A stretch of 51,192 nucleotides of DNA from an uncultured Burkholderiales bacterium (GTDB lineage Bacteria; Actinomycetota; Acidimicrobiia; IMCC26256; JAOSJL01). The position numbers and the translations under genes are program-made. The DNA lies in NCBI GenBank assembly GCA_964424125.1, contig CAYRHS010000001.1, positions 1 to 51,192 on the forward strand. The letters are read 5' to 3'. Under the pieces are notes generated by a model, which saw only the letters and a program-made list of their open reading frames with translations, had not been told where the DNA came from and did no database searches. This document shows positions 1 through 51,192 of this stretch, one piece after another. Every line of letters begins with the position of its first letter. The first letter of the stretch is position 1.

Positions 1-87
1 CCGACGCCGCGCTCTCCTTCTCGCCCGGGATTCGTCAGGCCCACGACCTGCCGCTCGTCTTCTGACCGCAACTCGCATCGATCATCC

Positions 88-1056
88 GTGGGCGATACTG
101 CGCGAGTGAGCCCCCGCTACGTCATGGCCGCGCTCCTCGCGATCGCGCTCGGTGCGTCCGCGTGCAGGTCCGACGGTGACCACAGTCAGACCGTGCCGGT
201 CGGCACGCACGTCGAACACGTCGAGCTCACCGTCGACGGACGCGACCGTGAATTCCGCGTGCTGGTGCCCGAGAGCGTCGACGGCCGCGACGGCGTGCCC
301 GCCGTGCTCGTCCTCCACGGCGGCGGTGGATCGATCGACGGCACCGTCGAGCAGACGGGCTTCGACGAGGTCGCGCGACGTGAAGGGTTCCTCGCGGTCT
401 ACCCGCAGGGCACGCCCTCGAGGCTGCGCTTGTTCCGCTCGGAGAGCTACGTGTGGAACGCGGGCGGCTGCTGCGGGGAGGCGCAGGCGGACGACATCGA
501 CGACGTCGCATTCCTGGAGGCCGTGATCGACGAGCTCGAGTCGGAGTTCGGCGTCGATCCCGGCCAGGTGTTCGCCACCGGGATCTCGAACGGCGGCATG
601 ATGGCGTACCGGCTCGCGTGCGAGGCAGCTGATCGCGTGGCCGCCATCGCGCCGGTGGCAGCGACGCTCTTCGTCGACTGCTCGCCCTCGGAGCCTGTGT
701 CGCTGCTGCACATCCACGGCCTCGAGGACCGCAACGTCCGCTTCGAGGGTGGACGCAATCAGAAGGGCATCGTCCGCCAGGACCGTCCGCCCGTACTCGA
801 CGGCATCGAGACGTTCCGGCGGGCCGACGGCTGCACCGACGAGACCGCAACCACCGACGACCCACCCGTGCGGACCGAGACGTGGAGCGAGTGCGACGCG
901 GGCACCGCCGTCAAGCTGCTCACCATCGACGACGGTGGCCATTCGTGGCCCGGCGGTCGGCGACTCTCGCGCCTCCTGGACGAGCCCAGCGACGCGCTCG
1001 ACGCCTCCGCGACGATCTGGGACTTCTTCGCCGCGCACCCGAGATCGGGGAGCTGA
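88..1056 (+). CDS. secreted esterase, PHB-depolymerase/LpqC-like alpha/beta hydrolase (probable lipoprotein)
   Basis: 322-aa ORF. Signal peptide ends in lipobox-like LGASAC. VLHGGGG motif and GISNGG nucleophile elbow (G-x-S-x-G) present, with HIHG..D near the C-terminus. Start is unresolved among in-frame GTG 88, GTG 106 and ATG 124. Confidence 0.7.
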   Translation: MGDTARVSPRYVMAALLAIALGASACRSDGDHSQTVPVGTHVEHVELTVDGRDREFRVLVPESVDGRDGVPAVLVLHGGGGSIDGTVEQTGFDEVARREGFLAVYPQGTPSRLRLFRSESYVWNAGGCCGEAQADDIDDVAFLEAVIDELESEFGVDPGQVFATGISNGGMMAYRLACEAADRVAAIAPVAATLFVDCSPSEPVSLLHIHGLEDRNVRFEGGRNQKGIVRQDRPPVLDGIETFRRADGCTDETATTDDPPVRTETWSECDAGTAVKLLTIDDGGHSWPGGRRLSRLLDEPSDALDASATIWDFFAAHPRSGS

Positions 1057-1081
1057 CTCACGACGATCGGGGAGGGCCGAC

Positions 1082-2518
1082 TCAGGCCCCGCAGTCCGCC
1101 CCCATCTGCACCGCCCACTGGGTCAGCTCGTTGGCCAATTCGGGGTCGAGCTCGCTGGCTTCGTCGAGTATCTGCGTACCGACACGATCGTAGAGGTCGA
1201 GCGACGCGTCCGCGACGCACGTCGCCACCTCTTCGTCACCCGACTCGCCGTAGACCTCCGCATACGACGAGGCGCGCAGCGCGAGCAACCCCGACGCCTC
1301 GGCGCCGCCGCCTGTTCCCTTCGGCACATTCGCGCCCGGGTCGCACGACCGGACCGACACTGCGTCCCCCGTCCGTTCGGTCGAGGCCGCGCCCGACGGC
1401 ATCGCGGCCGCCCAGTCCGCGAGCGCGTCGGCGATCTCCGTCGTGTTCGCTTCGCCGTCCCCGACGAACGTGCCCTGCAGGCAGATGCGGTCATCCTCCC
1501 GGAAGATGACGTAGGAGTCGCCGTTCCAGCCGAGCGCTGCATCGACCGTCCGACGGGGCTCGATGCGCTCGCCGAGCATGATCGCCAGGGTGAGCATGCC
1601 GAAGTCGCCCGAGCCGACCTCCTCCGCAGCAGCGTCGAGGGCGGGGGTCGCAACGTCCGCCGGCGTGTCACCGCCCAGGAACGCGGTCGGATCGATCACC
1701 TGCTCCTCGGAGCGTGGAGGGGCCTCGAAGAGCCGATTACGCCCCGCGTCGCCCCACCGTTCCTCGGCGACCCAGACCAGCGGCGGGCCGAAGGTGTAGG
1801 GAGCGCTCTCGCCCAGGAGCACGGCCTCAGGAACCGCCGCGAGATCGGCCCCTTCGATCTCCCCGGACTCCTCCTCCGCATATCGATCCTGCTGGGCCGC
1901 AGGCAGCGATTCGACGTACGCCTGCTCGGTGGTCACGGCGTCTCCCTCGGAGACCGACCGGAGCGCGAACACCTCGCCATCGGTGAGGTCGTTCTCCTCG
2001 AACGCGCGGCCGAGATCGAAGTGCTGGTCGTCGAGCGCGTGGGTCAGCTCGTGCACGACCGTTCCCCGCACGTACGGGGACAGGCCGACGCCCTTGACGA
2101 CGAGTCGCTCCGCTTCGTAGTCGTAGAAACCGACGGTTCCCTCTCCGCCGTACTCCTGGACGACCTCCTTGGCGTCGAACTCGGACGAAACGAGACCCAT
2201 CGCGCGCATCGCGGCGAAGAAGTCGGCGAGGTCCGCGAGCGCTTGATCATCTAGCTCCGCCTGCTGGCGGAAGCTCCTCGTGTAGGCGTCGGCGTCGACG
2301 AACTCGACCTCGACCGGGTGATCGAAGTCGAGGCCGCGCTCGCGTTCCACGAATTCGGCAAGGCGCTCGATCTCCGGATCCCAGGTGACATCGTCCCCGA
2401 GCGGGTCGAGAACGACGAACGCCGCCGCCGCCAGCGCGACCACCGCCACGATCGACCCGAGCGCGATGGGCCACCGCCGACGCTTCGGCGGCGGCGGACT
2501 CTGCCACTCCGGCACCAT
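1082..2518 (-). CDS. membrane-anchored putative zinc metalloprotease (HExxH)
   Basis: 478-aa ORF. N-terminal basic stretch plus one TM segment (WPIALGSIVAVVALAAAAFVV). VHELTHALDDQHF contains HExxH. Codon usage is typical of the window. Confidence 0.6.
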   Translation of the reverse strand: MVPEWQSPPPPKRRRWPIALGSIVAVVALAAAAFVVLDPLGDDVTWDPEIERLAEFVERERGLDFDHPVEVEFVDADAYTRSFRQQAELDDQALADLADFFAAMRAMGLVSSEFDAKEVVQEYGGEGTVGFYDYEAERLVVKGVGLSPYVRGTVVHELTHALDDQHFDLGRAFEENDLTDGEVFALRSVSEGDAVTTEQAYVESLPAAQQDRYAEEESGEIEGADLAAVPEAVLLGESAPYTFGPPLVWVAEERWGDAGRNRLFEAPPRSEEQVIDPTAFLGGDTPADVATPALDAAAEEVGSGDFGMLTLAIMLGERIEPRRTVDAALGWNGDSYVIFREDDRICLQGTFVGDGEANTTEIADALADWAAAMPSGAASTERTGDAVSVRSCDPGANVPKGTGGGAEASGLLALRASSYAEVYGESGDEEVATCVADASLDLYDRVGTQILDEASELDPELANELTQWAVQMGADCGA

Positions 2519-2626
2519 GGCCCAGGGCGGCGCGGGCGTGCTCGGCGCCGCCGGTGGCGGAGCGAGGGCCCTTGTGGAGCGCTCGGAACCACGGGCGCGT
2601 TTTCCGAGCCGGGCGACACACTCCGT

Positions 2627-2711
2627 GCCTGTGGAGGGGGTGGTCGTTCGTCAGGCCCCAAGCGATGGCCCTACCGCGGGCAGCGTTCGATCGTGTGGGA
2701 GGGGATGATCG
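2627..2711 (-). ncRNA. candidate 6C-like element: two hairpins with C-rich loops in the long leader of the protease gene
   Basis: On the minus strand, CGATC/GATCG stem (2711-2688) has loop AUCCCCUCCCACAC. GCCUG/CAGGC stem (2656-2627) has a loop containing CCACCCCCUCC. The unit spans about 85 nt. No covariance model was run. Confidence 0.25.
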
Positions 2712-2817
2712 TGGTGCAGATCCGGCAGCGACGAATCTCGTCTCGACGCACACGCCTCCGATCGGTCGGAACCGCTACTGTCCCATTCGGACGGTTCCGG
2801 GAGGAATCGAGGGTTTA

Positions 2818-2823
2818 ATTCTA
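2818..2823 (-). promoter_or_regulatory. candidate -10 hexamer TAGAAT
   Basis: GGGTAGAATTAAACCC on the minus strand is the only AT-rich patch in the 335-bp gap between the phosphatase stop (2854) and the protease start (2518). No convincing -35 was seen. Confidence 0.25.
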
Positions 2824-2853
2824 CCCTTTACGCACCGGGCGCCGGCCGCGACC

Positions 2854-3441
2854 TCAGACGCCCGCGAGGTGCCCGGTCTCGTTGAAGCTCAGCAGGCGCG
2901 GACCGACACCCACGCGGGTCACCGACGCGACCGAGAGCAAGGCGCGGAACGCGACCTCGTCGCCCACGCCGAGTGACCAGGCCAGCGCGGCTTTGATCGG
3001 CGACACATGGCTCACCGCGACGACGAGCCCTGCTCCTGCCGCCCCGTCGAGCTGCTCCTCGGAGAACGCGACGACGCGCGCCCGCACCGAGCGCAAGCTC
3101 TCACCGCCCGGCGGGGCGAAGTCGGGATCGTCGCGCCAGCGCCGCCAGTCGGACGCGGGGACGTCGGCGACGGGCCGGCCGTCCCACTCCCCGTAGTCGA
3201 GTTCGACGAGGCGGTCGTCGACGACGACGTCGACGCCGGCGGCATCGGCGATCGCCGCGGCGGTGTGCCGGGCGCGGGCGAGCGGGCTGGCCAGCACCAT
3301 CACGGGTTCCTCGGCTCCGAGTGCCCGTCCGACTGCAGTCGCCTGTCGGCGACCTCGGTCCGTCAACGCCGCGTCGAGCAAGCCTCCCAGTCGCCCCTGC
3401 TCGTTGTGCTCGCTCTCGCCGTGACGTACGAACGCGATCAC
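2854..3441 (-). CDS. histidine phosphatase family protein (phosphoglycerate mutase / CobC-like)
   Basis: 195 aa. N-terminal FVRHGESEHN (RHG catalytic motif) and a later SH motif (AVSHVSP). ATGA start/stop overlap with the upstream gene at 3438-3441. Confidence 0.8.
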   Translation of the reverse strand: MIAFVRHGESEHNEQGRLGGLLDAALTDRGRRQATAVGRALGAEEPVMVLASPLARARHTAAAIADAAGVDVVVDDRLVELDYGEWDGRPVADVPASDWRRWRDDPDFAPPGGESLRSVRARVVAFSEEQLDGAAGAGLVVAVSHVSPIKAALAWSLGVGDEVAFRALLSVASVTRVGVGPRLLSFNETGHLAGV

Positions 3442-3920
3442 TGCGCACCCTCACGGAGATACAGGCGACCCGCGCGGAGGAAGCTCCGGCGGCGGGCCGG
3501 ATCAGCCAGCCCGAACCGTTGCCAGATCCACCACCATCCCGCAAGGCCCGCGAGCTCCTCGAGCACGACGAGCCCCGGCGACGGAAGCAGCGCCACGTCG
3601 GAAAAAGAGGTGCCGAGGACGGGCCAGAGGAACACCTCGTTCTGCGTCCACGCGCCGGAGAGCAGCAACCCGCAGAGCATGCCGAACGGCAGGAACACGA
3701 CGCGCCGTCGCAGCCGTCGGTGGCGGACCGTCGCGACCATCACCGCCGTGAGCAGCACGGCGGCGGCCAGCAACGTGTGGCCGATTCCCCATCGGCGGAA
3801 GCCGAGGTCGATGGCGAGCGGCAACAGCGCGCCGAGCGCCGCGAAACGATGGTCGGCGACCGGGTCGTGCAGGACCATCCAGGTGATGATGATCGTTCCC
3901 GCCGTGAGCCAGAGGATCAC
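3438..3920 (-). CDS. polytopic membrane protein, function unknown (possibly YdjM/DUF457-like membrane hydrolase)
   Basis: Four or five hydrophobic segments. Start trimmed to GTG 3920, which forms a GTGA overlap with the stop of the zinc-ribbon gene (3917-3919). The longer track ORF (to 4031) would overlap that gene by 115 nt. Confidence 0.55.
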   Translation of the reverse strand: MILWLTAGTIIITWMVLHDPVADHRFAALGALLPLAIDLGFRRWGIGHTLLAAAVLLTAVMVATVRHRRLRRRVVFLPFGMLCGLLLSGAWTQNEVFLWPVLGTSFSDVALLPSPGLVVLEELAGLAGWWWIWQRFGLADPARRRSFLRAGRLYLREGAQ

Positions 3921-4630
3921 GACGGCACGAGGATGCAACCACAGTTCTCGCAGAACGAGATCGAGCCGGCGGGCTGTCTGCGGATCCGCGTGACCTCGGT
4001 CGCGGGCAAGGAGAGGTGGCAGCCCTGGCACGTGTCGCCCACGAGCCGCGCCGCCCCGACGGCTCCGGACGCGCGGGTGCGCTCGTAGGCGGCGAGGACC
4101 TGCTCCGGGATCTGGCCGAGGAGCGGGCCGCGCGCTTCGAGCTCACGGGCGAGCTCGGCATCGCAGTCGGCCTCCCGGTCAGCGATGATCGAGCCGATTC
4201 GCTCGAGCTCCTCCTGGATCGTGTGTCGCGCGCGCTCGGCTTCGGTGAGCTCGGACTCGATTCGTTCGCGCTGCTCCATCACGTCGAGCTCACGGTCCTC
4301 GACCCCCTGCTGGTGCCGCCGGAGCTGGTCGACGTCGGCCTGGAGTGCCTGGAGCTCCCGGGGCGAGGCGATCTCACCGGAATAGAGCTTCCGCTCCTCG
4401 TCCTTCGCCTTGGCCTCGAGGCTCGCGGCCTCGTCGGCGAATCGCCGTTCCTCTTTCGTGACGTCGTCGCGTCGCGCGGCCAACGCTGCGATGCGGGCGT
4501 CGAGCCCGGCCGCGTTCCGTTGCTGCTCCTCCAGTTCGGCGCGCTCGGGAATGGCCGCACGGCGATGACGGATCTGATCGACGGCGGTGTCGTGCGCCTG
4601 GATCTCGAGCAGCGTGTCGAGCGGCCCCAT
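3917..4630 (-). CDS. zinc-ribbon coiled-coil protein (COG1579/DUF164-like)
   Basis: 237 aa. Long heptad-like Glu/Arg/Ala-rich coiled coil followed by C-terminal CQGCH...CENCGC (C-x2-C ... C-x2-C). Confidence 0.8.
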   Translation of the reverse strand: MGPLDTLLEIQAHDTAVDQIRHRRAAIPERAELEEQQRNAAGLDARIAALAARRDDVTKEERRFADEAASLEAKAKDEERKLYSGEIASPRELQALQADVDQLRRHQQGVEDRELDVMEQRERIESELTEAERARHTIQEELERIGSIIADREADCDAELARELEARGPLLGQIPEQVLAAYERTRASGAVGAARLVGDTCQGCHLSLPATEVTRIRRQPAGSISFCENCGCILVPS

Positions 4631-4674
4631 CGCCGGCGGAGCCTACCGGCGAGGCCGGCGCGCGCCCGCCCGCG

Positions 4675-6774
4675 TCACGGACCGCTCGACGGCGGCGCGG
4701 TCGACGGCGGCGCGGTCGACGGCGGCGCGGTGGAAGGCGGCGCAGTCGACGGCGGCGCAGTCGGTGCCGGCGCGGTCTCGGGCGGCGCGGTTTCGGGCGG
4801 CGCGGTCGGAGCCGGCGCTGGCGGCGCGGTCGGAGTCGGGGAAACCGGTCCCGGCAACGCGATGACGTCTCCGCCACGACCGTTCTCGCTGATGGCCCGA
4901 GGCGCCGGCCACTTGGACTTGTCGGGAGGCGGGAACGAGCACGGCGGCGCGTCGGCGAGCGCTTCGCTCATGAACCGGCTCCAGATCATGGCCGGGTAGG
5001 TCCCGCCGAAGACGGGGCTGAACTGACCGACGCTGCGCATCTCGTTGACGGTCGAGTTGGGGTCTCCCATCCACACGGCCGCGGTCAGATCGTCACACGA
5101 GTACCCGACGAACCAGGCGTCGACGTTGCGGTCGGTCGATCCTGTCTTGCCCGCGGCCGCGCGCGGGATCTGGGCGCGGGTGCCGGTGCCGCCGCTGATC
5201 ACACCCTGGAGGACGTCGGTGATCGTGTAAGCGATGTTCGGGTCGAGGACTTGCTCCCCGGGGAAGTTCTCCTCGAAGACCAGCTGGCCGTCGGATGTCT
5301 CGACCTTGGTCACGAAGACCGGATCGTGGCGGACCCCGCCATCCGAGAACGTCGAGAAGGCGGTAGCCATGTCGAGCGGCGAGACGGAGCTCGTACCCAA
5401 GGTCAGCGACAAGTTCGCGCCCAGCTCGGACGTGATGCCGAGTCGGTTCCCCATCTCGACGACGTTCTGGGGCCCGATCGCCTTGTTGAGCCGCACGTAC
5501 GCGCAGTTGATCGAGTTCTCCGTCTGCGAACGCAGCGTCGCCGTCCCGGCCGTGGTCCCGCCGGGGGTGTAGGGCTTGTCCTCACCGATGTCGAACGAGC
5601 AGCTCGAGCCGCTGATGCGATCCTCGACCGAGTAGCCCTGCTCGAGCGCGGTCGCGAGCGTGATCGGCTTCATCGCCGAACCCGGCTGGCGGGTTCCTTG
5701 CACGGCCAGGTTGAACTGGGTCTCGGAGAAATCGCGCCCACCCACCATCGCCTTCACCGCGCCGGTCTTGGGGTCCATGGCGATGATCGCGGCGGTGAAG
5801 GTCGGCTGGTCGGGCACGATCTCGTCGACGGCCCGCTTGGCGATCTCGGCCAGACGCGGGTCCTCGGTGGTGTAGATACGCAGGCCGCCGGTGAGCAGCG
5901 TCTGTTCGCGATCCTCGGCGGTCTCACCGAGCCGGGGGTCGTTCAGCAGCCGCCGTTGCACCTCCTCGACGAAGTAGTTGTTGGGCCGGAGCTCGGCGGG
6001 TGGGCGCAAGGTGGGAAGCGGCAGGAAGTTGCAGAACGCCTGCGCGTCCTCGTCGATGTAGCCCTCCTCGACCATCGCCTCGAGGACCTCCTGGCGGCGT
6101 TCGAGGGCGGCCTCCGGGTTGTCGAAGGGGTTGTAGGCGGACGGGGACTGGATGAGCCCCGCGAGGAGCGCGGCGCTGCACGTGTCGAGCTCACCGAGCG
6201 GCTTGCCCGCGACCCGCTCGGACGCCGCGCGAATGCCGTAGGAGTTCTCACCGAAGTACACGGTGTTGAGGTACTCGGTGAGGATCCGCTGCTTGCTGAG
6301 CTCGGTGTTGAGTTGGTAGGCGAGCACGAGCTCGCGCAACTTCCGACTCACCGACACCTCGGGCGTGAGCACGCGGTTCTTGACGAGCTGCTGCGTGATC
6401 GTCGACGCGCCTTGGAGCACGTCACCCGAGCCCAGGTTCTTCATCGCGGCTCGACCGATCGCCTCGAGGTCGATCCCCGGGTTCGTCCAGAAGCTGCGGT
6501 CCTCGATGGCGATCACCGCGTCGATCGCCACCTGGGGGACCTCGTCGAGCTCGACGGTCTCCCGGTTCTCCAGACCCAAGCGTCCGATCTCGGTACCGTT
6601 GGCGTCGTAGACGATGGAGCGCTGCGCGACGGGCGCGAGCTGATCCGCCACCGACGCCTGGGACTCGGCAGCTTCGGACAGGCGGAGCAGGCCGGGAGCA
6701 AAGAGCGCGAAGGCAACGCCGAGCGCAACGCCCCCGACCCCCACGATGAAGAGGAATCGGATGAGGCGGGTCAC
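4675..6774 (-). CDS. class A penicillin-binding protein (glycosyltransferase + transpeptidase) with Pro/Thr/Ala-rich tail
   Basis: 699 aa. N-terminal TM. GT51 motifs (AIEDRSFW, GASTITQQL, RKxxE). Transpeptidase SxxK (GSAMKP), SxN (ENSINCAY) and KTG (GKTGST). C-terminal TAPPx repeats. Confidence 0.9.
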   Translation of the reverse strand: MTRLIRFLFIVGVGGVALGVAFALFAPGLLRLSEAAESQASVADQLAPVAQRSIVYDANGTEIGRLGLENRETVELDEVPQVAIDAVIAIEDRSFWTNPGIDLEAIGRAAMKNLGSGDVLQGASTITQQLVKNRVLTPEVSVSRKLRELVLAYQLNTELSKQRILTEYLNTVYFGENSYGIRAASERVAGKPLGELDTCSAALLAGLIQSPSAYNPFDNPEAALERRQEVLEAMVEEGYIDEDAQAFCNFLPLPTLRPPAELRPNNYFVEEVQRRLLNDPRLGETAEDREQTLLTGGLRIYTTEDPRLAEIAKRAVDEIVPDQPTFTAAIIAMDPKTGAVKAMVGGRDFSETQFNLAVQGTRQPGSAMKPITLATALEQGYSVEDRISGSSCSFDIGEDKPYTPGGTTAGTATLRSQTENSINCAYVRLNKAIGPQNVVEMGNRLGITSELGANLSLTLGTSSVSPLDMATAFSTFSDGGVRHDPVFVTKVETSDGQLVFEENFPGEQVLDPNIAYTITDVLQGVISGGTGTRAQIPRAAAGKTGSTDRNVDAWFVGYSCDDLTAAVWMGDPNSTVNEMRSVGQFSPVFGGTYPAMIWSRFMSEALADAPPCSFPPPDKSKWPAPRAISENGRGGDVIALPGPVSPTPTAPPAPAPTAPPETAPPETAPAPTAPPSTAPPSTAPPSTAPPSTAPPSSGP
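4687..4821. repeat. about nine tandem 15-bp units (CGACGGCGGCGCGGT and variants) encoding the TAPPS/TAPPE tail of the PBP
   Basis: Read directly. Three perfect copies at 4687-4731, then diverged copies. In frame with the PBP C-terminus. Confidence 0.9.
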
Positions 6775-6822
6775 GAGAGCTACCAGGATCGCACAGCGCG
6801 ACCCCGAGTTCCGATCGGGCCC

Positions 6823-7827
6823 CTACGCCGTTCCGTTGCAGGAGAAGGCGGCCTGTACGCCCCCGTGGTCCGACGCCCAGACGACCCCGTCGACCGGTGG
6901 TTCCACCGGCTCCCCGGCGAAGGGCCCGGTTCGGTCGGGATCGAAGGCGAGCGCGCAGTCGTCGGGCGCACGGGCCAGGACGAAGTCGATGCGCTCGGAG
7001 AACGTCTGTTGCGGATCGTCGAGCCCGTCGAGCGTGCGCCCGGTCCCGGTGCAACACGTGCACCCTTCGCCGGTCGCCGGGTCACACTCCGGATTCCCTG
7101 CCGCGGTCCAGGCGTCGGCGAAGCCTGCATCCAGCAAGGTCGTGATCCGGGGGTGTTCGACCGGCTGGTTCAGGTCGCCGCTGATGATGGCGATCCCGGA
7201 AGGATCCCTTCGCTCGTCGAGGAACTCGAGCAGCTGGCGGGACTGGCAGGTTCCCGTCTCCAGGCCCGGTTCGCACAGCGGCTGGGGGCAGTTCGAGGCA
7301 TCGCAATCGGGATTGTTCGCGCTGCTCGCGAGGTGCGTGGTGACGAAGTCGATCGGGCCCAGGTCGGAGTCGACCCTGACCCACTGGGCACCCCACGGGA
7401 AGTTGGCCAGGTCGACGTATGCCTCGTCCAGCACGGGGAGCCGGGTGAGGACCATCTCCTGGTCGACCGTGTTGGACGGTTCCGCCTCGGGGTTGAACAC
7501 GAGCTCGTAGGCGCCGTCGCACAACGCGGGCAACCGCTCGGGTACCAGTTCCGTCTGGCGGGGCCCGATCTCCTGGAGCCCGACCAGGTCGGGACATCCC
7601 GCGGTCTCGATCGCGTCGAAGAGCAGCTCGAGACGCGCGGGCGCCTCACAGAAGTCGGTCTCCTCGGGACAGATCCGCGGGTCGATGCCGTGGAGCGCGT
7701 TGAGCGTGGCGACCTCGACCGTCGGAGGGGGTACCCCGGTCGTCGCGGCGGAATCCGAGCCGTCGCCACCCGCCGTGCACCCGGCCACGAGTGGCACGAG
7801 CGCGACGAGCAACCACGAGCCCCGCAT
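6823..7827 (-). CDS. endonuclease/exonuclease/phosphatase (EEP) family lipoprotein, Cys-rich
   Basis: Start trimmed to ATG 7827 (MRGSWLLVALVPLVAGC lipobox). EEP-like blocks LNALHG, GLQEI, SGDLN and a terminal SDHGGV. About 14 further cysteines. Confidence 0.7.
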   Translation of the reverse strand: MRGSWLLVALVPLVAGCTAGGDGSDSAATTGVPPPTVEVATLNALHGIDPRICPEETDFCEAPARLELLFDAIETAGCPDLVGLQEIGPRQTELVPERLPALCDGAYELVFNPEAEPSNTVDQEMVLTRLPVLDEAYVDLANFPWGAQWVRVDSDLGPIDFVTTHLASSANNPDCDASNCPQPLCEPGLETGTCQSRQLLEFLDERRDPSGIAIISGDLNQPVEHPRITTLLDAGFADAWTAAGNPECDPATGEGCTCCTGTGRTLDGLDDPQQTFSERIDFVLARAPDDCALAFDPDRTGPFAGEPVEPPVDGVVWASDHGGVQAAFSCNGTA

Positions 7828-7927
7828 CAGCCCACCCCCCCGGGTTTCCCCGGGCCACGCTAGCGGCTCGCCCGCGGCCGGTTCGCCCGGGAATCCCAAG
7901 CGCGCCACACTCGCGACGGAGGGAGCG

Positions 7928-8023
7928 ATGCGCCGGAAACAGCAACAGCTCGTCGCCATCGTCATCATCGCCGGCCTGGTGCTCGCGTTGATCGCCTCCG
8001 CGATCAGCGCCGTGTTCTTCTGA
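7928..8023 (+). CDS. candidate 31-aa single-TM micro-protein
   Basis: GGAGGGA sits 3 nt before the ATG. MRRKQQQ then a 22-residue hydrophobic helix (LVAIVIIAGLVLALIASAISAVFF). Lies in an otherwise unassigned 440-bp gap. Confidence 0.3.
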   Translation: MRRKQQQLVAIVIIAGLVLALIASAISAVFF

Positions 8024-8270
8024 TCGCCGTCGGGGTTTGACCGTCCGTTCACACTGCGGTGACCCCATCGTCACCTGCGAGCGCGACACTGGCCCGCGTT
8101 GGCCCACGACCGGAGCCGTGTCATTCCGCCGACCGCCGCGAGGGCGTCGCTTTCGACGAGCATGCGGGGACTACGAGACGACATCGAGACCGTCGTGAGT
8201 TCGGTCCTGTGCCTGCTCGGGACCGTCGCGGCAACGTAGCGCGCCGCGCCCCTGATCCGGCGCCGGTCGC

Positions 8271-9101
8271 TCAGATCGGATCGGAGCCCACCCGCCCACC
8301 GGTCGAGACGTGCTCGGTCCAGCGCGTGCCGTCCCAGTAGCGGAACTCGTAGCGACGCATCGGATCGGGGTGCCACGCGGCCGGGAACTGACCCGCGGGT
8401 GCCCGGACCTGCTCCGCGGGCGCCTGCTGCGGCACCGGCTGCGTGGGCTGCTGCGGCGCCACCGGGAGATCCGCCGCCCAGGGAGCGGTTCCCGCCGGGG
8501 TCGACGGAGCGGTCGATTCCGGCGGGGCGGTCGTGGCGGCCGGTGGAGCCCACCCCGTCGGCGTGGCCCATCCCGTGGTGGTCGTGCGCGCGGCGGTGCC
8601 CGTGCGCCGGCTCGTCACAACGTCGACGATGCCTCCGCCCAGGAGGCCCAGCATGCCCACCATCGCGAGGAGCAAGCCCGGCCCGGGTGAGAGCACGTCG
8701 GCGGCGTCGAAGAACCGTACGGAATCGAGGTCGTCGTACACGGAGCCGTACCGGATCAGCGCGAGGAGCCCGGCGAGCACACCGGCACTGATCGCGACGA
8801 CGCCGACCGCGAGGTGGGTACCGCGCGTCGCGTTCTTCGGCTGGCCCGACAGGGCCAGCCACACGGCCGCGAAGACGCCTGCGCCGACGACCACGAGCGT
8901 GGCGACCACCGACAGGCCCGCGTCCTGTTCCTCCCAGGCGTTCCAGGTCGCGTGGACATCGAGGCCGAGGTCGAGCTCGAGCCACGGGAGGAACGAGGCC
9001 ACGAGCACCAGCGCGGCCGCGACGACCGTCACGACGCTGCCGACGCGATTGGGGACGGCGCCGGCCGACTCGGTGTCGCCCGCGTCCCAGGGCTGGGTCA
9101 T
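8271..9101 (-). CDS. membrane protein with C-terminal DUF2510-like domain
   Basis: 276 aa. Four or five TM segments, a Thr/Pro/Gln-rich linker, and a C-terminal WHPDPMRRYEFRYWDGTRWTEHV signature. Confidence 0.7.
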   Translation of the reverse strand: MTQPWDAGDTESAGAVPNRVGSVVTVVAAALVLVASFLPWLELDLGLDVHATWNAWEEQDAGLSVVATLVVVGAGVFAAVWLALSGQPKNATRGTHLAVGVVAISAGVLAGLLALIRYGSVYDDLDSVRFFDAADVLSPGPGLLLAMVGMLGLLGGGIVDVVTSRRTGTAARTTTTGWATPTGWAPPAATTAPPESTAPSTPAGTAPWAADLPVAPQQPTQPVPQQAPAEQVRAPAGQFPAAWHPDPMRRYEFRYWDGTRWTEHVSTGGRVGSDPI

Positions 9102-9294
9102 GGGGGGGAAGCGTAGATGGTCTCTCGCTGGCTCTCCCCGGAATGGGCGGATCGGTTGATGGCGACGAATGGTATGATCTGCTATTATTTCCTCCGCGAA
9201 AGGCCACCAGGGGCGAAACCCGCGGGCGATCGCTTCGTCTCGTTGGCATTACGCGCCGTGGGTACGAGCGACAAGACCAAGGGGTCAGCCTGCA

Positions 9295-11601
9295 ATGAAG
9301 CGAAACCTCAGCCCACGCCGCTTGATCGTCGTCGGTACGCTCGCACTGGCCCTGCCGGTCTTCGCAGGCTGCGCCTCCGACGGATCCTCCGACCAGGCCC
9401 GCGCGGACGTCGTGAAGGTCGAGGGGGCTCAGGCCGAAGCGGCCGACTTCGTCGCGGTCGGTGGCACCCAGCAGGTGACGGTCACCGGCGCCCGGCCGGG
9501 CGTCGAGCTCGAGCTCGCCGACGCCGACGAGACCGTCGTGCAGACCGGCACGACGGACGAGGCGGGCCAGCTCATCTTCCGTCGGGTCGAGCCCGGCGCC
9601 GGCTACTTCGTCGCCGCGGGTGAGGGCGACGCCCTCGTCGTCAGCGAGCCGACCGACGTCGGCGGACTCGACGACGCCCCCGACCCGTCGTTCTACGAAG
9701 GACAGACCATCGACGTCGGCCCGAACGGGACGGGCGCGTTCGGCTACGTCGAGACCCGTGACGGAACGACCCTGGCCATCGACGTCCGCTTGCCCGGACC
9801 GGCGAGCGAGGGCCCCTATCCCACGGTGATCGAGTACTCGGGCTACGACACCGCCAACCCCGACGATCCCGAGCCGGTGACACAGGTCGCGGGCCTGCTC
9901 GGCTACGCCACCGTCGCCGTGAACATGCGCGGGACCGGCTGCTCGGGAGGCTCGTTCCTGTTCTTCGAAGGCGCGCAGGTGACTGACGGCTACGACGTCA
10001 TCGAGGCCGTCGCCGCACAACCCTGGGTCCTCGACCACGAGGTCGGCATGGTCGGCGTGTCGTACTCGGGCCTCGCGCAGCTCTGGGTCGCCCAGACGAA
10101 CCCGCCGAGCCTCGCGTCGATCGCGCCGCTGTCGATGATCGACGACACCTACCGCGCCACCCTCTACCCCGGCGGGATCTTCAACACGGGCTTCGCCAAG
10201 GAATGGGCCGAGGAGCGTCAGAGCGAAGCGGAGCCGGCAGGCCAGGAGTATGCGCAGAAGCGCATCGCCGACGGCGACACGGTCTGCGAGGAGAACCAGG
10301 CGCTGCGCAGCCAGAACCCGGACCTCCTGGAGATGGTCTCCGCCAACCCCTTCTACAACGACGCCGATCTCGGTGATTCGCTCGCCCCGATCACCTTCGT
10401 CGACCAGATCGACGTTCCCGTGTTCCTCGCCGGCGCGTGGCAGGACGAGCAGACCGGGGGCCACTGGCCCGCGATGATCCCCGAGTTCACCGGCAGCGAC
10501 CACGTGTGGGCGACGATGGTCAACGGGACCCACCCCGACCCGCTCGGACCGTCGATCGTCACCCAGTGGGTCGAGTTCAACTCCTTCTACGTGAAGAAGG
10601 AGATCCCCGAGCTGCCCGCGCTCATCCGAACGGTCGGCCCCTCCGTCCTCGGTCCCGAGATCTGGGGGACCGACGACTTCGAGATCCCCGACACCCGCTT
10701 CGCCGGATACGACGACTTCGACCAGGCGCTGGCCGACTTCGAGGCCCAGCAGCCCGTGAAGATCGTCTTCGAGTCGGGCGCGGGTGGGACCACCCCGGGC
10801 GCGCCCGAGGCCACCTTCGAAGCCAGCTTCGACTCCTGGCCCATCCCCGAGACCGATGCCACGGCCTGGTACCTGGGTGCGGACGGTTCCCTAACCGGGT
10901 CGGAACCGACCGACGACGGGGCGGCCGACGAGTACACCTACGACGCCACCGACCACGAGCGCACGACGCTGAACCTCGACGACCGCGAGGACGCATGGGT
11001 CGTCGATCCTCCCTACGACTGGCCCGACCCCGTGGAGGGAACGTCGCTGAACTACGTCGGTGGGGAACTCGACGAGACCGTCGTCATGGCCGGCCACGCG
11101 AGCGCCGACCTGTGGATCTCCTCGCCCGCCGACGACGTCGACCTCGAGGTCACGCTCTCGGAGGTGCGACCCGACGGCAAGGAATACTACGTGACCGCGG
11201 GCTGGCTGCGTGCGTCCCACCGGGCGCTCGACGAGGACGCCTCCACCGAGCTGCGGCCGGTCCAGACGCATCGCGAGGAGGACGCCGAGCCCGTGCCCGA
11301 CGACGAGTTCACCGAAGCACGCGTCGAGCTGTTCCCGTTCGCCCACGTCTTCCGGGCGGGCTCGCGCATCCGGATCACGATCGACGCGCCGGGCGGGACT
11401 CGGCCCCTGTGGAAGTTCGACACGGTCCAGCACTCGGAGCCGGTCCGTGTCGCCCGATCGGCGGATGCACCGTCCCGCGTCGTCCTTCCCGTCATCCCGT
11501 CGCTGGCTGAGGAGGCACCCGCCGCGTACCCGCCGTGCCCGAGCCTGCGCGGTCAGCCCTGCCGCGACTTCGTCGAGGTGCCCAACCGGCCCGCGTCCTG
11601 A
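9295..11601 (+). CDS. CocE/NonD family hydrolase (S15 X-Pro dipeptidyl-peptidase-like), lipoprotein
   Basis: 768 aa. Lipobox LPVFAGC. NMRGTGCSGG block and GVSYSG nucleophile elbow. Large C-terminal beta-domain. AAGGGG sits upstream of the ATG. Confidence 0.8.
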   Translation: MKRNLSPRRLIVVGTLALALPVFAGCASDGSSDQARADVVKVEGAQAEAADFVAVGGTQQVTVTGARPGVELELADADETVVQTGTTDEAGQLIFRRVEPGAGYFVAAGEGDALVVSEPTDVGGLDDAPDPSFYEGQTIDVGPNGTGAFGYVETRDGTTLAIDVRLPGPASEGPYPTVIEYSGYDTANPDDPEPVTQVAGLLGYATVAVNMRGTGCSGGSFLFFEGAQVTDGYDVIEAVAAQPWVLDHEVGMVGVSYSGLAQLWVAQTNPPSLASIAPLSMIDDTYRATLYPGGIFNTGFAKEWAEERQSEAEPAGQEYAQKRIADGDTVCEENQALRSQNPDLLEMVSANPFYNDADLGDSLAPITFVDQIDVPVFLAGAWQDEQTGGHWPAMIPEFTGSDHVWATMVNGTHPDPLGPSIVTQWVEFNSFYVKKEIPELPALIRTVGPSVLGPEIWGTDDFEIPDTRFAGYDDFDQALADFEAQQPVKIVFESGAGGTTPGAPEATFEASFDSWPIPETDATAWYLGADGSLTGSEPTDDGAADEYTYDATDHERTTLNLDDREDAWVVDPPYDWPDPVEGTSLNYVGGELDETVVMAGHASADLWISSPADDVDLEVTLSEVRPDGKEYYVTAGWLRASHRALDEDASTELRPVQTHREEDAEPVPDDEFTEARVELFPFAHVFRAGSRIRITIDAPGGTRPLWKFDTVQHSEPVRVARSADAPSRVVLPVIPSLAEEAPAAYPPCPSLRGQPCRDFVEVPNRPAS

Positions 11602-11683
11602 TCCGCCGGCCCTGCGCTCACGAGGCTCGCGGTAGCCTCCGGCGCGAGCGCGAAGGGAGCGAGCGCGAAGGGAGGCAGGGACC

Positions 11684-12004
11684 GTGGGATTCATGGACAA
11701 GGTGAAGTCCACCGCGCAGCAGGTCGGCGACAAGGCCCAGGAGGTCGGCAAGGTCGGCCAAGAGAAGATCGAGGACGCGCGCGCCAAGAAGAAGATCGAG
11801 GGGCTCGAGCGGGAGCTCGGTGCCCTCGTCTACGCCCAGCGCTCCGGCACGGCCGACGAGGGCAGCGACGCGGAGGTGGACCGGATCGTGGGCGAGATCA
11901 CTACCCTCCGCAGCCAGCTCGACGAGGGTGACGGCGGGGCCGATGCCGACAGCGACGAGGCCAGCAGCGACGAGGCCAGCAGCGACGAGGCCGGCACCGA
12001 CTGA
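11684..12004 (+). CDS. small coiled-coil protein with acidic SDEAS-repeat tail, function unknown
   Basis: 106 aa. GGGAGG upstream of GTG 11684 (in-frame ATG at 11693). The tail is encoded by three 15-bp repeats. Confidence 0.5.
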   Translation: MGFMDKVKSTAQQVGDKAQEVGKVGQEKIEDARAKKKIEGLERELGALVYAQRSGTADEGSDAEVDRIVGEITTLRSQLDEGDGGADADSDEASSDEASSDEAGTD

Positions 12005-12018
12005 CGGGCGAGCGCTCG

Positions 12019-12489
12019 CTACGCGCCCGGCCTGCTCACCCAGCCGACGATCCCGCTCAGCATCGAGACGATCGCGATCCCCGTCAGGCCGTGGATGACG
12101 GCGAGCGCGATCTCCGACGACTGCTCCAGCGAGAGGGTGAACGGGTAGAGGAGCGACGCCGCGATCACCACCAGCGCGCCCCACTGGAAGAAGAGCAGGG
12201 GCCGCGGCGCGTAGAGCAGGAGCAGGTGTAGTAGCCCGGTCGCGACGAGCCCCGCGACGAGCGCGACCAAGAACGCCGGGCCCCCGTCGAGCATCCGGTA
12301 GGTGTCGGCACCCGGAGAGGTGGGCACGAACACGTCGACGTCGAACACGCCCTTCGCCCCGAACAGGCTCACCAGCGCCACGCCGCCGGCGATCAACGAC
12401 GTCGCCACACCTCCGCCCCAGAGCCGTCCGGCGTTCACCACCGGCTTCTCCGAATCGGGTCCCTGCGGGTACCGGGCAGGTGAAGTCAT
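12019..12489 (-). CDS. integral membrane protein, function unknown
   Basis: 156 aa with four clear hydrophobic helices and host-like codon usage. Confidence 0.55.
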   Translation of the reverse strand: MTSPARYPQGPDSEKPVVNAGRLWGGGVATSLIAGGVALVSLFGAKGVFDVDVFVPTSPGADTYRMLDGGPAFLVALVAGLVATGLLHLLLLYAPRPLLFFQWGALVVIAASLLYPFTLSLEQSSEIALAVIHGLTGIAIVSMLSGIVGWVSRPGA

Positions 12490-12576
12490 GAGCGCTCCCC
12501 TCGCGACTGGCGCGGGACCCTAGCGCCACTGCACGGCTCGACCTCCGACCTCCGCCCGGAGGAACAGGGGTGCGAG

Positions 12577-12948
12577 CTACTCGGGTCGGTGACAGACGGC
12601 CTCGACGTTGTTGCCGTCGGGATCGCGAACGAAAGCGCCGTAGTAACCAGGGTGGTATTCGGGCCACTCGCGCGGCTCGTGGAGCACCTCGGCGCCCGTA
12701 CCGACCGCGGCGTCGAAGAACGCGCGCACCGAGGCTCGGTCGTTCGCGATGAACGCGAGGTGCAACTCCCGGTTGCCCTCGACTTCAGGGATCACCGGCC
12801 CGAGCCAGAAGTCCGGCTTGTCGATGCCGTATCCGATGAACTGCTCGAAATCCATGATCCGCTTCGCGCCAAGGGTCGCGAGGACGGCGTCGTAGAACCG
12901 AGCCGCGGCGGACACGTCCGCGCACTGGATCCCGACATGGTCGAGCAT
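12577..12948 (-). CDS. VOC (glyoxalase/bleomycin-resistance/dioxygenase) family protein
   Basis: 123 aa. MLDHVGIQCAD start, HLAF, and GAFVRDPDGNNVEAV C-terminal block typical of the fold. Confidence 0.85.
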   Translation of the reverse strand: MLDHVGIQCADVSAAARFYDAVLATLGAKRIMDFEQFIGYGIDKPDFWLGPVIPEVEGNRELHLAFIANDRASVRAFFDAAVGTGAEVLHEPREWPEYHPGYYGAFVRDPDGNNVEAVCHRPE

Positions 12949-13072
12949 GCCGCAGATCGTATCCAGCCGTCGGCGCTCCAGGGCTCGAACCCGGGATCTG
13001 AGGACTTGGACATCGCGTCACGGTCGGATCAGACTCCGTCGCGGCACAGGAACCGAGGACGAGAGGTAGCGC

Positions 13073-13483
13073 GTGAGCGAGACGAGGGAAGACATGCTCG
13101 CAAGGGTCGACTTCTTCTCCGACCTCTCGAAGAAGGAGCTGAAGCGGATCGCCCAGCTGTTGACCCCGGTCAACGTGGACGCGGGCTACGTCCTGACCCG
13201 CGAAGGCGCGCTCGGCGAGGAGTTCTTCGTGATCTTCGACGGTGAGGCAACGGTCACACAGGACGGGCGAACCGTCGCCACGTTGAAGGCCGGGGACTTC
13301 TTCGGCGAGCTCGCGCTGCTCACCAACATGAAGCGGAAGGCAACCGTGACGGCGACCACCGCGATGAGCCTCGGGGTACTCACGTGGTCCGAGTTCGACG
13401 CGATGCTCGACGACGCGCCCGAGGTCATGCGCAAGCTGCTACATGACGTCGCCTCGATCCTCGCCGAACACCTCGACTACTGA
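13073..13483 (+). CDS. stand-alone cyclic-nucleotide-binding domain protein
   Basis: 136 aa. FFGELALL...RKATVTA phosphate-binding cassette. No output domain. Confidence 0.8.
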   Translation: MSETREDMLARVDFFSDLSKKELKRIAQLLTPVNVDAGYVLTREGALGEEFFVIFDGEATVTQDGRTVATLKAGDFFGELALLTNMKRKATVTATTAMSLGVLTWSEFDAMLDDAPEVMRKLLHDVASILAEHLDY

Positions 13484-13534
13484 ACGGGGCCTGGGGGCGG
13501 GACCGCGCGAGACCGTTCCCGCAGGTCGGGCTCG

Positions 13535-13576
13535 TGGGCGCTACAGGGCTCGAACCTGTGACCTCCGCCTTGTAAG
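13535..13576 (-). repeat. orphan 3' half of a tRNA-Val(UAC) gene (anticodon loop to discriminator); att-like direct repeat of 17228-17269
   Basis: 40/42 identity to the intact gene. The two differences are compensatory within the T-stem (ACAGG/CCUGU versus GCAGG/CCUGC). No 5' half or acceptor partner lies upstream. Confidence 0.8.
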
Positions 13577-13977
13577 TCCGACACGGTCCAGGGTGCCGGG
13601 TACACCCGGGGTGGGTCGCAGTGCTGGTGACCAGCACCTTCGCGCTTCCGGTCATCCCTCGTCGGCGCCCCGCAGACGCTCGGGTCTGAGCCCGTGTGTT
13701 TACAGCGGGTTTACTGCGGGTGACGGCGGGCCGGTCGCATAGCGTCACAACGTGGTGCTCGATCGAGCAAGCCGCGAACCGCAGCGACTACGAGGAGATT
13801 CGCGACGAGGCAAGCAAGGCTCGACAGAGCTACGCAGCGACGCTCGCCTCATCGTCGGAGTTCAGACGGCGAAAGCTGGACCTCGATGATCGACTCCGAA
13901 AATGCAATCGCGCGTGGTGCGATGACCAAGGCGTTCATGTGTACGACGTCGAGCGCGATGGTGAACAGGGAGCCCGC

Positions 13978-14256
13978 CTAGAGCGCGGCGAGCACCACTC
14001 CCGCTGCGATGAGGACAAGCGAGAGCCACTCCCATCCCATTCTGCTGCCGACGAGCCGTCGGACGTCCGCCCGAGCGTCCTCGACCGCCTCGCGCATGAG
14101 ATCGTCGGCGTGCTTGCGCGCGGCGGCGACCCGATCGTTGCGCTCTCTCTCGTGGCGCCCCACCTCGGTTGAGAGCGCGTTCAGGCTCTTCTCAAGATCA
14201 CGCACCCACTCGACCAACCACGCGATCTGGCCCTCGGTCGTCAGCTCCTCAGGCAT
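13978..14256 (-). CDS. hypothetical 92-aa coiled-coil protein with C-terminal TM anchor
   Basis: MPEELTTEGQIAWLVEWVRDLEKSL... ends in WEWLSLVLIAAGVVLAAL. Weak SD. Lies in the lower-GC patch of the island. Confidence 0.35.
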   Translation of the reverse strand: MPEELTTEGQIAWLVEWVRDLEKSLNALSTEVGRHERERNDRVAAARKHADDLMREAVEDARADVRRLVGSRMGWEWLSLVLIAAGVVLAAL

Positions 14257-14600
14257 GGGGCGCCGACTTGTCGTCCCACGAACCGACAGGGCGCTCTCGG
14301 CGCCGAGGGCCGCTCCGGTCTGGACGGTCTGCGCGGTCGGGGGGCGGTGAAGAGCCCAACGACCGAAGCGCCGGGCGCCGCGCCTGGCCAGCGGGGAGCG
14401 CGAACCGAAGCGGTGATCTGTAGCGTCCGTCATGAGCGGCGATGACAGCGAAGCGTCGAGCAACTTCGCCGGCCTGCCGCTCTGCGGTGGACCTAAGTGG
14501 ACGGCTTTCAAACCCTTGAGATTGGCCCGACTGATGGAAAGCGCGGGTCGCGTCGGGGAATCAGGGGGGTGACGATCGCGAAGTCGGGATCGACCGGCGC

Positions 14601-14957
14601 GAGGAGGTCGTCCAAGCGGACCAGCACAGACGCGTCGCCGCCGACGCTCGCGCAGATCCCGATCCCGCCGAGGGGTGGTCGCGACGTTCGGTGTTGGCGA
14701 ACAGCCGGGCGGAGACGCTCGTGCCGTTCATCGGGCGTCGGAACCTCGCCGGGTACCCGGCGGCGTCCGCGCCCGCGGGCCTCCACCCGTCGGGGCTCGC
14801 GCTCTCGGTGCAGCTCGTCGCTCCCAAGGGCGGCGAGGTTCTGATCCTGTCCCTCGCGGAGCGGCTCGAGACGCTGCGCGCCCCTGGCCCCGCCATGCTC
14901 CTCGTTCCTGAGTGGCGTACCTCCCGCCCGCTGAGCGGGCATGCGGTACGCCTCTAG
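14601..14957 (+). pseudogene. C-terminal fragment of an amidase-signature enzyme
   Basis: Translation LVPFIGRRNLAGYPAASAPAGLHPSGLALSVQLVAPKGGEVLILSLAERLE parallels WCVPFNLTGVPAVSVPAGFIDGLPVGLQVVARRCDDARALAAAAALE of the adjacent intact amidase. No N-terminal or GGSSGG part is present. Confidence 0.5.
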
Positions 14958-14973
14958 TCGGAGCGGGGAGAAG

Positions 14974-16425
14974 TCACACTGGCGAGTGACGGGGCCAGGG
15001 GCGGACGCGCTCCAGCGCGGCGGCCGCGGCCAGGGCGCGGGCGTCGTCGCAGCGGCGGGCGACAACCTGGAGGCCGACGGGCAGGCCGTCGATGAAGCCC
15101 GCGGGCACGCTCACGGCGGGGACACCGGTGAGGTTGAACGGGACGCACCACAGGGACGCGGCCCCGGGCCCGAGCTCGCGCCCGTCGACCTCCATCGGGA
15201 GGGGGCCCGCGGCGCCGAACGGGGGTACCGGCGACGTCGGTGCGAGGAGGAGGTCGACCCGTTCGAAGACGTTGGCCAGCGCCTCGCGCACGGCGTAGCG
15301 CGTCTGGTTCGAGGCGACGACCGCCGCGAGGCTCGGCGTCGCCATCTGGCCGGCGAGGATCTCGATCAGGGGCCGGGCACCGGGGGTGCGCTCGAGCAGG
15401 TTCGAAAACATCTCGACCTGGGCCGCCTGCATCGCCGGGTCGGGGTCGGCGTCCGCGATGAACAGCCCGGCGCCGTTGTCCTCCACCGGTGGCAGCGACA
15501 GGGTCGTCTCGACCTCGTCGAGGCCCGCGGCGCCGATCAGCGCGTCGGCCGCCTCCCGACAGATCGCAGCCACCTCGGGCTCGGTGTTGGTGAGGCCGTT
15601 GTCGGTGAGGAAAGCGACGCGCGTGCCCGCGAGGTCGAGCTCGTCGATCGCCTGCTCGAACGAGACGCCCGGCGCGGGCAGCGAGTAGGGATCGCGGTCG
15701 TCGGGCCCGACGACGCAATCCAGGTACCGGCCCGCGTCGCGCACGGTGGAGGCCAGAGGTCCCTTGTGGGTGAGGTTGGCGGCCGTGAGGTAGGCAGGCC
15801 CCCGGGGGACGAGGCCGTAGGTGCCCTTCACGCCGACGACGCCGCAGTACGACGCCGGCAACCGGATGGAGCCGCCCATGTCGCCGCCGGTGGCGATCGG
15901 CGCCATCGCGGCGGCGATCGCGGCCGCGGAGCCCCCGCTCGAGCCGCCCGGCGTGCGCTCGGGATCCCACGGGTTGCGCGTGATCCCGTGCAACGCCGAG
16001 GCTGTGAAGTTGAGCAGTCCCATCTCGGGCGAGGCCGTCAACCCGAACGGCACCGCACCTGCGGCAAGCAGGCGACGGAGCAGCGTGAGCGTCGTGGTGG
16101 CGACGTTGTCGGCTAACGCCGTGCTGGCGTGGGTGTCGGGCCAGCCCTCGACCGCGTCGAGCTCCTTCACCGCGAGCGGGACACCGGCGAGCGGTCCCGG
16201 GTCGTCCCCCGCGGCCACGCGTTCGTCGACGGCGCGCGCCCAGCCGTGCGCGCGTTCGGGGTCGAGGAAGACGAAGGCGTTCAGCGGCTCGTTGACGGCC
16301 TCGACCCGTGCGAGGAAGGCATCGAGGACGTCGACGGCTGTGACGCGTCCGGCGTGGATGTCACCCGCGAGGTCGATCGCGGTGCGCTCGTGCAGCTCCG
16401 ATGGCGGGGCGGTGGGCGTGGCCAC
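14974..16425 (-). CDS. amidase (amidase-signature family)
   Basis: 483 aa. GGSSGGSAAAIAA...GGDMGGSIRLPASYCGVVGVKGTYG signature. Confidence 0.9.
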   Translation of the reverse strand: MATPTAPPSELHERTAIDLAGDIHAGRVTAVDVLDAFLARVEAVNEPLNAFVFLDPERAHGWARAVDERVAAGDDPGPLAGVPLAVKELDAVEGWPDTHASTALADNVATTTLTLLRRLLAAGAVPFGLTASPEMGLLNFTASALHGITRNPWDPERTPGGSSGGSAAAIAAAMAPIATGGDMGGSIRLPASYCGVVGVKGTYGLVPRGPAYLTAANLTHKGPLASTVRDAGRYLDCVVGPDDRDPYSLPAPGVSFEQAIDELDLAGTRVAFLTDNGLTNTEPEVAAICREAADALIGAAGLDEVETTLSLPPVEDNGAGLFIADADPDPAMQAAQVEMFSNLLERTPGARPLIEILAGQMATPSLAAVVASNQTRYAVREALANVFERVDLLLAPTSPVPPFGAAGPLPMEVDGRELGPGAASLWCVPFNLTGVPAVSVPAGFIDGLPVGLQVVARRCDDARALAAAAALERVRPWPRHSPV

Positions 16426-16445
16426 GCTGGATCCCTCCGGTCGGG

Positions 16446-16613
16446 TCAGGTCGGTTCCAGGACGCGTTCGGCCCGAGTCCCGTTGTCGCGGCCGTCGCGG
16501 ATCACGACCGAGCCGTTGGCGACCACGTGCGCGATCGCGACCGGCGATGCTAGTGAGTCCTCGTAGGTGGCGCCGTCGGCGACGCGGTCGGGGTCGCGAG
16601 CAACGTCAAGTGC
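16446..16613 (-). pseudogene. C-terminal 55-codon fragment of a D-aminoacylase-type amidohydrolase
   Basis: ALDVARDPDRVADGATYEDSLASPVAIAHVVANGSVVIRDGRDNGTRAERVL matches the usual ADxVVFDPxxVxDxATFEDPxxxxxGIxxVxVNGxxVxxxGxxTGxxPGRVL tail. Upstream sequence is unrelated. Confidence 0.5.
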
Positions 16614-17227
16614 ATGCTCGCATTCGCGGTGCCCGGGGTGAGAATCGAACTCCGACCGACCCCGTGTCAACGCGTACCGTCCAGTCCACGAATCGGCGTG
16701 AAACCAGCCGATTCGCAGGCTCGCCCACGGTCGTCGTGCCGGCTCGTGACGCCCCGTACCAAGAAGTCTGTGACCATTCCGTGACCACGGGGTCAGGTTC
16801 CGACGTGCCCGGACAGCAGTCGAAACAACGATGGGACTCGAAACCCACGACCCCCTGCTTGCAAAGCTCCCTTGGGGATGTCCTGGACCGACGACCTCGC
16901 CGTGGCGCGCCGGTTCGCGCAGCGTGCGGCCGTGCAGGGTCCCGCGTACGTCCGCTCGGCGACCGTGCCTCCCGAAACCGTCCTCGCCCGGTTCGCGACC
17001 AGCGCCGAGACCGAGGCGGTCGTGAATCCTGACGGCTTGCGGGGTCGAGTCGAGGTCGTCGAAGAGGTGGAGGCCGAGGCGGATCGGCTTCCGTGTTTCG
17101 CTCCCCGGAGGGCAAGACGCACCGGTGAAGCCCGACACCGGCCCTCGCGTCTACTGCTCGTGTACAAACCGCCGCCCCGACCCCGGCGCGCACGAACGCA
17201 CGAGACCGAAAGCGCAGGTCAGACCGG

Positions 17228-17300
17228 TGGGCGCTGCAGGGCTCGAACCTGCGACCTCCGCCTTGTAAGAGCGGCGCTCTTCCCGCTGAGCTAAGCGCCC
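17228..17300 (-). tRNA. tRNA-Val (anticodon UAC)
   Basis: 73-nt cloverleaf folded by hand. Acceptor GGGCGCU/AGCGCCC, D arm GCUC-AGCGGGAA-GAGC, anticodon arm CCGCU-CUUACAA-GGCGG, variable AGGUC, T arm GCAGG-UUCGAGC-CCUGC, discriminator A. CCA is not fully encoded. Confidence 0.95.
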
Positions 17301-17505
17301 GAGACCGCCTCGACGGTACCGGAGATGCTCAGCGGCTCGCGCGGCGTGGTGGGCGGATCTCCCCGAGAAGCTCGCGCAGGAGGTCTCGCGCGCGGCGGTG
17401 CTCGGAGGGCCCTCCCGGCCCGAGGCTCGACGCGCCGCGCCGTCGAGATCCTCGAGCGCCCGGCGGATGTCGCCGACCGGGACCTCGAACTCCGCCTCGA
17501 GACGC

Positions 17506-17913
17506 TCGTACGACCGGAAGACGTGGGACCGCCTGCGGGCCAGCGAGCTCGGGAGCGCGGAGATCGTGGTCGGCAGGGTGCTCCCGTTCCTGGTCTTCGG
17601 CGCGATCCAGATGCTCACCTTGTTCACCGCGGGAACGCTGTTGCTCGACCTCGATCTGCGTGGCCAGCTCCTCCCGGTCACCAGTCTCGGCGCCGCGCTG
17701 GTGGTCTGTGTCGTCTGCTAGGGCGTCGCGCTCGTCTCGGTGACGCGTTCGCTACCCGAGCTCACGGCGATCGGGAGCTTAGGGGCGATCGTGATGGGAA
17801 CGTGGAGCGGCGCGTTCGTTCCCATCGGCCGCTGCTGGGGTTTCGCTGCGGCGTTCCTGGCGGTCGCGCGGGCACGCTTTCGGATCGACGAGCCCGAGCG
17901 GGCGCGCGGGTGA
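17506..17913 (+). pseudogene. ABC-2 type transporter permease remnant (N-terminally truncated, in-frame TAG at 17719)
   Basis: YDRKTWDRLRASELGSAEIVVGRVLPFLVFGAIQMLTLF... resembles the ERExGTxERLxxSP...IvxGKvLP core. The same frame continues after the TAG (GVALVSVTRSLPELTAIGSLGAIVMGTWSGAFVPIG...ARARFRID). The first ~100 residues and an internal block are missing. Confidence 0.5.
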
Positions 17914-17922
17914 GCGGTATCG

Positions 17923-18333
17923 TCAGCCGCGGGTACGGGGGATGCCGGCCTTCTTCAGCACCTCGGGCGGGACACCCGCATCGCGCCAGGCCCCGTAGCT
18001 GAGGTCCTTGGACTCCCCGTACTCTTTGGCGACCTTCACGAAGTCGCGTTCCAGGGCGCTGATGTCCACGGTCTCGCTCTTCTCGTCGAGCCGGGCCTGG
18101 AGGTCCCGGATCCGCTGTGCGGTGAGGACCCGGTCGGCGCCCGTCGCGCCGGCGAGCTCCGCTTCGGCTTTGTGCAACCGCCGCTCGAGCTCCGCCTTCG
18201 AGACCTTCCGGCCCCGACGCTTGGGCTTGTTCACGGCCTCGAGATAGCGATCCACGACGGCTTTCCGGCGCCGGCCCTCTTTCATGGCTTTCTTGTGCGC
18301 GGGCGTGACCTTGGTGCCTTTGGGGCGCGGCAT
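17923..18333 (-). CDS. basic Lys/Arg-rich hypothetical protein
   Basis: Start trimmed to ATG 18333 (AAGGGAAGAG upstream). MPRPKGTKVTPAHKKAMKEGRRRK..KRRGRK then a helical acidic half. No recognisable domain. Confidence 0.55.
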   Translation of the reverse strand: MPRPKGTKVTPAHKKAMKEGRRRKAVVDRYLEAVNKPKRRGRKVSKAELERRLHKAEAELAGATGADRVLTAQRIRDLQARLDEKSETVDISALERDFVKVAKEYGESKDLSYGAWRDAGVPPEVLKKAGIPRTRG

Positions 18334-18559
18334 CTCTTCCCTTTTTCGTCCGTGGATCGAAGCGTGAAGAGCGTAGGCCGGATGAAATTCGGGAGGCAAT
18401 TGGCCGCGCCACTACGACACAAAGGCGCAGGTTGCTTCACAGGTTCACGACCGACGATTCGACCGCCGGCGGGCCGGGGCTCGTGGGGGCCGACGGGGGG
18501 AACGACCCCGTCCGTCACCCCGGCCCGCCGTGTGGCGGTGACCTCTGGCCGCTCGCCCC

Positions 18560-18892
18560 TCAGGCGGAGCGAGCAGCCGCGATCGGGTCCTCGGGCTCCG
18601 GGGGCGCCACCTTGGGCGGGCGTCCCCGACGTCGCTTGTGGGCCAGCACCTTGCCGTTGGCGAAGAGCTCACCGCCCCAGACGCCCACGGGCTCGCGCCG
18701 CTCCTGCGCGGCCGCGAGGCACTGCTGGCGCACCGGGCACTCCTGGCAGAAGGCCTTGGCGGCCGCGATGTCCTGGAGCTCCTCGGAGAAGAACAGCGCT
18801 GTGAGCGAGCCGTCGCCGTCGCGGCAACGGGCGCGGGCCTGCCACGTCTCCCGGTACTGCTCCGAGGTGGTGAGGGTCTCGATGGCTGCCAT
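18560..18892 (-). CDS. whiB7: WhiB-family Fe-S transcription factor with C-terminal AT-hook (WhiB7/WblC type)
   Basis: 110 aa from ATG 18892. C-x25-C-x2-C-x5-C, GVWGG turn, KRRRGRPPK AT-hook. Leader uORF and terminator upstream. Confidence 0.85.
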   Translation of the reverse strand: MAAIETLTTSEQYRETWQARARCRDGDGSLTALFFSEELQDIAAAKAFCQECPVRQQCLAAAQERREPVGVWGGELFANGKVLAHKRRRGRPPKVAPPEPEDPIAAARSA

Positions 18893-18960
18893 CGGGCGCT
18901 GCTCCGTCTGTGCTGGTGGTCTGGTGGGCGGTCGTGGTGTTTCGGGGGTTGACGGGGACG

Positions 18961-18990
18961 AAAAAAGGCCGCCGGGGTGCCCCGGCGGCC
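18961..18990 (-). terminator. intrinsic terminator (attenuator) inside the whiB7-like leader
   Basis: Minus strand reads GGCCGCCGGGG-CA-CCCCGGCGGCC followed by TTTTTT. It lies about 70 nt upstream of the whiB ATG and about 30 nt downstream of the uORF stop. Confidence 0.75.
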
Positions 18991-19019
18991 TGGGTGGAGT
19001 GCTCCTGCGCTGGTGCTGG

Positions 19020-19181
19020 CTAGGAGCTGTCCTGGAGCCGCCGGGGCCGACCGGGCTTGTGGTCGGTGCCCACGAGGATGGTGGCGTTCGACCACGGAGC
19101 CGGCGTGTGGAAGACGAAGCTGCGGACGCGCGCGACGCCGGCCGGGCCATACATCGGTGCCATGGCGTGCCGGTCGGTCAT
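19020..19181 (-). CDS. candidate 53-codon leader peptide (uORF) of the whiB7-like gene
   Basis: AGAGGA sits 6 nt before ATG 19181. The stop is at 19020-19022. Its last codons contain CCCCGGCGGC (19046-19037), identical to the terminator 3' arm. Confidence 0.4.
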   Translation of the reverse strand: MTDRHAMAPMYGPAGVARVRSFVFHTPAPWSNATILVGTDHKPGRPRRLQDSS

Positions 19182-19350
19182 CGTCGGTCCTCTACAACCT
19201 GTCTTCCGCTGGACTCCGGGCCGTGCGGGATCACCCCGGGCGACTCGGGTTACAACGATGCAATCATGCCCGGCCTTCCCGGTCAAACAGATTAGTGCCC
19301 CGCCGGCCGGGAGCCCCGCTCGGGGGGCGGTCCCGTACGCTGATGCCGTC

Positions 19351-20553
19351 GTGACCACGCCCTCCCTGGACCCGGCCGCGCTCGCCGCGCTCCCCCGCGC
19401 CCTGCCCGCTCTGCTCGACGGCCAGCGGGGGGCCGACCTGCACCTCGGGGCCCAGTGCTACGTGTCGCTGGAGGGCCATCCGCTGGTCGACGCGGCCGTG
19501 GGCGATGCCGCACCGGGCCGCCCGCTGCGGGCCGACGACCTGATGCTCTGGTACTCGGCCGGCAAGGTGCTCACGGCGATTGCCGTGCTCCGGTTGTGGG
19601 AACGGGGACGTCTCGGGCTCGACGACCGCATCGGTCGCTACGTCCCCGACTGGGGTGGGGGCAAGGAGCGAGCCACTGTCCGCCACGTGCTCACCCACAC
19701 CGGCGGCTTCCGGATGTGGGGCGCGCACCTCTACGACGAGGACGTGTCGTTCGACGAGTCGCTGGCACGCATCGCCGCCCATCCGGCCGAATGGGAGCCG
19801 GGGACGAAGGCCGGCTACCACCCGTTCACGGGTTGGCTCGTCCTCGGCGCGGTCGTCGAGGCCGTGGACGGCCGCCGCATCGACCGCTTCGTGACCGAGG
19901 AGATCCTCGCCCCCCTCGGGCTCACGGAGTGCTTCCTGGGCGTCCCGTTGGCCGAACAGGAACGCCTCGGCGACCGCATCGTGCCCGTGCACTGGAAGGG
20001 CCACATGATGGTCAGGCACCGCGACGGCGAGCTCGCGTTCGTGCCGTACCGGATCGACTGGATCCACAACGAGCCGCGGCACGTCGCCAAGGTCGAGCCC
20101 GGCGGGAACGTTCGCGGCTCCGCGCGGGCGCTCGGGCGCGTCTACGAGTCGCTGCTGGGACACGGCCCGCCGCTGCTCGAGCCCCGCACCGTCGAGGTGC
20201 TGGGCGCCGTGCACCGTCGCGGCCTGCGCGACCGCACGTTCATGACCATCGTCCCCTGGGGGCTCGGCGTCGAGGTGGCCGAGGGGTTCGCGGGGGGCGT
20301 GGGGCGGCGCGTGTTCGGCCACGGGGGGATGATGTCCAGCGTCGGCTTCGCCGACCCCGATCTCGACCTCGTGGTCGTCGTGGTCACCAACGGCCTGCCC
20401 GGATTCCTCGAGCACGACCGACGCATGTTCGAGGCCACCGATCTCGTGTATCGGTCCCTCGGCGAGGACGCCCAGCTGGTCCGGCGGCCCGTCCGGACCC
20501 TTGCCGCCGAGTGGGGTTTCGCCAAGGGCACTCGCCGCCCGCCCGACGAGTGA
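19351..20553 (+). CDS. beta-lactamase-fold serine hydrolase
   Basis: Start set at in-frame GTG 19351, because the upstream part of the 498-aa track ORF overlaps the whiB leader. SxxK as YSAGKVLTAIAV. Lies divergent from the whiB7-like gene. Confidence 0.8.
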   Translation: MTTPSLDPAALAALPRALPALLDGQRGADLHLGAQCYVSLEGHPLVDAAVGDAAPGRPLRADDLMLWYSAGKVLTAIAVLRLWERGRLGLDDRIGRYVPDWGGGKERATVRHVLTHTGGFRMWGAHLYDEDVSFDESLARIAAHPAEWEPGTKAGYHPFTGWLVLGAVVEAVDGRRIDRFVTEEILAPLGLTECFLGVPLAEQERLGDRIVPVHWKGHMMVRHRDGELAFVPYRIDWIHNEPRHVAKVEPGGNVRGSARALGRVYESLLGHGPPLLEPRTVEVLGAVHRRGLRDRTFMTIVPWGLGVEVAEGFAGGVGRRVFGHGGMMSSVGFADPDLDLVVVVVTNGLPGFLEHDRRMFEATDLVYRSLGEDAQLVRRPVRTLAAEWGFAKGTRRPPDE

Positions 20554-20554
20554 G

Positions 20555-21346
20555 TCAGCCCGCCGGGGCCCGCCGCAAGAGATCCAAGAGCTGTTCGTGG
20601 ACGGCAGGTGTCGCGGCGGCGATGTTGCCCGTCCGCAGCCATGCCGCGTCGTCGCCGTCCCAGTCGGTGACGATGCCCCCCGCCTCGCGAACGAGGAGCG
20701 CACCCGCGGCCACGTCCCAGGTCCCGAGGCCGAGCTCGAAGAAGCCGTCGAAGCTGCCTGCGGCGGTGTAGGTGAGGTCGAGGCTCGCTGCCCCGGCGCG
20801 CCGCAGGTCCTCGAACTCCTCCAGGGCGGTCTCGAACACCGGCAGGTAGCGCGGGAGTCGGTCCTTGCGGCGGAACGGGAAGCCGGTGGCGCAGATGGCG
20901 TGTTCGGGCGTGCGATCGCTCACGCGGATCGGCCGGCCGTTGCACGTCGCGCCGCCGCCGAGGCGCGCGCGGTAGGTGTCGCCGAGGAGCGGCGCGCGCA
21001 CCAGGCCCACGACCGGCTGCGCGTGCTCGACGAGCGCCACGGACACGCCGACCATCGGGAACCGATGGAGGAAGTTCGCCGTGCCGTCGAGCGGATCGAC
21101 GTACCAGCCGACGTCGCCGCGCTCACCACCTCCCTCCTCGCCGTAGAAGGGGAGGTCGGGGAACGAAGACTCCAACGACTCGCGCACGACGCGCTCGCTG
21201 CGCGTGTCGATGTCGCTCACCCAGTCTCCGGGCGCCTTCTCCCGGATCATGTCCGCGTGGCCGAATCCTTCCGCCACCACCTCTCCGCCGGCCCGCGCCG
21301 CGGCCTCCGCCGCGTCGGCGAGCGCTTCGAGCTCGTCGGGGCTCAT
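20555..21346 (-). CDS. inositol monophosphatase family protein
   Basis: Trimmed to ATG 21346. EEGGG, DPLDGTANF and WDVAAGALLVREAGG motifs. Confidence 0.85.
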   Translation of the reverse strand: MSPDELEALADAAEAAARAGGEVVAEGFGHADMIREKAPGDWVSDIDTRSERVVRESLESSFPDLPFYGEEGGGERGDVGWYVDPLDGTANFLHRFPMVGVSVALVEHAQPVVGLVRAPLLGDTYRARLGGGATCNGRPIRVSDRTPEHAICATGFPFRRKDRLPRYLPVFETALEEFEDLRRAGAASLDLTYTAAGSFDGFFELGLGTWDVAAGALLVREAGGIVTDWDGDDAAWLRTGNIAAATPAVHEQLLDLLRRAPAG

Positions 21347-22089
21347 GACCGCACCGCTTGCGCGACCTGGGCGAGCAGGGGATCGGTCCCGGCGACGATG
21401 AGCTGTCGCCGTGCGGTGGCGTCCACCGTCACGAGCTCCTCCCCGGCGAGCTCCGTCACCGATGCCCCGGCTTCGCGACAGGCGAGCAGCGAGCCGAGGT
21501 AGTCCCAGGGGGCGTGGTGGGCCGCCGAATCCGCGAACGCGTCGAGCACGCCCGCGGCGACGTCGCACAGCGCCAGCGCGCCCGAGCCCAGGGATCGGTA
21601 CGTGTGCCACGCGAAGCGCCCGCCTGGCATCCCGTTGTACGCCACGAGCGCGTCGCTCAGATCCTCCACCCGCGACGGGTGGATCTTCCGGTCGTCACGG
21701 GTGGCGCCCCGTCCCCGCACTGCCCGGGTCTCCGTCCCGGTGGCGTGGTTGACGACCAGCGAGGCCAGGAGGCCCGCTCGATCCACCGCGCACAACGACG
21801 TCGCCCAGTAAGGGATCCCGCGGGCGAAGTTCGTCGACCCGTCGATCGGATCGATGACCACCGTCGTCTCCGACGTCGCGCTCCCCGTGGAACCGGACTC
21901 CTCGCTCAGAACCGCCACCGGCACCTGATGCAGCGCGACGAGTGCGGCCTCGTCCGCGACCAGATCGGCAGCGTATTGCCCTTCCCGGTCGGTTCGAGCA
22001 CCCCGCTCCGCCTCGGGAATCGCCGTGACCGCGGCCCGCACGCGCTTCGCCACATCGTCGAAGAGCTCCAGCAGATCGTCGGGGGACAC
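21343..22089 (-). CDS. inositol monophosphatase family protein (second, divergent paralog)
   Basis: GTG 22089 start. SEESG, DPIDGSTNF and PWDYLGSLLACREAGA motifs. ATGA overlap with the downstream paralog. Confidence 0.75.
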   Translation of the reverse strand: MSPDDLLELFDDVAKRVRAAVTAIPEAERGARTDREGQYAADLVADEAALVALHQVPVAVLSEESGSTGSATSETTVVIDPIDGSTNFARGIPYWATSLCAVDRAGLLASLVVNHATGTETRAVRGRGATRDDRKIHPSRVEDLSDALVAYNGMPGGRFAWHTYRSLGSGALALCDVAAGVLDAFADSAAHHAPWDYLGSLLACREAGASVTELAGEELVTVDATARRQLIVAGTDPLLAQVAQAVRS

Positions 22090-22172
22090 CGCCGGAGTCT
22101 CGCACGAGTGGCCGGTGGGGCCCCACGCCGGGACCGTGGGACCGACGCCGGGACGGTGGGTTCGGGCCCCGG

Positions 22173-22189
22173 TGTGAACCGCCGCTAGC
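22173..22189 (+). promoter_or_regulatory. operator-like motif copy 1 (TGTGAACCGCCGCTAGC)
   Basis: Lies 81 nt upstream of the SDR start. Together with its flank, 21/25 identical to copy 2 (GGTGTGAAC...TAGCCTCGGG). Confidence 0.45.
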
Positions 22190-22269
22190 CTCGGGCCGGC
22201 TCCGCCGGCGACCGAACCGGGCGCCGAGCCACGTTCGCCACACACCGAGAGACCACCAGAGGTATCCAC

Positions 22270-23229
22270 ATGGGCACGCTCGACGGACGGATCATCGTCA
22301 TCACCGGCGCGGGACGCGGCATCGGTCGCGAGCACGCGCTCCTCTTCGCCTCCGAAGGCGCCAAGGTCGTGGTGAACGACCTCGGCGGCGACGTCGACGG
22401 CACCGGCGAGGACCGGGCCCCGGCCCAACTGGTCGTCGACGAGATCAAGGAGATGGGCGGCGAGGCCGTCGCGAACGTCGACAACGTCGCCGACTGGGAG
22501 GGCGGGCAGCGCCTCATCAACACCGCCATCGAGACGTTCGGCGACCTGCACGCGGTCGTGAACAACGCCGGCATCCTCCGCGACCGGGTGCTCGTGAACA
22601 TGACCGAGGCCGAGTGGGACGCGATCATGACCGTCCACCTCAAGGGGCACTTCGTGCCGACGCGCTTCGCCGCGGCCTACTGGCGCGAGCAGTCGAAGGC
22701 CGGCAAGGAGGTGAAGGCAAACGTCGTCAACACGTCGTCGGGCGCGGGTCTGCTCAACAACTTCGGCCAGACCAACTACGCCGCTGCCAAAGCGGGGATC
22801 GCGACCTTCACGATGGTCGCGGCGATGGAGCTCGGCCGCTACGGCGTGCGCGTGAACGCGATCGCGCCGCTCGCCCGCACGCGCCTGACACTCCAGACCC
22901 CGGGCATGGAGACGGTGGTCGCCGAACCCGAGGACGCGGGAACCTTCGACCTCTGGGACCCGGCCAACATCTCCCCCATCGTCGGGTACCTCTGCACGGA
23001 GAACCTGCCCTTCACCGGGGGCGTGTTCCACGCCGGCGGCAGCGAGATGGGGCTCTTCCGGGGCTGGGCGATGGAGGAAGTCATCAGCGCGCCCGCGGGT
23101 CGCTGGACGATCGCCCAGCTCGAGAAGGAGGCACCGAAGCTGGTCGACGCCGACAAGGAGCTCGCGTCGTCGGGCACGACTCTGGCTGAGTTCACGCCCG
23201 AGTTCCTCAAGCGCCACGGCGCGCTCTAG
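22270..23229 (+). CDS. SDR family oxidoreductase with C-terminal extension
   Basis: 319 aa. TGAGRGIG, NNAG, YAAAKAG (Y-x3-K). Extra ~70-aa tail. Confidence 0.85.
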   Translation: MGTLDGRIIVITGAGRGIGREHALLFASEGAKVVVNDLGGDVDGTGEDRAPAQLVVDEIKEMGGEAVANVDNVADWEGGQRLINTAIETFGDLHAVVNNAGILRDRVLVNMTEAEWDAIMTVHLKGHFVPTRFAAAYWREQSKAGKEVKANVVNTSSGAGLLNNFGQTNYAAAKAGIATFTMVAAMELGRYGVRVNAIAPLARTRLTLQTPGMETVVAEPEDAGTFDLWDPANISPIVGYLCTENLPFTGGVFHAGGSEMGLFRGWAMEEVISAPAGRWTIAQLEKEAPKLVDADKELASSGTTLAEFTPEFLKRHGAL

Positions 23230-23253
23230 CTCCTCGATCCGGCTTCGCTCGGG

Positions 23254-23270
23254 TGTGAACGAGCGTTAGC
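23254..23270 (+). promoter_or_regulatory. operator-like motif copy 2 (TGTGAACGAGCGTTAGC)
   Basis: Ends 10 nt before the P450 GTG start, immediately upstream of the GGGAGG SD. Confidence 0.5.
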
Positions 23271-23280
23271 CTCGGGAGGC

Positions 23281-24492
23281 GTGCTCGCGCTCGACCTCCT
23301 GAACTCGGCTCATCTCGACGACCCGTACCCCACGTACCAGCGTCTGCGGGCCGCGGGGCGGGTCGTGGCCCTCGACGACCGGCGCTTCGTGGTCACCAGC
23401 TACGGCACGGCGGCCGAGGTCCTTCGTGATCACGAGACGTTCTCGTCTCGTCGATCCATCGCGGTGGCGGAAGAGTTCTTCCGCCGTGAGGGCGGCACCG
23501 ACATGGCGGGCGCGATGGGTGCGCCGACCAAGCGCTACCGCACGATCATCTCCTCCGATCCGCCGGACCACACCCGGATCCGGAGCGCGGCGCGCGCGCC
23601 GTTCCTGCCGAGCGCCGTCGCGGCGCAGGAGCCGAAGGTGCGCGCCGTGGCCGAGGCATGCGTCGCCGATCTCCTCGACGCCGCATCCCGCGGCGACGCG
23701 GACTTCGTGCGCGACGTGGCGTTCCCGCTCCCGGTCATCGTGATCGCCGATCTGCTCGGCGCTCCACGCGACCGTCGCGAAGACTTCAAGCGCTGGTCGG
23801 ACAATCTGGCGGCCGCGGGCGCCTCGGTCGAGAACGCGAGCGCCGCGGTGGGCGCCGAGATGTTCGAGTTCTTCGATCATCTCGTCGCTGATCGCCGACA
23901 ACAGCCGCGCGACGACATCGTGAGCTCCCTCCTGGAGCAGGCGGGCGACGATCTCGACCCGATCGAGATCGTCGTCTTCTGTCAGATTCTGTTGATCGCC
24001 GGCAACGAGACGACCACGAACCTCCTCGGCAACTGGTGCTCGTGCGTCCTCCTCGAACGTCCGGACCTCGCAACGAGGCTCGGCAACGCTCCGGGGCGCA
24101 TCCCGCCGACCATCGAGGAGGCGTTGCGCTTCGAATCCCCGTTCCAGGGCACCATGCGCACTGCGACCCGTGACGCGGACGTCGCCGGGACACGCATCCC
24201 GTCGGGATCGTCTGTTCTGGTGCTCCTCGGAGCCGCGAACCGGGACCCTGCCGTGTTCCCCGAGGCCGACTCCTTCGTCGCCGACCGCGAACCGAACGAG
24301 CACCTCGCGTTCGGATCAGGGATCCACTCCTGCCTCGGTGCGTGGCTCGCTCGCCTCGAAGCGCGCGTCCTCGCCGAGACCGTGACTCGCCTCCTCCGCT
24401 CCGTGGTTCTCCGAGGGTCTCCGGAACGAAGCCGATCTGGACTTCTGCGAGGATTCCGCACCCTCCCCGTCCACGCCGAGCCGGCCGCGTGA
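23281..24492 (+). CDS. cytochrome P450
   Basis: 403 aa. AGNETT I-helix, ExxR (EEALRF), heme loop FGSGIHSCLG. Confidence 0.9.
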   Translation: MLALDLLNSAHLDDPYPTYQRLRAAGRVVALDDRRFVVTSYGTAAEVLRDHETFSSRRSIAVAEEFFRREGGTDMAGAMGAPTKRYRTIISSDPPDHTRIRSAARAPFLPSAVAAQEPKVRAVAEACVADLLDAASRGDADFVRDVAFPLPVIVIADLLGAPRDRREDFKRWSDNLAAAGASVENASAAVGAEMFEFFDHLVADRRQQPRDDIVSSLLEQAGDDLDPIEIVVFCQILLIAGNETTTNLLGNWCSCVLLERPDLATRLGNAPGRIPPTIEEALRFESPFQGTMRTATRDADVAGTRIPSGSSVLVLLGAANRDPAVFPEADSFVADREPNEHLAFGSGIHSCLGAWLARLEARVLAETVTRLLRSVVLRGSPERSRSGLLRGFRTLPVHAEPAA

Positions 24493-25685
24493 ACCCCATC
24501 GACCTTCTCGACCCGCAGCATCTCGAGGATCCCTACCGCACCTACGCCCGGCTGCGGTCGGACGGGCCGGTCGTGGATCTGGGCGACGAACGGTTCCTCG
24601 TCGCCGACCACGCGACGGTCACCGCCGTGTTGCGTGATCACGAGACGTACTCGTCCGAGTCGACCGGAGCCGACCGCGACTTCTTCGTGCCGGAGAAGCC
24701 TGCGGCGACGGTCTCGCTCGGCTCGGGCGAGGATTTCCGACTGCTCATCCGCTCCGATCCACCCGACCACACGAGGCTCCGCCAGCTCGTGCGAGGTCCG
24801 TTCACGCCGTCGGCCATCGCGAGGTTGGAGCCACGTGTTCGGGCCATCGCGCACGCCTGCGTCGACGACCTGATGACCCAAGACCTCGACGGGAACGCCG
24901 ATTTCGTCCGCCAGGTGGCCTTCCCACTTCCGGTCATCGTCATCGCCGAGCTGCTCGGAATCCCTCCGGAGCGCCGCTCCGACTTCAAGCGCTGGTCCGA
25001 CAACCTTGCGCTGTCGGTGGCCTCGACCAACGACCCGAGTCTCCAGGTCGCGGCCGAGATGTTCGAGTTCTTCGATCAACTCGTGGCCGAGCGACGCGGC
25101 CGCCCTGGGGAGGATCTCGTGAGCCGTCTCCTGACGGACGCGAGCGGCGAGCTCACCACGGTCGAGATCGTCGTCTTCTGCGAGCTGCTCCTCATCGCAG
25201 GCAACGAAACGACGACGAACCTCCTGGGGAGCTGGGTACAAGCCTGCTTCGACCATCCCGAAGCCGCCGCCGCGCTCCGGGCCGATCGCGATCTCGCGCC
25301 CTCGGCCATCGAGGAGGCGTTGCGCTACGACTCGCCGGTGCAGGGGACTCTCCGGCGCGCAACCCGCGACACAGAGTTGGGTGAGATGCCGATCTCCAGG
25401 GGCGCCCGCCTGCTCGTTCTCCTCGGGGCTGCGAACCGCGACCCGGCCGTGTTCCCGGAGCCCGACCGCTTCGATCCGCGGCGGAATCCAACCGAGCATG
25501 TCGCCTTCGGCTCGGGTATCCACTTCTGCCTCGGTGCCGGGCTCTCCCGGCTCGAGGCCCGCGTGCTCGCCGACGTCGCAAGAACGAAGGTCCGGAGCCT
25601 TCGGCCGAGCGGACCGCCCACGCGCACCGGCTCCGCGTTGGTGCGTGGCTTCCAGTCGATGCCTGTAAGGGTGGAACCGGCGTGA
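24489..25685 (+). CDS. cytochrome P450 (tandem paralog)
   Basis: GTG 24489 overlaps the TGA of the first P450 (GTGA). AGNETT, EEALRY, FGSGIHFCLG. N-termini of the two are clearly homologous. Confidence 0.9.
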   Translation: MNPIDLLDPQHLEDPYRTYARLRSDGPVVDLGDERFLVADHATVTAVLRDHETYSSESTGADRDFFVPEKPAATVSLGSGEDFRLLIRSDPPDHTRLRQLVRGPFTPSAIARLEPRVRAIAHACVDDLMTQDLDGNADFVRQVAFPLPVIVIAELLGIPPERRSDFKRWSDNLALSVASTNDPSLQVAAEMFEFFDQLVAERRGRPGEDLVSRLLTDASGELTTVEIVVFCELLLIAGNETTTNLLGSWVQACFDHPEAAAALRADRDLAPSAIEEALRYDSPVQGTLRRATRDTELGEMPISRGARLLVLLGAANRDPAVFPEPDRFDPRRNPTEHVAFGSGIHFCLGAGLSRLEARVLADVARTKVRSLRPSGPPTRTGSALVRGFQSMPVRVEPA

Positions 25686-25698
25686 ACGCCGCCACCGC

Positions 25699-27060
25699 TC
25701 AATCCGGAAGCAGGACCCCCGGGTTGAGGATCCCGGCCGGGTCGAGCGCGTCCTTCACCGCCCGGAACACCGCGAGCTCCTCGGCCGAACGGTTCTCGGG
25801 GAGCAGCTCCCGTTTGGCGATGCCGATGCCGTGTTCGGCCGAGATGCTTCCCCCCATGGCGGCCGCCAGCTCGAGCACGCTCTCGTCGACGCGGTCGTCG
25901 TGCGCGGCGGGACCGACCACGTTCACGTGGAGGTTCCCGTCGCCGAGATGCCCGAAGAGCACACAGCGCGCCTCCGGCACGATTTCTGCGACGACCGCGC
26001 GGACCTGCTGTTCGAAGTCGACCAGCATCGAAGCCGGGAGCGTGACGTCGAGCTTGTGGGGGATGCCGAGCGTCGCGATCGCCTCGGTGTGCAGGTCGCG
26101 CAGCCGCCAGAGCCGATCACGCCCTGCCGGCTCCGTGGCGACGGCACTCGCGGTCACGACGTCGGTGAGCCCGGACAGCGCGTCGGTGAGCTCCTCGGAA
26201 GGGTCACGGGGCCCGGCAGCCTCCGCGAGCACGAGCACCGCGGGAAGCGGGTCGAACGGGGTCGGGACCTCGAAGGTCTCGGCGACGAGGCGCACACCGT
26301 CGGCAAACATCACCTCGAGCGCTTCCAGCGACGGCGTCGTCCGGTGGAGACGAGCGGCGACGTCGACCGCGGCCGCAAAGGAGTCGCATCCCAGCAGCGC
26401 GGTGACGCGGTGCCTCGGGCGGGGAATCAAGCGGAGCCGTACCGCGGTCACGACCGCGAGCGTCCCTTCGCTCCCCGTGAGCAGCCCGGGGAGGTCGTAC
26501 CCGGTGTTGTCCTTCGTCAGCCCCCGCAGGGACCGCACGACCCGCCCGTCCGCGAGCACTGCCTCCACCCCGACGACCTGGTGGCGCATCGGTCCGTACC
26601 GGATGACGTGCATGCCACCGGCGTTGGTCGCCACCATCCCGCCGATCGTCGCCGAGTCACGTGCCGAGAGGTCGACACCCACATCGAGACCATGTGGGCG
26701 CACGTGCTCGCGCACCGCGGCGAGCGTCGCACCCGCCCCGACGGTCACCTGGTCGGCCGCGGTGTCGACGGGGCCGACCTCGTCGAGCTCGCGCAGGCTC
26801 AGGAGGACCTCGCCGGCTCGGGGCACCGAGCCGCCGACCAACCCCGTGTTCCCTCCCTGGGGAACGACGGACACGCGGCGCTCCGAGCACCACCGCAGCG
26901 TCGCCGCGACCTCGTCGGGCGAACGCGGCCGGACGACGGCCGGCGTCGTCCCCTCGTAGCGACCCGTCCAGTCGACGACATACGAACGCGTCACCTCCGG
27001 ATCGACGAGCACTCGGCCCGCACCGAGCGCTCTGGTGAGCCCTGCAGCGATCTCGGTCAT
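25699..27060 (-). CDS. FAD-binding oxidase/dehydrogenase (GlcD / FAD_binding_4 type)
   Basis: Trimmed to ATG 27060. VVPQGGNTGLVGGSVP FAD-binding block. C-terminal SISAEHGIGIAKR. Confidence 0.85.
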   Translation of the reverse strand: MTEIAAGLTRALGAGRVLVDPEVTRSYVVDWTGRYEGTTPAVVRPRSPDEVAATLRWCSERRVSVVPQGGNTGLVGGSVPRAGEVLLSLRELDEVGPVDTAADQVTVGAGATLAAVREHVRPHGLDVGVDLSARDSATIGGMVATNAGGMHVIRYGPMRHQVVGVEAVLADGRVVRSLRGLTKDNTGYDLPGLLTGSEGTLAVVTAVRLRLIPRPRHRVTALLGCDSFAAAVDVAARLHRTTPSLEALEVMFADGVRLVAETFEVPTPFDPLPAVLVLAEAAGPRDPSEELTDALSGLTDVVTASAVATEPAGRDRLWRLRDLHTEAIATLGIPHKLDVTLPASMLVDFEQQVRAVVAEIVPEARCVLFGHLGDGNLHVNVVGPAAHDDRVDESVLELAAAMGGSISAEHGIGIAKRELLPENRSAEELAVFRAVKDALDPAGILNPGVLLPD

Positions 27061-27217
27061 CTCCGTCACGCTCTGATCGTCGCGCGGAGCGCCCCGACGG
27101 CCCGTCTCCGATACGCTGGCGCAGGTCCGCTCCGAACGCCCCTCCCCGCCGCGCGGCGGTCGGCTCGCCCGGCCGCGGGACAACCCGCTGTGGCCGTTCG
27201 GACTCCTGCCCGCAGTC

Positions 27218-28501
27218 GTGCTCGTCCTCGTGAACTTCATCGACGGGGCCGAGACCTTCGTCCTCCCGGGCACGTTGTCCCTGCTCCAGGACGACTTCGG
27301 CTTCAGCGACACCTGGGCCGGGAGCCTCGCCACGGCGGCCGCCATCGCGGGGCTGGTCGTCGTGATCCCCGCCGGCTACCTCGCCGACCACTTCCGGCGC
27401 ACCCGGGTGCTGGGGATCGTCGTGACCTTGTGGTCCGCGCTCAGCATCCTCTCCGCCGGCGCGCTCGCCTTCTGGATGTTCTTCGCCGCCCGGTTCGGCA
27501 TGGGCGCCGCCAACAGCCTCGACAACCCGCCGGCCTCGTCGCTGCTCGCGGACTACTACCCGCCCATCTCCCGCGGCCGGATCTTCGCCGCCCAGCGCGT
27601 TGCCTGGTCCCTGGGCGTGGGCGTGGGCGTCGCCGTCGGGGGTGCGGTGGGCGAGGCGCTGGGCTGGCGGTCCGCCTACCTCGTGTTCGCGGGCCCGGGC
27701 CTCTGCGTCGCGCTCCTCGCCTGGCTGCTCCCCGAACCGGTCCGCGGGCAGTTCGACCACGTCCGACAGTCCCCGTCGACCGAGGCCGCGCACAGAAGCG
27801 AGGAGCTGCTCGTCGAGATGGAGACCGAAGCCGCGCCGCCCACCGGCATCCGGGAGTTCCTCGGCGAGGTCGGGGCCCTAGCCCGGATCCCCACCGCCCG
27901 TCACTTCTACATCGGGCTGGCCATCACGTTCGCGGGCTTCAACGGTCTGGCCTTCTGGGCCCCGAGCTTCTTCGAGCGCGAGCACGGACTCAGCGAGGCG
28001 GCCGCCGGCGCCATCACCGGAGGGCTCGTGCTCTTCGTCGCGCTCGGGGGCGCGCTGCTCGGCGGTGCCCTCGGGGACCGGGCCGCCGACTCCGCGAGCG
28101 GAGGACGGGCTCGCATCGTCGGGGTCACCCTCGCGGTCGGGTCGGCGGTCGCGGGCGTGGGGTTCCTCGTCGACCCGCTCGGTCCGATGCTGGTCCTGTT
28201 CGCGATCGGCGCGTTCGTGATCTCGATGGCGATCCCCAACTTCGCGGCCGTGATCGCCGAGGTGATCCCCGCGCGCCGGCGCGGCGCGGGGTTCTCGATC
28301 TACTACTTCCTGACGCTGCTCGGCGGCGCGCTCGGCCCACTGCTCATCGGCGCCGTCTCCGATCTGACGGGCTCGCTCCAGATCGCGATGGCCGTCGCGT
28401 TCCTCCCCGCAATCCCCGGCGGCTGGTACGTCTATTCGGCCCATGGCACCCTCGAGCAGGATGCGCAGGCCGCGCTCGGGTTCCCGGGGCCTCCCGGCTG
28501 A
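27218..28501 (+). CDS. MFS transporter
   Basis: 427 aa with about 12 hydrophobic segments. The start is uncertain (see finding). Confidence 0.8.
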   Translation: MLVLVNFIDGAETFVLPGTLSLLQDDFGFSDTWAGSLATAAAIAGLVVVIPAGYLADHFRRTRVLGIVVTLWSALSILSAGALAFWMFFAARFGMGAANSLDNPPASSLLADYYPPISRGRIFAAQRVAWSLGVGVGVAVGGAVGEALGWRSAYLVFAGPGLCVALLAWLLPEPVRGQFDHVRQSPSTEAAHRSEELLVEMETEAAPPTGIREFLGEVGALARIPTARHFYIGLAITFAGFNGLAFWAPSFFEREHGLSEAAAGAITGGLVLFVALGGALLGGALGDRAADSASGGRARIVGVTLAVGSAVAGVGFLVDPLGPMLVLFAIGAFVISMAIPNFAAVIAEVIPARRRGAGFSIYYFLTLLGGALGPLLIGAVSDLTGSLQIAMAVAFLPAIPGGWYVYSAHGTLEQDAQAALGFPGPPG

Positions 28502-28587
28502 TCGTCCCCCCGGAACCGAGCGGTCGCGTCTCCCCGTCACGAGCGCGACCGAGCATCCGGCACCCAAGGACTCGCCTTCCGGACCTT

Positions 28588-29460
28588 CTATCGGGACGAC
28601 TCGGGGTGGAGGGTCGAAGCCAGCCTCGCAGGAAGCTCGGCGTGCTTGGATCCGGTCCACACCGGCGTTCGATTCTCCAACATTGCCGTCACGGCCTCGG
28701 CCGTGTCGGGTTGCGATCCAGCCCACGGGATCATGCTCGCCTCCTCCGCCATTGCACGATCCCGGTCTGGCATCTCGAGGAACCGGTAGAGGAGGTGCTT
28801 GGTCGCTGCGACCGCGTGCGGCGCCGTGTTCAGCGCGATGTCTCTTGCGCAGTCCAGTGCCGCGGGAAGCACCTCGTCAGCCGGCAGGGCTTCGGAGACC
28901 AGGCCGATCTCTGCCGCCTCACGGCCGCTGAACCATCGTCCCGAGATCAGCAGCTGCGCAGCTCTCGTCATGCCCACGAGCCTGGGCAGGAGCCAGGTCA
29001 CGTTCCCCTCCGGAGTCATACCGACACGGGTGAAAGGAAAACGGAGCTTGGCATCCGCGGCCGCGAAGCGGATGTCGGTGAGGAGGGCGAGCGTGAGGCC
29101 GCCCCCCACCGCGGCGCCATTGATCGCCGCGACCACCGGCGTGCGCAGCTTCCAAAGGGCGAACGACTCGAGGAACGAGTCGCGAACCTGTGCGCCGCCG
29201 TCGTCGGTCACGCCGTAGTCGTCAAGGCTCTGCGCACCGAACGCGTCGGCTCCTTCCGAGATGTCTGCGCCGGCACAAAATGCCGTTCCCGCGCCCGTGA
29301 GCACGATTGCCCGCACGAGATCGTCAGCTTCGAGGCCCCAAAGAGCCTTCGGCAGGTCCCGGCTCATCCGCAAGTCGAACGCGTTGCGCGCATCAGGACG
29401 ATTCAGGGTGACGGTCGCCACACCGTCGTCGACGTGAACCAGGACGGTGTCGGATGTCAT
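28588..29460 (-). CDS. enoyl-CoA hydratase/isomerase family protein (long-tail subtype)
   Basis: Trimmed to ATG 29460. VATVTLNRPDARNAF, TGAGTAFCAGAD, INGAAVGGG. The tail W.GSKH.ELP is shared with 41323-42183. Confidence 0.85.
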   Translation of the reverse strand: MTSDTVLVHVDDGVATVTLNRPDARNAFDLRMSRDLPKALWGLEADDLVRAIVLTGAGTAFCAGADISEGADAFGAQSLDDYGVTDDGGAQVRDSFLESFALWKLRTPVVAAINGAAVGGGLTLALLTDIRFAAADAKLRFPFTRVGMTPEGNVTWLLPRLVGMTRAAQLLISGRWFSGREAAEIGLVSEALPADEVLPAALDCARDIALNTAPHAVAATKHLLYRFLEMPDRDRAMAEEASMIPWAGSQPDTAEAVTAMLENRTPVWTGSKHAELPARLASTLHPESSR

Positions 29461-29535
29461 GGCTCCTCCGGTTCTTGACTCGTAGTTCGCCCCGAGCCAG
29501 CACTGCATGTTGCCCTCATCGAGGGCCGCGTCGTC

Positions 29536-30333
29536 TCAGCGACCCTTGAACACAGGCTCGCGTTTCTCCGCGAACGCTCTCGCCGCCTCTTGGTGGTCCT
29601 CAGTAGCGAACAGAGAGCCGTGGGCCTTGTGCACGAAGAGCGCGAGCTCCTCGAGTTCCCCGTAGGTCGCCCCGATGCTTCTCCGGAGAGCCTCCTTGGT
29701 GTAGGTGACACCGAGAGGAGGATTCGCAGCAATCTTCTCGGCGAGCCTCCGCGCTGCGGGCAGCAGGTCATCGGGGGGAAGCACTCGTGAAACCAGTCCG
29801 ATTCGCTCGGCCTCCGCGGCATCGATCGACTCTCCGGTCAGTAGCAGTTCCGCCGCCTTGGCCGGTCCGAGCATTCGGGGCAGACGCCAGAACGTGCTCA
29901 CGCCACCGATCACACCGAACTGGATGTACTTCGCGCTCACCTTGACGCGGTTCGTGGCGATCAGCATGTCGCACCAGCAAGCCAGCTCGACACCCAAACC
30001 CAGGCAGTATCCGTCGAGAGCACCGATGAGGGGCTTGTCGAAGTCGACCATGAGATTGCGATCCAGCCTCGGGCGGAGCCTGCGGTAGTTCGCCATGAGC
30101 TCCTCGAATCGGTCTCCTGCCCAGGCTTGCTCGATGTCGTCACCGCCGCAGAAGTTTCCGCCGGCGCCAGTCAGGATCACGCAACGCACCGTGGCGTCGC
30201 TTCCTGCCGCGTCGAAGGCTGCCATGAGCTCGTCGTTCATCTCGTAGTTGATCGCGTTCAGCTTCTCCGGCCGATTCAGGGTGATCGTCGCGATGTGGTC
30301 GGACACCTCGTACCCGACTGTGGTGGGCCTCAT
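29536..30333 (-). CDS. enoyl-CoA hydratase/isomerase family protein
   Basis: 265 aa. IATITLNRPEKLNAI, TGAGGNFCGGDD. C-terminal EDHQEAARAFAEKREPVF. Confidence 0.9.
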   Translation of the reverse strand: MRPTTVGYEVSDHIATITLNRPEKLNAINYEMNDELMAAFDAAGSDATVRCVILTGAGGNFCGGDDIEQAWAGDRFEELMANYRRLRPRLDRNLMVDFDKPLIGALDGYCLGLGVELACWCDMLIATNRVKVSAKYIQFGVIGGVSTFWRLPRMLGPAKAAELLLTGESIDAAEAERIGLVSRVLPPDDLLPAARRLAEKIAANPPLGVTYTKEALRRSIGATYGELEELALFVHKAHGSLFATEDHQEAARAFAEKREPVFKGR

Positions 30334-30649
30334 GAACCTCTACCTCCTCGGCCTGACGGTGGGGCTCCCCATGGATCCCGCACAGTGTCAACCTCGTGAT
30401 GTCTTCGCCGCCTCGACTTTGGGGCGCCCATCGCCCGACCCCACATCTGCGACCGACGTCACCTCGCGACCGCGAGAGGCGCCGCCTCGGTGGCGTCCAC
30501 CGGCGGGACGGAACAGCGGTGCGGATATGCGGTAGGTCCCCGACGAGCTCGACGAATCGAACAGATGGACAAGCCCCGATGTCGAGCCTGTCGAGCTCGT
30601 TGCGGGTTGCGAGGACTGCCGGCGCTTTGACCTCAGAAGTTCGCCGTAA

Positions 30650-30666
30650 GCTAACGATCGTTCACA
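30650..30666 (-). promoter_or_regulatory. operator-like motif copy 3 (TGTGAACGATCGTTAGC on the minus strand)
   Basis: Lies in the 416-bp divergent gap, 84 nt upstream of the acyl-CoA synthetase start. The core AACGATCGTT is a perfect palindrome. Confidence 0.5.
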
Positions 30667-30749
30667 TCACTGTCAACATGGAGTCGAGATCGCGGCGGGG
30701 CCGAGAACGGATGCCCGCCGTGTGACGTGAGAGCCGCCGAGGGGGAGTC

Positions 30750-32303
30750 GTGTGGCCGGGACCGCTCGCTGAGAAACATCCCGACAAGCCAGCTGTGATC
30801 ATGGCGGGAAGTGGTGACGTCGTCACCTACCGCCAGCTCGACGATCGCTCCAACCAGCTCGCCCAGCTCCTGGCCGAGACCGGGCTCGGCTTCGGCGACC
30901 ACGCGGCGTTCTTGATGGAGAACAACGATCGGTTCCACGAGGTCTCTTGGGCAGCCCAGCGCTCGGGCCTCTACTACACCCCCATCAACACGCACTTCAC
31001 CGCCGAGGAGGCTGCCTACATCATCGACGACTGTGACGCCCGGGCGCTGATCGTCTCCAACGCCCAGCGGCAGGTCGCCGCCGCGCTGCTCGACCTCCTC
31101 CCGGACCTTGTCGAGACCCGCCTCATCGTCGGCGGCACGCTGGAGGGCTACGCGCCCTACGAGGACGCGATCGCCCGCCAGCCCGCCGAGCCGATCGCCG
31201 AGGAGCTCGAAGGTCACGCCATGCTCTACTCGTCGGGCACCACCGGCAAGCCCAAGGGCGTCAAGTACGGACTCGAGCGCACACCGATCGGGAACACGCC
31301 CGGGATGATCGAGGCCTTCCGGATCCTCTACGGCTTCGACGAGAGCTGCGTGTACCTGTCCCCCGCCCCCCTCTACCACTCGGCTCCGCTCCAGTTCACG
31401 ATGCTGACGCTACGGCTGGGCGCCACCGTGGTGGTGATGGAGCACTTCGACCCGGTGCTGGCGCTCGAGCACATCGAGAAGTACCGCGTCACTCACAGTC
31501 AATGGGTACCGACGATGTTCGTGAGAATGCTCAAGCTGCCGGAGGAGCAGCGGGCCGGCTACGACCTCTCGTCGCACAAGCACGCGATCCACGGCGCCGC
31601 CCCGTGCCCGGTCCCGGTGAAGGAGCAGATGATCGAGTGGTGGGGTCCGATCATCCACGAGTACTACGGCGCGACCGAGGGGATCGGCGCCACCTTCATC
31701 TCCAGCGAGGAGTGGCTTGCCCACAAGGGCTCGGTCGGCAAGTCGGCCCTGGGCCCTCTCCACGTGCTCGACGACGACGGCAACGAGCTCCCGCCCGGAG
31801 AGGTGGGCGTGGTGTGGTTCGAGGGCGACACCACCCCGGTCTCGTTCGAGTACCACAAGGACGAGGAGAAGACCCGAGGCGCCCACAACGAGAAGGGTTG
31901 GGCGACGACCTTCGACGTGGGATACCTCGACGGGGACGGCTACCTCTACTTGACCGACCGCAAGAACTTCATGGTCATCTCGGGTGGGGTGAACATCTAC
32001 CCGCAAGAGGCCGAGAACCTCCTCGTCACCCATCCCAAGGTCATGGACGCGGCCGTCTTCGGCATTCCCAACGAGGAGATGGGCGAGGAGGTCAAGGCGG
32101 TCGTGCAGCCGCTGAACGTGAGCGACGCCGGTCCCGAGCTGGAGCGAGAGCTCAGCGCCTTCTGCCGCGAGCACCTCGCCCACTTCAAGTGCCCCCGGTC
32201 GATCGACTTCGAAGCCGAGCTGCCCCGCGACGACACGGGCAAGCTCTTCAAGCGGCTGCTCAGGGACCGCTACTGGGCCAACCAATCGTCGCGGATCGTC
32301 TGA
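30750..32303 (+). CDS. acyl-CoA synthetase (AMP-forming)
   Basis: 517 aa. GGGGGAG upstream of the GTG. YSSGTTGKPKGV, YGATEG, GYLDGDGYLYLTDRK. Confidence 0.9.
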   Translation: MWPGPLAEKHPDKPAVIMAGSGDVVTYRQLDDRSNQLAQLLAETGLGFGDHAAFLMENNDRFHEVSWAAQRSGLYYTPINTHFTAEEAAYIIDDCDARALIVSNAQRQVAAALLDLLPDLVETRLIVGGTLEGYAPYEDAIARQPAEPIAEELEGHAMLYSSGTTGKPKGVKYGLERTPIGNTPGMIEAFRILYGFDESCVYLSPAPLYHSAPLQFTMLTLRLGATVVVMEHFDPVLALEHIEKYRVTHSQWVPTMFVRMLKLPEEQRAGYDLSSHKHAIHGAAPCPVPVKEQMIEWWGPIIHEYYGATEGIGATFISSEEWLAHKGSVGKSALGPLHVLDDDGNELPPGEVGVVWFEGDTTPVSFEYHKDEEKTRGAHNEKGWATTFDVGYLDGDGYLYLTDRKNFMVISGGVNIYPQEAENLLVTHPKVMDAAVFGIPNEEMGEEVKAVVQPLNVSDAGPELERELSAFCREHLAHFKCPRSIDFEAELPRDDTGKLFKRLLRDRYWANQSSRIV

Positions 32304-32331
32304 TGCCGATCCCGGTCGAACAGCTGAAGGA

Positions 32332-33519
32332 CTAGGCCGGCTCCGAGCCCACGATCGAGACGAAGCTGACGCACTCGCCCGGTGCACCGCCGAGATTGTG
32401 GGTGAGGCCGAGCTTCTTGCCGCTGGTGATCTGGCGCTCCCCGGCCTCGTCCCGGAGCTGGAGCCAGCACTCGAAGAGCATCCGCAGCCCGGACGCACCG
32501 ATCGGGTGACCGAAGCTCTTCAGCCCGCCGTCGGGGTTCACCGCGAGCTCGCCGTCGAGGTCGAAGGTGCCGGCGAGCACCTCTTTCCACGCCGTGCCGC
32601 GCTCGGCGAAGCCGAGGTCCTCCATGAGCACGAGCTCGGTCGGGGTGAAGCAGTCGTGCACCTCGGCGAGCGCCAGTTCTGCACGCGGATCGTCGACACC
32701 CGCCTGCGTGTACGCGTCCTGTGACGAGCGCACGACCTCCTCGAACGTCGTGTAGTCGTAGTCGGGGTCGATCGGGCCGTCGGCGGGGCCGGCGACGAAG
32801 GAGAGCGCCTTCACGTAGATCGGGTGATCGGTGTACCGGTGGGCGTCCTCGGCCCGCACGATCACCGCCGCCGCCGAACCGTCGCTCACGCCGGAACAGT
32901 CGAAGATGCCGAGCTGGCCCGCGATGAGCGGCGAGTTGCAGATCACGTCCTTGGGGATCTCGCGCTGGAACTGCGCCCTCGGGTTGAGGGCACCGTTCTT
33001 GTGGTTCTTCCAGGCGATGCGCGTGAGGACGTCCTTCATCTCGGCCTCGTCGACGCCGTACTTCTTGCGGTAGGCGGGCGCGAGCAGGCTGAACATCGCA
33101 GGCGCGGTCAGCTCGACCTGTGTGCCGTCACTGGGCGGAGGCGTCATCGTCAACCCCGAGAAGCCCGAGTCCTTCAGCTTCTCGACGCCGACGGCCATGA
33201 CGGTGTCGTAGGCGCCCGACGCGACCGCGTAGCAGGCGTTCCGGAACGCCTCCGAGCCCGTGGCGCACATGTTCTCGAGCCGGCTCACCGGCTTGTAGTC
33301 CAGGTGCAGAGGGCGCGACAGCGTCAGCCCGCTGATGCCCGAACCCATCGTCCCGAGCCAGTAGGCGTCGATGTCGTCGGCCGAGACGCCTGCGGAGTCC
33401 ATCGCCTCGACCGTGGAGTCGGTGACGAGGTCGTCGACGCCCTTGTCCCAGTGCTCGCCGAAGGGCGTACAGCCCATCCCCACGATCGCCACTCGGTCGC
33501 GGATCCCATGCGATGCCAT
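32332..33519 (-). CDS. SCP-x / lipid-transfer-protein type thiolase
   Basis: 395 aa. VAIVGMGCTPFG start, nucleophile block ENMCATGSEA, C-terminal HNLGGAPGECV. Confidence 0.85.
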   Translation of the reverse strand: MASHGIRDRVAIVGMGCTPFGEHWDKGVDDLVTDSTVEAMDSAGVSADDIDAYWLGTMGSGISGLTLSRPLHLDYKPVSRLENMCATGSEAFRNACYAVASGAYDTVMAVGVEKLKDSGFSGLTMTPPPSDGTQVELTAPAMFSLLAPAYRKKYGVDEAEMKDVLTRIAWKNHKNGALNPRAQFQREIPKDVICNSPLIAGQLGIFDCSGVSDGSAAAVIVRAEDAHRYTDHPIYVKALSFVAGPADGPIDPDYDYTTFEEVVRSSQDAYTQAGVDDPRAELALAEVHDCFTPTELVLMEDLGFAERGTAWKEVLAGTFDLDGELAVNPDGGLKSFGHPIGASGLRMLFECWLQLRDEAGERQITSGKKLGLTHNLGGAPGECVSFVSIVGSEPA

Positions 33520-33522
33520 CGT

Positions 33523-34938
33523 TCAGCCCCTCTCCGGTCGGGCTTTCCAGAAGTAATTGTGCACCCCGTCGACCGACGAGATGCGGCGGAAGGTCATGTG
33601 CACGCGATCGCCGATCGCCACCGTGGCCGCGTCGACGTCGGTCAGCTCGCACTGGTAGCGGCCGCCACCGTCGAAGTCGAGCACCGCCGCGACCACGGGC
33701 GGGTTGAGCGACGGTGCGAGCCGATCGAGCGTGAACGTCGCCACCGTCGCCGGAACGTCGGCCAGCGGCTCGTCGACCATCTTGTCGACGGCCTTGCACT
33801 GCACGCAGACCCGTGACGGCGGCAGGTTCCGTGTGCCGCATTCGGTGCAACGGCTGGCCACGAACCCGAACTTCCAGTCCTCGCGGCGCAACGCGGGTGG
33901 GGCTGCGGGCGAGATCGGATCCGGTCGTCGCGGCTGCTCCCGCACCAGGGCCTCGCGCCACGTGAGGAACGTGGGATACGTCAGGTCGTCACGACCCGCC
34001 GCAACCTGCTCCGCCACCGCGGGCTGTGCCCGATGGTCGGCGAGCGCGTCCGTCGTTCGGAAGACGAGCACATCGGCGCCGTCGGCCAGGACCACGAGCG
34101 CGATCGTCTCGCCCGGCTCGGCGACGTCGAGGACGGAGCCGAGCAGCGTTGCGGGGTGCGCAGTGCCGGTGTTCCCCACGGTCTGGCCGAGGTCGTCGAC
34201 CGCGGCTTCCGGGCGGGCGCCGCTGCGCTTGAGCGTCGCACGGACGGCACGGGCCTGTGGGCCCGTCACGATCAGCCGATCGAGCGAGTCCGGCGTCGCG
34301 TCGGCCGCCTTCAACGCGTCGGTGACGGCACGCTCGGCCAGCGGCGCGTAGGCGAACTCGCCGAAGCGCTCTTCCCACACGTTGGAATACCGACGCCCCG
34401 GCACCCGCCACCGATCCATGAACTCTGCGGTCGCGGAGCCACTGCCCACGAGCTCGGCCAGGACCGGCGCCTCGCCGCCCTCCGGGCCGCAGACGATCGC
34501 AGCGGCACCGTCGCCCCCGTCACGTTCGTCGGCGCCACCTGCCCGCCCGGTCCGCATGTCGGAGGTGACGACCATCGTCGTGTGATTCGCGTCGAGCGCG
34601 ATCCGCAGCGCCCCCACTCCCGAGCGCACGGCACCACCGAAGTCGTATGCCGCGGTGACCTCCGGCAACCCGAGCGCGACGTGCACCGCGCTCGCGTTGG
34701 TCTTGTCCAGGTACGCGGGGCTTGCCGTGGCGAAGGCGAGCACGTCGGGAACGACCGAGTCGGGCAGGCCCCGCAACGCGATCCGGCCCGCTTCGACGCC
34801 CATCGTCGTCGTGTCCTCGTCGTACGAGGCCACGGCGCGCGTGCCCGGCGCCGGGACGGTCCCCAACGACTCGGCGATCGCGCTACGCGGGAGACGGAAG
34901 AAGGGGATGTAGGACCCGTACGCCAAGATCCCAGCCAT
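33523..34938 (-). CDS. HMG-CoA-synthase-like domain fused to DUF35 (zinc ribbon + OB fold)
   Basis: 471 aa. N-domain has YGSYIPFFRL, SYDEDTTTMGVEAG and GDGAAAIV. C-domain has CTECGTRNLPPSRVCVQC followed by an OB-fold-like region. Only 3 nt separate it from the thiolase gene. Confidence 0.8.
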   Translation of the reverse strand: MAGILAYGSYIPFFRLPRSAIAESLGTVPAPGTRAVASYDEDTTTMGVEAGRIALRGLPDSVVPDVLAFATASPAYLDKTNASAVHVALGLPEVTAAYDFGGAVRSGVGALRIALDANHTTMVVTSDMRTGRAGGADERDGGDGAAAIVCGPEGGEAPVLAELVGSGSATAEFMDRWRVPGRRYSNVWEERFGEFAYAPLAERAVTDALKAADATPDSLDRLIVTGPQARAVRATLKRSGARPEAAVDDLGQTVGNTGTAHPATLLGSVLDVAEPGETIALVVLADGADVLVFRTTDALADHRAQPAVAEQVAAGRDDLTYPTFLTWREALVREQPRRPDPISPAAPPALRREDWKFGFVASRCTECGTRNLPPSRVCVQCKAVDKMVDEPLADVPATVATFTLDRLAPSLNPPVVAAVLDFDGGGRYQCELTDVDAATVAIGDRVHMTFRRISSVDGVHNYFWKARPERG

Positions 34939-34977
34939 GCATGACCTCTCGATCGCGGATGCGTCGCGCTCCTCAGT

Positions 34978-34994
34978 GTAAACAGGCGTTCACA
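34978..34994 (-). promoter_or_regulatory. operator-like motif copy 4, degenerate (TGTGAACGCCTGTTTAC on the minus strand)
   Basis: Lies 40 nt upstream of the HMGS-like/DUF35 start. 12/17 match to the consensus, with the left arm intact. Confidence 0.3.
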
Positions 34995-35012
34995 GGGACG
35001 GCCAAGCGCGGA

Positions 35013-36530
35013 TCAGGCGACGGCGTCGTCGCCCGCAGACCGGGTGACGCGACCCTCCGTCGATTCGGCCGACTTCGACGACTTCGCCGGGTCGGTCTTT
35101 TTGCCTTTGGAGCCGCTCGCCTTCGTCTTGCGGAGCGCCTTTGCGGCCTTGCGGAGCTCGCGTAGCGCCACGGGGATGCCGTCGGCGATCCGCGAGGGCT
35201 CGGGGACCGCCTCGCGGCAGGCCAGGAAGCCGAAGTCGATCGTGTCGATGTAGCTGACCACCGTCGCGTTCAGGCCGCTGCCGTAGAGCAGGGGCCCCAT
35301 CGGCCACAGCGCCTCGAGCTTCATCCCGGCGACGTAGAGCGGGAACGGCGGGCCGGGTACGTTCGAGATGATGAGGTTGTAGACGGGCGGGACCTGGCCC
35401 TCGAGGCCGGCCCCGGTGTAGGTCCGAGCCGCGAGCGCGAGCAGACCCGGTGGCGTGGTGTCGGTGAGGTTCATGATCTTCGTGGCCGCCATCGCGCGCT
35501 GCATCTCCTTCGAGGCCTGGGTGCCCCGATGGATCGCCCGGAGCCGGTCGGCGGGGTCCGCGACGTCGGTCGCCAGCGACGTGAACATCGCTCCGACCTT
35601 GGTCCCGACCGCTTCTTTCGACTCGTCGGTGTGCAGCGACACGGGGACCTGGGCGACGAGCGGGTCGGCGGGGAGCTCGTTGCCGGCTTCGAGGTACCGG
35701 CGGAGCGCACCGGCACAGAGCGCGAGCACGACGTCGTTGAGCTTGACGCCGAACGCGTCCTTGATCGCCTTCACGTCGTCGAGCGGGACGGAGCTGTACG
35801 CGAAGCGGCGGTGGGGGCTGATGACCCGGTTGATCGACGTGCGTGGGGCACGGAACGGCGCCGCGGGCGATTCGTCCCGGCGCATGAAGCTGGCGAACGT
35901 CTGCCCCTGCCGTGCGAGCTGGGGGACGAACCTCGCGATGCGCCACGGCGTCACGACGGTCCGACCGAGGCCCCGGAGGAACAGCTCCGCGCCGCTCGGG
36001 ACCCGCTCGGACCGCGTCGACCGTGCGGGCGGCACCTCGCCGGGTGGCGGGTCCGGCTCGAGGTCGAAGAGCTTGTCGAAGAGCCCGACACCCGTGACGC
36101 CGTCGATGATCGCGTGATGGATCTTGGCCAGCATCGCGATGCGGCCGCCCTCCATCCCCTCGATGACCCAGAACTCCCAGAGCGGGTGGGCCCGGTCGAG
36201 CCGGTAGCTCACGAGGTCCCCCACGAGGTTCCCGAGCTCTTCGGACCCGCCCGGCGGCGGGACCGCGATGCGCCGCAGGTGGTAGTCGAGGTCGAAGTCG
36301 GGGTCCTGGACGAAGACCGGGTTGTCGAGCCCGAAGGGCACCTCCAGCAGCTTCCACGTGAACTGGGGCGCGAGATGGAGCCGGCTGGCGAAGGCGTCGC
36401 GGAGGCGATCGAAGCTGTAGCCGTGGGGTGAGGTGGAAGGGTCGAGCACGACGACGCCCGACACGTGCATGAGCCACGAGTTCGTCTCCCCGTACAGGAA
36501 GGCCGCGTCCACCCCGCTCGCCCGATGCAT
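35013..36530 (-). CDS. wax ester synthase/diacylglycerol acyltransferase (WS/DGAT)
   Basis: Trimmed to ATG 36530. HHAIIDG active-site motif. Lys-rich C-terminal tail. Confidence 0.85.
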   Translation of the reverse strand: MHRASGVDAAFLYGETNSWLMHVSGVVVLDPSTSPHGYSFDRLRDAFASRLHLAPQFTWKLLEVPFGLDNPVFVQDPDFDLDYHLRRIAVPPPGGSEELGNLVGDLVSYRLDRAHPLWEFWVIEGMEGGRIAMLAKIHHAIIDGVTGVGLFDKLFDLEPDPPPGEVPPARSTRSERVPSGAELFLRGLGRTVVTPWRIARFVPQLARQGQTFASFMRRDESPAAPFRAPRTSINRVISPHRRFAYSSVPLDDVKAIKDAFGVKLNDVVLALCAGALRRYLEAGNELPADPLVAQVPVSLHTDESKEAVGTKVGAMFTSLATDVADPADRLRAIHRGTQASKEMQRAMAATKIMNLTDTTPPGLLALAARTYTGAGLEGQVPPVYNLIISNVPGPPFPLYVAGMKLEALWPMGPLLYGSGLNATVVSYIDTIDFGFLACREAVPEPSRIADGIPVALRELRKAAKALRKTKASGSKGKKTDPAKSSKSAESTEGRVTRSAGDDAVA

Positions 36531-36584
36531 CGCCGGTTCCCCCGCGCTCGTGGGTCGCCATCCTCCCACGCCCGGCGCGCGCAT

Positions 36585-37817
36585 TCAGAGCCCGACCGGG
36601 CCCGCACAGTCCTCGCCCGAGACCGCTTGGGTGAAACCACCGGTCGTGGGTTGCGGCTCGCCCTCCGCATCGAGGCGGACGAGCAGCACACACCCCTGGA
36701 AGATGCGCGGCAGCCCGGCGACACCCCCTCGGGTGAAGTCGACCGGCGGAGCGAGCCCGGCCGGGTCGGCCGAGACGGCGGTCTCGAGCACCTCGAGGAG
36801 CTCGCCGCCCGTCGTCGCCCCCGAGGCCCGGAGCAGATCGGCCACCATGACGACCGCGGCATAGGTCCGCTCACGCGCCCCGCCGAGCTCCTCGACCCCG
36901 CTCGCGGCCATCGTCTCGACGAAGCCGTCGGTGAGTGGCGTTCCGAGGTCGACCGGAACCACTTCGGCCGACCGGAGGATCCCCGCCGCGGCCGACCCCA
37001 GCGCGGCCACGACGTCGTCGACCTCGGTCGCCGCCAACCCGATCGTGACTGCGGGATCTCCCTCCCGCAGCCCGATCACCGCGTTCGTCGCCTGGAGGCC
37101 GGGCAGCCCCACGACCACGCCGTCCGCCCCCGAGGTCAGAGCGGCCGCGACGTAGGGCGACATGTCGACCGCACCGGGAGGGACCGGGACGTCGGCCGCG
37201 ACGGTTGCGCCGAACGGTCCCAGCACCATGCGCCCGAACTGCTGGATCGCGGCGCCGGCGGCGAAGTCGGGGCGCACGATCGCGACGCTCCGCGCCCCCG
37301 CCTCGGCGAGGGAGCGCAAGAGTGCGGCCGAGTCGACGACGAACCCGCCCCACGCGGGGAACGAGACCGGCGACGTGAAGTCGGCCGCCGAGGTCGGCGT
37401 GCCCCCCACGACGGGGACGTCGTTCGCCTCCATGAGCGGGAACCACTCGGCGGTCAGCAGCGACCACGAACCGGCGACCGCGACCGCACCCGCATCGATT
37501 GCCTCCCGTCCGCAGGCCGCGGCGGTGTTCGGGTCGTTGCGGGTGTCGCAGATCAGCGCTTCGAGTCGACGGCCGTCGACGCCGCCTTCGTCGTTCACTG
37601 CCGCGACCGTCGCCTCGACGGCCTCGGGAATCTCCGGGAGCGCGATCCCGGCCGAGAACTCGCCGATCGTGGCGATCATGATCGGCGGACCCATGGGTTC
37701 CTGCCCGCCGACAGAGTCGTGGACGGGCTCTGAGTCGTCCTCACCACCCCCACAGGCGGCGGCCACGAGGATGCAGGTCACGAGCACGGCCGCGATCTCA
37801 CGCCGTCCCCGGCTCAT
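36585..37817 (-). CDS. LivK-type (Peripla_BP_6-like) solute-binding lipoprotein, orphan
   Basis: Start ATG 37817 (alternative 37844). Lipobox VAAACGGG. About 45% identical by eye to the binding protein at 48476-49717. No permease is adjacent. Confidence 0.8.
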   Translation of the reverse strand: MSRGRREIAAVLVTCILVAAACGGGEDDSEPVHDSVGGQEPMGPPIMIATIGEFSAGIALPEIPEAVEATVAAVNDEGGVDGRRLEALICDTRNDPNTAAACGREAIDAGAVAVAGSWSLLTAEWFPLMEANDVPVVGGTPTSAADFTSPVSFPAWGGFVVDSAALLRSLAEAGARSVAIVRPDFAAGAAIQQFGRMVLGPFGATVAADVPVPPGAVDMSPYVAAALTSGADGVVVGLPGLQATNAVIGLREGDPAVTIGLAATEVDDVVAALGSAAAGILRSAEVVPVDLGTPLTDGFVETMAASGVEELGGARERTYAAVVMVADLLRASGATTGGELLEVLETAVSADPAGLAPPVDFTRGGVAGLPRIFQGCVLLVRLDAEGEPQPTTGGFTQAVSGEDCAGPVGL

Positions 37818-37882
37818 GTGCGTCGGCTTTGCCACGAGGGCCATCGCACGCTCCAGGTGGTCTCGGCTTCCCGACCGCGCCC

Positions 37883-39721
37883 CTACCCTGGCGCCCGCCG
37901 CCGCCGCAGCTCGAACGCGAGCGCCAGCTTCGCCACGCCCAGGGCCAGGAGCCCGAGGGCCGTCGCCCAGAACACGAGCACGACACCGGGCTCGTACGCC
38001 CACACGAGCGACCAGTTCGCCTCCATGAGCCGGGGCACCCCGAGCAGGAGGATCGGAAGCGCGAGGTTGACGGCCAGTCCCCCGACGACGGCCCGGACCA
38101 TCCGACCCCGGCCGCCGGAACGTGTTCGAATACGTCGGCGTCCGAGGCCGGCGGCATCGCCGACGACCAGTGCGACGAGCGCGACGCTGACGAGCCCCAC
38201 GACCACCAGGTTCCACGCCGCCCGGCCGCCGACGGTGGGCGCGAGGTCTTCCCCCGTGACGATCGCGAGCGCGCCGTCCGCGATCGGCGGTGCCGGCTGG
38301 GCGAACGCCGCTTGTCGGTTCACCAGCACGACCACGCCCCAGCCGGTGTCCGGTCGGAGCCGCATCCCCGCCGAGAACTGGGGCGCGGTGCCGTCGTGGC
38401 CGATCGTGACCGTGCCGTCGTCCTCGTCCACGTCGCGAGCCCAGCCGAGGCCGTAGAACGAGGTCGGGTCCTCGTCGTCGGGATCGGTGGGCACGACCTC
38501 CTCGTGGAGGGCGCGGATCCCCTCGGCGGACAGCACCTGAGCGTCACCGAGACGGCCGTCGTTCAGCTGTGCGATCAGGTAGGCGGCCATGTCGGCCGCC
38601 GACGACGAGATGCCCCCCATCGGCACCGCACCGTCGATGATGGTCGTGCCGAACGGCAGCGGGGCGCCCCACCAGTCCCGATAGCCCGTCGCGAGCCCCG
38701 AGGCGTGCGCGTCGTCGTTGCCGGCTGAGGTCGAGGTCATCCCGAGCGGCGCGAAGACCTTCTCCTCCATGTACTCCTCGTAGGGCCTCCCGGTCACGGC
38801 CTCGACGATCGCACCGGCGACCTGGAAGTTGACGTTCGAGTAGCGCCACTCGGTGCCGGGCGGATCGTGGAGCTCGTAGTCGGCTGCCTTGCGCACGTCC
38901 TCCTCGATGGAGTGCTGCGTGTTGCGCTCGATGAGGTTCCAACCCTGCGGCGTCGTGAACCCGCTGGTCTGGTTCAGGAGCTGCCGCACGGTCATGGTTG
39001 CGGACGCCTCCTCGTCGGCGACCTCGAACCAGGGAAGGTACTCCTGCACGGGGGCATCGAGATCCACCTCCCCTGCCTCGACCAGCTGCAGGACCGCGAG
39101 CGCGGTGAAGCCCTTGCTGACCGAGGCCATGACGAACGACGTGTCGGGCGTGATGGGCTCCCGGTCCGGCCCCGCGACCCCGTAGCCCCGCACGACGGCG
39201 GGTCGGTCGCCGTGCACCACCGCGACCGCGAGGCCGGGCAGCCGGAAAGCCTCGAGCTCGCCACGCAGGAAGTCCTCGAGCGCTGCGACCTGCTCGCTCG
39301 ACAGACCCGACGCCTCGGCCTCCTCGTCGCCCGTTCCCGTGACCGGGACGTCGGGCCCGGGCAGGAGCGGGGCGACGACCAGGCCGAGCACGAGCGCGCA
39401 CGTCGTGATGAGCCGCCCCCACCGGTCGTCCGTGCTCGCCGCGAGCCAGGCGAGCGCGCTCCCGAGCAACGCGTATCCGGCGAAGACGAGGAACCGCAGC
39501 CAACGGCCGTCGGGTGCGGACGCGGCGCCGACCGCGGCCAGGAAGAGTGCCAGCCATCCCCCCACGGCCGCCGAACGCGGCCGCGCCCACCAGCCGACCG
39601 CGGCCAACGCCACGGCCCCCGGGAGCACGAGCCACCAACGCAATCCCACCGCGCCCGCGAGCACACCCGCCGACCCCGCCAGGAGCACCACAGCCCAGAC
39701 CCGGAGCCGGCGGCGCGTCAC
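37883..39721 (-). CDS. polytopic membrane protein with central beta-lactamase-fold serine hydrolase domain
   Basis: 612 aa. About 4 N-terminal and 3-4 C-terminal TM helices. SxxK as ASVSKGFTALAV. Confidence 0.8.
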   Translation of the reverse strand: MTRRRLRVWAVVLLAGSAGVLAGAVGLRWWLVLPGAVALAAVGWWARPRSAAVGGWLALFLAAVGAASAPDGRWLRFLVFAGYALLGSALAWLAASTDDRWGRLITTCALVLGLVVAPLLPGPDVPVTGTGDEEAEASGLSSEQVAALEDFLRGELEAFRLPGLAVAVVHGDRPAVVRGYGVAGPDREPITPDTSFVMASVSKGFTALAVLQLVEAGEVDLDAPVQEYLPWFEVADEEASATMTVRQLLNQTSGFTTPQGWNLIERNTQHSIEEDVRKAADYELHDPPGTEWRYSNVNFQVAGAIVEAVTGRPYEEYMEEKVFAPLGMTSTSAGNDDAHASGLATGYRDWWGAPLPFGTTIIDGAVPMGGISSSAADMAAYLIAQLNDGRLGDAQVLSAEGIRALHEEVVPTDPDDEDPTSFYGLGWARDVDEDDGTVTIGHDGTAPQFSAGMRLRPDTGWGVVVLVNRQAAFAQPAPPIADGALAIVTGEDLAPTVGGRAAWNLVVVGLVSVALVALVVGDAAGLGRRRIRTRSGGRGRMVRAVVGGLAVNLALPILLLGVPRLMEANWSLVWAYEPGVVLVFWATALGLLALGVAKLALAFELRRRRAPG

Positions 39722-39728
39722 GTCAGGC

Positions 39729-41321
39729 TCAGCCGTCGGTGACGTATCTGCCGCGCCGTCGGTCCCATGTGCGCTCGTTGAGCGCGCCGTCGCGCAGCTC
39801 CGTCTTCTTCACCCGCTGCGTCGGCGTCTTCGGGAGCTCGTCGACGAACTCCACGTAGCGCGGGAACATGAATTTCGGCATCCTCGGCTCGAGGAACTCG
39901 AGCAGCTCCGTTTCGCCGAAGTCCTGACCCTCGTGGCGAACGACGAGCACTTTCACCTCGTCCTCGCCCGCACCGAACTCCGAAGGAGCCGCGATCGCCG
40001 CCACCTCCATGACGCCGAGGTGCTCGCGCACGTGCCCCTCGACCTCGAGCGACGAGATGTTCTCGCCGCCCTTGCGCATCGCGTCCTTGAGGCGGTCGAC
40101 GAAGTAGAAGTTGCCGTCGGCGTCGCGGCGGAATCCGTCACCGGTATGGAACCAACCGTTCCGCCATGCCTCCGCGGTCTTCTCCGGCATGCGCCAGTAC
40201 CCGGCGTTGAGCTCCCACGGCTGGTCCGAGCGGATGACGAGCTCCCCGCTCTCGCCGTGCGGGACCTCCTCGTCGTGGCCGTCGACGATCCGCACCTCGT
40301 AGCCCGCACGCACCCTCCCGCACGACCGCCAGTCGACCCGCTGGTCCGGGCCGATGTAGAGCGGCGCGCCGATCTCGGTCATGCCGTAGCCCGTGAAGAT
40401 CCGGACGCCGAAGCGGCGCTCGAACTGCTCGACCTCGGGGAAGAGCGGGCCGGTCTGGATCATGGTGAGCGGGTTGTCGGCGTCGTCCGGCTGCTCGGGA
40501 AGCGTCAGCAGCAATTGCGCCATCACGCCGATGAGGCCAGTGGTGTCGCAGTCGAACTTCCTGACGTCGGCCCAGAACTCGCTCAGGCTGAAGACCTCGC
40601 GCAAGACCGCACGCGCCCCCGCCAGCGCCGTCGTGTACACGAGCGCCTTGCCGCCGACGTGAAAGCTGGGCAGCGTCGCGTAGTACGCCTTCGTCGACCG
40701 GAGGTAGTCGGGCGGCGAGGCGTTCGGGAACTGGTGGAGCTCGGCCCACGGCACGAGGACTCCCTTCGACGGACCGGTCGTTCCCGACGTGTAGATGATG
40801 CAGGCGATGTCGTAGTGCTCGGGATCGGGGAGGTCGGTCGCCGGCGCGGCGCCGGCGAAGAACTCGTCGGGCCCGACGATCCGGGGACCGAGGTCGGGCG
40901 TTTCGTCCGAGAGATCGGGGACGATGATCCGGTCGAGCTGGCCGAGCCGAGATGGCGGCACCTCGGCGAACTGCGGGAGGTAGCGCTCGGCGCACACGAG
41001 CACCCGCGCCTGCGAGTTCTCGATGAGGTACTCGAGCATCCGGCCCCGATAGGCCGTGTTCAGCGGCACCTCGAGCGCGCGGAGCCAGGCCGTCCCCAGC
41101 CAGCAGTAGAACGACTCGAAACCGTTCGGGAACATCGTGAGCACGGTGTTGCCCGCCTCGACACCCTGGCGTCGGAGCGCGTCCGCCCAGGTGAGGTTGG
41201 TCTCGTGGAACTCCCCGTAGGTGGCTTCACGACCGGCGACGTCCTGGAGAGCGATCGCACCCGCGTCTTCGTCGGCTCGAGCCGAGACGGTATGCGGGAG
41301 GATCCGATCCCGCTCGAGCAC
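39729..41321 (-). CDS. acyl-CoA ligase (AMP-dependent synthetase family, distinct subfamily)
   Basis: 530 aa. GTG 41321. YTSGTTGPSKGV, GYGMTE, HTGDGFRRDADGNFYFVDRLKD. Confidence 0.85.
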   Translation of the reverse strand: MLERDRILPHTVSARADEDAGAIALQDVAGREATYGEFHETNLTWADALRRQGVEAGNTVLTMFPNGFESFYCWLGTAWLRALEVPLNTAYRGRMLEYLIENSQARVLVCAERYLPQFAEVPPSRLGQLDRIIVPDLSDETPDLGPRIVGPDEFFAGAAPATDLPDPEHYDIACIIYTSGTTGPSKGVLVPWAELHQFPNASPPDYLRSTKAYYATLPSFHVGGKALVYTTALAGARAVLREVFSLSEFWADVRKFDCDTTGLIGVMAQLLLTLPEQPDDADNPLTMIQTGPLFPEVEQFERRFGVRIFTGYGMTEIGAPLYIGPDQRVDWRSCGRVRAGYEVRIVDGHDEEVPHGESGELVIRSDQPWELNAGYWRMPEKTAEAWRNGWFHTGDGFRRDADGNFYFVDRLKDAMRKGGENISSLEVEGHVREHLGVMEVAAIAAPSEFGAGEDEVKVLVVRHEGQDFGETELLEFLEPRMPKFMFPRYVEFVDELPKTPTQRVKKTELRDGALNERTWDRRRGRYVTDG

Positions 41322-41322
41322 C

Positions 41323-42183
41323 TCAGCCTCCGGAGGACAGCGGGTCGCGCAGCGCCTCGGGGAGGTCGACGTGCTTGCTCCCCTGCCACTTCGGGTCTCG
41401 CTTCTCGAGGTACGACATCACACCCTCGACCGCGTCGGGCTGCTCACCGACCCACCAGGTGATCTTCGTCTCTCGCTGCATCGCGGCGAGCCGATCGGTC
41501 TGGGTGAGGTTGTCGTACACGAGTCGCTTGACGAGCGCGGTCGCACCCGGCGCGGTGTGGACCGCGATCTCGCGCGCGAACTCCTGCGCCGCGCGCAGGA
41601 CGTCCTCACGCGGCAGCGACCGGGCGACGAGCCCGATGTCGGCGGCCTCGTACCCGCTGATCGTCCGGGCGCCGAGCATGAGCTCCAACGCCCGCGTCAC
41701 TCCGACCAGCCGCGGGAGGATCCACGTCGAGTTCGCCTCCGGGATGATCCCCCGCCGGGTGAACACGAAGGAGAGCTTGGCGTCCTCGGCCGCGTAGCAG
41801 ACGTCGAAGAGCAAGCTCATGGTCATCCCCACGCCGACCGCGGCGCCGTTGATGGCACCGATGACGGGCGTGCTCAGGTTCCAGAGCGCCCATTTCTCGG
41901 CGATCTGGTCCGAGTCGACGCCGAGCTCCTGGTCGTGGGCCTCGTGCGTCTCGCGCCCGAACGCGTCGCCACCACCCGAGAGGTCGAAGCCCGCGCAGAA
42001 CGCCTTGCCCGCGCCGGTGACGACGATGGCGCGAACCGCCTCGTCGGCATCGAGCTTCGCGAAGGCGTCCGAGAGCTCACCGTCCATCGTGAAGTTGATG
42101 GCGTTGCGCTGCTCGGGCCGGTTGAGGGTGATGGTGGCGACACCGACGTCGTCGACCTCGCAGAGGATGGTCTCGTAAGCCAC
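41323..42183 (-). CDS. enoyl-CoA hydratase/isomerase family protein (long-tail subtype)
   Basis: 286 aa. Paralog of 28588-29460 (VATITLNRPEQRNAI, INGAAVGVG, tail WQGSKHVDLP). Confidence 0.9.
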   Translation of the reverse strand: MAYETILCEVDDVGVATITLNRPEQRNAINFTMDGELSDAFAKLDADEAVRAIVVTGAGKAFCAGFDLSGGGDAFGRETHEAHDQELGVDSDQIAEKWALWNLSTPVIGAINGAAVGVGMTMSLLFDVCYAAEDAKLSFVFTRRGIIPEANSTWILPRLVGVTRALELMLGARTISGYEAADIGLVARSLPREDVLRAAQEFAREIAVHTAPGATALVKRLVYDNLTQTDRLAAMQRETKITWWVGEQPDAVEGVMSYLEKRDPKWQGSKHVDLPEALRDPLSSGG

Positions 42184-42202
42184 GTGCTGCTCCTACCTCG
42201 TT

Positions 42203-43042
42203 CTATTCTCCTGTGAATTCGGGCTCGCGTCCCGCCATGAACGCGCTGACGGCTTCGGCGTGGTCCTTGGTCTCGAACAGTCCCACAAGCGTCCGCGAGA
42301 TGTACTCGCCCAGGCCGGCCAGGTCCGCGTACGTCATGAGCGTTCCCTTGGCGAGCCCGGCCTTGATCGCGCGCAGGGCCTCGGGCGGCTTCGACGCGAT
42401 CTTCGCCGCGAGCGCCTGCGCTTCGTCGACGAGCTCACCGGCGTCTACGACACGAGAGACGAGTCCGATCCGCTCCGCCTCCGTTGCGTCCACCAGGTCG
42501 CCCGTGAACAAGAGCTCCGCCGCCTTGGACGGACCCACAAGCTGCGGAAGGCGACGCAGGCTCGCGAAGTCGGCGACGAGGTTGAAGTTCACGTACAGCC
42601 CCCCGAAACGCGCGTACTGGTTCGCGAGCCGGATGTCGGCGACGAGCGCGAGATCCATGCCGACGCCCACAGCGACACCGTTGACCGCGGCGACGAGCGG
42701 CTTCTCGAACTCGAGCACCCGCAACGTCTCCGGCGTGGGACGGGGGATCGCCTTCTTCAGCGGCGCGAGCCCGCGCTGGAGGTTCTCCTCCTGCCACGCC
42801 TCGTTGACGTCATCCCCCGCGCAGAACGCCTTCCCGGCGCCGGTAAGAACGGCGCAGCGGACGTCGTCGCTCGCTTCCGCCTTTCGCAGAGCCGCGTCGA
42901 GCTGCTCTCCGACCTCCAGCGTCAGCGCGTTCATGGCGTCGGGCCGGTTCAGGGTGATCGTGGCCACCTGCCCGTCGACCTCGTAGCACACGAGCTCCGC
43001 GCCCACCGCTCCTCCTCGTCTCCAGATGACCGCGCCGGTCAC
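42203..43042 (-). CDS. enoyl-CoA hydratase/isomerase family protein
   Basis: 279 aa. GTG 43042. Paralog of 29536-30333 (VATITLNRPDAMNAL, TGAGKAFCAGDD, KDHAEAVSAFMAGREPEF). Confidence 0.85.
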   Translation of the reverse strand: MTGAVIWRRGGAVGAELVCYEVDGQVATITLNRPDAMNALTLEVGEQLDAALRKAEASDDVRCAVLTGAGKAFCAGDDVNEAWQEENLQRGLAPLKKAIPRPTPETLRVLEFEKPLVAAVNGVAVGVGMDLALVADIRLANQYARFGGLYVNFNLVADFASLRRLPQLVGPSKAAELLFTGDLVDATEAERIGLVSRVVDAGELVDEAQALAAKIASKPPEALRAIKAGLAKGTLMTYADLAGLGEYISRTLVGLFETKDHAEAVSAFMAGREPEFTGE

Positions 43043-43064
43043 CGTCGTCGTTGGACCAGAGGAC

Positions 43065-43080
43065 GTTAACTCAGGTTAAC
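43065..43080. promoter_or_regulatory. AT-rich palindrome GTTAAC-TCAG-GTTAAC
   Basis: Occupies the centre of the 42-bp gap between divergent start codons 43042 (-) and 43085 (+). Confidence 0.35.
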
Positions 43081-43084
43081 TACC

Positions 43085-44233
43085 GTGCGCATGGGACCAC
43101 TGCACGGGGTGCGCGTCATCGAGATCACCGGACTCGGACCGGGGCCGCTCGCGGGCATGCTGCTCGCCGACCTCGGAGCCGAGGTGCTGCGCATCGACCG
43201 GGGCGCGGCGGTCGAGACCGGCAACGCGTTTCCCTCCCGGACCGACCTCCTCGCGCGCGGGCGTCGATCGGTCGCGGTGGACCTCAAGCACCCCGAGGGG
43301 CGCGAGACGGTGCTGCGGCTGGCCGAGGCGGCCGATGCGCTCTACGAGGGCTTCCGGCCGGGTGTCACCGAGCGCCTCGGGATCGGACCCGACGACTGCT
43401 GGGCGCGCAACCCGCGCCTCGTCTACGGGCGCATGACGGGATGGGGCCAGGACGGTCCGCTCGCGCAGACCGCCGGCCACGACATCGACTACATCGCGCT
43501 GGCCGGCGCTTTGTGGCCGATCGGGCGAGGGGGCGAGAAGCCGGTCCCGCCACTGAACCTCGTCGGCGACTTCGGTGGCGGTGGCGTGTTCCTGGCGCTC
43601 GGGATCGTCGCCGCCCTCATCGAAGCGCGCGAGTCGGGCCAGGGCCAGGTCGTCGACGCGGCGATGGTGGACGGCGCATCCGCCCTGATGACCTTTTTCC
43701 ACGCGGCGCGGGAGTCGGACATGTGGTCGGACGAACGGGGCGTCAACCTGCTCGACACGGGTGCACCGTTCTACGAGGTCTACGAGACTGCCGACGGCAA
43801 GTGGGTGGCCGTGGGAGCCATCGAACCCCAGTTCTGGGCCGAGCTGGTGGAGCGCCTGGGCCTCGAAGGCGACCTCCCGAGCCAGTACGACGCATCGTCG
43901 TGGCCGGCCATGAAGGAGCGACTCGCCGACGTGTTCCGCCGCAAGACTCGTGACGAGTGGTGCGAGCTGTTCGAGCGCACCGATGCGTGCCTGGCCCCGG
44001 TTCTTTCGCTCGCGGAGGCACCGAACCATCCGCACGCACAGGCCCGGAGGTCCTTCGTCGAGGTCGATGGCATCGTCCAGCCCGCCCCCGCGCCACGTTT
44101 CAGCCGCACGCCGTCGGAGGTCCAGGGCCCGCCGCCGCATCCCGGCGCCGACACGGACGAGGCCCTCGCGACCTGGGGGTTCGCCCTGGACGAGATTTCC
44201 CGGCTCCGCGACGTCGGCGCCGTCGCCGGATAG
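43085..44233 (+). CDS. family III CoA-transferase (CaiB/BaiF), alpha-methylacyl-CoA racemase-like
   Basis: 382 aa. GVRVIEITGLGPGPLAGMLLADLGAEVLRIDR N-terminus. Start is GTG 43085 or ATG 43091. Confidence 0.85.
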   Translation: MRMGPLHGVRVIEITGLGPGPLAGMLLADLGAEVLRIDRGAAVETGNAFPSRTDLLARGRRSVAVDLKHPEGRETVLRLAEAADALYEGFRPGVTERLGIGPDDCWARNPRLVYGRMTGWGQDGPLAQTAGHDIDYIALAGALWPIGRGGEKPVPPLNLVGDFGGGGVFLALGIVAALIEARESGQGQVVDAAMVDGASALMTFFHAARESDMWSDERGVNLLDTGAPFYEVYETADGKWVAVGAIEPQFWAELVERLGLEGDLPSQYDASSWPAMKERLADVFRRKTRDEWCELFERTDACLAPVLSLAEAPNHPHAQARRSFVEVDGIVQPAPAPRFSRTPSEVQGPPPHPGADTDEALATWGFALDEISRLRDVGAVAG

Positions 44234-44292
44234 CACGGCCCGTCGAGAGCCATAATCCCCGCGCAGCCAATCCCGAGGGAGGCAACAGCACG

Positions 44293-45849
44293 ATGTGGCC
44301 CGGACCGCACGCCGCCGCGAATCCCGACAAGCCGGCCGTGATCATGGCCGGCAGCGGCGAGACCGTGACCTACCGCGAGCTCGATGATCGGTCGAACCAG
44401 CTTGCCCAGCTCTTCCACGACGTTGGACTGCGCTTCGGTGACCACGTCGCGTTCGTCCTGGAGAACTCGTCCCGGTTCCACGAGGTGTGCTGGGCCGCGC
44501 AGCGCAGCGGGCTCTACTACACGGCGATCAACTGGCACTTCAACGCCGAAGAGCTCGCCTACGTCGTCGACGACTGCGATGCCCGGGCGCTGATCGTCTC
44601 GAACGAGTTCCGCGACGTGGCCGCCGAGCTGACGCCCATGCTCTCCGACCGCGTCGAGACGCGGCTCATCCTGGGCGGGTCGCTCGACGGCTGGGAGTCC
44701 TACGAGGAACTGCTGGCCCGCTACCCGACCGAGCCGATCGCCGAGGAGCTCGAGGGGCACGCGATGTTGTACTCGTCGGGAACGACGGGTCGACCGAAGG
44801 GCGTGAAGTACCGCCTGAAGCGGCAGGCGATGGGTCACACGCCGATCATGGTCGAGGCGTTCCGTGCGTTGTATGCGTTCGACGAGGACAGCATCTATCT
44901 CTCGCCCGCGCCGCTGTACCACTCGGCTCCGCTCCAGTTCACGATGCTGGTGCTCCGCCTGGGCGGCACCGTGGTGGTGATGGAGCGCTTCGATCCCGAA
45001 GCCGCGCTCGTCGCGATCGAGCGCTACGGGGTCACGCACAGCCAGTGGGTGCCCACGATGTTCGTCCGCCTGTTGAAGCTCCCGGAGTCCGAGCGCGCCG
45101 CGCGCGATCTCTCCTCGCATCGCGTGGCCATCCATGCAGCTGCGCCGTGCCCGGCTCAGGTGAAGGAGCAGATGATCGAGTGGTGGGGGCCGATCATCCA
45201 CGAGTACTACGCGGCCACCGAGGGCATCGGGGCCACGATGATCAACTCCGAGGAGTGGCTCGAGCACCGGGGCTCGGTGGGCAAGTCGTTGCTGTCCCCG
45301 GTGCACGTCCTCGACGACGCGGGGCACGAGCTCCCTCCGGGTGAGGTCGGGGTCGTGTGGTTCGAGGGTGGTGGCAGCCCCGTGGCCTTCGAGTACCACA
45401 AGGACGCCGAGAAGACCAAGGGCGCGCACAACGAGCACGGGTGGGCCACGACGTTCGACATGGGTTACCTGGACGACGACGGGTACCTGTACCTCACCGA
45501 TCGCAAGAACTTCATGGTCGTCTCGGGCGGCGTGAACATCTACCCCCAGGAGGCCGAGAACCTGCTCGTCACGCACCCCAAGGTCGCCGACGTCGCCGTC
45601 TTCGGCGTCCCGAACGAGGAGATGGGCGAAGAGGTGAAGGCGGTGGTCCAGTCCACGGACATGGCGGACGCGGGCCCCGAGCTCGAGCGCGAGCTCATCG
45701 CGTTCTGCAAGGAGCACCTCGCGCACTACAAGTGCCCGCGCTCGGTCGACTTCGAGGTCGAGCTTCCGCGCCACGACACGGGCAAGCTCTACAAGCGCCT
45801 GTTGCGCGACCGCTACTGGGGCGAGGACGCCTCGAGGATCGTCGGATGA
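44293..45849 (+). CDS. acyl-CoA synthetase (AMP-forming), close paralog of 30750-32303
   Basis: Trimmed to ATG 44293. Same MWPGP...DKPAVIMAGSG start. About 75% identity by eye over the full length. Confidence 0.9.
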   Translation: MWPGPHAAANPDKPAVIMAGSGETVTYRELDDRSNQLAQLFHDVGLRFGDHVAFVLENSSRFHEVCWAAQRSGLYYTAINWHFNAEELAYVVDDCDARALIVSNEFRDVAAELTPMLSDRVETRLILGGSLDGWESYEELLARYPTEPIAEELEGHAMLYSSGTTGRPKGVKYRLKRQAMGHTPIMVEAFRALYAFDEDSIYLSPAPLYHSAPLQFTMLVLRLGGTVVVMERFDPEAALVAIERYGVTHSQWVPTMFVRLLKLPESERAARDLSSHRVAIHAAAPCPAQVKEQMIEWWGPIIHEYYAATEGIGATMINSEEWLEHRGSVGKSLLSPVHVLDDAGHELPPGEVGVVWFEGGGSPVAFEYHKDAEKTKGAHNEHGWATTFDMGYLDDDGYLYLTDRKNFMVVSGGVNIYPQEAENLLVTHPKVADVAVFGVPNEEMGEEVKAVVQSTDMADAGPELERELIAFCKEHLAHYKCPRSVDFEVELPRHDTGKLYKRLLRDRYWGEDASRIVG

Positions 45850-46673
45850 GCGCCGGTGCGGACGCCCGCGCGGCCGTCGAGGAGGTTGCCCATGACCTCG
45901 TCGACGAGGAGCAGGTGCTCGACGACCTGGTGGCAGGGATCGACCCGGCCGCCTGGTCGAAGCCGACGCCCGCGCAGGGCTGGGACGTGCGCGCCACCAT
46001 CGGCCACCTCGTCGCCTCGGAGGAGCTGGCCTCCCTGGCCGCAACCGACGAGACGGCGTTCCGGACCCGGTTGCAGGAGGCCCTCGAGAACCTGGAGGAG
46101 TTCAGCAGCGGGCTGCCCGGCGACCTGGCCAAGGTCTCGCCCCCCGACCTGCTGGAGCGCTGGCGCGAGCTGCGGACCCGCACGATCGACGCGGTCCTGG
46201 CCACGGGACCCGACGAGCGCATCCCCTGGGTCGGGCCGTCGATGCGCGGGCGGGCCTTCCTCACCGCGCGGCTGATGGAGACGTGGGCCCACGGGCGCGA
46301 CGTCTTCGACGCGCTGGGCGCGATCCAGCCAGCCACGGGCCGACTCCGCCACATCGCCCATCTCGGTGTCATCACCCGTTCGTTCGCCTACGCCAACCGG
46401 GGCCTGGAGGCACCGGACGCGGAGGTCTGCGTGGAGCTGGATCCGCCCGACGGCGGCGAACCCTGGGTGTGGGGCCCGGCGAACACCGCCGACCGCGTCA
46501 CGGGCGCAGCCGAGGACTTCTGTCTCGTCGTCACGCAGCGTCGAAATGTCGCCGACACCGACCTCCACGTTGAGGGACCGGCCGCCGGCGACTGGATGGA
46601 CCACGCGCAGTGCTTCGCCGGGCCGCCCACCGAACCGCCGCCCCGGGGCCGGGCGTCGGGCTTCCCGAGGTGA
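45846..46673 (+). CDS. DinB/MDMPI-like metal-binding protein (TIGR03084-like)
   Basis: ATGA overlap with the upstream stop. W..PTPAQGWDVRATIGHL N-terminal motif. Confidence 0.7.
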   Translation: MSAGADARAAVEEVAHDLVDEEQVLDDLVAGIDPAAWSKPTPAQGWDVRATIGHLVASEELASLAATDETAFRTRLQEALENLEEFSSGLPGDLAKVSPPDLLERWRELRTRTIDAVLATGPDERIPWVGPSMRGRAFLTARLMETWAHGRDVFDALGAIQPATGRLRHIAHLGVITRSFAYANRGLEAPDAEVCVELDPPDGGEPWVWGPANTADRVTGAAEDFCLVVTQRRNVADTDLHVEGPAAGDWMDHAQCFAGPPTEPPPRGRASGFPR

Positions 46674-47548
46674 CCACGAGGGACCGGTCACGACGATTCG
46701 AGCCGGTCGTCCACGAGATCGTGCACCGGCACCGAACGGTGCGCGCGCTCGACTGGCCGGGCGAAGGTGCACCGGTCCTGTTCCTCCACCCGACCGCGCT
46801 CTGCGCCGGCATCTTCGAGCCCCTGGCCCGACGGTTGACGCCGCAACGCCGGGTCGTCGCCGTCGACCTCCCAGGTCACGGTGGGTCCGCGGCACCGCCC
46901 GATCCCGACGCCCTCGCCTTCACCGCCTCGGCCGACGCGGTCGTCGCGGCGCTCGACGAGCTCCGGCTCGAACGCACCGCTGCTGTCGGCCAGTCGATGG
47001 GTGGTGGCGTCGCGATCACGGTCGACCGAATCGCTCCGGGGCGACTCGACCCGCTCCTGCTCGTCGAAGCGGCCGCGGTGCCCTCCGAGTTCGCGCGTCC
47101 CGGCCAGCGCGCGGAGTACGAGCAGGCCGCCCGGGCCCGGCGACACGTCTTCGAGGACGAGGCGACGATGGTGGAGCACCTCGCGCGTCGGCCGGCACTC
47201 GACCGCTGGTCCGTCGAGACCCTCGAGGCCTACGCCCGGTGGGGCACCGTGGTCACCGACGACGGCACCGTCGCGCTGGCGTGTACCCCCGAACACGAGG
47301 CTGCTTCCTACGTGGCCGCGGAATCGCCCGACGGTGCGGCCGCGGCCTGGGAGCATCTCGCCACGCCCAACGCGGCTGTCGCCGTCCTGGTCGGTAGCGA
47401 CGACCTGATGCCCGGCGGGACGTTCGCCGCCCAGGCCGCGCGCGCCGGGGCCCCGCTCCTCGAGGCCGAGGGGAGCCACTTCCTCCTCCAGGAGGATCCC
47501 GAGCGCGCCGTCACGCTCGTCCGGGAGGGCCTCGCCGCCAGCCGCTGA
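46670..47548 (+). CDS. alpha/beta hydrolase
   Basis: GTGA overlap with the upstream stop. LFLHP oxyanion region, GQSMGG elbow, C-terminal SHF. Confidence 0.8.
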   Translation: MTTRDRSRRFEPVVHEIVHRHRTVRALDWPGEGAPVLFLHPTALCAGIFEPLARRLTPQRRVVAVDLPGHGGSAAPPDPDALAFTASADAVVAALDELRLERTAAVGQSMGGGVAITVDRIAPGRLDPLLLVEAAAVPSEFARPGQRAEYEQAARARRHVFEDEATMVEHLARRPALDRWSVETLEAYARWGTVVTDDGTVALACTPEHEAASYVAAESPDGAAAAWEHLATPNAAVAVLVGSDDLMPGGTFAAQAARAGAPLLEAEGSHFLLQEDPERAVTLVREGLAASR

Positions 47549-47613
47549 CGCCGGGAGACGACCGCCGCGCGCGACGCGGACCGCGGCTTCGACGCCCGAG
47601 ACCTGTCGAGCGA

Positions 47614-48471
47614 TCAGGGGAGGCCGGCGCCTCGAACGTCGACGTCGACCGCCGCCACCTGGGCGTCGCGACGCTCGCTCACCAAGGCCGACTGGGTGCT
47701 CTCCGCCAGCATCAGATAGAGCGTTCGCCGGCCGGGGCCGCCGAGCATGCATGCGAAGCAGCCGCGTCCGGTCTCGACGCGGTCCGCGACCTCGCCGCCC
47801 TCGTGCACCCGGAGACACGCGCGACCGAGCGCGTCCGCGAACCACACCGCGCCGTCGGCGTCGAGACAGATCCCGTCGGGGAAGGCACCGGGCGTCTCGG
47901 CCCACGTCCGCCGGGCCGACAGCGTCCCGTCGGCGTCGATCGTGAACGCCGTGAGGCGCTGTGCCATCGTCTCGGCGACGATGAGCGTCTCGCCGTCGGG
48001 CGTGATCACGCTCCCGTTGGGGAACCCGAGGCCGTCGGCGACCACGTTGACCGCACCGTCAGGCGCCACGAGTGTCAGGGCCGCGTTCACGGGCTCGAGC
48101 TCGGCGGCTTCGAGGTCGAAGCCGAAGTTGCCGACGTAGGCGTCGCCCCGCTCGCTCACGACCATGTCGTTGCAGTGCCAGGTGGCGATCCCGGAGAGGT
48201 CGGCGTGCTCGACGAGCGTCTTGTCGCGCTCGCGCCACCGCAGCAGGCGGCGATCGATCATCGACACGACGAGCAGGTCTCCGTCGGGGAGCCACCCCAG
48301 GCCCGACGGCTGGCCTGGCACCTCGCAGACGGTCTCGAGCCTGCCGCCGTCGGCGTCACAACGCAGGACGCGGTGCGAATAGAAGTCCGAGACCCAGAGC
48401 TGGTCGCCGTGCCAGCGCGGACTCTCGACGAAGGTCAGCCCGTCGACGAGGACCCGGACGTCCCGGCCCAC
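47614..48471 (-). CDS. SMP-30/gluconolactonase/LRE-like beta-propeller protein
   Basis: Start trimmed to GTG 48471, 4 nt after the upstream stop. ESPRWH, FPNGSVITPDG and PDGICLDADG repeats. Confidence 0.75.
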   Translation of the reverse strand: MGRDVRVLVDGLTFVESPRWHGDQLWVSDFYSHRVLRCDADGGRLETVCEVPGQPSGLGWLPDGDLLVVSMIDRRLLRWRERDKTLVEHADLSGIATWHCNDMVVSERGDAYVGNFGFDLEAAELEPVNAALTLVAPDGAVNVVADGLGFPNGSVITPDGETLIVAETMAQRLTAFTIDADGTLSARRTWAETPGAFPDGICLDADGAVWFADALGRACLRVHEGGEVADRVETGRGCFACMLGGPGRRTLYLMLAESTQSALVSERRDAQVAAVDVDVRGAGLP

Positions 48472-48475
48472 TCGC

Positions 48476-49717
48476 TCAGCCGAGGCCGGCCGGCTGTACG
48501 CATTGCTCGCCCGTGAAGGCGTCGAAGAACGTGTCGGTGACGGGCTGCGCGACACCGTCCTCGTCGAGCTGGGTCGTGATCAGGCATGGGTTGAAGATCC
48601 GCGGCAGCCCACCGACTCCGCCTTCGGTGAAGTTGATCGGCGGAGTGAGGTCTGCCGGATTCAGCGCCGTCGCCTGGTTCAGCGCCGCCAACATGGCGGG
48701 CGCGGTCGCCTCGGTGCCGTTGTTGAGCAGCTCGACCACCGACATCACCGCCGCGTAGCCGTTGGAACGAAAGCCCCCGGTTTCGTCGAAGCCGGCCGCT
48801 TCCATGTCCTTGGCGAACTGCTGCGTTGCCTTGGTGTCGAGCTGCTGGGGCACGAAGATCGAGTTCAGGAAGATGCCCTGGGCGTCGGGACCGAGGGCGT
48901 CGATCACGTCGGTGATCTCGCTCGCGGTCATGGCGATCCGTACGTCGGGTGCGGTCTGGCGGAGCTCGACGACGAAGTTGGTGGCGTCCACGCCGGGCAG
49001 GCCGACGATGACGCCGTCCGGGTCGTTCTGGAGCACGGCCTGGACGAAGGGGGCCATGTCGGCGGTGTTCTCGGGCACCGCGACGTCACCGATCGTCTCG
49101 ATGCCGAAGGGCTCGAGGCCCTGGTTGGCGAAGTCGGCGATCACCGACGCCGCCGCGAGGTCGACGCGTGCGACGGCGATCCGCTCGGCGCCGTCGGTGG
49201 CGAGCGCGTTGGCGAGCCCGGCCGAGGCCGAGACGATGCCCCCACTGATGGGGAATGAGACGTCCGAGGTGAAGTCACCGACGCCGGAGGGGATGTCGCC
49301 GACGACCGGGATCTGGTTCTCCTCGAAGAGCGGGTAGAACTGGTCCTGCTGGACCGAGAGCATTCCCGCGATCGCGACCACGCCCTCGTCCACGGCCTGG
49401 CGGCCGCATTCCGCCGCGGTGTTCGGGTCGTCCATGGTGTCGCAGTCCACGAGCTCGAGCGGGCTGCCGTTCAACACCCCGCCGTCACGGTTCACCGCCT
49501 CGACGGCCGCTTGCGCCCCCTCGAGGAGGTCGGGTACGGCGATGCCTGCGCTGAACTCGCCGAGGGTCATGATCTTGACCGGCGGACCGGTCAACTCCGG
49601 GCCCGTCGTGGTCGTGGTGTCCTCGGCGCTGTCGTTACCGCCCGAGCTGCAGGCCGCCGCGCCCAGCACGAACACGAACACGACCGCAAGCGATCGGATC
49701 CAGCGTCGCGACATCAT
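48476..49717 (-). CDS. LivK-type solute-binding lipoprotein
   Basis: 413 aa. Lipobox LGAAACSSG. Conserved CD..DDPNTAAECG and C-terminal Cys pair shared with 36585-37817. Confidence 0.85.
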   Translation of the reverse strand: MMSRRWIRSLAVVFVFVLGAAACSSGGNDSAEDTTTTTGPELTGPPVKIMTLGEFSAGIAVPDLLEGAQAAVEAVNRDGGVLNGSPLELVDCDTMDDPNTAAECGRQAVDEGVVAIAGMLSVQQDQFYPLFEENQIPVVGDIPSGVGDFTSDVSFPISGGIVSASAGLANALATDGAERIAVARVDLAAASVIADFANQGLEPFGIETIGDVAVPENTADMAPFVQAVLQNDPDGVIVGLPGVDATNFVVELRQTAPDVRIAMTASEITDVIDALGPDAQGIFLNSIFVPQQLDTKATQQFAKDMEAAGFDETGGFRSNGYAAVMSVVELLNNGTEATAPAMLAALNQATALNPADLTPPINFTEGGVGGLPRIFNPCLITTQLDEDGVAQPVTDTFFDAFTGEQCVQPAGLG

Positions 49718-49745
49718 GGCGGTCCCCTGAACGATGGGCGGCCAA

Positions 49746-49762
49746 GTTAGCGCTCGTTCACA
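49746..49762 (-). promoter_or_regulatory. operator-like motif copy 5 (TGTGAACGAGCGCTAAC on the minus strand)
   Basis: Lies 29 nt upstream of the binding-protein start and 28 nt downstream of the ATPase stop. Confidence 0.5.
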
Positions 49763-49789
49763 AGTCGGCGCAACGTACCGCTCGCCGCC

Positions 49790-51192
49790 TCACCCCCGGG
49801 TCACCCCGGTCAGGTACGCCCGCTCGATCTCGTCGAAGTCAGCGGCGAGGTCGGCCGCCGCGCCCTCGAGCTCGACGCGCCCGTGGCGCATGACGTACAC
49901 GCGGTCCGCGAAGTCCAGGGCCTGGCGAGCGTGCTGCTCGACGAGGAGGACGCCAACACCTCGCTCCGCCGCTCGTCGCACCGCGGCGAGGAGCCGCTGC
50001 ACGACCATCGGCGCCAGGCCGAGTGACAGCTCGTCCGCCATCAACAGGCGCGGCTCGGCGGCGAGGGCACGGGCCAGCGTGAGGATCTGTTGCTCCCCGC
50101 CCGAGCAGAGGCCGGCGCGGCGCCGCAACAGCGGCTCCAGCTCCGGGAAGAGACGCAATGCCTCGTCGCGGTCGCCGCGACCCAATCGGAGGTTCGCTCC
50201 CGCGCTCAACGACATGATGACCGAACGCTCCTCGGGCACGAATCCCAAACCCTGTCGGACCCGGCGGTACAGCGGCCGTTGCCGGTCCGAACCGAAGCAC
50301 TGGACCTCCCCGGCGATCGGCGCGAGCTCCCCCGCCAACGTGAGCAGGGTCGTCGTCTTCCCGGCGCCGTTGGGCCCGAGGAGCGCGACCACCTCGCCGG
50401 GGCGCACCTCGAGGTCGAGATCCCGGACCGCCGCCAGATCCCCGTACCCCGCCGAGAGCTTCGTCGCTCGCACCAGCGGCTCCGCCGTCGTGGCGAATCG
50501 CGGTGCGTCGGGGTCGTCGGCGGTCTCACCGTCCCCGCTCGCCACCGCGGCCGGCACCCGCGCCGGCTCGGCGGCTTCGGCCTCGTCGGTTCCCAGGTAC
50601 GCGCCGATCACCGACGCGTCACTCCGCACGTCCTCGGGTGTGCCCTCGGCAATGAGGCGGCCGAAGTCGAGCACCGCGATCCGGTCGCAAATATCCATCA
50701 CGAGCGACACGTCGTGCTCGATCATCAGGACGCCCATGCCCCACTCCACGGCGAGGCGGCGGACCAGGCGGCCGAGCTCGGCGGACTCCTGCTCGTCCAG
50801 ACCCGCCGCGGGCTCGTCGAGAAGCAGCAACGAGGGCGTGGTCGCGACGGCGCGCGCGATCGCGACGAGTCGCCGCCGCCCGTACGGGAGTTCCTCCGGC
50901 ACCTCGTCGAGGTCCCGCTCCAGCCCGAACTCGGCCACCGCGGCCACCGCGCCCGCACCGAGCGGCACGCGCCGAGGTGCGACCAGGTCGGTCACGTACG
51001 CGCGCGTGTCGCGGGAATCCGACGCGGTACGCAGGTTCTCGCGCACCGTCATTGACTCGAAGAGCTCGAGGCTCTGGAACGACCGACCGATCCCGGCGGC
51101 GGCGCGTCGCCGGGCCGACCAGCGATCGATCGGGCGGCCGTCCAGAATGATCCGACCGGCGCTGCACGACACGAACCCCGTTACCGCGTCGA
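49790..51192 (-). CDS. fused LivG-LivF-type ABC ATPase (5' end outside the window)
   Basis: The frame stays open to the window edge. First half has a Q-loop, a degenerate signature (LPYGRRRL) and Walker B (LLLLDEPAAGL). A ~45-aa acidic linker follows. Second half has Walker A (GPNGAGKTT), signature (CSGGEQQ) and Walker B (LLMADELSLGL). Confidence 0.85.
   Translation of the reverse strand, partial: DAVTGFVSCSAGRIILDGRPIDRWSARRRAAAGIGRSFQSLELFESMTVRENLRTASDSRDTRAYVTDLVAPRRVPLGAGAVAAVAEFGLERDLDEVPEELPYGRRRLVAIARAVATTPSLLLLDEPAAGLDEQESAELGRLVRRLAVEWGMGVLMIEHDVSLVMDICDRIAVLDFGRLIAEGTPEDVRSDASVIGAYLGTDEAEAAEPARVPAAVASGDGETADDPDAPRFATTAEPLVRATKLSAGYGDLAAVRDLDLEVRPGEVVALLGPNGAGKTTTLLTLAGELAPIAGEVQCFGSDRQRPLYRRVRQGLGFVPEERSVIMSLSAGANLRLGRGDRDEALRLFPELEPLLRRRAGLCSGGEQQILTLARALAAEPRLLMADELSLGLAPMVVQRLLAAVRRAAERGVGVLLVEQHARQALDFADRVYVMRHGRVELEGAAADLAADFDEIERAYLTGVTRG

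Follow-up and report, generated by a model that had tools for sequence, protein, structure and literature searches.

How did a complete tRNA-Val(UAC) gene come to lie 3.65 kb from a same-strand copy of its own 3' half, and what is the DNA between them? In the 51,192-nt stretch of DNA analysed here (the window), the intact gene (17226–17300, minus strand; putative attL; Rfam tRNA score 70.4 bits) is the single tRNA detected by ARAGORN, as tRNA-Val(tac), and it is the sole gene of its kind in the 3.1-Mb assembly. The orphan half (F1; 13535–13576) comprises 42 nt from the anticodon loop to the discriminator and is identical to 17228–17269 at 40/42 positions, with two matches to this repeat pattern in the window versus 0 in 100 shuffles. 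Both differences fall in one T-stem pair, which is G-C in the intact gene and A-T in F1, and are therefore mutually compensating, in agreement with the first-pass annotation. The similarity past the tRNA 3' end that it had reported proved to be longer, continuing for ~45 nt: with its flank, the ungapped direct repeat (13490–13576, the attR-like end of the youngest layer, versus 17183–17269; both minus strand) measures 87 nt at 80% identity, and CGCAGGTC is common to both flanks, at 13520 and 17213.

Identity sets in at C32, the first base of the anticodon loop. The 5' edge of this loop is a classical crossover position for tyrosine integrases; work by Williams from 2002 reportedly distinguished classes of tRNA sublocation, with canonical crossovers at the anticodon loop or the T-loop. 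Two hallmarks of an integrated element are present: same-strand direct repeats of a tRNA 3' segment, one within a complete tRNA, and a repeat edge at a canonical crossover position.

F1 is identical over 42/42 positions to the tRNA-Val 3' half of three sister-genus genomes (G001–G003), from whose allele that of the intact gene differs. The allele of the intact gene is native in other Acidimicrobiia (L125, L130 and L136) and also occurs in orphan halves of G008. F1 would be the half that served tRNA-Val before the last insertion; it may not be the original chromosomal half, because older layers exist. Together with its flank, F1 aligns to G002 (64 nt, 91%) and G003 (77 nt, 86%), and the flank of the intact-tRNA copy is 83% identical to that of G003. 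This homology of the two flanks to each other and to those of G002 and G003 speaks against integration, as both copies could derive from chromosomal tRNA-Val loci rather than from an element attP.

No integrase, excisionase, replication or transfer gene was found anywhere on the 76.7-kb contig (C1), which extends what had been noted for the interval. A profile search gave no PF00589 integrase match on the contig, tblastn with two related integrases returned nothing in the window, and Pfam and PHROG searches of every ORF in the interval yielded no replication and no FtsK/SpoIIIE-type transfer genes. The repeats thus do not enclose the integrase that marks a tRNA-targeting element, and because these genes are lacking on the contig we infer integration rather than see it. 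An actinomycete integrative and conjugative element (AICE) was considered and set aside, since the interval lacks the replication and transfer genes of this class. The only recognizable mobile-element gene between the repeats encodes a 68-aa C-terminal tail (16872–17075, plus strand), which resembles positions 173–228 of the 237-position phrog_4776 profile (E 3e-6) and lacks the first ~170 residues. The earlier suggestion of an ADP-ribosyltransferase-like tail could not be upheld: this function-unassigned PHROG family is the only match, with none in Pfam. Homologues of full length adjoin a tyrosine integrase on its upstream side in G250 and, in G028, lie within an integrase-bearing tRNA-Val(CAC) element, both integrases being confirmed by Pfam. 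The visibly lower-GC patch is real, with a GC content of 0.63–0.64 at 13650–14100 and of 0.63–0.65 over 12.6–14.1 kb versus 0.706 for the genome. It harbors a small orphan ORF (13978–14259, minus strand; 93 aa, hydrophobic C-terminus, GC3 0.82–0.86) with no Pfam, PHROG or phage match and no homologue among 5.8e9 proteins.

The middle 2 kb of the interval is not typical element cargo: it is a truncated second copy of an operon that contig C24 of the same genome carries as well. It is cut within genes at both ends, leaving only the middle gene intact, the one intact amidase of the first-pass annotation. This encodes an amidase-signature enzyme of 483 aa (14974–16425, minus strand; Pfam E 3e-97) with 84% protein identity to the C24 copy (dS 0.59, dN/dS 0.15) and 75% to the next-closest protein. 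The two truncated genes described alongside it were recovered by Pfam and comparison with C24: the C-terminal end of another amidase, amidase B (14639–14957, plus strand, within which the tail is also delimited as 14691–14957; ~80% DNA identity to C24:8042–8303, dN/dS 0.29 over 91 codons), and the last 50 codons of a D-aminoacylase (16446–16598, minus strand; 68% amino acid identity, dN/dS 0.26), with homology to C24 ending at 16596. C24 and L151 both carry the D-aminoacylase–amidase operon in intact form. That the closest relative of this piece is the genome's own operon is an observation against integration.

The tRNA-like debris in the interval resolves into fragments of two other tRNAs. 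One, 39/40 identical to tRNA-Ala(UGC) over tRNA positions 30–68 (16828–16867, minus strand; blastn-short E 9e-13), lies 5 nt from the phrog_4776-like tail. The other belongs to tRNA-Leu(CAA) and terminates a 170-nt repeat identified by sequence comparison (16619–16789, minus strand), the 3' end of which (16624–16650) corresponds to the tRNA from T-loop to 3' end plus 4 nt, with 26/27 identical positions. This repeat carries GGTCAC direct repeats and a conserved hairpin with compensatory changes, and exists in four copies: that in the interval, two on contig C43 of the same genome, and one in G003, where a low-GC stretch containing a terminase-like ORF ends with it. It looks like the att arm and core of a Leu-targeting element family. 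Simple integration into tRNA-Val leaves both fragments unexplained. As a long shot, the repeat might act as a small non-autonomous integrative module, or as a structured RNA, moving or recombining between the att sites of different tRNA-specific elements, and the embedded tRNA-Ala and tRNA-Leu fragments would then not be passive debris. If so, mosaic islands would be built by integrase cross-talk, and the tRNA-Val locus would record att-site shuffling between differently targeted elements.

Beyond F1, two further decayed tRNA-Val fragments lend weight to the earlier idea of a repeatedly used hotspot. F2 (12969–12999, minus strand; T-arm and acceptor, 26/31 identical), in which the T-stem still pairs, is located between a glyoxalase and a cNMP-binding gene; F3, the oldest (12529–12556, minus strand; tRNA positions 38–67, 26/29 identical, one gap), occupies the spacer between the glyoxalase gene and ORF156, at which the gene order shared with G001 resumes. 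Each has a local alignment score of 21, reached by 0/300 shuffles, and both were recovered in a scan of the 3.1-Mb genome in which nearly all matches scoring at least 18 are real tRNAs. All three orphans are on the same strand, F2 and F3 between genes, and their decay grows with distance from tRNA-Val. A single gene is left in each of the outer layers: a glyoxalase/VOC-family gene between F3 and F2 (12577–12948, minus strand; PF18029 and PF00903; GC ~0.65), and a cNMP-binding-domain gene between F2 and F1 (13073–13483, plus strand; PF00027, E 7e-17; GC ~0.63–0.65), for whose product the best metagenome homologues are at most 50% identical. Because single genes alternate here with short repeats, an integron-like cassette array was also considered. 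Such arrays have an intI gene, attC-type imperfect inverted repeats and uniformly oriented cassettes; this reading was rejected, as the contig has no integrase, the separators are tRNA-Val fragments rather than attC, and the glyoxalase and cNMP-binding genes lie on opposite strands.

The 5' side of the tRNA is rearranged too. An N-terminally truncated ABC-2 permease, already reported in the first-pass annotation, is a pseudogene (17398–17913, plus strand) with an in-frame TAG at 17719–17721; read through this codon, it matches PF01061 (38 bits, profile positions 69–186 of 211). It is followed by ORF158 (17923–18399, minus strand), a conserved single-copy gene present in 36 of 41 related genomes and never at the tRNA-Val locus in those inspected. 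Neither the ABC-2 remnant nor the relocated ORF158 is predicted by integration at a tRNA 3' end. Next comes a gene for a WhiB7-type regulator (18560–18892, minus strand), which throughout Acidimicrobiia is conserved next to tRNA-Val(UAC) on its 5' side, with tRNA-Val(tac) just downstream in 23 of the 27 loci found with such a protein.

In relatives, the same site is occupied in other ways. The comparison that had been proposed shows the flanking order to be kept in the three family relatives G001–G003, which retain the CocE hydrolase, ORF106, tRNA-Val and whiB7; the genes 3' of the tRNA differ in each and are unrelated to those here. The search returned no same-genus genome and no empty site, a point to be held against integration. 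The whiB7-linked tRNA-Val has integrases immediately on its 3' side in L134, L131 and L126, a second tRNA-Val orphan is present in L137, and G008 has three such orphans and an 18.5-kb stretch with mer, toxin–antitoxin and IS110-like genes, a large mercury-resistance island at this site.

The repeats, alleles, fragments, paralogy, synteny and occupied sites in relatives, all observed directly, are probably explained by the whiB7-linked tRNA-Val(UAC) of this Acidimicrobiia MAG being a hotspot of site-specific integration, used on several occasions and since decayed. The earlier reading of the rebuilt tRNA as attL and the orphan half as attR gains five lines of support: the 5' edge of the anticodon loop is precisely where the repeat begins; F1 carries the G001–G003 allele and the intact gene another; one gene remnant in the interval belongs to a family that adjoins integrases in related genomes; relatives keep the flanking order with unrelated genes 3' of the tRNA; and related MAGs carry intact integrases or multi-orphan islands at the corresponding tRNA-Val. 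The incoming elements, each probably a prophage or integrative element with a tyrosine integrase, would have recombined in the anticodon-loop region; the new 3' half that each brought would have kept the tRNA functional, and the former half, with its short downstream flank, would have been displaced outward as an orphan, three of which (F1, F2 and F3) persist. Integrases and nearly all backbone genes were probably lost later via deletion and illegitimate recombination, leaving the two old layers with one gene each and the youngest as a 3.65-kb mosaic of an integrase-associated gene tail, tRNA-Ala and tRNA-Leu att-type fragments, an orphan ORF and a 2-kb D-aminoacylase/amidase piece putatively derived from the same lineage. 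The integrase-mediated origin, the order of events and the loss of the integrases are what we infer here. The locus is now immobile, and excision of the interval without an integrase is unlikely.

Could the same arrangement have arisen without an integrase? Related Acidimicrobiia might have supplied pieces of their tRNA-Val loci by transformation or conjugation, with homologous recombination in the conserved tRNA and illegitimate joining at the other end giving duplicated 3' segments with native flanks. Such an import would suit the ~35–45 nt of flank that both copies share with the chromosomal tRNA-Val loci of G002 and G003, as well as the 2-kb amidase segment, which is of the host lineage, is cut within genes at both ends and has tails with dN/dS of 0.26–0.29, so that truncation was late. 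However, homologous recombination inside the tRNA replaces the 3' half and does not duplicate it, and the repeat edge lies exactly at the anticodon loop; three stacked same-strand fragments, and the integrases that relatives carry at this site, fit site-specific events better, and import is considered unlikely.

Local tandem duplication of the tRNA-Val region, after which the distal copies diverged and kept only their 3' halves, would account for direct, same-strand repeats whose similarity reaches into the flank. It is very unlikely: only 87 nt are shared rather than a whole unit, the 5' boundary falls precisely on the anticodon loop, remnants of mobile elements and pieces of other tRNAs lie in between, and none of the three family relatives has tandem Val genes. 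Moreover, the tRNA parts differ by one compensating pair and the flanks by 33%, and therefore both copies have been under tRNA-like constraint. The genome being a MAG (263 contigs, 82% complete) in which other contigs break at tRNA-Ala (C33 and C111) or soon after tRNA-Leu (C171), the contig might also be a chimeric join of population variants at short repeats, a mosaic present in no single cell. This is highly improbable, given that the repeats (27–87 nt, diverged) are too short or too different for k-mer collapse by an assembler, that the fragments form an orderly same-strand series in intergenic spacers, and that the same architecture is seen in the independent assemblies of G008 and L137.

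Taken as a hotspot of site-specific integration, the tRNA-Val locus is a new, decayed example of a well-known genomic scar and not a new system. The Pyrococcus yayanosii island PYG1 sits between two tRNA-Gln sequences, one partial and one complete, with 44-bp repeats (reviewed in PMC9897764). Likewise, foreign or variable DNA is bracketed here by the complete tRNA and, on the same strand, a partial 3' copy (~42 nt) that is not a gene; unlike in PYG1, this DNA is a dead remnant of just 3.65 kb with no integrase or backbone, and three stacked orphans replace the one partial copy.

Tandem accretion of islands is said to occur at tRNA hotspots such as those at Klebsiella tRNA-Asn and in phage–ICE tandems. 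Reuse of one tRNA similarly produces a direct-repeat series with successive layers, but the layers here have shrunk to single genes (~0.4–0.5 kb each) and tRNA-Ala and tRNA-Leu fragments are embedded, a feature that accretion of the simple kind does not generate. The actinobacterial tyrosine-integrase elements pSAM2, SLP1 and mycobacteriophage L5 target the tRNA segment from anticodon loop to 3' end, and the present repeat, too, runs from the anticodon loop through and past the tRNA 3' end, with element-borne sequence regenerating the tRNA. The footprint alone matches; membership in this group is not demonstrable because integrase, excisionase, replication and transfer genes are absent.

The ~4.7 kb between ORF156 and tRNA-Val (12.5–17.2 kb) represents accreted, decayed foreign or rearranged DNA, and fragments there should therefore not be annotated as genes. 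Current understanding of integration is unchanged, the value of the locus lying mainly in annotation and history: its stacked orphans, with differing and always base-paired T-stem alleles, illustrate how element-borne tRNA halves replace host halves. Across uncultured Acidimicrobiia, insertions recur at the whiB7–tRNA-Val(UAC) junction, which can guide the search for prophages and integrative elements, largely unknown in these bacteria, and is a candidate landing site for genetic tools.

The only tRNA gene that ARAGORN reports in the window, a tRNA-Val (anticodon tac) on the minus strand (17226–17300; Rfam 70.4 bits), is also the single Val(tac) gene of the assembly. A repeat search places its 3′ portion in an 87-nt direct repeat (13490–13576 versus 17183–17269, 80% identity), the tRNA portion of which (13535–13576 versus 17228–17269) is identical at 40 of 42 positions; a degenerate form of this 42-mer occurs at two places in the window and in none of 100 dinucleotide-preserving shuffles. 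The first-pass annotation had described an intact tRNA with a 40/42 3′-half repeat, compensatory T-stem substitutions and similarity running beyond the tRNA 3′ end, and each of these points was borne out: one T-stem pair, G–C in the intact gene and A–T in the orphan half (F1, 13535–13576, minus strand), accounts for both differences, and the repeat includes a flank of ~45 nt whose similarity is common to both copies and to the sister-genus genomes G002 and G003. Identity sets in with the 5′-most base of the anticodon loop (CTTACAA), and the sequences directly 5′ of this point are unrelated. Apart from the tRNA, an Rfam scan of 12.4–18.6 kb returned nothing significant. Two short palindromes, GGTGCCGGGTACACCCGGGGTGG and GTGCTGGTGACCAGCAC, lie at 13605–13640, directly inside F1, and could act at this attR-proximal end as a terminator or as a site for protein binding.

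The assembly is a fragmented MAG (263 contigs, 3.12 Mb, 70.6% GC, 82% complete), in which the contig C1, whose first 51,192 bases make up the window, measures 76.7 kb. Three sister-genus genomes (G001–G003) were the only family-level relatives among species representatives, no same-genus comparator was found in the metagenome and genome collections searched, and those retrieved by searching with proteins are MAGs from Acidimicrobiia or Actinomycetota. The sister-genus genomes share the order CocE-type hydrolase (window 9295–11601), ORF106, a variable stretch, tRNA-Val(UAC), a WhiB-type regulator, a gap and a serine hydrolase; a homologue of ORF156 (window 12019–12489) is also retained in G001. 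On the 3′ side of the tRNA, each of the three carries different ordinary-looking genes, and none has an integrase there. All three possess the A–T allele, and their 3′ halves are identical at 42 of 42 positions to F1 and not identical to the window’s intact gene; F1 therefore keeps the tRNA state that preceded an exchange of the 3′ half. The G–C allele of the intact gene is native to three Acidimicrobiia MAGs (L125, L130 and L136) and is also carried by orphan halves in the related genome G008. Preservation of the earlier state in the orphan half is exactly what integration into the tRNA 3′ half would predict. Across the loci L124–L150, from Acidimicrobiia MAGs, the T-stem alleles vary by lineage, yet pair in every case.

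The 3.65-kb interval between the two copies (13577–17225) forms the youngest layer of the locus, and its largest segment comprises the last 50 codons of a D-aminoacylase gene (16446–16598, minus strand), an intact gene for a 483-aa amidase (14974–16425, minus strand) and the tail of a second amidase gene (14639–14957, plus strand). All three match positions 6013–8303 of another contig of this assembly, C24, of which they are an 80–81% DNA copy without ORF107 (C24:7669–7992), a 107-aa Cys-rich ORF between two convergent amidases whose counterpart on C1 is an 80-nt spacer (14901–14981). Among 5.8 billion proteins, the nearest to the intact amidase is the C24 copy (84%), followed by one at 75%; the D-aminoacylase–amidase pair is a conserved operon. 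The dN/dS ratio is 0.15 for the intact amidase (dS 0.59) and 0.26–0.29 for the two tails, which therefore belonged to working genes through most of the divergence, their truncation being comparatively recent.

In the remainder of this layer, a flank of ~150 nt (17076–17225) lies nearest to the tRNA, followed by a 68-codon gene tail (16872–17075, plus strand) that matches the C-terminus of phrog_4776 (E 3e-6, profile positions 173–228 of 237). Full-length homologues of this tail occur in two genomes of the same order: G250 has a 207-aa one directly upstream of the gene for a 395-aa tyrosine integrase, and G028 has a 249-aa one within an element delimited by an integrase and tRNA-Val(CAC). Pfam confirms both integrases. 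Neither the tail nor these homologues have Pfam support for the earlier label ‘ADP-ribosyltransferase-like’, which was dropped; all other first-pass statements on the content of the interval were verified, including the lack of an integrase (there is no integrase family match on C1) and a lower-GC patch (GC 0.63–0.64 at 13650–14100). Five nucleotides from the tail lies a tRNA-Ala(UGC) fragment (16828–16867, minus strand; tRNA positions 30–68, 39/40), and beyond it a 170-nt repeat (16619–16789, minus strand), the terminus of which (16624–16650) corresponds to tRNA-Leu(CAA) from the T-loop to the 3′ end plus 4 nt of flank (26/27 identical). Two further copies (74–76% identity) stand 3.6 kb apart in direct orientation on own contig C43 (15536–15702 and 19154–19318; L029), enclosing one large ORF that resembles a regulator and one small ORF that resembles DUF4242, each labelled by eye from its translation; another (70%), in G003 (C2:628787–628957; L117 9788–9958), lies where a stretch of lower GC containing a terminase-like ORF ends. 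Every copy has GGTCAC N10 GGTCAC at its start and a hairpin preserved through compensating changes, and an Rfam scan of the C43 copies gave nothing significant. We infer that the repeat represents the distal arm and core (attR type) of a tRNA-Leu-targeting element family. An 11-nt duplicate, GGGCACCGCGA, is located 17 nt past the native tRNA-Leu(CAA). A small orphan ORF of 93 aa (13978–14259, minus strand) and ~400 nt of lower-GC DNA lack homologues, the ORF matching none of 5.8 billion proteins. A phage origin was rejected for this ORF and for the phrog_4776-like tail, neither of which had a tblastn match in 50,697 phage records. The presence of tRNA-Ala and tRNA-Leu att-type fragments in a tRNA-Val island could stem from recombination between resident elements or from capture of old attR ends; together with the 170-nt repeat, this multi-tRNA debris is a mildly unusual detail.

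Leftwards from F1, the locus, of which tRNA-Val is the rightmost piece, continues with a cNMP-binding gene (13073–13483, plus strand), a fragment F2 (12969–12999), a glyoxalase gene (12577–12948, minus strand), a fragment F3 (12529–12556) and conserved chromosome beginning with ORF156. Local-alignment scans identify F2 as T-arm plus acceptor (26/31 identical to tRNA-Val), with T-stem pairing retained via another compensating change, and F3 as tRNA positions 38–67 (26/29 identical, one gap), both on the minus strand like the tRNA and both intergenic, F2 between the glyoxalase and cNMP-binding genes and F3 between the glyoxalase gene and ORF156. Their alignment scores were reached by none of 300 shuffles, and nearly all matches of this strength in a genome-wide scan (3.1 Mb) are true tRNA genes. 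The gene order shared with G001 resumes exactly at the F3/ORF156 spacer. GC is 0.63–0.65 across 12.6–14.1 kb. Judged from this layout, the layers have the pattern expected of repeated integration at one tRNA, the older ones probably having been reduced to single genes, and the two additional decayed Val fragments lend support to the first-pass view of a ‘repeatedly used hotspot’. Neither an exact-match search with the cNMP-binding protein nor an exact-pattern scan of metagenome and genome collections for the orphan with its flank gave a match; homologues of this protein in the related-loci search reach at most 50% identity, too distant to be of use for synteny.

The same site is occupied elsewhere. 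The WhiB7-type protein, whose gene is the conserved 5′ neighbour of this tRNA, retrieved 27 loci, and in 23 of them a tRNA-Val(tac) follows the gene at a distance of a few hundred bases; in three of these relatives’ loci (L134, L131 and L126) an intact tyrosine integrase gene begins 90–250 nt after the tRNA, and L137 has a second tRNA-Val 3′ fragment 1.3 kb off. No homology was found between the window’s attL flank and the DNA that separates tRNA and integrase gene in L134, L131 and L126. In G008, an intact tRNA adjoins the WhiB gene, and beyond it come three orphan halves, at distances of 8.3, 18.6 and 19.5 kb (contig C25, L017 and L018, region 14717–34285: 14717–14764, 15642–15689 and 25880–25938), one of which ARAGORN reports as a 69-nt tRNA-Val; the intervening DNA, read from translations, encodes MerA, ArsR-like genes, a duplicated RHH/GNAT toxin–antitoxin pair and an IS110-like fragment. 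From these integrases and orphans, the whiB7-linked tRNA-Val is therefore a hotspot general in the class, with living occupants. Within the genome under study, further integration scars lie at C7:28246–28341, C30:22655–23116, the ends of C33 and C111 (which end exactly at tRNA-Ala(UGC)) and C171; the C-terminal remnant of an integrase is found at 1.5 kb from tRNA-Val(GAC), and a partial integrase adjoins tRNA-Lys(UUU).

On the 5′ side of the tRNA, the truncated ABC-2 permease noted earlier proved to be an N-terminally truncated pseudogene. It has no homology to the ABC-2 fragment adjoining an orphan half in G008, so the occurrence of ABC-2 in both is a coincidence. ORF158 (17923–18399), a basic protein without a Pfam match, is single-copy, and 36 of 41 related genomes carry it, at loci unrelated to this one; its neighbours in five relatives include no ABC-2 gene, and a native block of the ABC-2 remnant with ORF158 was rejected. 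The tRNA–whiB7 distance is ~200 bp in most relatives, and among the loci inspected only in the window does ORF158 separate the two, beside the pseudogene, which points to a second rearrangement on this side.

The best-supported account, and one we hold to be highly probable, is repeated tyrosine-integrase integration at tRNA-Val followed by decay. Integrations would have repeatedly hit the anticodon-loop region, each swapping in a new 3′ half and displacing the previous one, and later deletion would have stripped integrases and backbones. The orphan allele, the start of the repeat at the anticodon loop and the occupied sites in relatives all support the original att-scar interpretation. An integron-like array was considered for the single-gene layers and rejected: there is no integrase, the separators are tRNA-Val fragments rather than attC sites, and the glyoxalase and cNMP-binding genes lie on opposite strands. 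The ~45-nt shared flank would reflect either an attP, in this element family, with a captured piece from downstream of tRNA-Val or, under an unlikely rival account of import by recombination without an integrase, segments derived from relatives’ chromosomal loci.

The anticodon loop is a classical crossover position for tyrosine integrases, and pSAM2, SLP1 and mycobacteriophage L5 are integrase elements that target the segment from the anticodon loop to the tRNA 3′ end. That integrated elements leave tRNA fragments behind as their footprints is well documented (PMC9897764). Tandem accretion at tRNA hotspots is well documented too. The locus is a new, degraded instance of this known footprint type, in an uncultured Acidimicrobiia lineage.

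Follow-up and report, generated by a model that had tools for sequence, protein, structure and literature searches.

A whiB7/wblC-type gene in the class Acidimicrobiia with a probable uORF-dependent transcription attenuator in its leader

Introduction

WhiB7 regulates the response to antibiotic stress, and members of its subfamily are induced by antibiotics that target the ribosome and protect against them. Burian and Thompson reportedly described, in 2018, an attenuator in the 5′ leader of whiB7/wblC in Mycobacterium and Streptomyces. Riboregulation of whiB7/wblC through an open reading frame that lies upstream (uORF) is the subject of Lee, Lee and Roe (2022, Mol Microbiol 117:179), as far as the summaries in PMC10274678 and PMC11550727 convey it. 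The whiB7 uORF of M. smegmatis has 83 codons (Poulton et al., PMC10274678), and the Acidimicrobiia uORF that is the subject of this work has 53.

Two other groups of attenuators offer a comparison. In common with the E. coli trp, leu and his attenuators, the whiB7 leader uses the position of the leading ribosome to pick between exclusive hairpins that share one strand. Unlike them, it has no run of codons for a single amino acid in its uORF, its antiterminator 5′ strand is coding sequence that precedes the stop rather than following it, and it would sense general translation stress and control a transcription factor. In the ARE-ABCF and erm leaders (vmlR, msrD, lmrC and are5sc/tiaA), as in the whiB7 leader, ribosomes stalled by drugs in the uORF switch the terminator to the antiterminator (PMC9226507, PMC12421871). 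Their uORFs have 3-15 codons and stalling is drug- and peptide-specific, whereas the whiB7 uORF is long, weakly constrained and presumably generic.

The locus described here lies in the window, that is, the whole stretch of 51,192 nucleotides that was analysed. It shares with the Mycobacterium and Streptomyces leaders the gene family, the long uORF, the Rho-independent terminator between the uORF and whiB7, and the antiterminator 5′ strand in the last uORF codons. Also in common are a sequence-variable uORF that uses most amino acids and contains an Arg-Arg stretch, and an autoregulated promoter with an AT-rich site beside the -35, which is putative here. The locus differs in that it belongs to the class Acidimicrobiia and is known from sequence alone, in that its uORF is not enriched in Ala (6 of 53 residues), and in its -10 hexamer, which is TGn-TTGCCT/TTGCAT here and of the TANNNT type in Mycobacterium and Streptomyces. 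Leaders from other classes have the same layout and differing arm sequences. They include those of Streptomyces-like and Mycobacterium-like WhiB7 genes, which were taken from a sample of the phylum and identified through the similarity of their proteins to WhiB7 in the PDB. The terminator arm reads GGCCGCCGGGG here, GGCCACGGA in the Mycobacterium-like loci and GGGCCGCGGA in the Streptomyces-like loci. We consider it highly probable that the gene in the window is a whiB7/wblC orthologue under the known uORF-dependent transcription attenuator.

Results

The WhiB7-type regulator and its promoter

The features of the locus are given below with the evidence for each.

18560..18892, minus strand: whiB7/wblC-type gene, 110 aa, ATG at 18892 and TGA at 18560 (direct read, Pfam, orthologues, PDB match)
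18902..18905, minus strand: whiB7 Shine-Dalgarno GGAG, 9 nt 5′ of the ATG (direct read)
18961..18991, minus strand: intrinsic terminator A-GGCCGCCGGG-GCAC-CCCGGCGGCC-U, then T6 at 18966-18961 (fold, scan, covariation)
18996..19032, minus strand: nested hairpin with the uORF stop TAG (19022-19020) in its 5′ arm (folding)
19020..19181, minus strand: uORF of 53 codons plus TAG, ATG at 19181, peptide MTDRHAMAPMYGPAGVARVRSFVFHTPAPWSNATILVGTDHKPGRPRRLQDSS (conserved frame)
19037..19046, minus strand: antiterminator 5′ strand CCCCGGCGGC, uORF codons 46-49, P R R L (direct read, folding, covariation)
19059..19095, minus strand: possible intra-uORF hairpin, GUGGUCG (19095-19089) with CGACCAC (19065-19059) (MFE fold)
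19188..19193, minus strand: uORF Shine-Dalgarno AGAGGA, 6 nt 5′ of the ATG (direct read, orthologue alignment)
19258..19296, minus strand: putative autoregulated promoter (direct read, order-wide consensus)
19351..20553, plus strand: beta-lactamase-fold serine hydrolase, the divergent neighbour (PF00144, 3.7e-59)

The 110-aa protein was matched by the Pfam family Whib (PF02467) at 9e-18 and 65 bits, with a cut-off of 23.6. The ligands of the Fe-S cluster (Cys23, Cys49, Cys52 and Cys58) and the GVWGG turn (residues 70-74) are invariant in 19 orthologues, and the C-terminal AT-hook KRRRGRPPK (residues 86-94) aligns with HKRPRGRPRK of M. tuberculosis WhiB7. The top match in a PDB search was M. 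tuberculosis WhiB7 (7KIF, E 2e-19), with an alignment that spans the AT-hook; the other Wbl classes followed with WhiB1 at 7e-8, WhiB4 at 2e-6, WhiB at 3e-6 and WhiB3 at 6e-6. A preliminary description of this DNA had placed the gene in the WhiB7/WblC subfamily by its four cysteines, GVWGG turn and AT-hook, and the Pfam match and the PDB values for WhiB7 versus WhiB1 bear this out. Judged by these features of the protein, the gene 18892->18560 encodes a WhiB7-type Wbl protein of an uncultured Acidimicrobiales bacterium. An orthologue is present in 37 of 41 relatives. Six further Wbl genes occur in the same genome, and the five that were found by protein search are at most 42% identical to WhiB7. 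The EPW triplet, which contacts sigma region 4 and in which the Glu is essential (PMC3905903), reads E67-P68-V69 in the window protein, with Glu and Pro kept and Trp replaced. Most WhiB7 orthologues have EPW and a few have EPT, EPC, EPY or EPA, and the W65Y variant of M. smegmatis WhiB7 retained activity.

The promoter consists of ACTAATC (19296-19290), TGT, the -35 hexamer TTGACC (19286-19281), 14 nt, TGA (19266-19264) and the -10 hexamer TTGCAT (19263-19258), from which we infer a transcription start near 19251. An order-wide consensus, TAAAT-N2-4-TTGACN-N14-TGn-TTGCCT, was obtained in about 60 loci, and the whiB7 promoter motif occurs only once in the 51-kb window. Its geometry matches that of WblC-activated promoters (PMC7157823) and is as in mycobacterial whiB7 (PMC3905903). 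The AT-rich site 3 nt upstream of the -35 is a candidate docking site through which WhiB7 may regulate its own gene. A consensus scanner found no canonical sigma-70 promoter because the -10 TTGCAT lacks an A at position 2. The preliminary description had noted the AT-rich stretch and TTGACC at 19281-19295 and had rated the promoter call as weak because of its -10. The motif and the non-canonical -10 stand, but the poor -10 (TGn-TTGCCT) is conserved across the order, and the promoter call is therefore stronger than first thought.

The terminator, the antiterminator and the nested hairpin

The terminator was first read as GGCCGCCGGGG-CA-CCCCGGCGGCC-T6 at 18990-18961 and described as an 11-bp GC hairpin about 30 nt after the uORF stop. 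It is present there, with one small correction. A 2-nt loop is impossible; the loop is the 4-nt GCAC, and the 11 pairs are 10 G-C pairs and a closing A-U (-26.2 kcal/mol). The hairpin lies 29 nt 3′ of the uORF stop and 68 nt 5′ of the whiB ATG. A terminator scan of 18400-19500 returned one site, versus 0.3 expected from shuffles. Two further matches to the motif in the genome lie inside long open frames and have no T tracts, and were discarded as chance.

Covariation was assessed in 97 distinct orthologous leaders, all from Acidimicrobiia. In these, the terminator is 99.1% paired and six of its pairs have compensatory double changes, a score as high as which was reached in none of 500 shuffles. 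Among the further Acidimicrobiia loci whose upstream sequence was long enough, 71 of 78 have the same motif.

It had been noted that the 10-mer of the terminator 3′ arm is repeated late in the uORF, and it had been proposed that this upstream copy pairs with the terminator 5′ arm as an antiterminator. The repeat is exact and occupies codons 46-49, and both the MFE fold and the covariation in the 97 leaders support the pairing. The leader is structured (z -2.85) and its MFE fold is the antiterminator, in which CCCCGGCGGC at 19046-19037 pairs with the terminator 5′ arm at 18989-18980. The nested hairpin sits between these two strands and stacks under the antiterminator helix. On the minus strand, over 19052-18958, the antiterminator and the terminator are nearly isoenergetic (-51.1 versus -49.0 kcal/mol), and the terminator fold resulted when pairing was forbidden at the ribosome-covered end of the uORF. 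Of 5000 dinucleotide shuffles made from the uORF region, 0.9% contained 10 nt or more with perfect complementarity to the 5′ arm of the terminator.

RNAalifold, run on 27 leaders, returned the terminator and nothing else. The program reports one structure, so the antiterminator was tested as a named structure. In the 97 leaders it is 82% paired and has 57 double-change cells versus 23.4 in shuffles, with none of 500 shuffles as high and at most 25 such cells in slid controls. The triple 19041/18985/18972 is G,C,G in 46 leaders, A,U,G in 28 and A,U,A in three; the neighbouring triple is G,C,G in 77 and A,U,A in seven; and at one antiterminator position G:C has become A:U in 31 sequences. As read from the alignment, a mutation in the shared arm is matched by a compensating Watson-Crick change in the upstream strand, and the terminator partner tolerates wobble. 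In a large subgroup, about 40 of the 97 leaders, the 10-bp antiterminator has mismatches at its two outer pairs, and pairing appears, by eye, to continue with the 5′ flank instead. The segment equivalent to the nested hairpin folds better than shuffles in 93% of the leaders (mean z -2.8), with differing sequences. The arrangement of repeat and hairpin that the preliminary description proposed to look for in orthologues thus recurs, with covariation far beyond chance. A search of Rfam at a permissive threshold gave a best score of 18.8 bits, versus a gathering threshold of 60, for the terminator stem only, and no curated Rfam family covers the leader.

The uORF and its peptide

The 53-codon frame 19181->19020 and the AGAGGA before its ATG are present on the minus strand as first described, and orthologues have purine-rich, Shine-Dalgarno-like sites at the aligned position. 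The uORF encodes 18 of the 20 amino acids, with Cys and Glu absent. The antiterminator strand is read in the same frame in 92 of the 97 Acidimicrobiia leaders. In 85 of the 97 the stop lies 3′ of this strand, at a distance of 17 nt in 70 leaders and of 14 nt in 15, and in 79 of the 97 it lies 25-32 nt 5′ of the terminator arm. The median length is 59 codons.

The peptide is under weak constraint, with a pN/pS of about 0.75, as is expected when a frame needs translating but its product is of no consequence; conservation of the peptide as the main constraint was ruled out on this value. The peptide had earlier been called unrecognised. No NCBIfam model matches it or the WhiB7 protein, and Pfam has no match for the peptide. 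The earlier statement is refined: the peptide is not family-specific, in that frame, length and end are conserved, the sequence is nearly free and the conserved "motifs" are largely RNA.

The possible hairpin within the uORF (19059..19095) is 77% paired in 27 leaders, with a covariation score above all 500 shuffles, and is not conserved in the wider leader set. The "SWS" and "DHK" motifs in the peptides of the nearer families are accounted for by this hairpin. A GCGCGCG block early in the uORF ("A-R-A/V") was rejected as too weak, being present in 62 of 87 uORFs versus 46 expected from shuffles, as a loose pattern in mixed frames.

The divergent neighbour

The gene at 19351-20553 had been described as a beta-lactamase-fold hydrolase and a plausible regulon member. 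The fold is confirmed by the PF00144 match, and the protein reads as an esterase of the LipE/LipL type, not as a class C beta-lactamase. Because it has a GTG start and TACGCT 9 nt upstream, its transcript may be near-leaderless. The hydrolase occupies the same divergent position in eight further loci, from at least four numbered families. Direct reading of its upstream sequence found no WhiB7-type promoter geometry, and a genome-wide scan for the AT-rich plus TTGAC motif gave four matches, of which only that of whiB7 itself has a downstream gene. The scan thus lends no support to the hydrolase as a regulon member, and its membership in the WhiB7 regulon is a guess.

Discussion

From the published mycobacterial and Streptomyces cases we infer, by analogy, the following switching behaviour for the leader. 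Transcription would begin at about 19251, at a promoter with an AT-rich docking site for WhiB7. During normal translation, a ribosome trailing RNA polymerase would be decoding the last eight codons, or be at the stop, as the 5′ arm of the terminator comes out of the polymerase. With the antiterminator strand and the nested hairpin inside the ribosome or melted by it, the terminator would form, and transcription would end at about 18961, 68 nt before whiB7. If a ribosome were stalled earlier in the 53-codon uORF, whether by translation inhibitors or by a lack of any amino acid among the 18 that the uORF encodes, the antiterminator strand would be free to capture the 5′ arm first, and polymerase would read through into whiB7. 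Bound to sigma region 4 and to the AT-rich site, WhiB7 would then amplify its own transcription.

The ribosome-sensing attenuation logic of the preliminary description is supported by the folding and by the 97 leaders, with their compensatory changes in both helices and the fixed frame and end of the uORF. One part of it needs refining. A ribosome at the uORF end had been proposed to mask the repeat, and masking does give the terminator; however, in the window the stop codon follows the strand by 14 nt, and a ribosome resting there would reach no further than the strand's 3′ edge. The model therefore calls for kinetic coupling, not static masking, and masking would occur while codons 46-53 are decoded, together with melting of the nested hairpin that holds the stop codon.

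The same elements could sense translation termination rather than elongation, with dwell at the stop codon (RF1-dependent release, recycling) deciding the outcome. This reading is suggested by the fixed 14- or 17-nt register of the stop in 85 of the 97 leaders, the conserved hairpin, and a strong bias to UAG and UAA in uORFs that tend to end in Pro or Thr. The uORF stops are TAG in 52 leaders, TAA in 33 and TGA in 12 (26, 18 and 10 by cluster at 80% WhiB7 identity), in contrast to the long ORFs of this genome, which use TGA in 76%, TAG in 22% and TAA in 1.8%. The last residue is Thr in 34 and Pro in 30 of the 97 uORFs, compared with 5% and 8% genome-wide, and a C-terminal Pro is said to slow release (Hayes, Bose and Sauer, in 2002). 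However, the stop is inside a conserved hairpin, so that UAR and the preceding CG may be constraints of RNA structure; the window uORF ends in Ser-Ser, neither Pro nor Thr; UGA is used in the Streptomyces-like leaders; and in published mutagenesis (PMC10274678) the response is set by the amino acids encoded along the uORF, which fits elongation sensing. Termination as the sensed event is improbable. The two kinds of sensing are not mutually exclusive, and there is a small chance that the leader senses stop-codon dwell besides elongation; if so, release-factor-1 activity or ribosome recycling would be a direct input to the intrinsic-resistance regulon. In the same reading, strict dependence of the promoter on WhiB7 may result from the order-wide -10, which has no A at position 2.

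The leader could also act mainly after transcription, with the terminated RNA of about 290 nt or the peptide working in trans, or with the uORF controlling whiB7 translation or Rho-dependent polarity. Terminated leaders of other attenuators reportedly act as small RNAs and their peptides in trans, as for Sinorhizobium trpL (PMC7298713, PMC7968998), and the whiB7 leader is itself long and structured (z -2.85). The terminator is nevertheless canonical and paired at 99%, the whiB7 Shine-Dalgarno is 60 nt 3′ of the T tract and outside any conserved pairing seen, the peptide sequence is not conserved and Rfam gave no match, all of which make such a mode very improbable; a role in trans could add to the switch but would not replace it. 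It is scarcely credible that the 53 codons form a small-protein gene in their own right, with the hairpin as its terminator, a whiB7 promoter in the 68-nt gap and an incidental repeat: the frame does have a good Shine-Dalgarno and a conserved length, and terminators after short genes are common, but there is almost no constraint on the peptide (pN/pS 0.75), covariation links the repeat to the 5′ arm of the terminator, the uORF/terminator unit lies upstream of whiB7 across the phylum, a scan of 18960-18893 found no promoter-like site, and the conserved AT-rich promoter is upstream of the uORF.

Attenuation through the uORF is therefore the reading we retain. The leader is already known in kind and the understanding of the mechanism is unchanged; what is new is its occurrence in Acidimicrobiia, a well-supported but ordinary finding. 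The published evidence for the antiterminator rests on mutagenesis in two genera, and the alignment of 97 leaders provides unusually clean natural compensatory evidence for it. What is invariant in these leaders is the shared strand, the reading frame, the distance to the stop and the nested hairpin with the stop codon, and what is free is the peptide sequence. The alignment could be used as it stands to seed a family model for this RNA, which is absent from Rfam. The WhiB7 uORF attenuator is not confined to the studied Actinomycetes (Mycobacterium, Streptomyces and Rhodococcus), and its element-for-element retention in the deep-branching class Acidimicrobiia suggests that its origin probably dates back as far as that of WhiB7.

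The WhiB7 protein and the layout of its locus

The 110-aa protein was matched by the Pfam Whib family (9e-18), and a PDB search gave M. tuberculosis WhiB7 as its best solved relative (7KIF/7KIM/7KUF; 2e-19), with WhiB1 at 7e-8 and WhiB4, WhiB and WhiB3 weaker. The alignment to M. tuberculosis WhiB7 extends through the AT-hook, and these matches support the WhiB7/WblC assignment made in the preliminary description. Across 19 orthologues, the four Cys, GVWGG and the AT-hook G-R-P core do not vary. The sigma region 4 contact triplet EPW is EPV here (residues 67-69; 18686-18694, minus strand), with the essential Glu retained; W65Y is tolerated in M. smegmatis WhiB7 (PMC3905903). In a few other WhiB7 orthologues, from Acidimicrobiia and from other actinobacteria, the triplet is EPT, EPC, EPY or EPA. 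The source genome is metagenome-assembled (3.1 Mb, 263 contigs) and contains six further Wbl genes, five of which were recovered by protein search at 42% identity or less.

When the minus strand was read again, the coordinates first proposed were all correct. The features of the locus are listed below.

19351-20553, plus: divergent beta-lactamase-fold hydrolase
19296-19290, minus: AT-rich ACTAATC, then TGT
19286-19281, minus: -35-like TTGACC
19266-19258, minus: TGA (19266-19264) and TTGCAT (19263-19258), 14 nt past TTGACC
19193-19188, minus: AGAGGA, 6 nt ahead of the ATG at 19181
19181-19020, minus: uORF of 53 codons, MTDRHAMAPMYGPAGVARVRSFVFHTPAPWSNATILVGTDHKPGRPRRLQDSS, stop TAG at 19022-19020
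19046-19037, minus: upstream repeat CCCCGGCGGC, within uORF codons 46-49
18990-18961, minus: hairpin GGCCGCCGGGG-CA-CCCCGGCGGCC then T6, 29 nt past the uORF stop
18905-18902, minus: GGAG before the whiB7 ATG
18892-18560, minus: whiB7 frame, 110 aa, its ATG (18892) 68 nt past the terminator
17923-18399, minus: gene downstream of whiB7, 158-aa Lys/Arg-rich protein

The terminator hairpin lies where it had been placed, but its size and loop are revised to 11 pairs (10 G-C and one closing A-U) around a 4-nt loop, because a 2-nt loop cannot form.

Folding and covariation of the terminator and antiterminator

In the minimum free energy fold of 19200-18950 (z -2.85), the upstream repeat pairs with the terminator 5' arm (18989-18980), and this antiterminator pairing encloses a hairpin that holds the uORF stop codon. 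The best folds over 19052-18958 were -51.1 kcal/mol for the antiterminator and -49.0 kcal/mol for the terminator, states close enough that kinetics can decide between them. When pairing was forbidden at the bases under a ribosome on the last codons or the stop, the terminator resulted.

The nearest public loci were all from Acidimicrobiia (Acidimicrobiales, Iamia, Microthrixaceae, Ilumatobacteraceae and others), and of the 41 same-order genomes searched, 37 had a WhiB7 orthologue. Leaders were gathered from 29 same-order genomes and from 80 additional Acidimicrobiia loci; the terminator motif was common to 71 of the 78 additional loci with enough upstream sequence. The 97 distinct leaders were aligned with MAFFT, and the alignment was not fitted to any structure. 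In one genome of another Acidimicrobiia order, two WhiB7-like genes lie side by side (L119; G130:C1:679150-680300), and the upstream one is without a recognisable terminator or uORF leader.

The whiB7 leader carries two mutually exclusive, co-evolving helices. Across the 97 leaders the terminator was paired in 99.1% of cells, with compensatory changes in 6 of 10 pairs, values reached by none of 500 shuffles, while slid controls gave at most one double-change cell. The antiterminator was paired in 82% of cells and had 57 double-change cells, compared with 23.4 in shuffles (0 of 500 reached 57) and at most 25 in the slid controls. Because the leaders are related, neither shuffle count is a probability; the slid controls preserve relatedness and agree with the shuffles. 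At the triple 19041/18985/18972, 46 leaders have G,C,G, 28 have A,U,G and 3 have A,U,A; at the next triple along, 77 have G,C,G and 7 have A,U,A. A C-to-U change in the shared arm is answered by G to A in the upstream strand (Watson-Crick), and the terminator 3' arm mostly stays G (wobble). This three-way pattern, which would be expected if both helices are used, is the most telling comparative result. The two outer antiterminator pairs are mismatched in about 40 of the leaders, where pairing, read by eye, seems to run on into the arm's 5' flank. The proposal that the upstream repeat acts as an antiterminator is supported by the fold, the pairing and the compensation, and the repeat/hairpin arrangement is kept among the orthologous leaders.

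In 93% of leaders the 40-50 nt between the upstream strand and the terminator arm had a more stable fold than their dinucleotide shuffles (mean z -2.8), with arms that vary (GUAGC/GCUAC, CUCCU/AGGAG, CCCUGG/CCAGGG) and with the uORF stop codon in the 5' half. With this nested hairpin inside it, the antiterminator forms a single long, interrupted hairpin; roughly the last nine uORF codons and the stop make up its entire 5' half.

The uORF

The uORF frame is conserved and translatable, and its 3' end forms the antiterminator 5' half. Alignment gaps within its coding part are multiples of three, and the same frame crosses the antiterminator strand (CCC CGG CGG = P R R) in 92 of 97 leaders. Its median length is 59 codons; it ends 17 nt past the strand in 70 leaders and 14 nt past it in 15, and in 79 of 97 its end lies 25-32 nt ahead of the terminator arm. 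The pairwise pN/pS was 0.75 (27 pairs; N-terminal part 0.71, last 20 codons 0.86), which together with the conserved frame argues for selection on the frame and end point, and barely on the peptide. The peptide "motifs" SWS, DHK and PRR of the nearer families map to both arms of a hairpin that may form there (GUGGUCG/CGACCAC; 77% paired in 27 leaders) and to the antiterminator strand. The window uORF encodes 18 of the 20 amino acids, coverage that would suit a general sensor, as the mycobacterial uORF is (PMC10274678).

The uORF stops in the 97 leaders (loci L007-L115 and the window) are TAG in 52, TAA in 33 and TGA in 12 (26/18/10 by cluster); long ORFs of the source genome use TGA in 76%, TAG in 22% and TAA in 1.8%. 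Thr or Pro is the final residue in 64 of the 97 peptides, and the window uORF ends Ser-Ser-TAG. A block centred on GCGCGCG (peptide A-R-A/V; 19110-19125, minus strand), some 16 codons into the uORF, is conserved in nearer families and discernible in some other classes; its enrichment over shuffles is modest.

Promoter and neighbouring genes

A consensus scanner found no sigma-70 promoter at the whiB7 leader, because position 2 of the -10 is not A. A common layout nevertheless links about 60 orthologous loci: a TAAAT-like block, 2-4 nt, TTGACN, 14 nt, TGn and a TTGCCT-like hexamer, 70-115 nt ahead of the uORF in most, and the window matches this layout exactly. The -10 region, TGn-TTGCCT in Acidimicrobiia whiB7 loci and TGA-TTGCAT in the window (19266-19258), is an extended -10 whose second position has T in place of the near-universal A. 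WblC-activated promoters, which have a motif 3 bp upstream of the -35 and a spacer of 16-19 (PMC7157823), match this layout, as does the mycobacterial whiB7 promoter (PMC3905903). The AT-rich block, TTGACC and poor -10 described earlier stand, and the promoter call, previously considered weak, is supported by this conservation and likeness. We infer a transcription start near 19251 and autoregulation. No second such AT-rich/-35 motif occurs in the 51-kb window.

The divergent hydrolase had been suggested as a regulon member. Its fold assignment holds; it is closest to LipE/LipL esterases and far under any beta-lactamase cut-off, and its position is repeated in 8 other loci. No AT-rich/-35 geometry serving it was found in its upstream region, so regulon membership is unsupported. 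It starts at GTG 19351, with a TANNNT-type hexamer, TACGCT, 9 nt upstream (19336-19353, plus strand), and its mRNA may be leaderless or near-leaderless. The 158-aa protein had no family match and was absent beside whiB7 in every other locus fetched.

Distribution and proposed mechanism

Twenty WhiB7 loci were taken from a phylum-wide sample that includes Streptomyces-like and Mycobacterium-like genes, the latter very close to the PDB WhiB7 sequence. In 19 of 20, a G+C-rich hairpin with a T-rich tail lies 40-190 nt upstream of the gene, a uORF stops just ahead of it, and its final codons repeat the hairpin 3' arm; a strict T-run rule flags 11 of 20, the remainder having interrupted T tracts read by eye. 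Arm sequences vary between clades. In general, WhiB7 genes share this leader layout.

By the published whiB7/wblC uORF-attenuator model (Lee, Lee and Roe 2022, as summarised in PMC10274678 and PMC11550727), a ribosome pacing RNA polymerase would occupy, or would already have melted, the antiterminator 5' half by the time the terminator arm is transcribed, so that the terminator would form and transcription would end at about 18961. A ribosome stalled earlier in the uORF would leave the strand free, and the antiterminator would form first. The folding, covariation and conserved frame favor the ribosome-masking logic proposed in the preliminary description, with one refinement. The strand-to-stop gap in the window is 14 nt, and a ribosome resting on the stop would cover only the strand edge; masking would therefore be a dynamic effect, not a static one.

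Our data support the view that the whiB7/wblC uORF attenuator already known from other actinobacteria also operates at this Acidimicrobiia locus. The present comparison contributes strong natural covariation in support of the antiterminator, and it shows which features are invariant. Two unusual traits recur across the order: UAG/UAA stops held in a fixed register, and a -10 in which position 2 is not A.

Follow-up and report, generated by a model that had tools for sequence, protein, structure and literature searches.

Mce3R of M. tuberculosis (Rv1963c) is a repressor related to lipids and cholesterol. Its regulon comprises a lipid importer, acyl-CoA dehydrogenases, an enoyl-CoA hydratase, and luciferase-like monooxygenases. 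The protein is a tandem double TetR of ~400 aa. It has a pseudo-dimer fold and binds 25-bp non-palindromic sites (PMC11667970). BkaR (Rv2506, MSMEG_4718; identical to Fad35R) is an autoregulated dimeric repressor with a 16-bp palindrome, GTTA(N)T-N4-A(N)TAAC, as its operator (PMC3920632). The TetR regulators of the PsrA/PaaR type, found in unrelated phyla, serve fatty-acid or aromatic-acid CoA pathways. Comparable operators are the lipid-catabolism motif of Shewanella (PMC2532739) and that of Thermus PaaR (PMC6651687).

The window, i.e. the whole stretch of 51,192 nt that was analysed, carries six sites of a 16-bp imperfect palindrome, GT(G/T)AAC-N4-GYTAAC, in which the inverted half-sites are 4 bp apart (Table 1). 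Five of them had been reported in an initial annotation, and direct re-reading returned the same coordinates, strands, and sequences; the site at 43065-43080 is new. The distances of 81, 10, 40, and 29 nt to the downstream genes given there for copies 1, 2, 4, and 5 agree with ours within the counting convention. The longer block noted for copies 1 and 2 (25 bp, GGTGTGAAC...TAGCCTCGGG) and the core AACGATCGTT of copy 3 were both found. Four copies had been described as similarly oriented to the downstream gene, a figure that we correct to all five. What had been listed as a "lone half-site" (8046-8053) shares bases with a GTG start codon, lacks a right half, and scores 9.4 bits; it is best read as a chance occurrence. 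At least six gaps, not five, appear to be regulated.

Table 1. Putative operator sites and associated genes in the window. Gene functions were assigned with Pfam where marked; distances run to the downstream start codon.
Feature	Coordinates	Strand	Remarks
Operator copy 1, TGTGAACCGCCGCTAGC	22173-22189	+	Divergent gap between IMPase pair (-) and SDR-P450-P450 operon (+); 80 nt; -10-like hexamer TAGCCT at 22186-22191
SDR, P450-1, P450-2	22270-25685	+	Pfam; sites 1 and 2 upstream; P450-2 start (24489) taken from the gene call on L079
Operator copy 2, TGTGAACGAGCGTTAGC	23254-23270	+	10 nt ahead of P450-1 GTG at 23281; hexamer TAGCCT at 23267-23272
Two enoyl-CoA hydratase (ECH) genes	28588-30333	-	Pfam; downstream of copy 3
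Operator copy 3, TGTGAACGATCGTTAGC	30650-30666	-	Gap between ECH pair (-) and acyl-CoA synthetase (+); 316 nt; TTGACA 30676-30671, 17-nt spacer, TAGCTT 30653-30648, directed at ECH pair
Acyl-CoA synthetase	30750-32303	+	Pfam; divergent from copy 3, 83 nt off
HMGS-like/DUF35 fusion and SCP-x-type thiolase	32332-34938	-	Pfam; upstream site conserved in three lineages
Operator copy 4, TGTGAACGCCTGTTTAC	34978-34994	-	39 nt ahead of HMGS-like/DUF35 and thiolase operon; hexamer TACACT at 34980-34975
ECH, ECH, AMP-ligase	39729-43042	-	Pfam; downstream of sixth site
Sixth operator, GTTAACCTGAGTTAAC	43065-43080		Perfect palindrome GTTAAC-CTGA-GTTAAC; divergent gap between the flanking units
CoA-transferase III, AMP-ligase, MDMPI/DinB-like gene	43085-46673	+	Pfam; divergent from sixth site
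Solute-binding protein (Peripla_BP_6) and SGL lactonase	47614-49717	-	Pfam; downstream of copy 5
Operator copy 5, TGTGAACGAGCGCTAAC	49746-49762	-	28 nt ahead of solute-binding-protein/SGL-lactonase genes; TTGCGC at 49773-49768, TAACTT at 49749-49744
Fused Liv-type ABC permease/ATPase gene, 3' part, 467 codons	49790-51192	-	Cut by window end

The sites occur in large excess over chance. With up to 3 mismatches, the exact 17-mer had three matches in the window (0.07 expected), and the degenerate 16-mer GTKAAC-N4-RYTNRC gave six distinct sites against 0.15 expected, a count equalled in 0/100 shuffles. All six are intergenic, though non-coding DNA makes up only ~12% of the window. On a weight matrix, the five window copies reported initially score at least 23 bits, all of them being among its 11 building sites; sites kept out of the building score 22-29 bits. 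On 1.66 Mb drawn from unrelated loci of high GC content, the best score was 19.6 and no match reached 20 bits. The matrix scores sites of the same kind as its training set, and the tests on independent loci and shuffled sequences are independent of it.

Phylogenetic footprinting, proposed in the initial annotation, detected homologous sites at the SDR, P450, HMGS-like/DUF35, and ECH/ligase promoters. Three related lineages of Acidimicrobiia have them at the orthologous promoters, with proteins 69-86% identical. The site TGCGAACGACCACTAAC precedes an 86%-identical SDR in L161/L162. The equivalent of copy 2 lies at 4702-4718 in L160, 9 nt ahead of the orthologous P450, and the copy 2 17-mer recurs letter-identical in L170 and L176. 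Ahead of the 76-77%-identical HMGS-like/DUF35 gene, L160 has TGTGAACCGTCGTTTAC and L161/L162 have CGTGAACCGGCGTTTAC. The ECH-ECH-AMP-ligase operon is likewise present with its site in L160, L162/L170, and L176, where the orthologous gap keeps the block TAGTTAACCTGrGTTAAC. We conclude that the motif is real and conserved.

Alignment of 32 sites revealed preferences beyond the palindrome, in DNA of ~70% GC. Position 19, outside the palindrome, is T in 25/32 sites, and upstream of it T at -10 (22/32), G at -8 (20/32), and C at -6 (23/32) prevail; the positions 2/17, 3/16, 5/14, and 7/12 are paired in most. These bases place the motif in a fixed register, in which motif positions -10 to -5 hold a -35-like element TTGnCC and positions 14-19 a -10-like element TAACnT, with a spacer of 17 nt between them. 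The left half-site TGTGAAC falls in the spacer, and the right half-site GYTAAC provides the TA of the -10 hexamer. This double use of the right half-site explains the asymmetry and constant orientation of the motif; the consistent asymmetry is not a property of the operator. Copy 4 retains near-palindromic arms (TGTGAAC/GTTTACA). When promoters were scanned for with the E. coli consensus, none of the sites received a call, since the -10 hexamers match TAnnnT alone. The location of the sites inside promoters at a fixed register implies repression by promoter blocking.

Several sites lie 9-10 nt ahead of the start codon, which is the geometry expected of leaderless mRNAs, and that of copy 2 fits an internal promoter giving a leaderless or near-leaderless transcript. 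The untranslated gap of 316 nt below copy 3 is an unusually long leader, which neither holds a credible ORF nor matches Rfam. The acyl-CoA synthetase is a possible second target of this copy.

The initial annotation had read the motif as the operator of a dimeric TetR-, GntR-, or IclR-style repressor lying out of view, and had looked to a site ahead of such a gene as a sign of autoregulation. The pairing of motif and TetR gene in relatives supports this reading and narrows it to TetR. In 8/8 related lineages examined (L166, L170, L173, L174, L175, L176/L177, L178; L171/172 repeat L170), the cluster contains or adjoins a single-domain TetR gene that is immediately preceded by a motif copy. The motif is within ~90 bp of the called start codon, and in L174 and L176 it overlaps the call. 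Each candidate regulator consists of one TetR unit with the domains TetR_N and TetR_C_24, and their lengths are 191-225 aa. General traits of TetR systems are thus present, namely a short palindrome of two half-sites and, in the relatives, a TetR gene with its own upstream site. The putative link between this TetR and the motif is drawn from position and homology.

Pfam scans of the plausible window ORFs found no DNA-binding regulator apart from WhiB, in line with the initial annotation, which had excepted only whiB7. In four lineages, the TetR gene and the gene of a fused Liv-type ABC transporter are divergent. The ABC gene cut by the window end is 72% identical to residues 694-1174 of the 1179-aa L170 protein and 64% identical to that of L166; the SGL lactonase is 71% identical to its L170 ortholog. 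Since the window stops within the ortholog of the divergent neighbour of TetR, the regulator gene is expected past the right edge. Extrapolation from the relatives predicts it ~2.1-2.3 kb past coordinate 51192 in the source genome.

The best solved-structure match of the candidate TetR was Mce3R (9b7y, E = 1e-35, both halves align), followed by BkaR/Fad35R (4g12, E = 3.5e-17). Mce3R itself was rejected as the regulator: we found one TetR unit and a palindromic site, and the halves of Mce3R align separately. A further likeness to Mce3R is that L170 and L176 carry operator sites in an ACAD/luciferase-like gap. The helix-turn-helix stretch GI(T/S)GPGVYRH is invariant in ten TetR orthologs and close to GVSGPAIYRH of BkaR. 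Like BkaR, the candidate would be a single-domain dimeric TetR autoregulated from a divergent gap, and the two operators have equal length and spacing (6-bp arms, 4-bp centre) and equal outer bases (GT..A/T.AC). The half-site differs, being GT(G/T)AAC instead of GTTAnT, with inner C7/G12; by consensus, a BkaR/Fad35R regulon is ruled out, as the arm has G in its third position and C in its sixth, the latter mirrored by G. BkaR acts on branched-chain keto-acid and acyl-CoA genes of mycobacteria (bkd/acc/fadD35/scoA), whereas the targets here are P450s, ECH pairs, HMGS-like/DUF35-thiolase, and the Liv-type ABC system. The protein similarity is distant, and the hosts are Mycobacteriales and Acidimicrobiia, respectively.

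Other TetR families resemble the system in part. KstR, the regulator of actinobacterial cholesterol catabolism, is likewise a single TetR in charge of numerous dispersed catabolic operons, often at a distance from the gene that encodes it, and its operator shares the AAC...GTT core and the overlap with promoters. In the KstR motif TnnAACnnGTTnnA, however, AAC and GTT are 2 bp apart, as compared with 4 bp in all sites here. The initial annotation was therefore correct that the spacing is not that of KstR or KstR2. The candidate scored 27-29 bits on the KstR model (cut-off 280), and KstR2 (operator AnCAAGnnCTTGnT) was a weak structure-database match (E ~1e-6). The PsrA/PaaR-type operators (AAACG-NN-CGTTT; CNAACGNNCGTTNG) have the AACG-NN-CGTT core and spacing in common with our sites but differ in the flanking bases. 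Similarity to these proteins is confined to the TetR N-terminal domain (25-27 bits on the PsrA model, cut-off 300). The SACE_7040 model (NCBIfam NF050111) was the best-scoring named family; the four regulators run against it reached 108-142 bits, below its cut-off of 250.

With these results in hand, we propose, with a probability of roughly 0.8, that the motif serves as operator, inside housekeeping-type promoters, for a TetR repressor of ~190-205 aa that is single-domain, homodimeric, and related to Mce3R and BkaR/Fad35R. Co-regulation, repression, TetR as the binder, and the identity of the inducer are inferred. The TetR dimer on its operator would cover the spacer and the -10 element and keep RNA polymerase off. 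An inducer, probably an acyl-CoA or early pathway intermediate, would free TetR from the operator. Release would turn on at least six units of the window, including both sides of the sixth-site gap, and possibly also the acyl-CoA synthetase divergent from the ECH pair. The same control would extend to the ABC importer and to the gene of the repressor itself.

The sites might instead be a genuine operator bound by another transcription factor encoded elsewhere, with the adjacent TetR gene merely a member of the regulon. The association of TetR with the motif is positional, and the window and the 17-kb relatives L160 and L161 have sites with no regulator gene close by. We regard this as unlikely, given the site directly upstream of the TetR gene in every lineage examined and the invariant DNA-reading helix. 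Divergent autoregulated TetR/target pairs, moreover, are the norm of the TetR family. The palindrome of equal length and spacing bound by the characterised homolog BkaR (PMC3920632) also speaks against it. Less probable still is a promoter-recognition element, read by an activator next to the -10 (as with PafBC, RecA-NDp) or by a dedicated sigma factor recognizing TGTGAAC and TAACnT. The fixed register to a -10-like hexamer, the constant orientation, and the left half in the spacer would suit such an element. In L162/L163 the cluster has an ECF sigma gene in its vicinity, with an ECF sigma/anti-sigma pair ~8 kb off in L162. One-sided contact by the polymerase, however, leaves the palindromy unexplained, and a perfect GTTAAC-N4-GTTAAC is conserved in one gap. 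A normal -35 element at 17-nt spacing makes a substitute superfluous. The -35 and -10 elements of ECF promoters are separated by ~16-17 nt, an arrangement that the 4-bp GAAC-GTT spacing does not fit, and the spacing of RecA-NDp to the -10 differs from that at these sites.

Operators of a known global regulator (Rex, Crp/GlxR, or LexA) are a very improbable explanation. It draws on TGTGA being the CRP half-site and on GAAC-N4-GTT having the spacing of the actinobacterial SOS box. TGTGAAC is also the half-site of the Rex operator (ROP), with the consensus TTGTGAA-N4-TTCACAA (PMC5355995). That consensus had 0 matches in the window at up to 3 mismatches, and the gap between half-sites is 2 bp wider here. 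The 68 matches to the LexA consensus TCGAAC-N4-GTTCGA at up to 3 mismatches included none of the six sites, and the targets are catabolic, neither respiratory nor DNA-repair. The reading that denies the copies a regulatory role, and takes them for coincidental matches or for what is left of a small mobile or repeated element, is effectively refuted. The block common to copies 1 and 2 extends slightly beyond the motif, which speaks for it; the shuffle tests and solely intergenic placement speak against it. Beyond the motif, similarity is limited to promoter-like positions, and the sites are kept at orthologous promoters where the intergenic DNA has otherwise diverged.

Under the TetR-operator reading, the motif system is an ordinary kind of bacterial gene switch, and the pathway that it most likely governs in uncultured Acidimicrobiia is one of lipid-like breakdown. 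More tentatively, and with considerable doubt, the unit duplicated in Mce3R may have a single-domain relative in this regulator; the regulon would then correspond, in Acidimicrobiia, to the lipid-catabolic Mce3R/mel2 regulon and serve an undescribed pathway of lipid, sterol, or lactone import and degradation. If so, the parts of this pathway would be the Liv-type ABC importer, P450s, ECH pairs, HMGS-like/DUF35-thiolase, lactonase, and wax-ester synthase, and its hosts abundant uncultured Acidimicrobiia of soil and wastewater (relatives of Microtrichaceae). The palindromic operator could then show the origin of the asymmetric sites of Mce3R.

All five motif copies of the initial annotation were found in the window with the coordinates, strands and sequences reported for them. 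The heptamer TGTGAAC occurs six times in the 51 kb (GC content ~70%), five of these being the reported copies. The sixth had been listed as a lone half-site; the heptamer is present (8047–8053, minus strand), but we take it as a chance occurrence and not as a site. It overlaps the GTG start of gene 6823–8052, lacks the right half and scores 9.4 bits under the weight matrix built from 11 sites. With up to three mismatches, the exact 17-mer gave 3 matches in the window against 0.07 expected. The degenerate 16-mer GTKAAC-N4-RYTNRC, defined after the relatives had revealed the variable positions, gave 6 distinct sites against 0.15 expected, a number reached in none of 100 shuffles. All six are non-coding, while non-coding DNA makes up ~12% of the window. 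The site added to the five reported copies (GTTAACCTGAGTTAAC) falls between two divergent units, the second ECH–ECH–AMP-ligase operon and the CoA-transferase genes. On a 1.66-Mb high-GC background, consisting of non-syntenic GTDB-genome and JGI-metagenome loci of distant homologs, the matrix gave no match that reached 20 bits (maximum 19.6). The sole moderately scoring coding-sequence match in the window was a near-motif (CGTGAACGGGTGGTAGC, 19814–19830, minus strand, 16 bits) within the beta-lactamase-family gene 19057–20553, and it is probably due to chance.

Features of the window, with genes mapped by Pfam scans where indicated
Feature	Coordinates	Strand	Basis
Cyclic-nucleotide-binding-domain protein	13073–13483	+	
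87-nt direct repeat, two copies	13490–13576; 17183–17269		
Amidase	14974–16425		
tRNA-Val	17226–17300	−	
WhiB7-like gene	18560–19150	−	Pfam
Two IMPase genes	20555–22089	−	Pfam
Motif copy 1	22173–22189	+	
SDR, P450, P450	22270–25685	+	Pfam
Motif copy 2	23254–23270	+	
FAD-oxidase	25699–27345	−	Pfam
MFS transporter	27218–28501	+	Pfam
Two ECH genes	28588–30333	−	Pfam
Motif copy 3	30650–30666	−	
Acyl-CoA synthetase	30750–32303	+	Pfam
Thiolase + HMGS-like/DUF35	32332–34938	−	Pfam
Motif copy 4	34978–34994	−	
WS/DGAT	35013–36584	−	Pfam
Binding protein	36585–38216	−	Pfam
Beta-lactamase-family protein	37883–39721	−	Pfam
AMP-ligase, ECH, ECH	39729–43042	−	Pfam
Sixth site	43065–43080		
CoA-transferase, AMP-ligase, MDMPI	43085–46673	+	Pfam
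SGL lactonase	47614–48555	−	Pfam
Binding protein	48476–49717	−	Pfam
Motif copy 5	49746–49762	−	
ABC gene, cut by window end	49790–51192	−	Pfam

The Pfam scans of the window detected no DNA-binding regulator besides the WhiB7-like protein, as the initial annotation had claimed. The WhiB7-like gene lies beside the cluster and encodes a C-terminal AT-hook (RRRGRPPK). At the corresponding cluster edge of lineage C (L162, 18832–20471), an ECF sigma factor, a putative anti-sigma protein and a WhiB gene were found. The cyclic-nucleotide-binding-domain protein (136 aa) stands alone and has no DNA-binding domain. The copies of the direct repeat are 80% identical and duplicate the 3′ part of tRNA-Val with its flank; the bracketed ~3.7-kb segment, which holds the amidase and gene fragments, appears to be what is left of an element that had integrated at tRNA-Val. 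P450-1 and P450-2 (within 23281–25685) are paralogous duplicates with 55% identity, and the 73% ortholog in L160, a lineage B locus, corresponds to P450-2 only. The two ECH–ECH/acyl-CoA-ligase modules (28588–32303 and 39729–45849) are likewise paralogous and carry one operator apiece. When the longest ORFs are taken, the divergent FAD-oxidase and MFS genes share ~128 bp at the 5′ side (27218–27345), which means that one or both of the start codons are set too far upstream; the region between the two genes yielded no operator.

P450-1 and the HMGS-like/DUF35 protein served as queries in protein searches that, followed by exact look-ups, led to syntenic relatives. These form three lineages: B (L160 and L176/L177, GCA_027494115.1), C (L161–L165 and L170–L172, GCA_041394025.1, an Acidimicrobiia MAG) and D (L166–L168, Microtrichaceae 'ATN2' MAGs), with HMGS identities of 77%, 76% and 69%; other orthologs are 67–86% identical to those of the window. 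Phylogenetic footprinting, proposed in the initial annotation, revealed that the motif is kept at orthologous promoters of lineages B and C.

Motif at orthologous promoters
Promoter	Window	Lineage B	Lineage C
HMGS/DUF35	TGTGAACGCCTGTTTAC	TGTGAACCGTCGTTTAC	CGTGAACCGGCGTTTAC
SDR	TGTGAACCGCCGCTAGC		TGCGAACGACCACTAAC
P450, 9–10 nt before start	TGTGAACGAGCGTTAGC	CGTAAACGCCCGTTAAC	
ECH/ligase gap	TAGTTAACCTGAGTTAAC	same block	same block, CTGG centre

The relatives have more sites before an amidohydrolase–P450–MFS operon, a peptidase and a DUF35–thiolase pair, and in acyl-CoA dehydrogenase/luciferase-like gaps. L170 and L162 together (~38 kb) contain about ten sites of at least 17 bits, all intergenic; most were outside the matrix training set, and several reached 22–29 bits. 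Paired operators ~50–60 bp apart occur in a single divergent gap in L170 (12066–12148) and L176 (11997–12088), separating a binding protein or unknown gene from an acyl-CoA dehydrogenase; they resemble the double operators of BkaR and TetR. Beyond these lineages, the FAD-oxidase query of GTDB representative genomes gave a best match of 58% (Acidimicrobiia MAGs); all 78 loci lacked both synteny and the motif. The SDR query of JGI metagenomes gave 80 loci with identities up to 76%, which were not syntenic and lacked the motif, and the exact look-up of the SDR returned solely an identical 3-kb Logan contig. In the more distant relative L169 (HMGS 63% identity), both synteny and motif were absent.

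Our alignment of 32 sites from all lineages showed two conserved blocks, at positions 1–7 (TGTGAAC) and 11–17 (CGYTAAC). The palindromic pairs 2/17, 3/16, 5/14 and 7/12 are kept in most sites, and 4/15 (G vs A) is the sole systematically unequal pair. Outside the palindrome, T occupies position 19 in 25 of the 32 sites, and upstream T is found at −10 (22/32), G at −8 (20/32) and C at −6 (23/32). We infer a promoter with a −35 element TTGnCC (−10 to −5), a 17-nt spacer and a −10 element TAACnT (14–19), most clearly exemplified by copy 3 (TTGACA, 17 nt, TAGCTT). Read in this way, the right half-site also serves as the −10 hexamer, which would therefore set the orientation toward the gene and force A/T at position 15. 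Of the sites in all lineages, six, window copy 2 among them, lie 9–10 nt before a start codon; the start codon is therefore 7–8 nt past the hexamer, a geometry that suggests leaderless transcripts. A promoter scan with the E. coli consensus called no promoter at the sites, because their −10 hexamers match only TAnnnT, for which this consensus is too strict. Between the near-perfect promoter of copy 3 and the ECH start lies a 316-nt stretch (30334–30649) with no Rfam match and no credible ORF. It could be a long leader or an unannotated RNA, or copy 3 could mainly serve the divergent acyl-CoA synthetase.

A candidate regulator was found in the relatives. In lineage D, the cluster includes a gene for a 197-aa TetR (TetR_N + TetR_C_24), oriented divergently to the gene of a fused Liv-type ABC protein (1141 aa). 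The gap contains TGTGAACCAAGGCTAAC, and another site precedes, by 9 nt, an amidase downstream of the TetR gene. The window amidase was rejected as an ortholog of this motif-controlled amidase beside the L166 TetR (31% identity). A homolog search with the lineage D TetR, followed by look-ups, gave further loci: L170 (on the same 1.6-Mb contig as L162), L176/L177, L173, L174, L175 and L178. Every lineage examined had a TetR gene (191–225 aa) with an adjacent TGTGAAC(G/C)AAG(A/G)CTAAC or close variant. The motif copy is at most ~90 bp from the called start codon, overlaps the call in L174 and L176, and lies in the TetR-to-ABC gap in L166, L170/L171/L172 and L176/L177. The truncated ABC ORF of the window aligns with residues 694–1174 of the 1179-aa L170 ABC protein (72% identity), therefore ~2.1 kb of this gene is missing. 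By synteny, the TetR gene would sit just past the window edge, unless the contig ends there; the homolog search had no TetR from the source contig (76.7 kb) among its matches.

The best solved-structure match of the TetR was Mce3R (9b7y, E = 1e-35), with both halves of the tandem protein aligning, and the other top match was Rv2506 BkaR/Fad35R (4g12, E = 3.5e-17). The top NCBIfam model was the SACE_7040 family at 108–142 bits, far under its 250-bit cut-off, and the KstR, PsrA and FadR models all scored below 35 bits. The helix-turn-helix stretch is invariant in ten orthologs with 46–87% overall identity and resembles that of BkaR. BkaR is an autoregulated dimeric repressor with a 16-bp palindromic operator core, GTTA(N)T-N4-A(N)TAAC (PMC3920632), which has the same build as GT(G/T)AAC-N4-GYTAAC of the motif. 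Mce3R is a double TetR with 25-bp, non-palindromic binding sites (PMC11667970), unlike the candidate here, which is a single TetR unit with a palindromic site.

The dimeric-repressor operator proposed in the initial annotation thus gains support as a predicted TetR operator, from the palindrome and from the TetR gene with the motif in relatives. In the best-supported model, the TetR dimer would occupy the spacer and the −10 element, keeping RNA polymerase out until an inducer lifts the block; the repressor would also curb synthesis of itself and of the importer. The inducer is probably an acyl-CoA, by analogy with KstR, KstR2 and Fad35R. For Fad35R, the analogy concerns palmitoyl-CoA, as cited in PMC3920632.

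Chance or a mobile repeat as the origin of the copies is excluded by the shuffle tests, the intergenic placement and the 32-site alignment. An activator element or a special-sigma promoter element is disfavoured, since both the palindrome and the normal −35 count against it. It is possible but unlikely that a different factor, outside view, is the binder. Rex and LexA were tested in this role and excluded; CRP was excluded on spacing alone, and KstR, ECF-sigma and PafBC/RecA-NDp were compared via spacing only. In a literature search, TGTGAAC together with TetR yielded only Rex papers.

A TetR repressor overlapping the −10 element is a textbook mechanism and unsurprising. The new and solid part is that CoA-dependent catabolism in a clade lacking experimental genetics gains a probable TetR repressor/operator regulon. 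For this clade, with almost no genetics, an anonymous repeated motif becomes a testable regulon: its operator is defined, its promoter layout predicted and its candidate repressor named, and it has at least six target units in the window; in relatives, its size is about ten sites over ~38 kb. The operator/repressor pair may be of use as an inducible switch. The regulon is useful for annotation: its boundaries unite the ABC importer, three acyl-CoA ligases, ECH pairs, the thiolase complex, the P450s, the lactonase and the wax-ester synthase as one pathway, a grouping that aids in guessing the substrate.

Follow-up and report, generated by a model that had tools for sequence, protein, structure and literature searches.

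Two adjacent genes in an acidimicrobial genome, one encoding an HMG-CoA synthase (HMGS)-like domain fused to a DUF35 module and the other a thiolase, raise the question of what their products do together. We analyzed this locus within a stretch of 51,192 nucleotides, referred to below as the window. The first-pass annotation had proposed that an inactivated HMGS, welded to DUF35, serves an intact thiolase in a machine of two genes, and this proposal is upheld by residue mapping, synteny, translational coupling and the biochemistry of a Pseudomonas fluorescens complex (PMC12960953). Very probably, the products of the two genes form a heteromeric degradative thiolase with a DUF35 scaffold, an enzyme that belongs to the archaeal thiolase/HMGS/DUF35 lineage and in which the fusion protein would be non-catalytic.

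Both open reading frames lie where they had been placed by the first-pass annotation and carry a strong coding signal (GC3 of 0.88 for the fusion gene and 0.93 for the thiolase gene). The fusion gene (33523-34938, minus strand, with its TGA stop at 33523-33525) encodes a protein of 471 aa, of which residues 1-332 (33943-34938, minus strand) form an HMGS-like domain of the thiolase superfamily that is predicted to be catalytically dead. The archaeal HMGS model PRK04262 in NCBIfam matches this region with 133 bits, below its 244-bit cutoff, Pfam places ACP_syn_III_C at residues 209-287, and the AF2 model of the domain has pLDDT values above 90. The top structural matches of this model found by Foldseek are PhlA, archaeal HMGS and MucA (TM 0.88 and rmsd 2.2 against 6et9_I), and HMGS-like chains from DUF35 complexes (9skh, 6et9/6esq, 5mg5, 9vbo) outrank free HMGS and FabH. 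PhlA is the best match of the domain both in structure and in the sequence search of the PDB (5.8e-15), where 6esq_I is found at 1e-14. All of these searches agree with the HMGS/KAS-III-like fold that had been read from the sequence by eye.

The HMGS-like domain is followed by a Pro/Arg-rich linker, REQPRRPDPISPAAPPALRREDWKFG, at residues 333-358 (33865-33942, minus strand; alignment and AF2), which is modeled with low confidence (pLDDT below 50) and is well conserved among close homologues, where R333, R337, R338, P339, P341, P347, R351, W355 and K356 are invariant; R351 is at least 95% conserved in distant representatives of the family as well. The DUF35 module consists, as had been suggested, of a zinc ribbon and an OB fold, and both domains exceed their Pfam cutoffs. 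The rubredoxin-like zinc ribbon occupies residues 359-385 (33784-33864, minus strand), with zf-ChsH2 (PF12172) at residues 359-382 (25.6 bits, cutoff 23.2) and with Cys364, Cys367, Cys378 and Cys381, whose codons were verified and all four of which are invariant in close homologues. The OB-fold domain spans residues 386-471 (33526-33783, minus strand), with OB_ChsH2_C (PF01796) at residues 396-451 (42.6 bits, cutoff 27.1). This part is poorly modeled by AF2; a match to the archaeal DUF35 chain 6esq_E (E=8e-6) covers residues 355-468.

In order to examine the state of the HMGS active site, we took the tetrad E82/C114/H238/N270 of Methanothermococcus thermolithotrophicus HMGS as a reference and aligned the fusion protein to 6esq_I and PhlA with HMMER and, additionally, with MAFFT. 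The equivalent of E82 is Ala72 (MAFFT) or Thr71 (HMMER), within the segment FATASPAY, and both methods place Val104 at the position of C114 and Thr225 at that of H238, while N270 corresponds to Asn256, the sole residue of the tetrad that is retained. The respective codons were verified on the minus strand (Ala72, 34723-34725; Val104, 34627-34629; Thr225, 34264-34266; Asn256, 34171-34173). The replacement of the catalytic Cys and His, and the presence of a single Cys in the N-terminal domain (C150, which does not recur in the family consensus), had thus been recognized correctly, and the alignments restore no Cys/His/Glu triad at the catalytic positions. The claim that the catalytic Glu region is kept has to be corrected, since the Glu of the GSES segment is the one replaced by Ala72/Thr71 and the conserved DEDTT motif is a different site. 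At the three lost columns Glu, Cys or His occurs in none of 53 genomic homologues, none of 103 distant representatives of clusters formed at 50% identity, and none of the homologues from Rhodococcus DK17, Novosphingobium ES2-1 and Haloferax volcanii. Judged from these alignments, the HMGS-like domain is left without the Glu, Cys and His on which formation of an acyl-enzyme and the Claisen condensation depend, and both the nucleophile and the two acid/base residues are among the losses. An assignment of the fusion as an archaeal-type HMG-CoA synthase (NF003274/TIGR00748) was considered and rejected, with scores of 133 bits vs 244 and 82.5 vs 353 and with no Glu, Cys or His in place.

The thiolase gene (32332-33519, minus strand) encodes an SCP2-type thiolase of 395 aa, as supported by Pfam (Thiolase_N and Thiolase_C_1), NCBIfam (NF004810, 602.8 bits with a cutoff of 403) and matches in the PDB to 4yzo_A (1.7e-58), the archaeal complex thiolase 6esq_A (7.7e-57) and the type-1 SCP2-thiolase 6hsj_A (4e-42). 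It carries the nucleophile Cys85 (33265-33267), noticed already in the first-pass annotation, an HDCF motif formed by His288-Asp-Cys290-Phe (32647-32658) and His338 of Gly-His338-Pro (32506-32508), all on the minus strand. HDCF has been described as the fingerprint of SCP-2 thiolases (PMC12329534), and Cys, HDCF, GHP and Thiolase_C_1 are together the features of an SCP2-type (SCP-x-like) enzyme. These three motifs are conserved in 67 of 69 thiolase orthologues. Its bit score is higher against 6esq_A (196) than against BbsB (127), PhlC (91), Ltp2 (67) or MucB (65).

The thiolase begins 3 nt past the fusion stop, as had been noted, at a junction that reads TGA-acg-ATG and leaves the two open reading frames in the same frame, and a Shine-Dalgarno-like sequence for the thiolase, GGAGAGGGG, can be read within the 3' end of the fusion gene (33527-33535, minus strand). 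Among 46 homologous loci the two genes are at most 10 nt apart in 22, and the most frequent spacing is 3 nt. From this arrangement the fusion and the thiolase are predicted to be translationally coupled. In 78 of 80 loci the fusion gene is followed, in the same orientation, by a thiolase orthologue; the remaining two are truncated. The fusion itself has more than 7,800 close full-length homologues, which together with the recurrent partner dispels the concern that it might be a frameshift or assembly artifact joining two genes. The survey of its distribution that had been recommended finds the architecture widespread, with 625 clusters at 50% identity (E<=1e-30), and retained at full length across phyla down to about 32% identity. 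In P0264 the scaffold is naturally fused to an SDR and an SCP2 domain.

The surroundings of the pair suggest a regulated role in the metabolism of CoA esters, as the first-pass annotation had supposed on both counts. The shared operator motif that it had placed ahead of the locus corresponds to a candidate palindrome, TGTAAACAGGCGTTCACA (34977-34994), which matches TGTNAAC-N4-GTTNACA perfectly and sits in the 74-nt gap between a WS/DGAT acyltransferase gene and the fusion, 38 nt upstream of the fusion ATG. There are six copies of this motif in the window vs 0.13 expected, the other five (at 8036, 23254, 30649, 43064 and 49745) having two mismatches each, and all six are intergenic or at an intergenic edge. 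The closest relatives carry the palindrome ahead of the fusion as well (L001 and L012, with 0 mismatches, L002 and L004). The CoA-ester setting is borne out by domain scans of the window genes, which include four ECH genes, three acyl-CoA ligases, a CoA-transferase, an SDR and a P450, and a Pfam scan of the genes from about 14.9 to 51 kb of the window found no PKS or NRPS genes. Across the family the recurrent neighbors are CoA-transferase III (33 loci), acyl-CoA dehydrogenases (ACADs; 27), SDR (19) and a MaoC-like hot-dog protein (12), and complete beta-oxidation modules surround the pair on pDK3 of Rhodococcus DK17, p3 of Novosphingobium ES2-1 and pHV4 of H. volcanii. These family-wide neighbors amount to a generic set of beta-oxidation genes, which does not pinpoint a substrate. 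In the window, as in L001 and L012, the gene immediately upstream, in the same orientation, is that for WS/DGAT, which would fit lipid synthesis as readily as catabolism.

Taken together, we propose that the SCP2-type thiolase would do all of the chemistry, with Cys85 as the nucleophile and with His288 and Cys290 of the HDCF loop and His338 of GHP in its active site, and that the reaction would be the CoA-dependent thiolytic cleavage of a 3-oxoacyl-CoA. By analogy with the archaeal, PhlACB and MucABC complexes, the HMGS-like domain may form a dimeric core and provide one wall of an interfacial chamber for CoA and substrate, while the attached DUF35 may clamp the thiolase dimer onto this core and thereby keep it soluble and competent; the quaternary structure, the interface and the role as scaffold and CoA chamber are deduced here from those homologous structures. 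The pair would be expressed from its own promoter region under the control of the putative operator, and most likely ends a beta-oxidation-like pathway for a non-standard acid, which may be bulky, branched, alicyclic or steroid-derived. A degradative role on bulky substrates is likewise the most likely one for the window locus.

The upstream WS/DGAT gene bears on the alternative that fares best, namely that the enzyme is a biosynthetic ketothiolase which runs in the condensing (Claisen) direction and feeds reverse beta-oxidation or storage lipid, its products being used by the WS/DGAT. Thiolase chemistry is reversible, archaeal KT/DUF35 pairs are reported in the literature to take part in a fatty-acid synthase complex, and a co-oriented WS/DGAT gene directly precedes the pair in the window, L001 and L012. 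However, this linkage is found in only 2 of the 80 loci, whereas ACAD, CoA-transferase and MaoC neighbors dominate, and the operator-like site separates the WS/DGAT gene from the pair. Furthermore, the exergonic HMGS step that pulls the archaeal condensation is dead here, and the P. fluorescens complex cleaved acetoacetyl-CoA and made none from acetyl-CoA (PMC12960953). We therefore regard a biosynthetic direction as improbable.

Somewhat less probable still is that the HMGS-like domain has gained, through other residues, a new function in catalysis or ligand sensing, which would make the pair a two-activity enzyme. Across phyla the domain has evolved under strong purifying selection, D40-E41-D42, D99 and E138 are at least 95% conserved in distant representatives, and Asn256 is retained by the window protein and 45 of 53 close homologues. 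Nevertheless, the acidic residues of the DED, AD-x-x-F and ALE motifs occur at matching positions in true HMGS and PhlA, and since they are shared in this way they look like inherited structural features; Asn is found in only 30 of the 103 distant representatives, and at the former active-site columns the residues vary and are small or hydrophobic (L/V/A/P and A/S/Y/T), with no new conserved polar set. Moreover, the P. fluorescens complex gave only thiolase chemistry, dependent on the ACAT His (PMC12960953).

A C-acyltransferase of the CoA-independent Friedel-Crafts type, comparable to PhlACB or MucABC and moving acetyl from acetyl-CoA to a small-molecule acceptor, is suggested by the match of the N-terminal domain to PhlA and by the absence of the HMGS tetrad from PhlA and MucA, but PhlC and MucB have lost HDxF and have a remodeled pocket, whereas HDCF is present in the window thiolase and 67 of 69 orthologues; the thiolase is also much closer to the archaeal ACAT than to PhlC or MucB, DUF35 is a separate subunit in both systems, and there is no PKS/NRPS gene in the surrounding ~25 kb, which makes this reading very unlikely. 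Equally hard to credit is a DUF35-held retro-aldolase (Ltp2/Sal-like) cleaving a 3-hydroxyacyl-CoA such as a steroid side chain, as DUF35-bound SCP2-fold aldolases are known in steroid catabolism and members of the fusion family occur in steroid and estrogen clusters, but HDCF is replaced by YDHF in Ltp2 and by YDCY in Sal, Sals and SLPs are without any SCP2-thiolase cysteines (PMC12329534), the window thiolase carries HDCF, Cys85 and GHP, the DUF35 of aldolase systems is fused to a MaoC hydratase and not to an HMGS-like domain, and the ES2-1 cluster has its own Ltp and OB-fold pair besides the fusion-thiolase pair. The choice left by the earlier wording "thiolase or retro-aldolase" leans to the thiolase, the aldolase being the less likely because the partner has both HDCF and the nucleophilic Cys.

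The reading as a degradative thiolase can be set against several known systems. All three modules of the archaeal thiolase/HMGS/DUF35 complex have homologues in the window (6esq_A, 6esq_I and 6esq_E), and HDxF is retained. However, the archaeal HMGS is active (E82/C114/H238/N270) and pulls an unfavorable condensation, while that of the window is predicted to be dead; the archaeal complex consists of three separate polypeptides and the window system of two; and the former is anabolic (mevalonate pathway), whereas the latter is probably catabolic. The window pair was accordingly rejected as an archaeal channeling complex, as its tetrad is broken, though the homology in fold and modules holds. 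In PhlACB from P. protegens and MucABC from Streptococcus, a tetrad-less HMGS-like subunit is the non-catalytic core, as proposed for the window, and DUF35 bridges this core to the thiolase-fold catalytic subunit (PDB 5M3K/5MG5, 9SKH, 9VBO/9VBT). Unlike the window thiolase, PhlC and MucB acylate non-CoA acceptors, and their DUF35 chains are encoded separately, within PKS/NRPS clusters.

DUF35 is also an obligatory partner of the SCP2-fold C-C-cleaving enzyme in the benzoylsuccinyl-CoA thiolase BbsAB, in ChsH2-Ltp2 and in Shy-Sal, whose pathways are beta-oxidation-like (family III CoA-transferase, ACAD, hydratase, SDR). An HMGS-like module is missing from these systems, in which DUF35 either stands alone (BbsA) or is joined to a MaoC hydratase (ChsH2, Shy); the YDHF or YDCY of the aldolases Ltp2 and Sal replaces the HDCF of the window thiolase. 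The same kind of pair as in the window is present in the estrogen-induced edc cluster of Novosphingobium (Caenibius) tardaugens (EGO55_13555/EGO55_13550), a member of which was flagged in 2020 as a puzzling 'HMG-CoA synthase'. In this cluster and on ES2-1 p3, the gene annotated as 'HMG-CoA synthase' or 'OB-fold' adjoins genes for acetyl-CoA acyltransferase, 3-hydroxyacyl-CoA dehydrogenase and ACAD. The ES2-1 fusion is a full-length homologue of the window fusion (34% identity), also without E, C and H, and its thiolase partner, with HDCF and GHP, shares 46% identity with that of the window; the zinc-ribbon cysteines, four in the window fusion, are gone from the ES2-1 protein. The edc context is an estrogen A/B-ring cluster with extradiol dioxygenases and the ligase FadD3, while the window has no ring-cleavage genes of this kind.

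The statement that no characterized example of this architecture exists is outdated, since the ACAT/HMGS-DUF35 complex of P. fluorescens, in which HMGS and DUF35 are fused, the tetrad is lost and ACAT is intact, was published and assayed in January 2026 (Nat Commun 2026;17:2196, PMC12960953). It was purified as a complex and carried out thiolytic cleavage of acetoacetyl-CoA that depended on the His of HDxF, and it made neither HMG-CoA nor acetoacetyl-CoA from acetyl-CoA (PMC12960953). The fused inactive architecture was dominant among 1,030 mined bacterial HMGS/ACAT/DUF35 clusters, about 1,001 'minimal' bacterial HMGS-ACAT-DUF35 loci were mined, and the complex was termed an evolutionary intermediate with no pathway assigned (PMC12960953); the gene contexts described here, by contrast, indicate a beta-oxidation-like catabolic role. 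Both systems consist of two genes, with an HMGS-DUF35 fusion on a single polypeptide that has lost its HMGS catalytic residues (three of four in the window, where Asn256 remains, and all four as reported for the P. fluorescens protein) and an adjacent intact SCP2-type thiolase with Cys, HDxF and GHx, and neither has PKS/NRPS neighbors. The window pair is of Acidimicrobiia type, and there are no Pseudomonas records among the plasmid matches to the fusion family; it is likened here to the P. fluorescens proteins by identical architecture and motif pattern and not by sequence identity. The architecture is thus widespread, with one Pseudomonas member described and assayed, and the window pair joins this known class.

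The gene for the fusion protein lies on the minus strand at 33523-34938 (471 aa, third-position G+C 0.88) and is directly followed by that for an SCP2-type thiolase at 32332-33519 (minus strand, 395 aa, 0.93). The gene map was built by open reading frame (ORF) calling based on third-position G+C (GC3) together with Pfam searches, and both ORFs show the third-position bias of real genes in this DNA of approximately 70% G+C. At the junction the sequence is ...GGAGAGGGGC-TGA-ACG-ATG..., which puts the start of the thiolase 3 nt past the stop codon of the fusion gene, and a Shine-Dalgarno-like sequence for it is found within the fusion gene. The two ORFs share a reading frame and only TGA-ACG stands between them (33517-33528), such that a hypothetical readthrough of the stop codon would join them into a polypeptide of 868 aa with three modules. 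The gene upstream encodes a WS/DGAT (35013-36584, minus strand) and ends 74 nt before the fusion start; the other loci that have it are those of the closest relatives, L001 and L012, and the remaining 78 lack it. On the downstream side, the thiolase gene faces a convergent acyl-CoA ligase gene (30750-32303, plus strand). A promoter and terminator scan of 32200-35150 returned nothing informative.

Pfam recognizes in the fusion protein ACP_syn_III_C (residues 209-287), the DUF35 zinc ribbon zf-ChsH2 (359-382) and the DUF35 OB fold OB_ChsH2_C (396-451), while the NCBIfam model of archaeal HMG-CoA synthase (HMGS), PRK04262, spans the N-domain (residues 1-332) end to end at 133 bits against a cutoff of 244. 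Among PDB sequences the N-domain matches PhlA (9skh_A, 5.8e-15; also 5m3k_A), MucA (9vbo_A) and the HMGS of M. thermolithotrophicus (6esq_I, 1e-14), which comes from the archaeal thiolase/HMGS/DUF35 complex; residues 355-468 match the DUF35 chain of that same complex (6esq_E, 8e-6). AlphaFold2, run with 48 homologues, modelled residues 1-330 with high confidence (mostly pLDDT >90), whereas its model of the linker (333-358) and of the OB fold is poor. When the N-domain was searched with Foldseek, the top ranks were taken by HMGS-like subunits of DUF35 complexes, namely PhlA, archaeal HMGS 6et9_I (TM 0.88, rmsd 2.2 A) and MucA, with free-standing bacterial HMGS and FabH below them.

The catalytic tetrad of archaeal HMGS is E82/C114/H238/N270 (PMC12960953). 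We mapped these residues with HMMER against 6esq_I and with MAFFT in an alignment including M. thermolithotrophicus HMGS and PhlA, and checked the codons; the alignment register is valid, since the reference residue numbers equal the published tetrad exactly. The position of E82 is occupied by Ala72 (MAFFT) or Thr71 (HMMER; FATASPAY versus GSESHPY), that of C114 by Val104 (GGAVRSG versus EFACKAG) and that of H238 by Thr225 (LIVTGP versus CVFHQP), whereas N270 is retained as Asn256. The first-pass annotation, read from the sequence without database searches, had given both ORFs with exactly these coordinates and had described the catalytic Cys and His as missing, as both alignments now confirm. 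It had also held that the catalytic Glu region was kept; this was mistaken, as the DEDTT that it quoted is not the catalytic Glu. Its observations otherwise hold, as essentially does its interpretation of the dead HMGS as a structural subunit. An active HMGS with shifted catalytic residues was considered and rejected, because two independent alignments place no Glu, Cys or His at these positions and the sole Cys of the N-domain, C150, is not conserved.

As judged from aligned residues, this catalytic loss is family-wide. The three columns hold A/T/S/P, V/L/P/A/I/T and T/A/S/C/V, respectively, in 53 homologues from genome contigs, and among 103 full-length representatives of 50%-identity clusters, which share 32-53% identity with the query, Glu, Cys and His are each missing from their own column throughout; the tetrad Asn is kept in only 30 of these 103. 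PhlA has undergone the same kind of loss, its four tetrad residues being C, G, Q and D. The HMGS-like domain is thus predicted with confidence to be incapable of forming the acetyl-Cys intermediate.

The family is large and widespread. A word-indexed search recovered at least 7,809 homologues of the fusion (E<=1e-5), of which the best 120 are all 454-523 aa long and 60-78% identical; the majority of these are from Acidimicrobiia MAGs and bear the annotation 'OB-fold domain-containing protein' or 'hydroxymethylglutaryl-CoA synthase'. An exhaustive search of 50%-identity cluster representatives gave 3,173 clusters at E<=1e-3, 1,851 at 1e-10 and 625 at 1e-30, with full-length alignments reaching down to 32% identity. 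That the fusion might be an assembly or frameshift artefact is ruled out by these full-length matches and by the number of homologues about 470 aa long, which exceeds 7,800. Relatives were found in at least 481 species genomes, including, besides Acidimicrobiia, those of Tamaricihabitans, Amycolatopsis, Frankia, Nonomuraea, Actinomadura, Chloroflexi, Acidobacteria and Deltaproteobacteria; the Firmicute Falsibacillus is a named cluster member, and full-length homologues occur on megaplasmids of Rhodococcus, Mycobacterium avium, Sphingobium, Novosphingobium, Variovorax, Azoarcus and several haloarchaea. Family members span Actinomycetota, Chloroflexota, Proteobacteria, Firmicutes and haloarchaea. 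The haloarchaeal megaplasmids (H. volcanii pHV4, L082, 5808-8536; Natrinema, Halorubrum, Natrialba, Haladaptatus) carry full-length fused homologues of 24-29% identity, and the H. volcanii protein also lacks the Glu, Cys and His, indicating that both fusion and inactivation extend to Archaea.

The DUF35 zinc site is conserved in only part of the family. The zinc-ribbon cysteines are invariant in the alignment of close homologues, yet present in only 12 of the 53 genome-contig homologues, a mismatch explained by two real clades, one of which has lost all four. The loss affects 41 of the 53 and 26 of the 103 distant representatives, and the Cys-less clade, which is large, carries the motif SRDRSSGA..HLPPxRVSMKGG (for example L007:8001-9419, L024:7959-9521 and L083:8995-10398). 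The zinc site is therefore dispensable in this part of the family. The window protein and its close relatives retain CxxC...CxxC (zinc ribbon at 33784-33864).

The thiolase comprises Thiolase_N and Thiolase_C_1 (Pfam) and scores 602.8 bits against the NCBIfam equivalog NF004810, 'acetyl-CoA acetyltransferase' (cutoff 403). Judging by its motifs, it has the complete SCP2-thiolase catalytic set: the nucleophile Cys85 (NMCATGS), H288-D-C290-F, which is the SCP2-thiolase fingerprint, and G-H338-P, each of the three kept in 67 of 69 orthologues. Its best matches among known structures, ranked by sequence score, are 4yzo_A, a putative acyl-CoA acyltransferase (202 bits), the thiolase of the archaeal complex, 6esq_A (196), BbsB, 7pxp_C (127), PhlC, 5m3k_C (91), Ltp2, 6ok1_A (67) and MucB, 9vbo_E (65). 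The pairing of the two genes is conserved. A same-strand downstream thiolase, 60-91% identical, is present at 78 of 80 loci, within 200 nt in 70 of those, and at the two remaining loci the contig ends within 550 nt. Of the 46 loci at which both ORFs were called, 22 have a gap of at most 10 nt, and a gap of 3 nt is the most common; H. volcanii pHV4 keeps the genes adjacent but in reverse order, the thiolase-like gene leading.

De novo clustering of neighbors across the 80 loci revealed no universal neighbor other than the thiolase. The recurrent ones are a family III CoA-transferase, usually divergent and upstream (33 of 80 loci), acyl-CoA dehydrogenases (ACADs; 56 copies at 27 loci), a short-chain dehydrogenase (SDR; 19), a MaoC/FAS1-type hot-dog protein (12) and Amidohydrolase_2 (11). 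On pDK3 of Rhodococcus sp. DK17 (L081), a TetR regulator, a CaiB-type CoA-transferase, two ACADs, an HMG-CoA-lyase-family protein and a split MaoC hydratase adjoin the fusion, an acetyl-CoA acetyltransferase, a second thiolase, an SDR and a crotonase. The HMG-CoA-lyase-family gene (L081, 2132-3124) lies between the two ACADs, beside the CoA-transferase and MaoC pair, and may mean that the substrate in DK17 is a 3-hydroxy-3-alkyl-acyl-CoA of branched or terpenoid-like type. Plasmid p3 of Novosphingobium sp. ES2-1 has the order ACAD-SDR-fusion-thiolase-ECH-ECH within a steroid-type cluster that also encodes Ltp with an OB-fold protein, P450, TetR, a FadD3-family ligase, a MaoC pair and VOC dioxygenases. 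The same arrangement is seen in the oestrogen (edc) cluster of N. tardaugens, whose authors could not place the 'HMG-CoA synthase' EGO55_13555 in the pathway; neither an oestrogen review (PMC12507874) nor our further literature searches yielded a functional assignment for this HMGS-like gene. The H. volcanii pair adjoins a 3-hydroxyacyl-CoA dehydrogenase, an ECH and PaaK.

The window neighborhood itself contains four ECH, three AMP-dependent ligases, a family III CoA-transferase, an SDR, two P450s, an FAD-linked oxidase, an MFS transporter and the WS/DGAT. The overlapping ORFs 23281-24492 and 24342-25685 (both plus strand) each match cytochrome P450 with partial Pfam coverage and are probably two tandem genes with mis-set starts. 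Similarly, the maximal ORFs of a periplasmic solute-binding protein (36585-38216, minus strand) and a beta-lactamase-fold protein (37883-39721, minus strand) overlap by about 330 nt; because the Pfam match of the former begins at residue 190, that gene probably starts a good way downstream of its first start codon in frame.

In the 74-nt gap upstream of the fusion gene lies a perfect palindrome-like site, TGTAAACAGGCGTTCACA (34977-34994). With up to two mismatches allowed, the window holds six copies of the pattern TGTNAAC-N4-GTTNACA, where 0.13 would be expected, and none of 100 shuffles reached six. All copies are intergenic or at gene starts: 8036-8053, 23254-23271 (before P450), 30649-30666 (between ECH and ligase), 34977-34994, 43064-43081 (between ECH and CoA-transferase) and 49745-49762 (before a solute-binding protein gene). 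Upstream of the fusion, the site is kept in L001 and L012 (no mismatch, 58 nt upstream), L002 (one) and L004 (two), that is in 4 of 79 loci, compared with 11 of 5,808 background windows. Since the closest relatives keep it, the shared operator motif reported by the first-pass annotation is real for this lineage, and the position of the six sites at CoA-ester, P450 or transport genes suggests a lineage-specific regulon. The window ORFs scanned include no TetR or other DNA-binding family that could supply the regulator.

We consider it very likely that the pair forms a heteromeric thiolase with a non-catalytic pseudo-HMGS-DUF35 subunit. The fusion protein would be the structural, CoA-chamber-forming subunit, and the thiolase would cleave a 3-oxoacyl-CoA at the end of a beta-oxidation-like cycle. 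In homologous structures the core consists of HMGS-like dimers, which DUF35 connects with dimers of the thiolase, and the chamber that binds CoA is situated where HMGS and thiolase meet; the archaeal thiolase alone is insoluble and MucB requires MucA and MucC. Gene contexts across the family suggest a bulky, branched or ring-derived substrate, and a catabolic role on such a substrate seems somewhat better than an even bet. Among the rivals, all improbable, one is that the pair runs in the condensing direction; against it, the purified P. fluorescens ACAT/HMGS-DUF35 (Pf) complex made neither HMG-CoA nor acetoacetyl-CoA and cleaved acetoacetyl-CoA thiolytically, and a His-to-Tyr mutation in its HDxF motif nearly abolished activity (PMC12960953). 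A Friedel-Crafts acylase is suggested by the PhlA match of the N-domain and opposed by the HDCF motif that the thiolase keeps. The retained Asn256 speaks for a cryptic new activity of the dead HMGS-like domain, and the small share of distant representatives with that Asn speaks against it. A retro-aldolase is disfavored because Ltp2 and the Sal aldolases have YDHF or YDCY at the HDCF position of thiolases and lack the thiolase cysteines.

A bolder and rather improbable extension is that the dead HMGS-DUF35 is more than a passive clamp and organizes a bacterial beta-oxidation metabolon for bulky acyl-CoAs. The vestigial HMGS pocket and interfacial chamber would hold the CoA moiety while the acyl end is handed between the thiolase and enzymes of earlier steps docked to the hub, namely an SDR-family 3-hydroxyacyl-CoA dehydrogenase and a hydratase. 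It is hinted at by the recurrent SDR, MaoC and ACAD neighbors, by a conserved Pro/Arg-rich linker and by P0264 (911 aa, Deltaproteobacteria MAG), a natural four-module fusion of pseudo-HMGS, DUF35, SDR (adh_short) and an SCP2 sterol-transfer domain, which hints that the scaffold docks the 3-hydroxyacyl-CoA dehydrogenase step.

Reading the family as a non-catalytic thiolase subunit would spare genome-scale models a false mevalonate-pathway or ketogenic step, as databases routinely label its members 'hydroxymethylglutaryl-CoA synthase' or 'OB-fold protein', a routine but misleading annotation. It would also explain the unassigned 'HMG-CoA synthase' of oestrogen and steroid catabolic clusters.

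Both this architecture and the basics of its biochemistry have been published before. [quoted passage not shown] The window pair agrees with the Pf complex in every architectural respect, a likeness of architecture and motifs rather than of alignment, and differs in that its fusion keeps the tetrad Asn. To the authors of that study, the Pf complex is an evolutionary intermediate that links the archaeal channeling complex with PhlACB and MucABC, the Friedel-Crafts acyltransferases, whereas the gene contexts described here argue that such complexes are not orphan intermediates but working parts of beta-oxidation-like pathways. In its domain composition P0264 resembles the eukaryotic peroxisomal MFE-2 and SCPx, and the metabolon, should it exist, would be a catabolic mirror image of the archaeal channeling complex.
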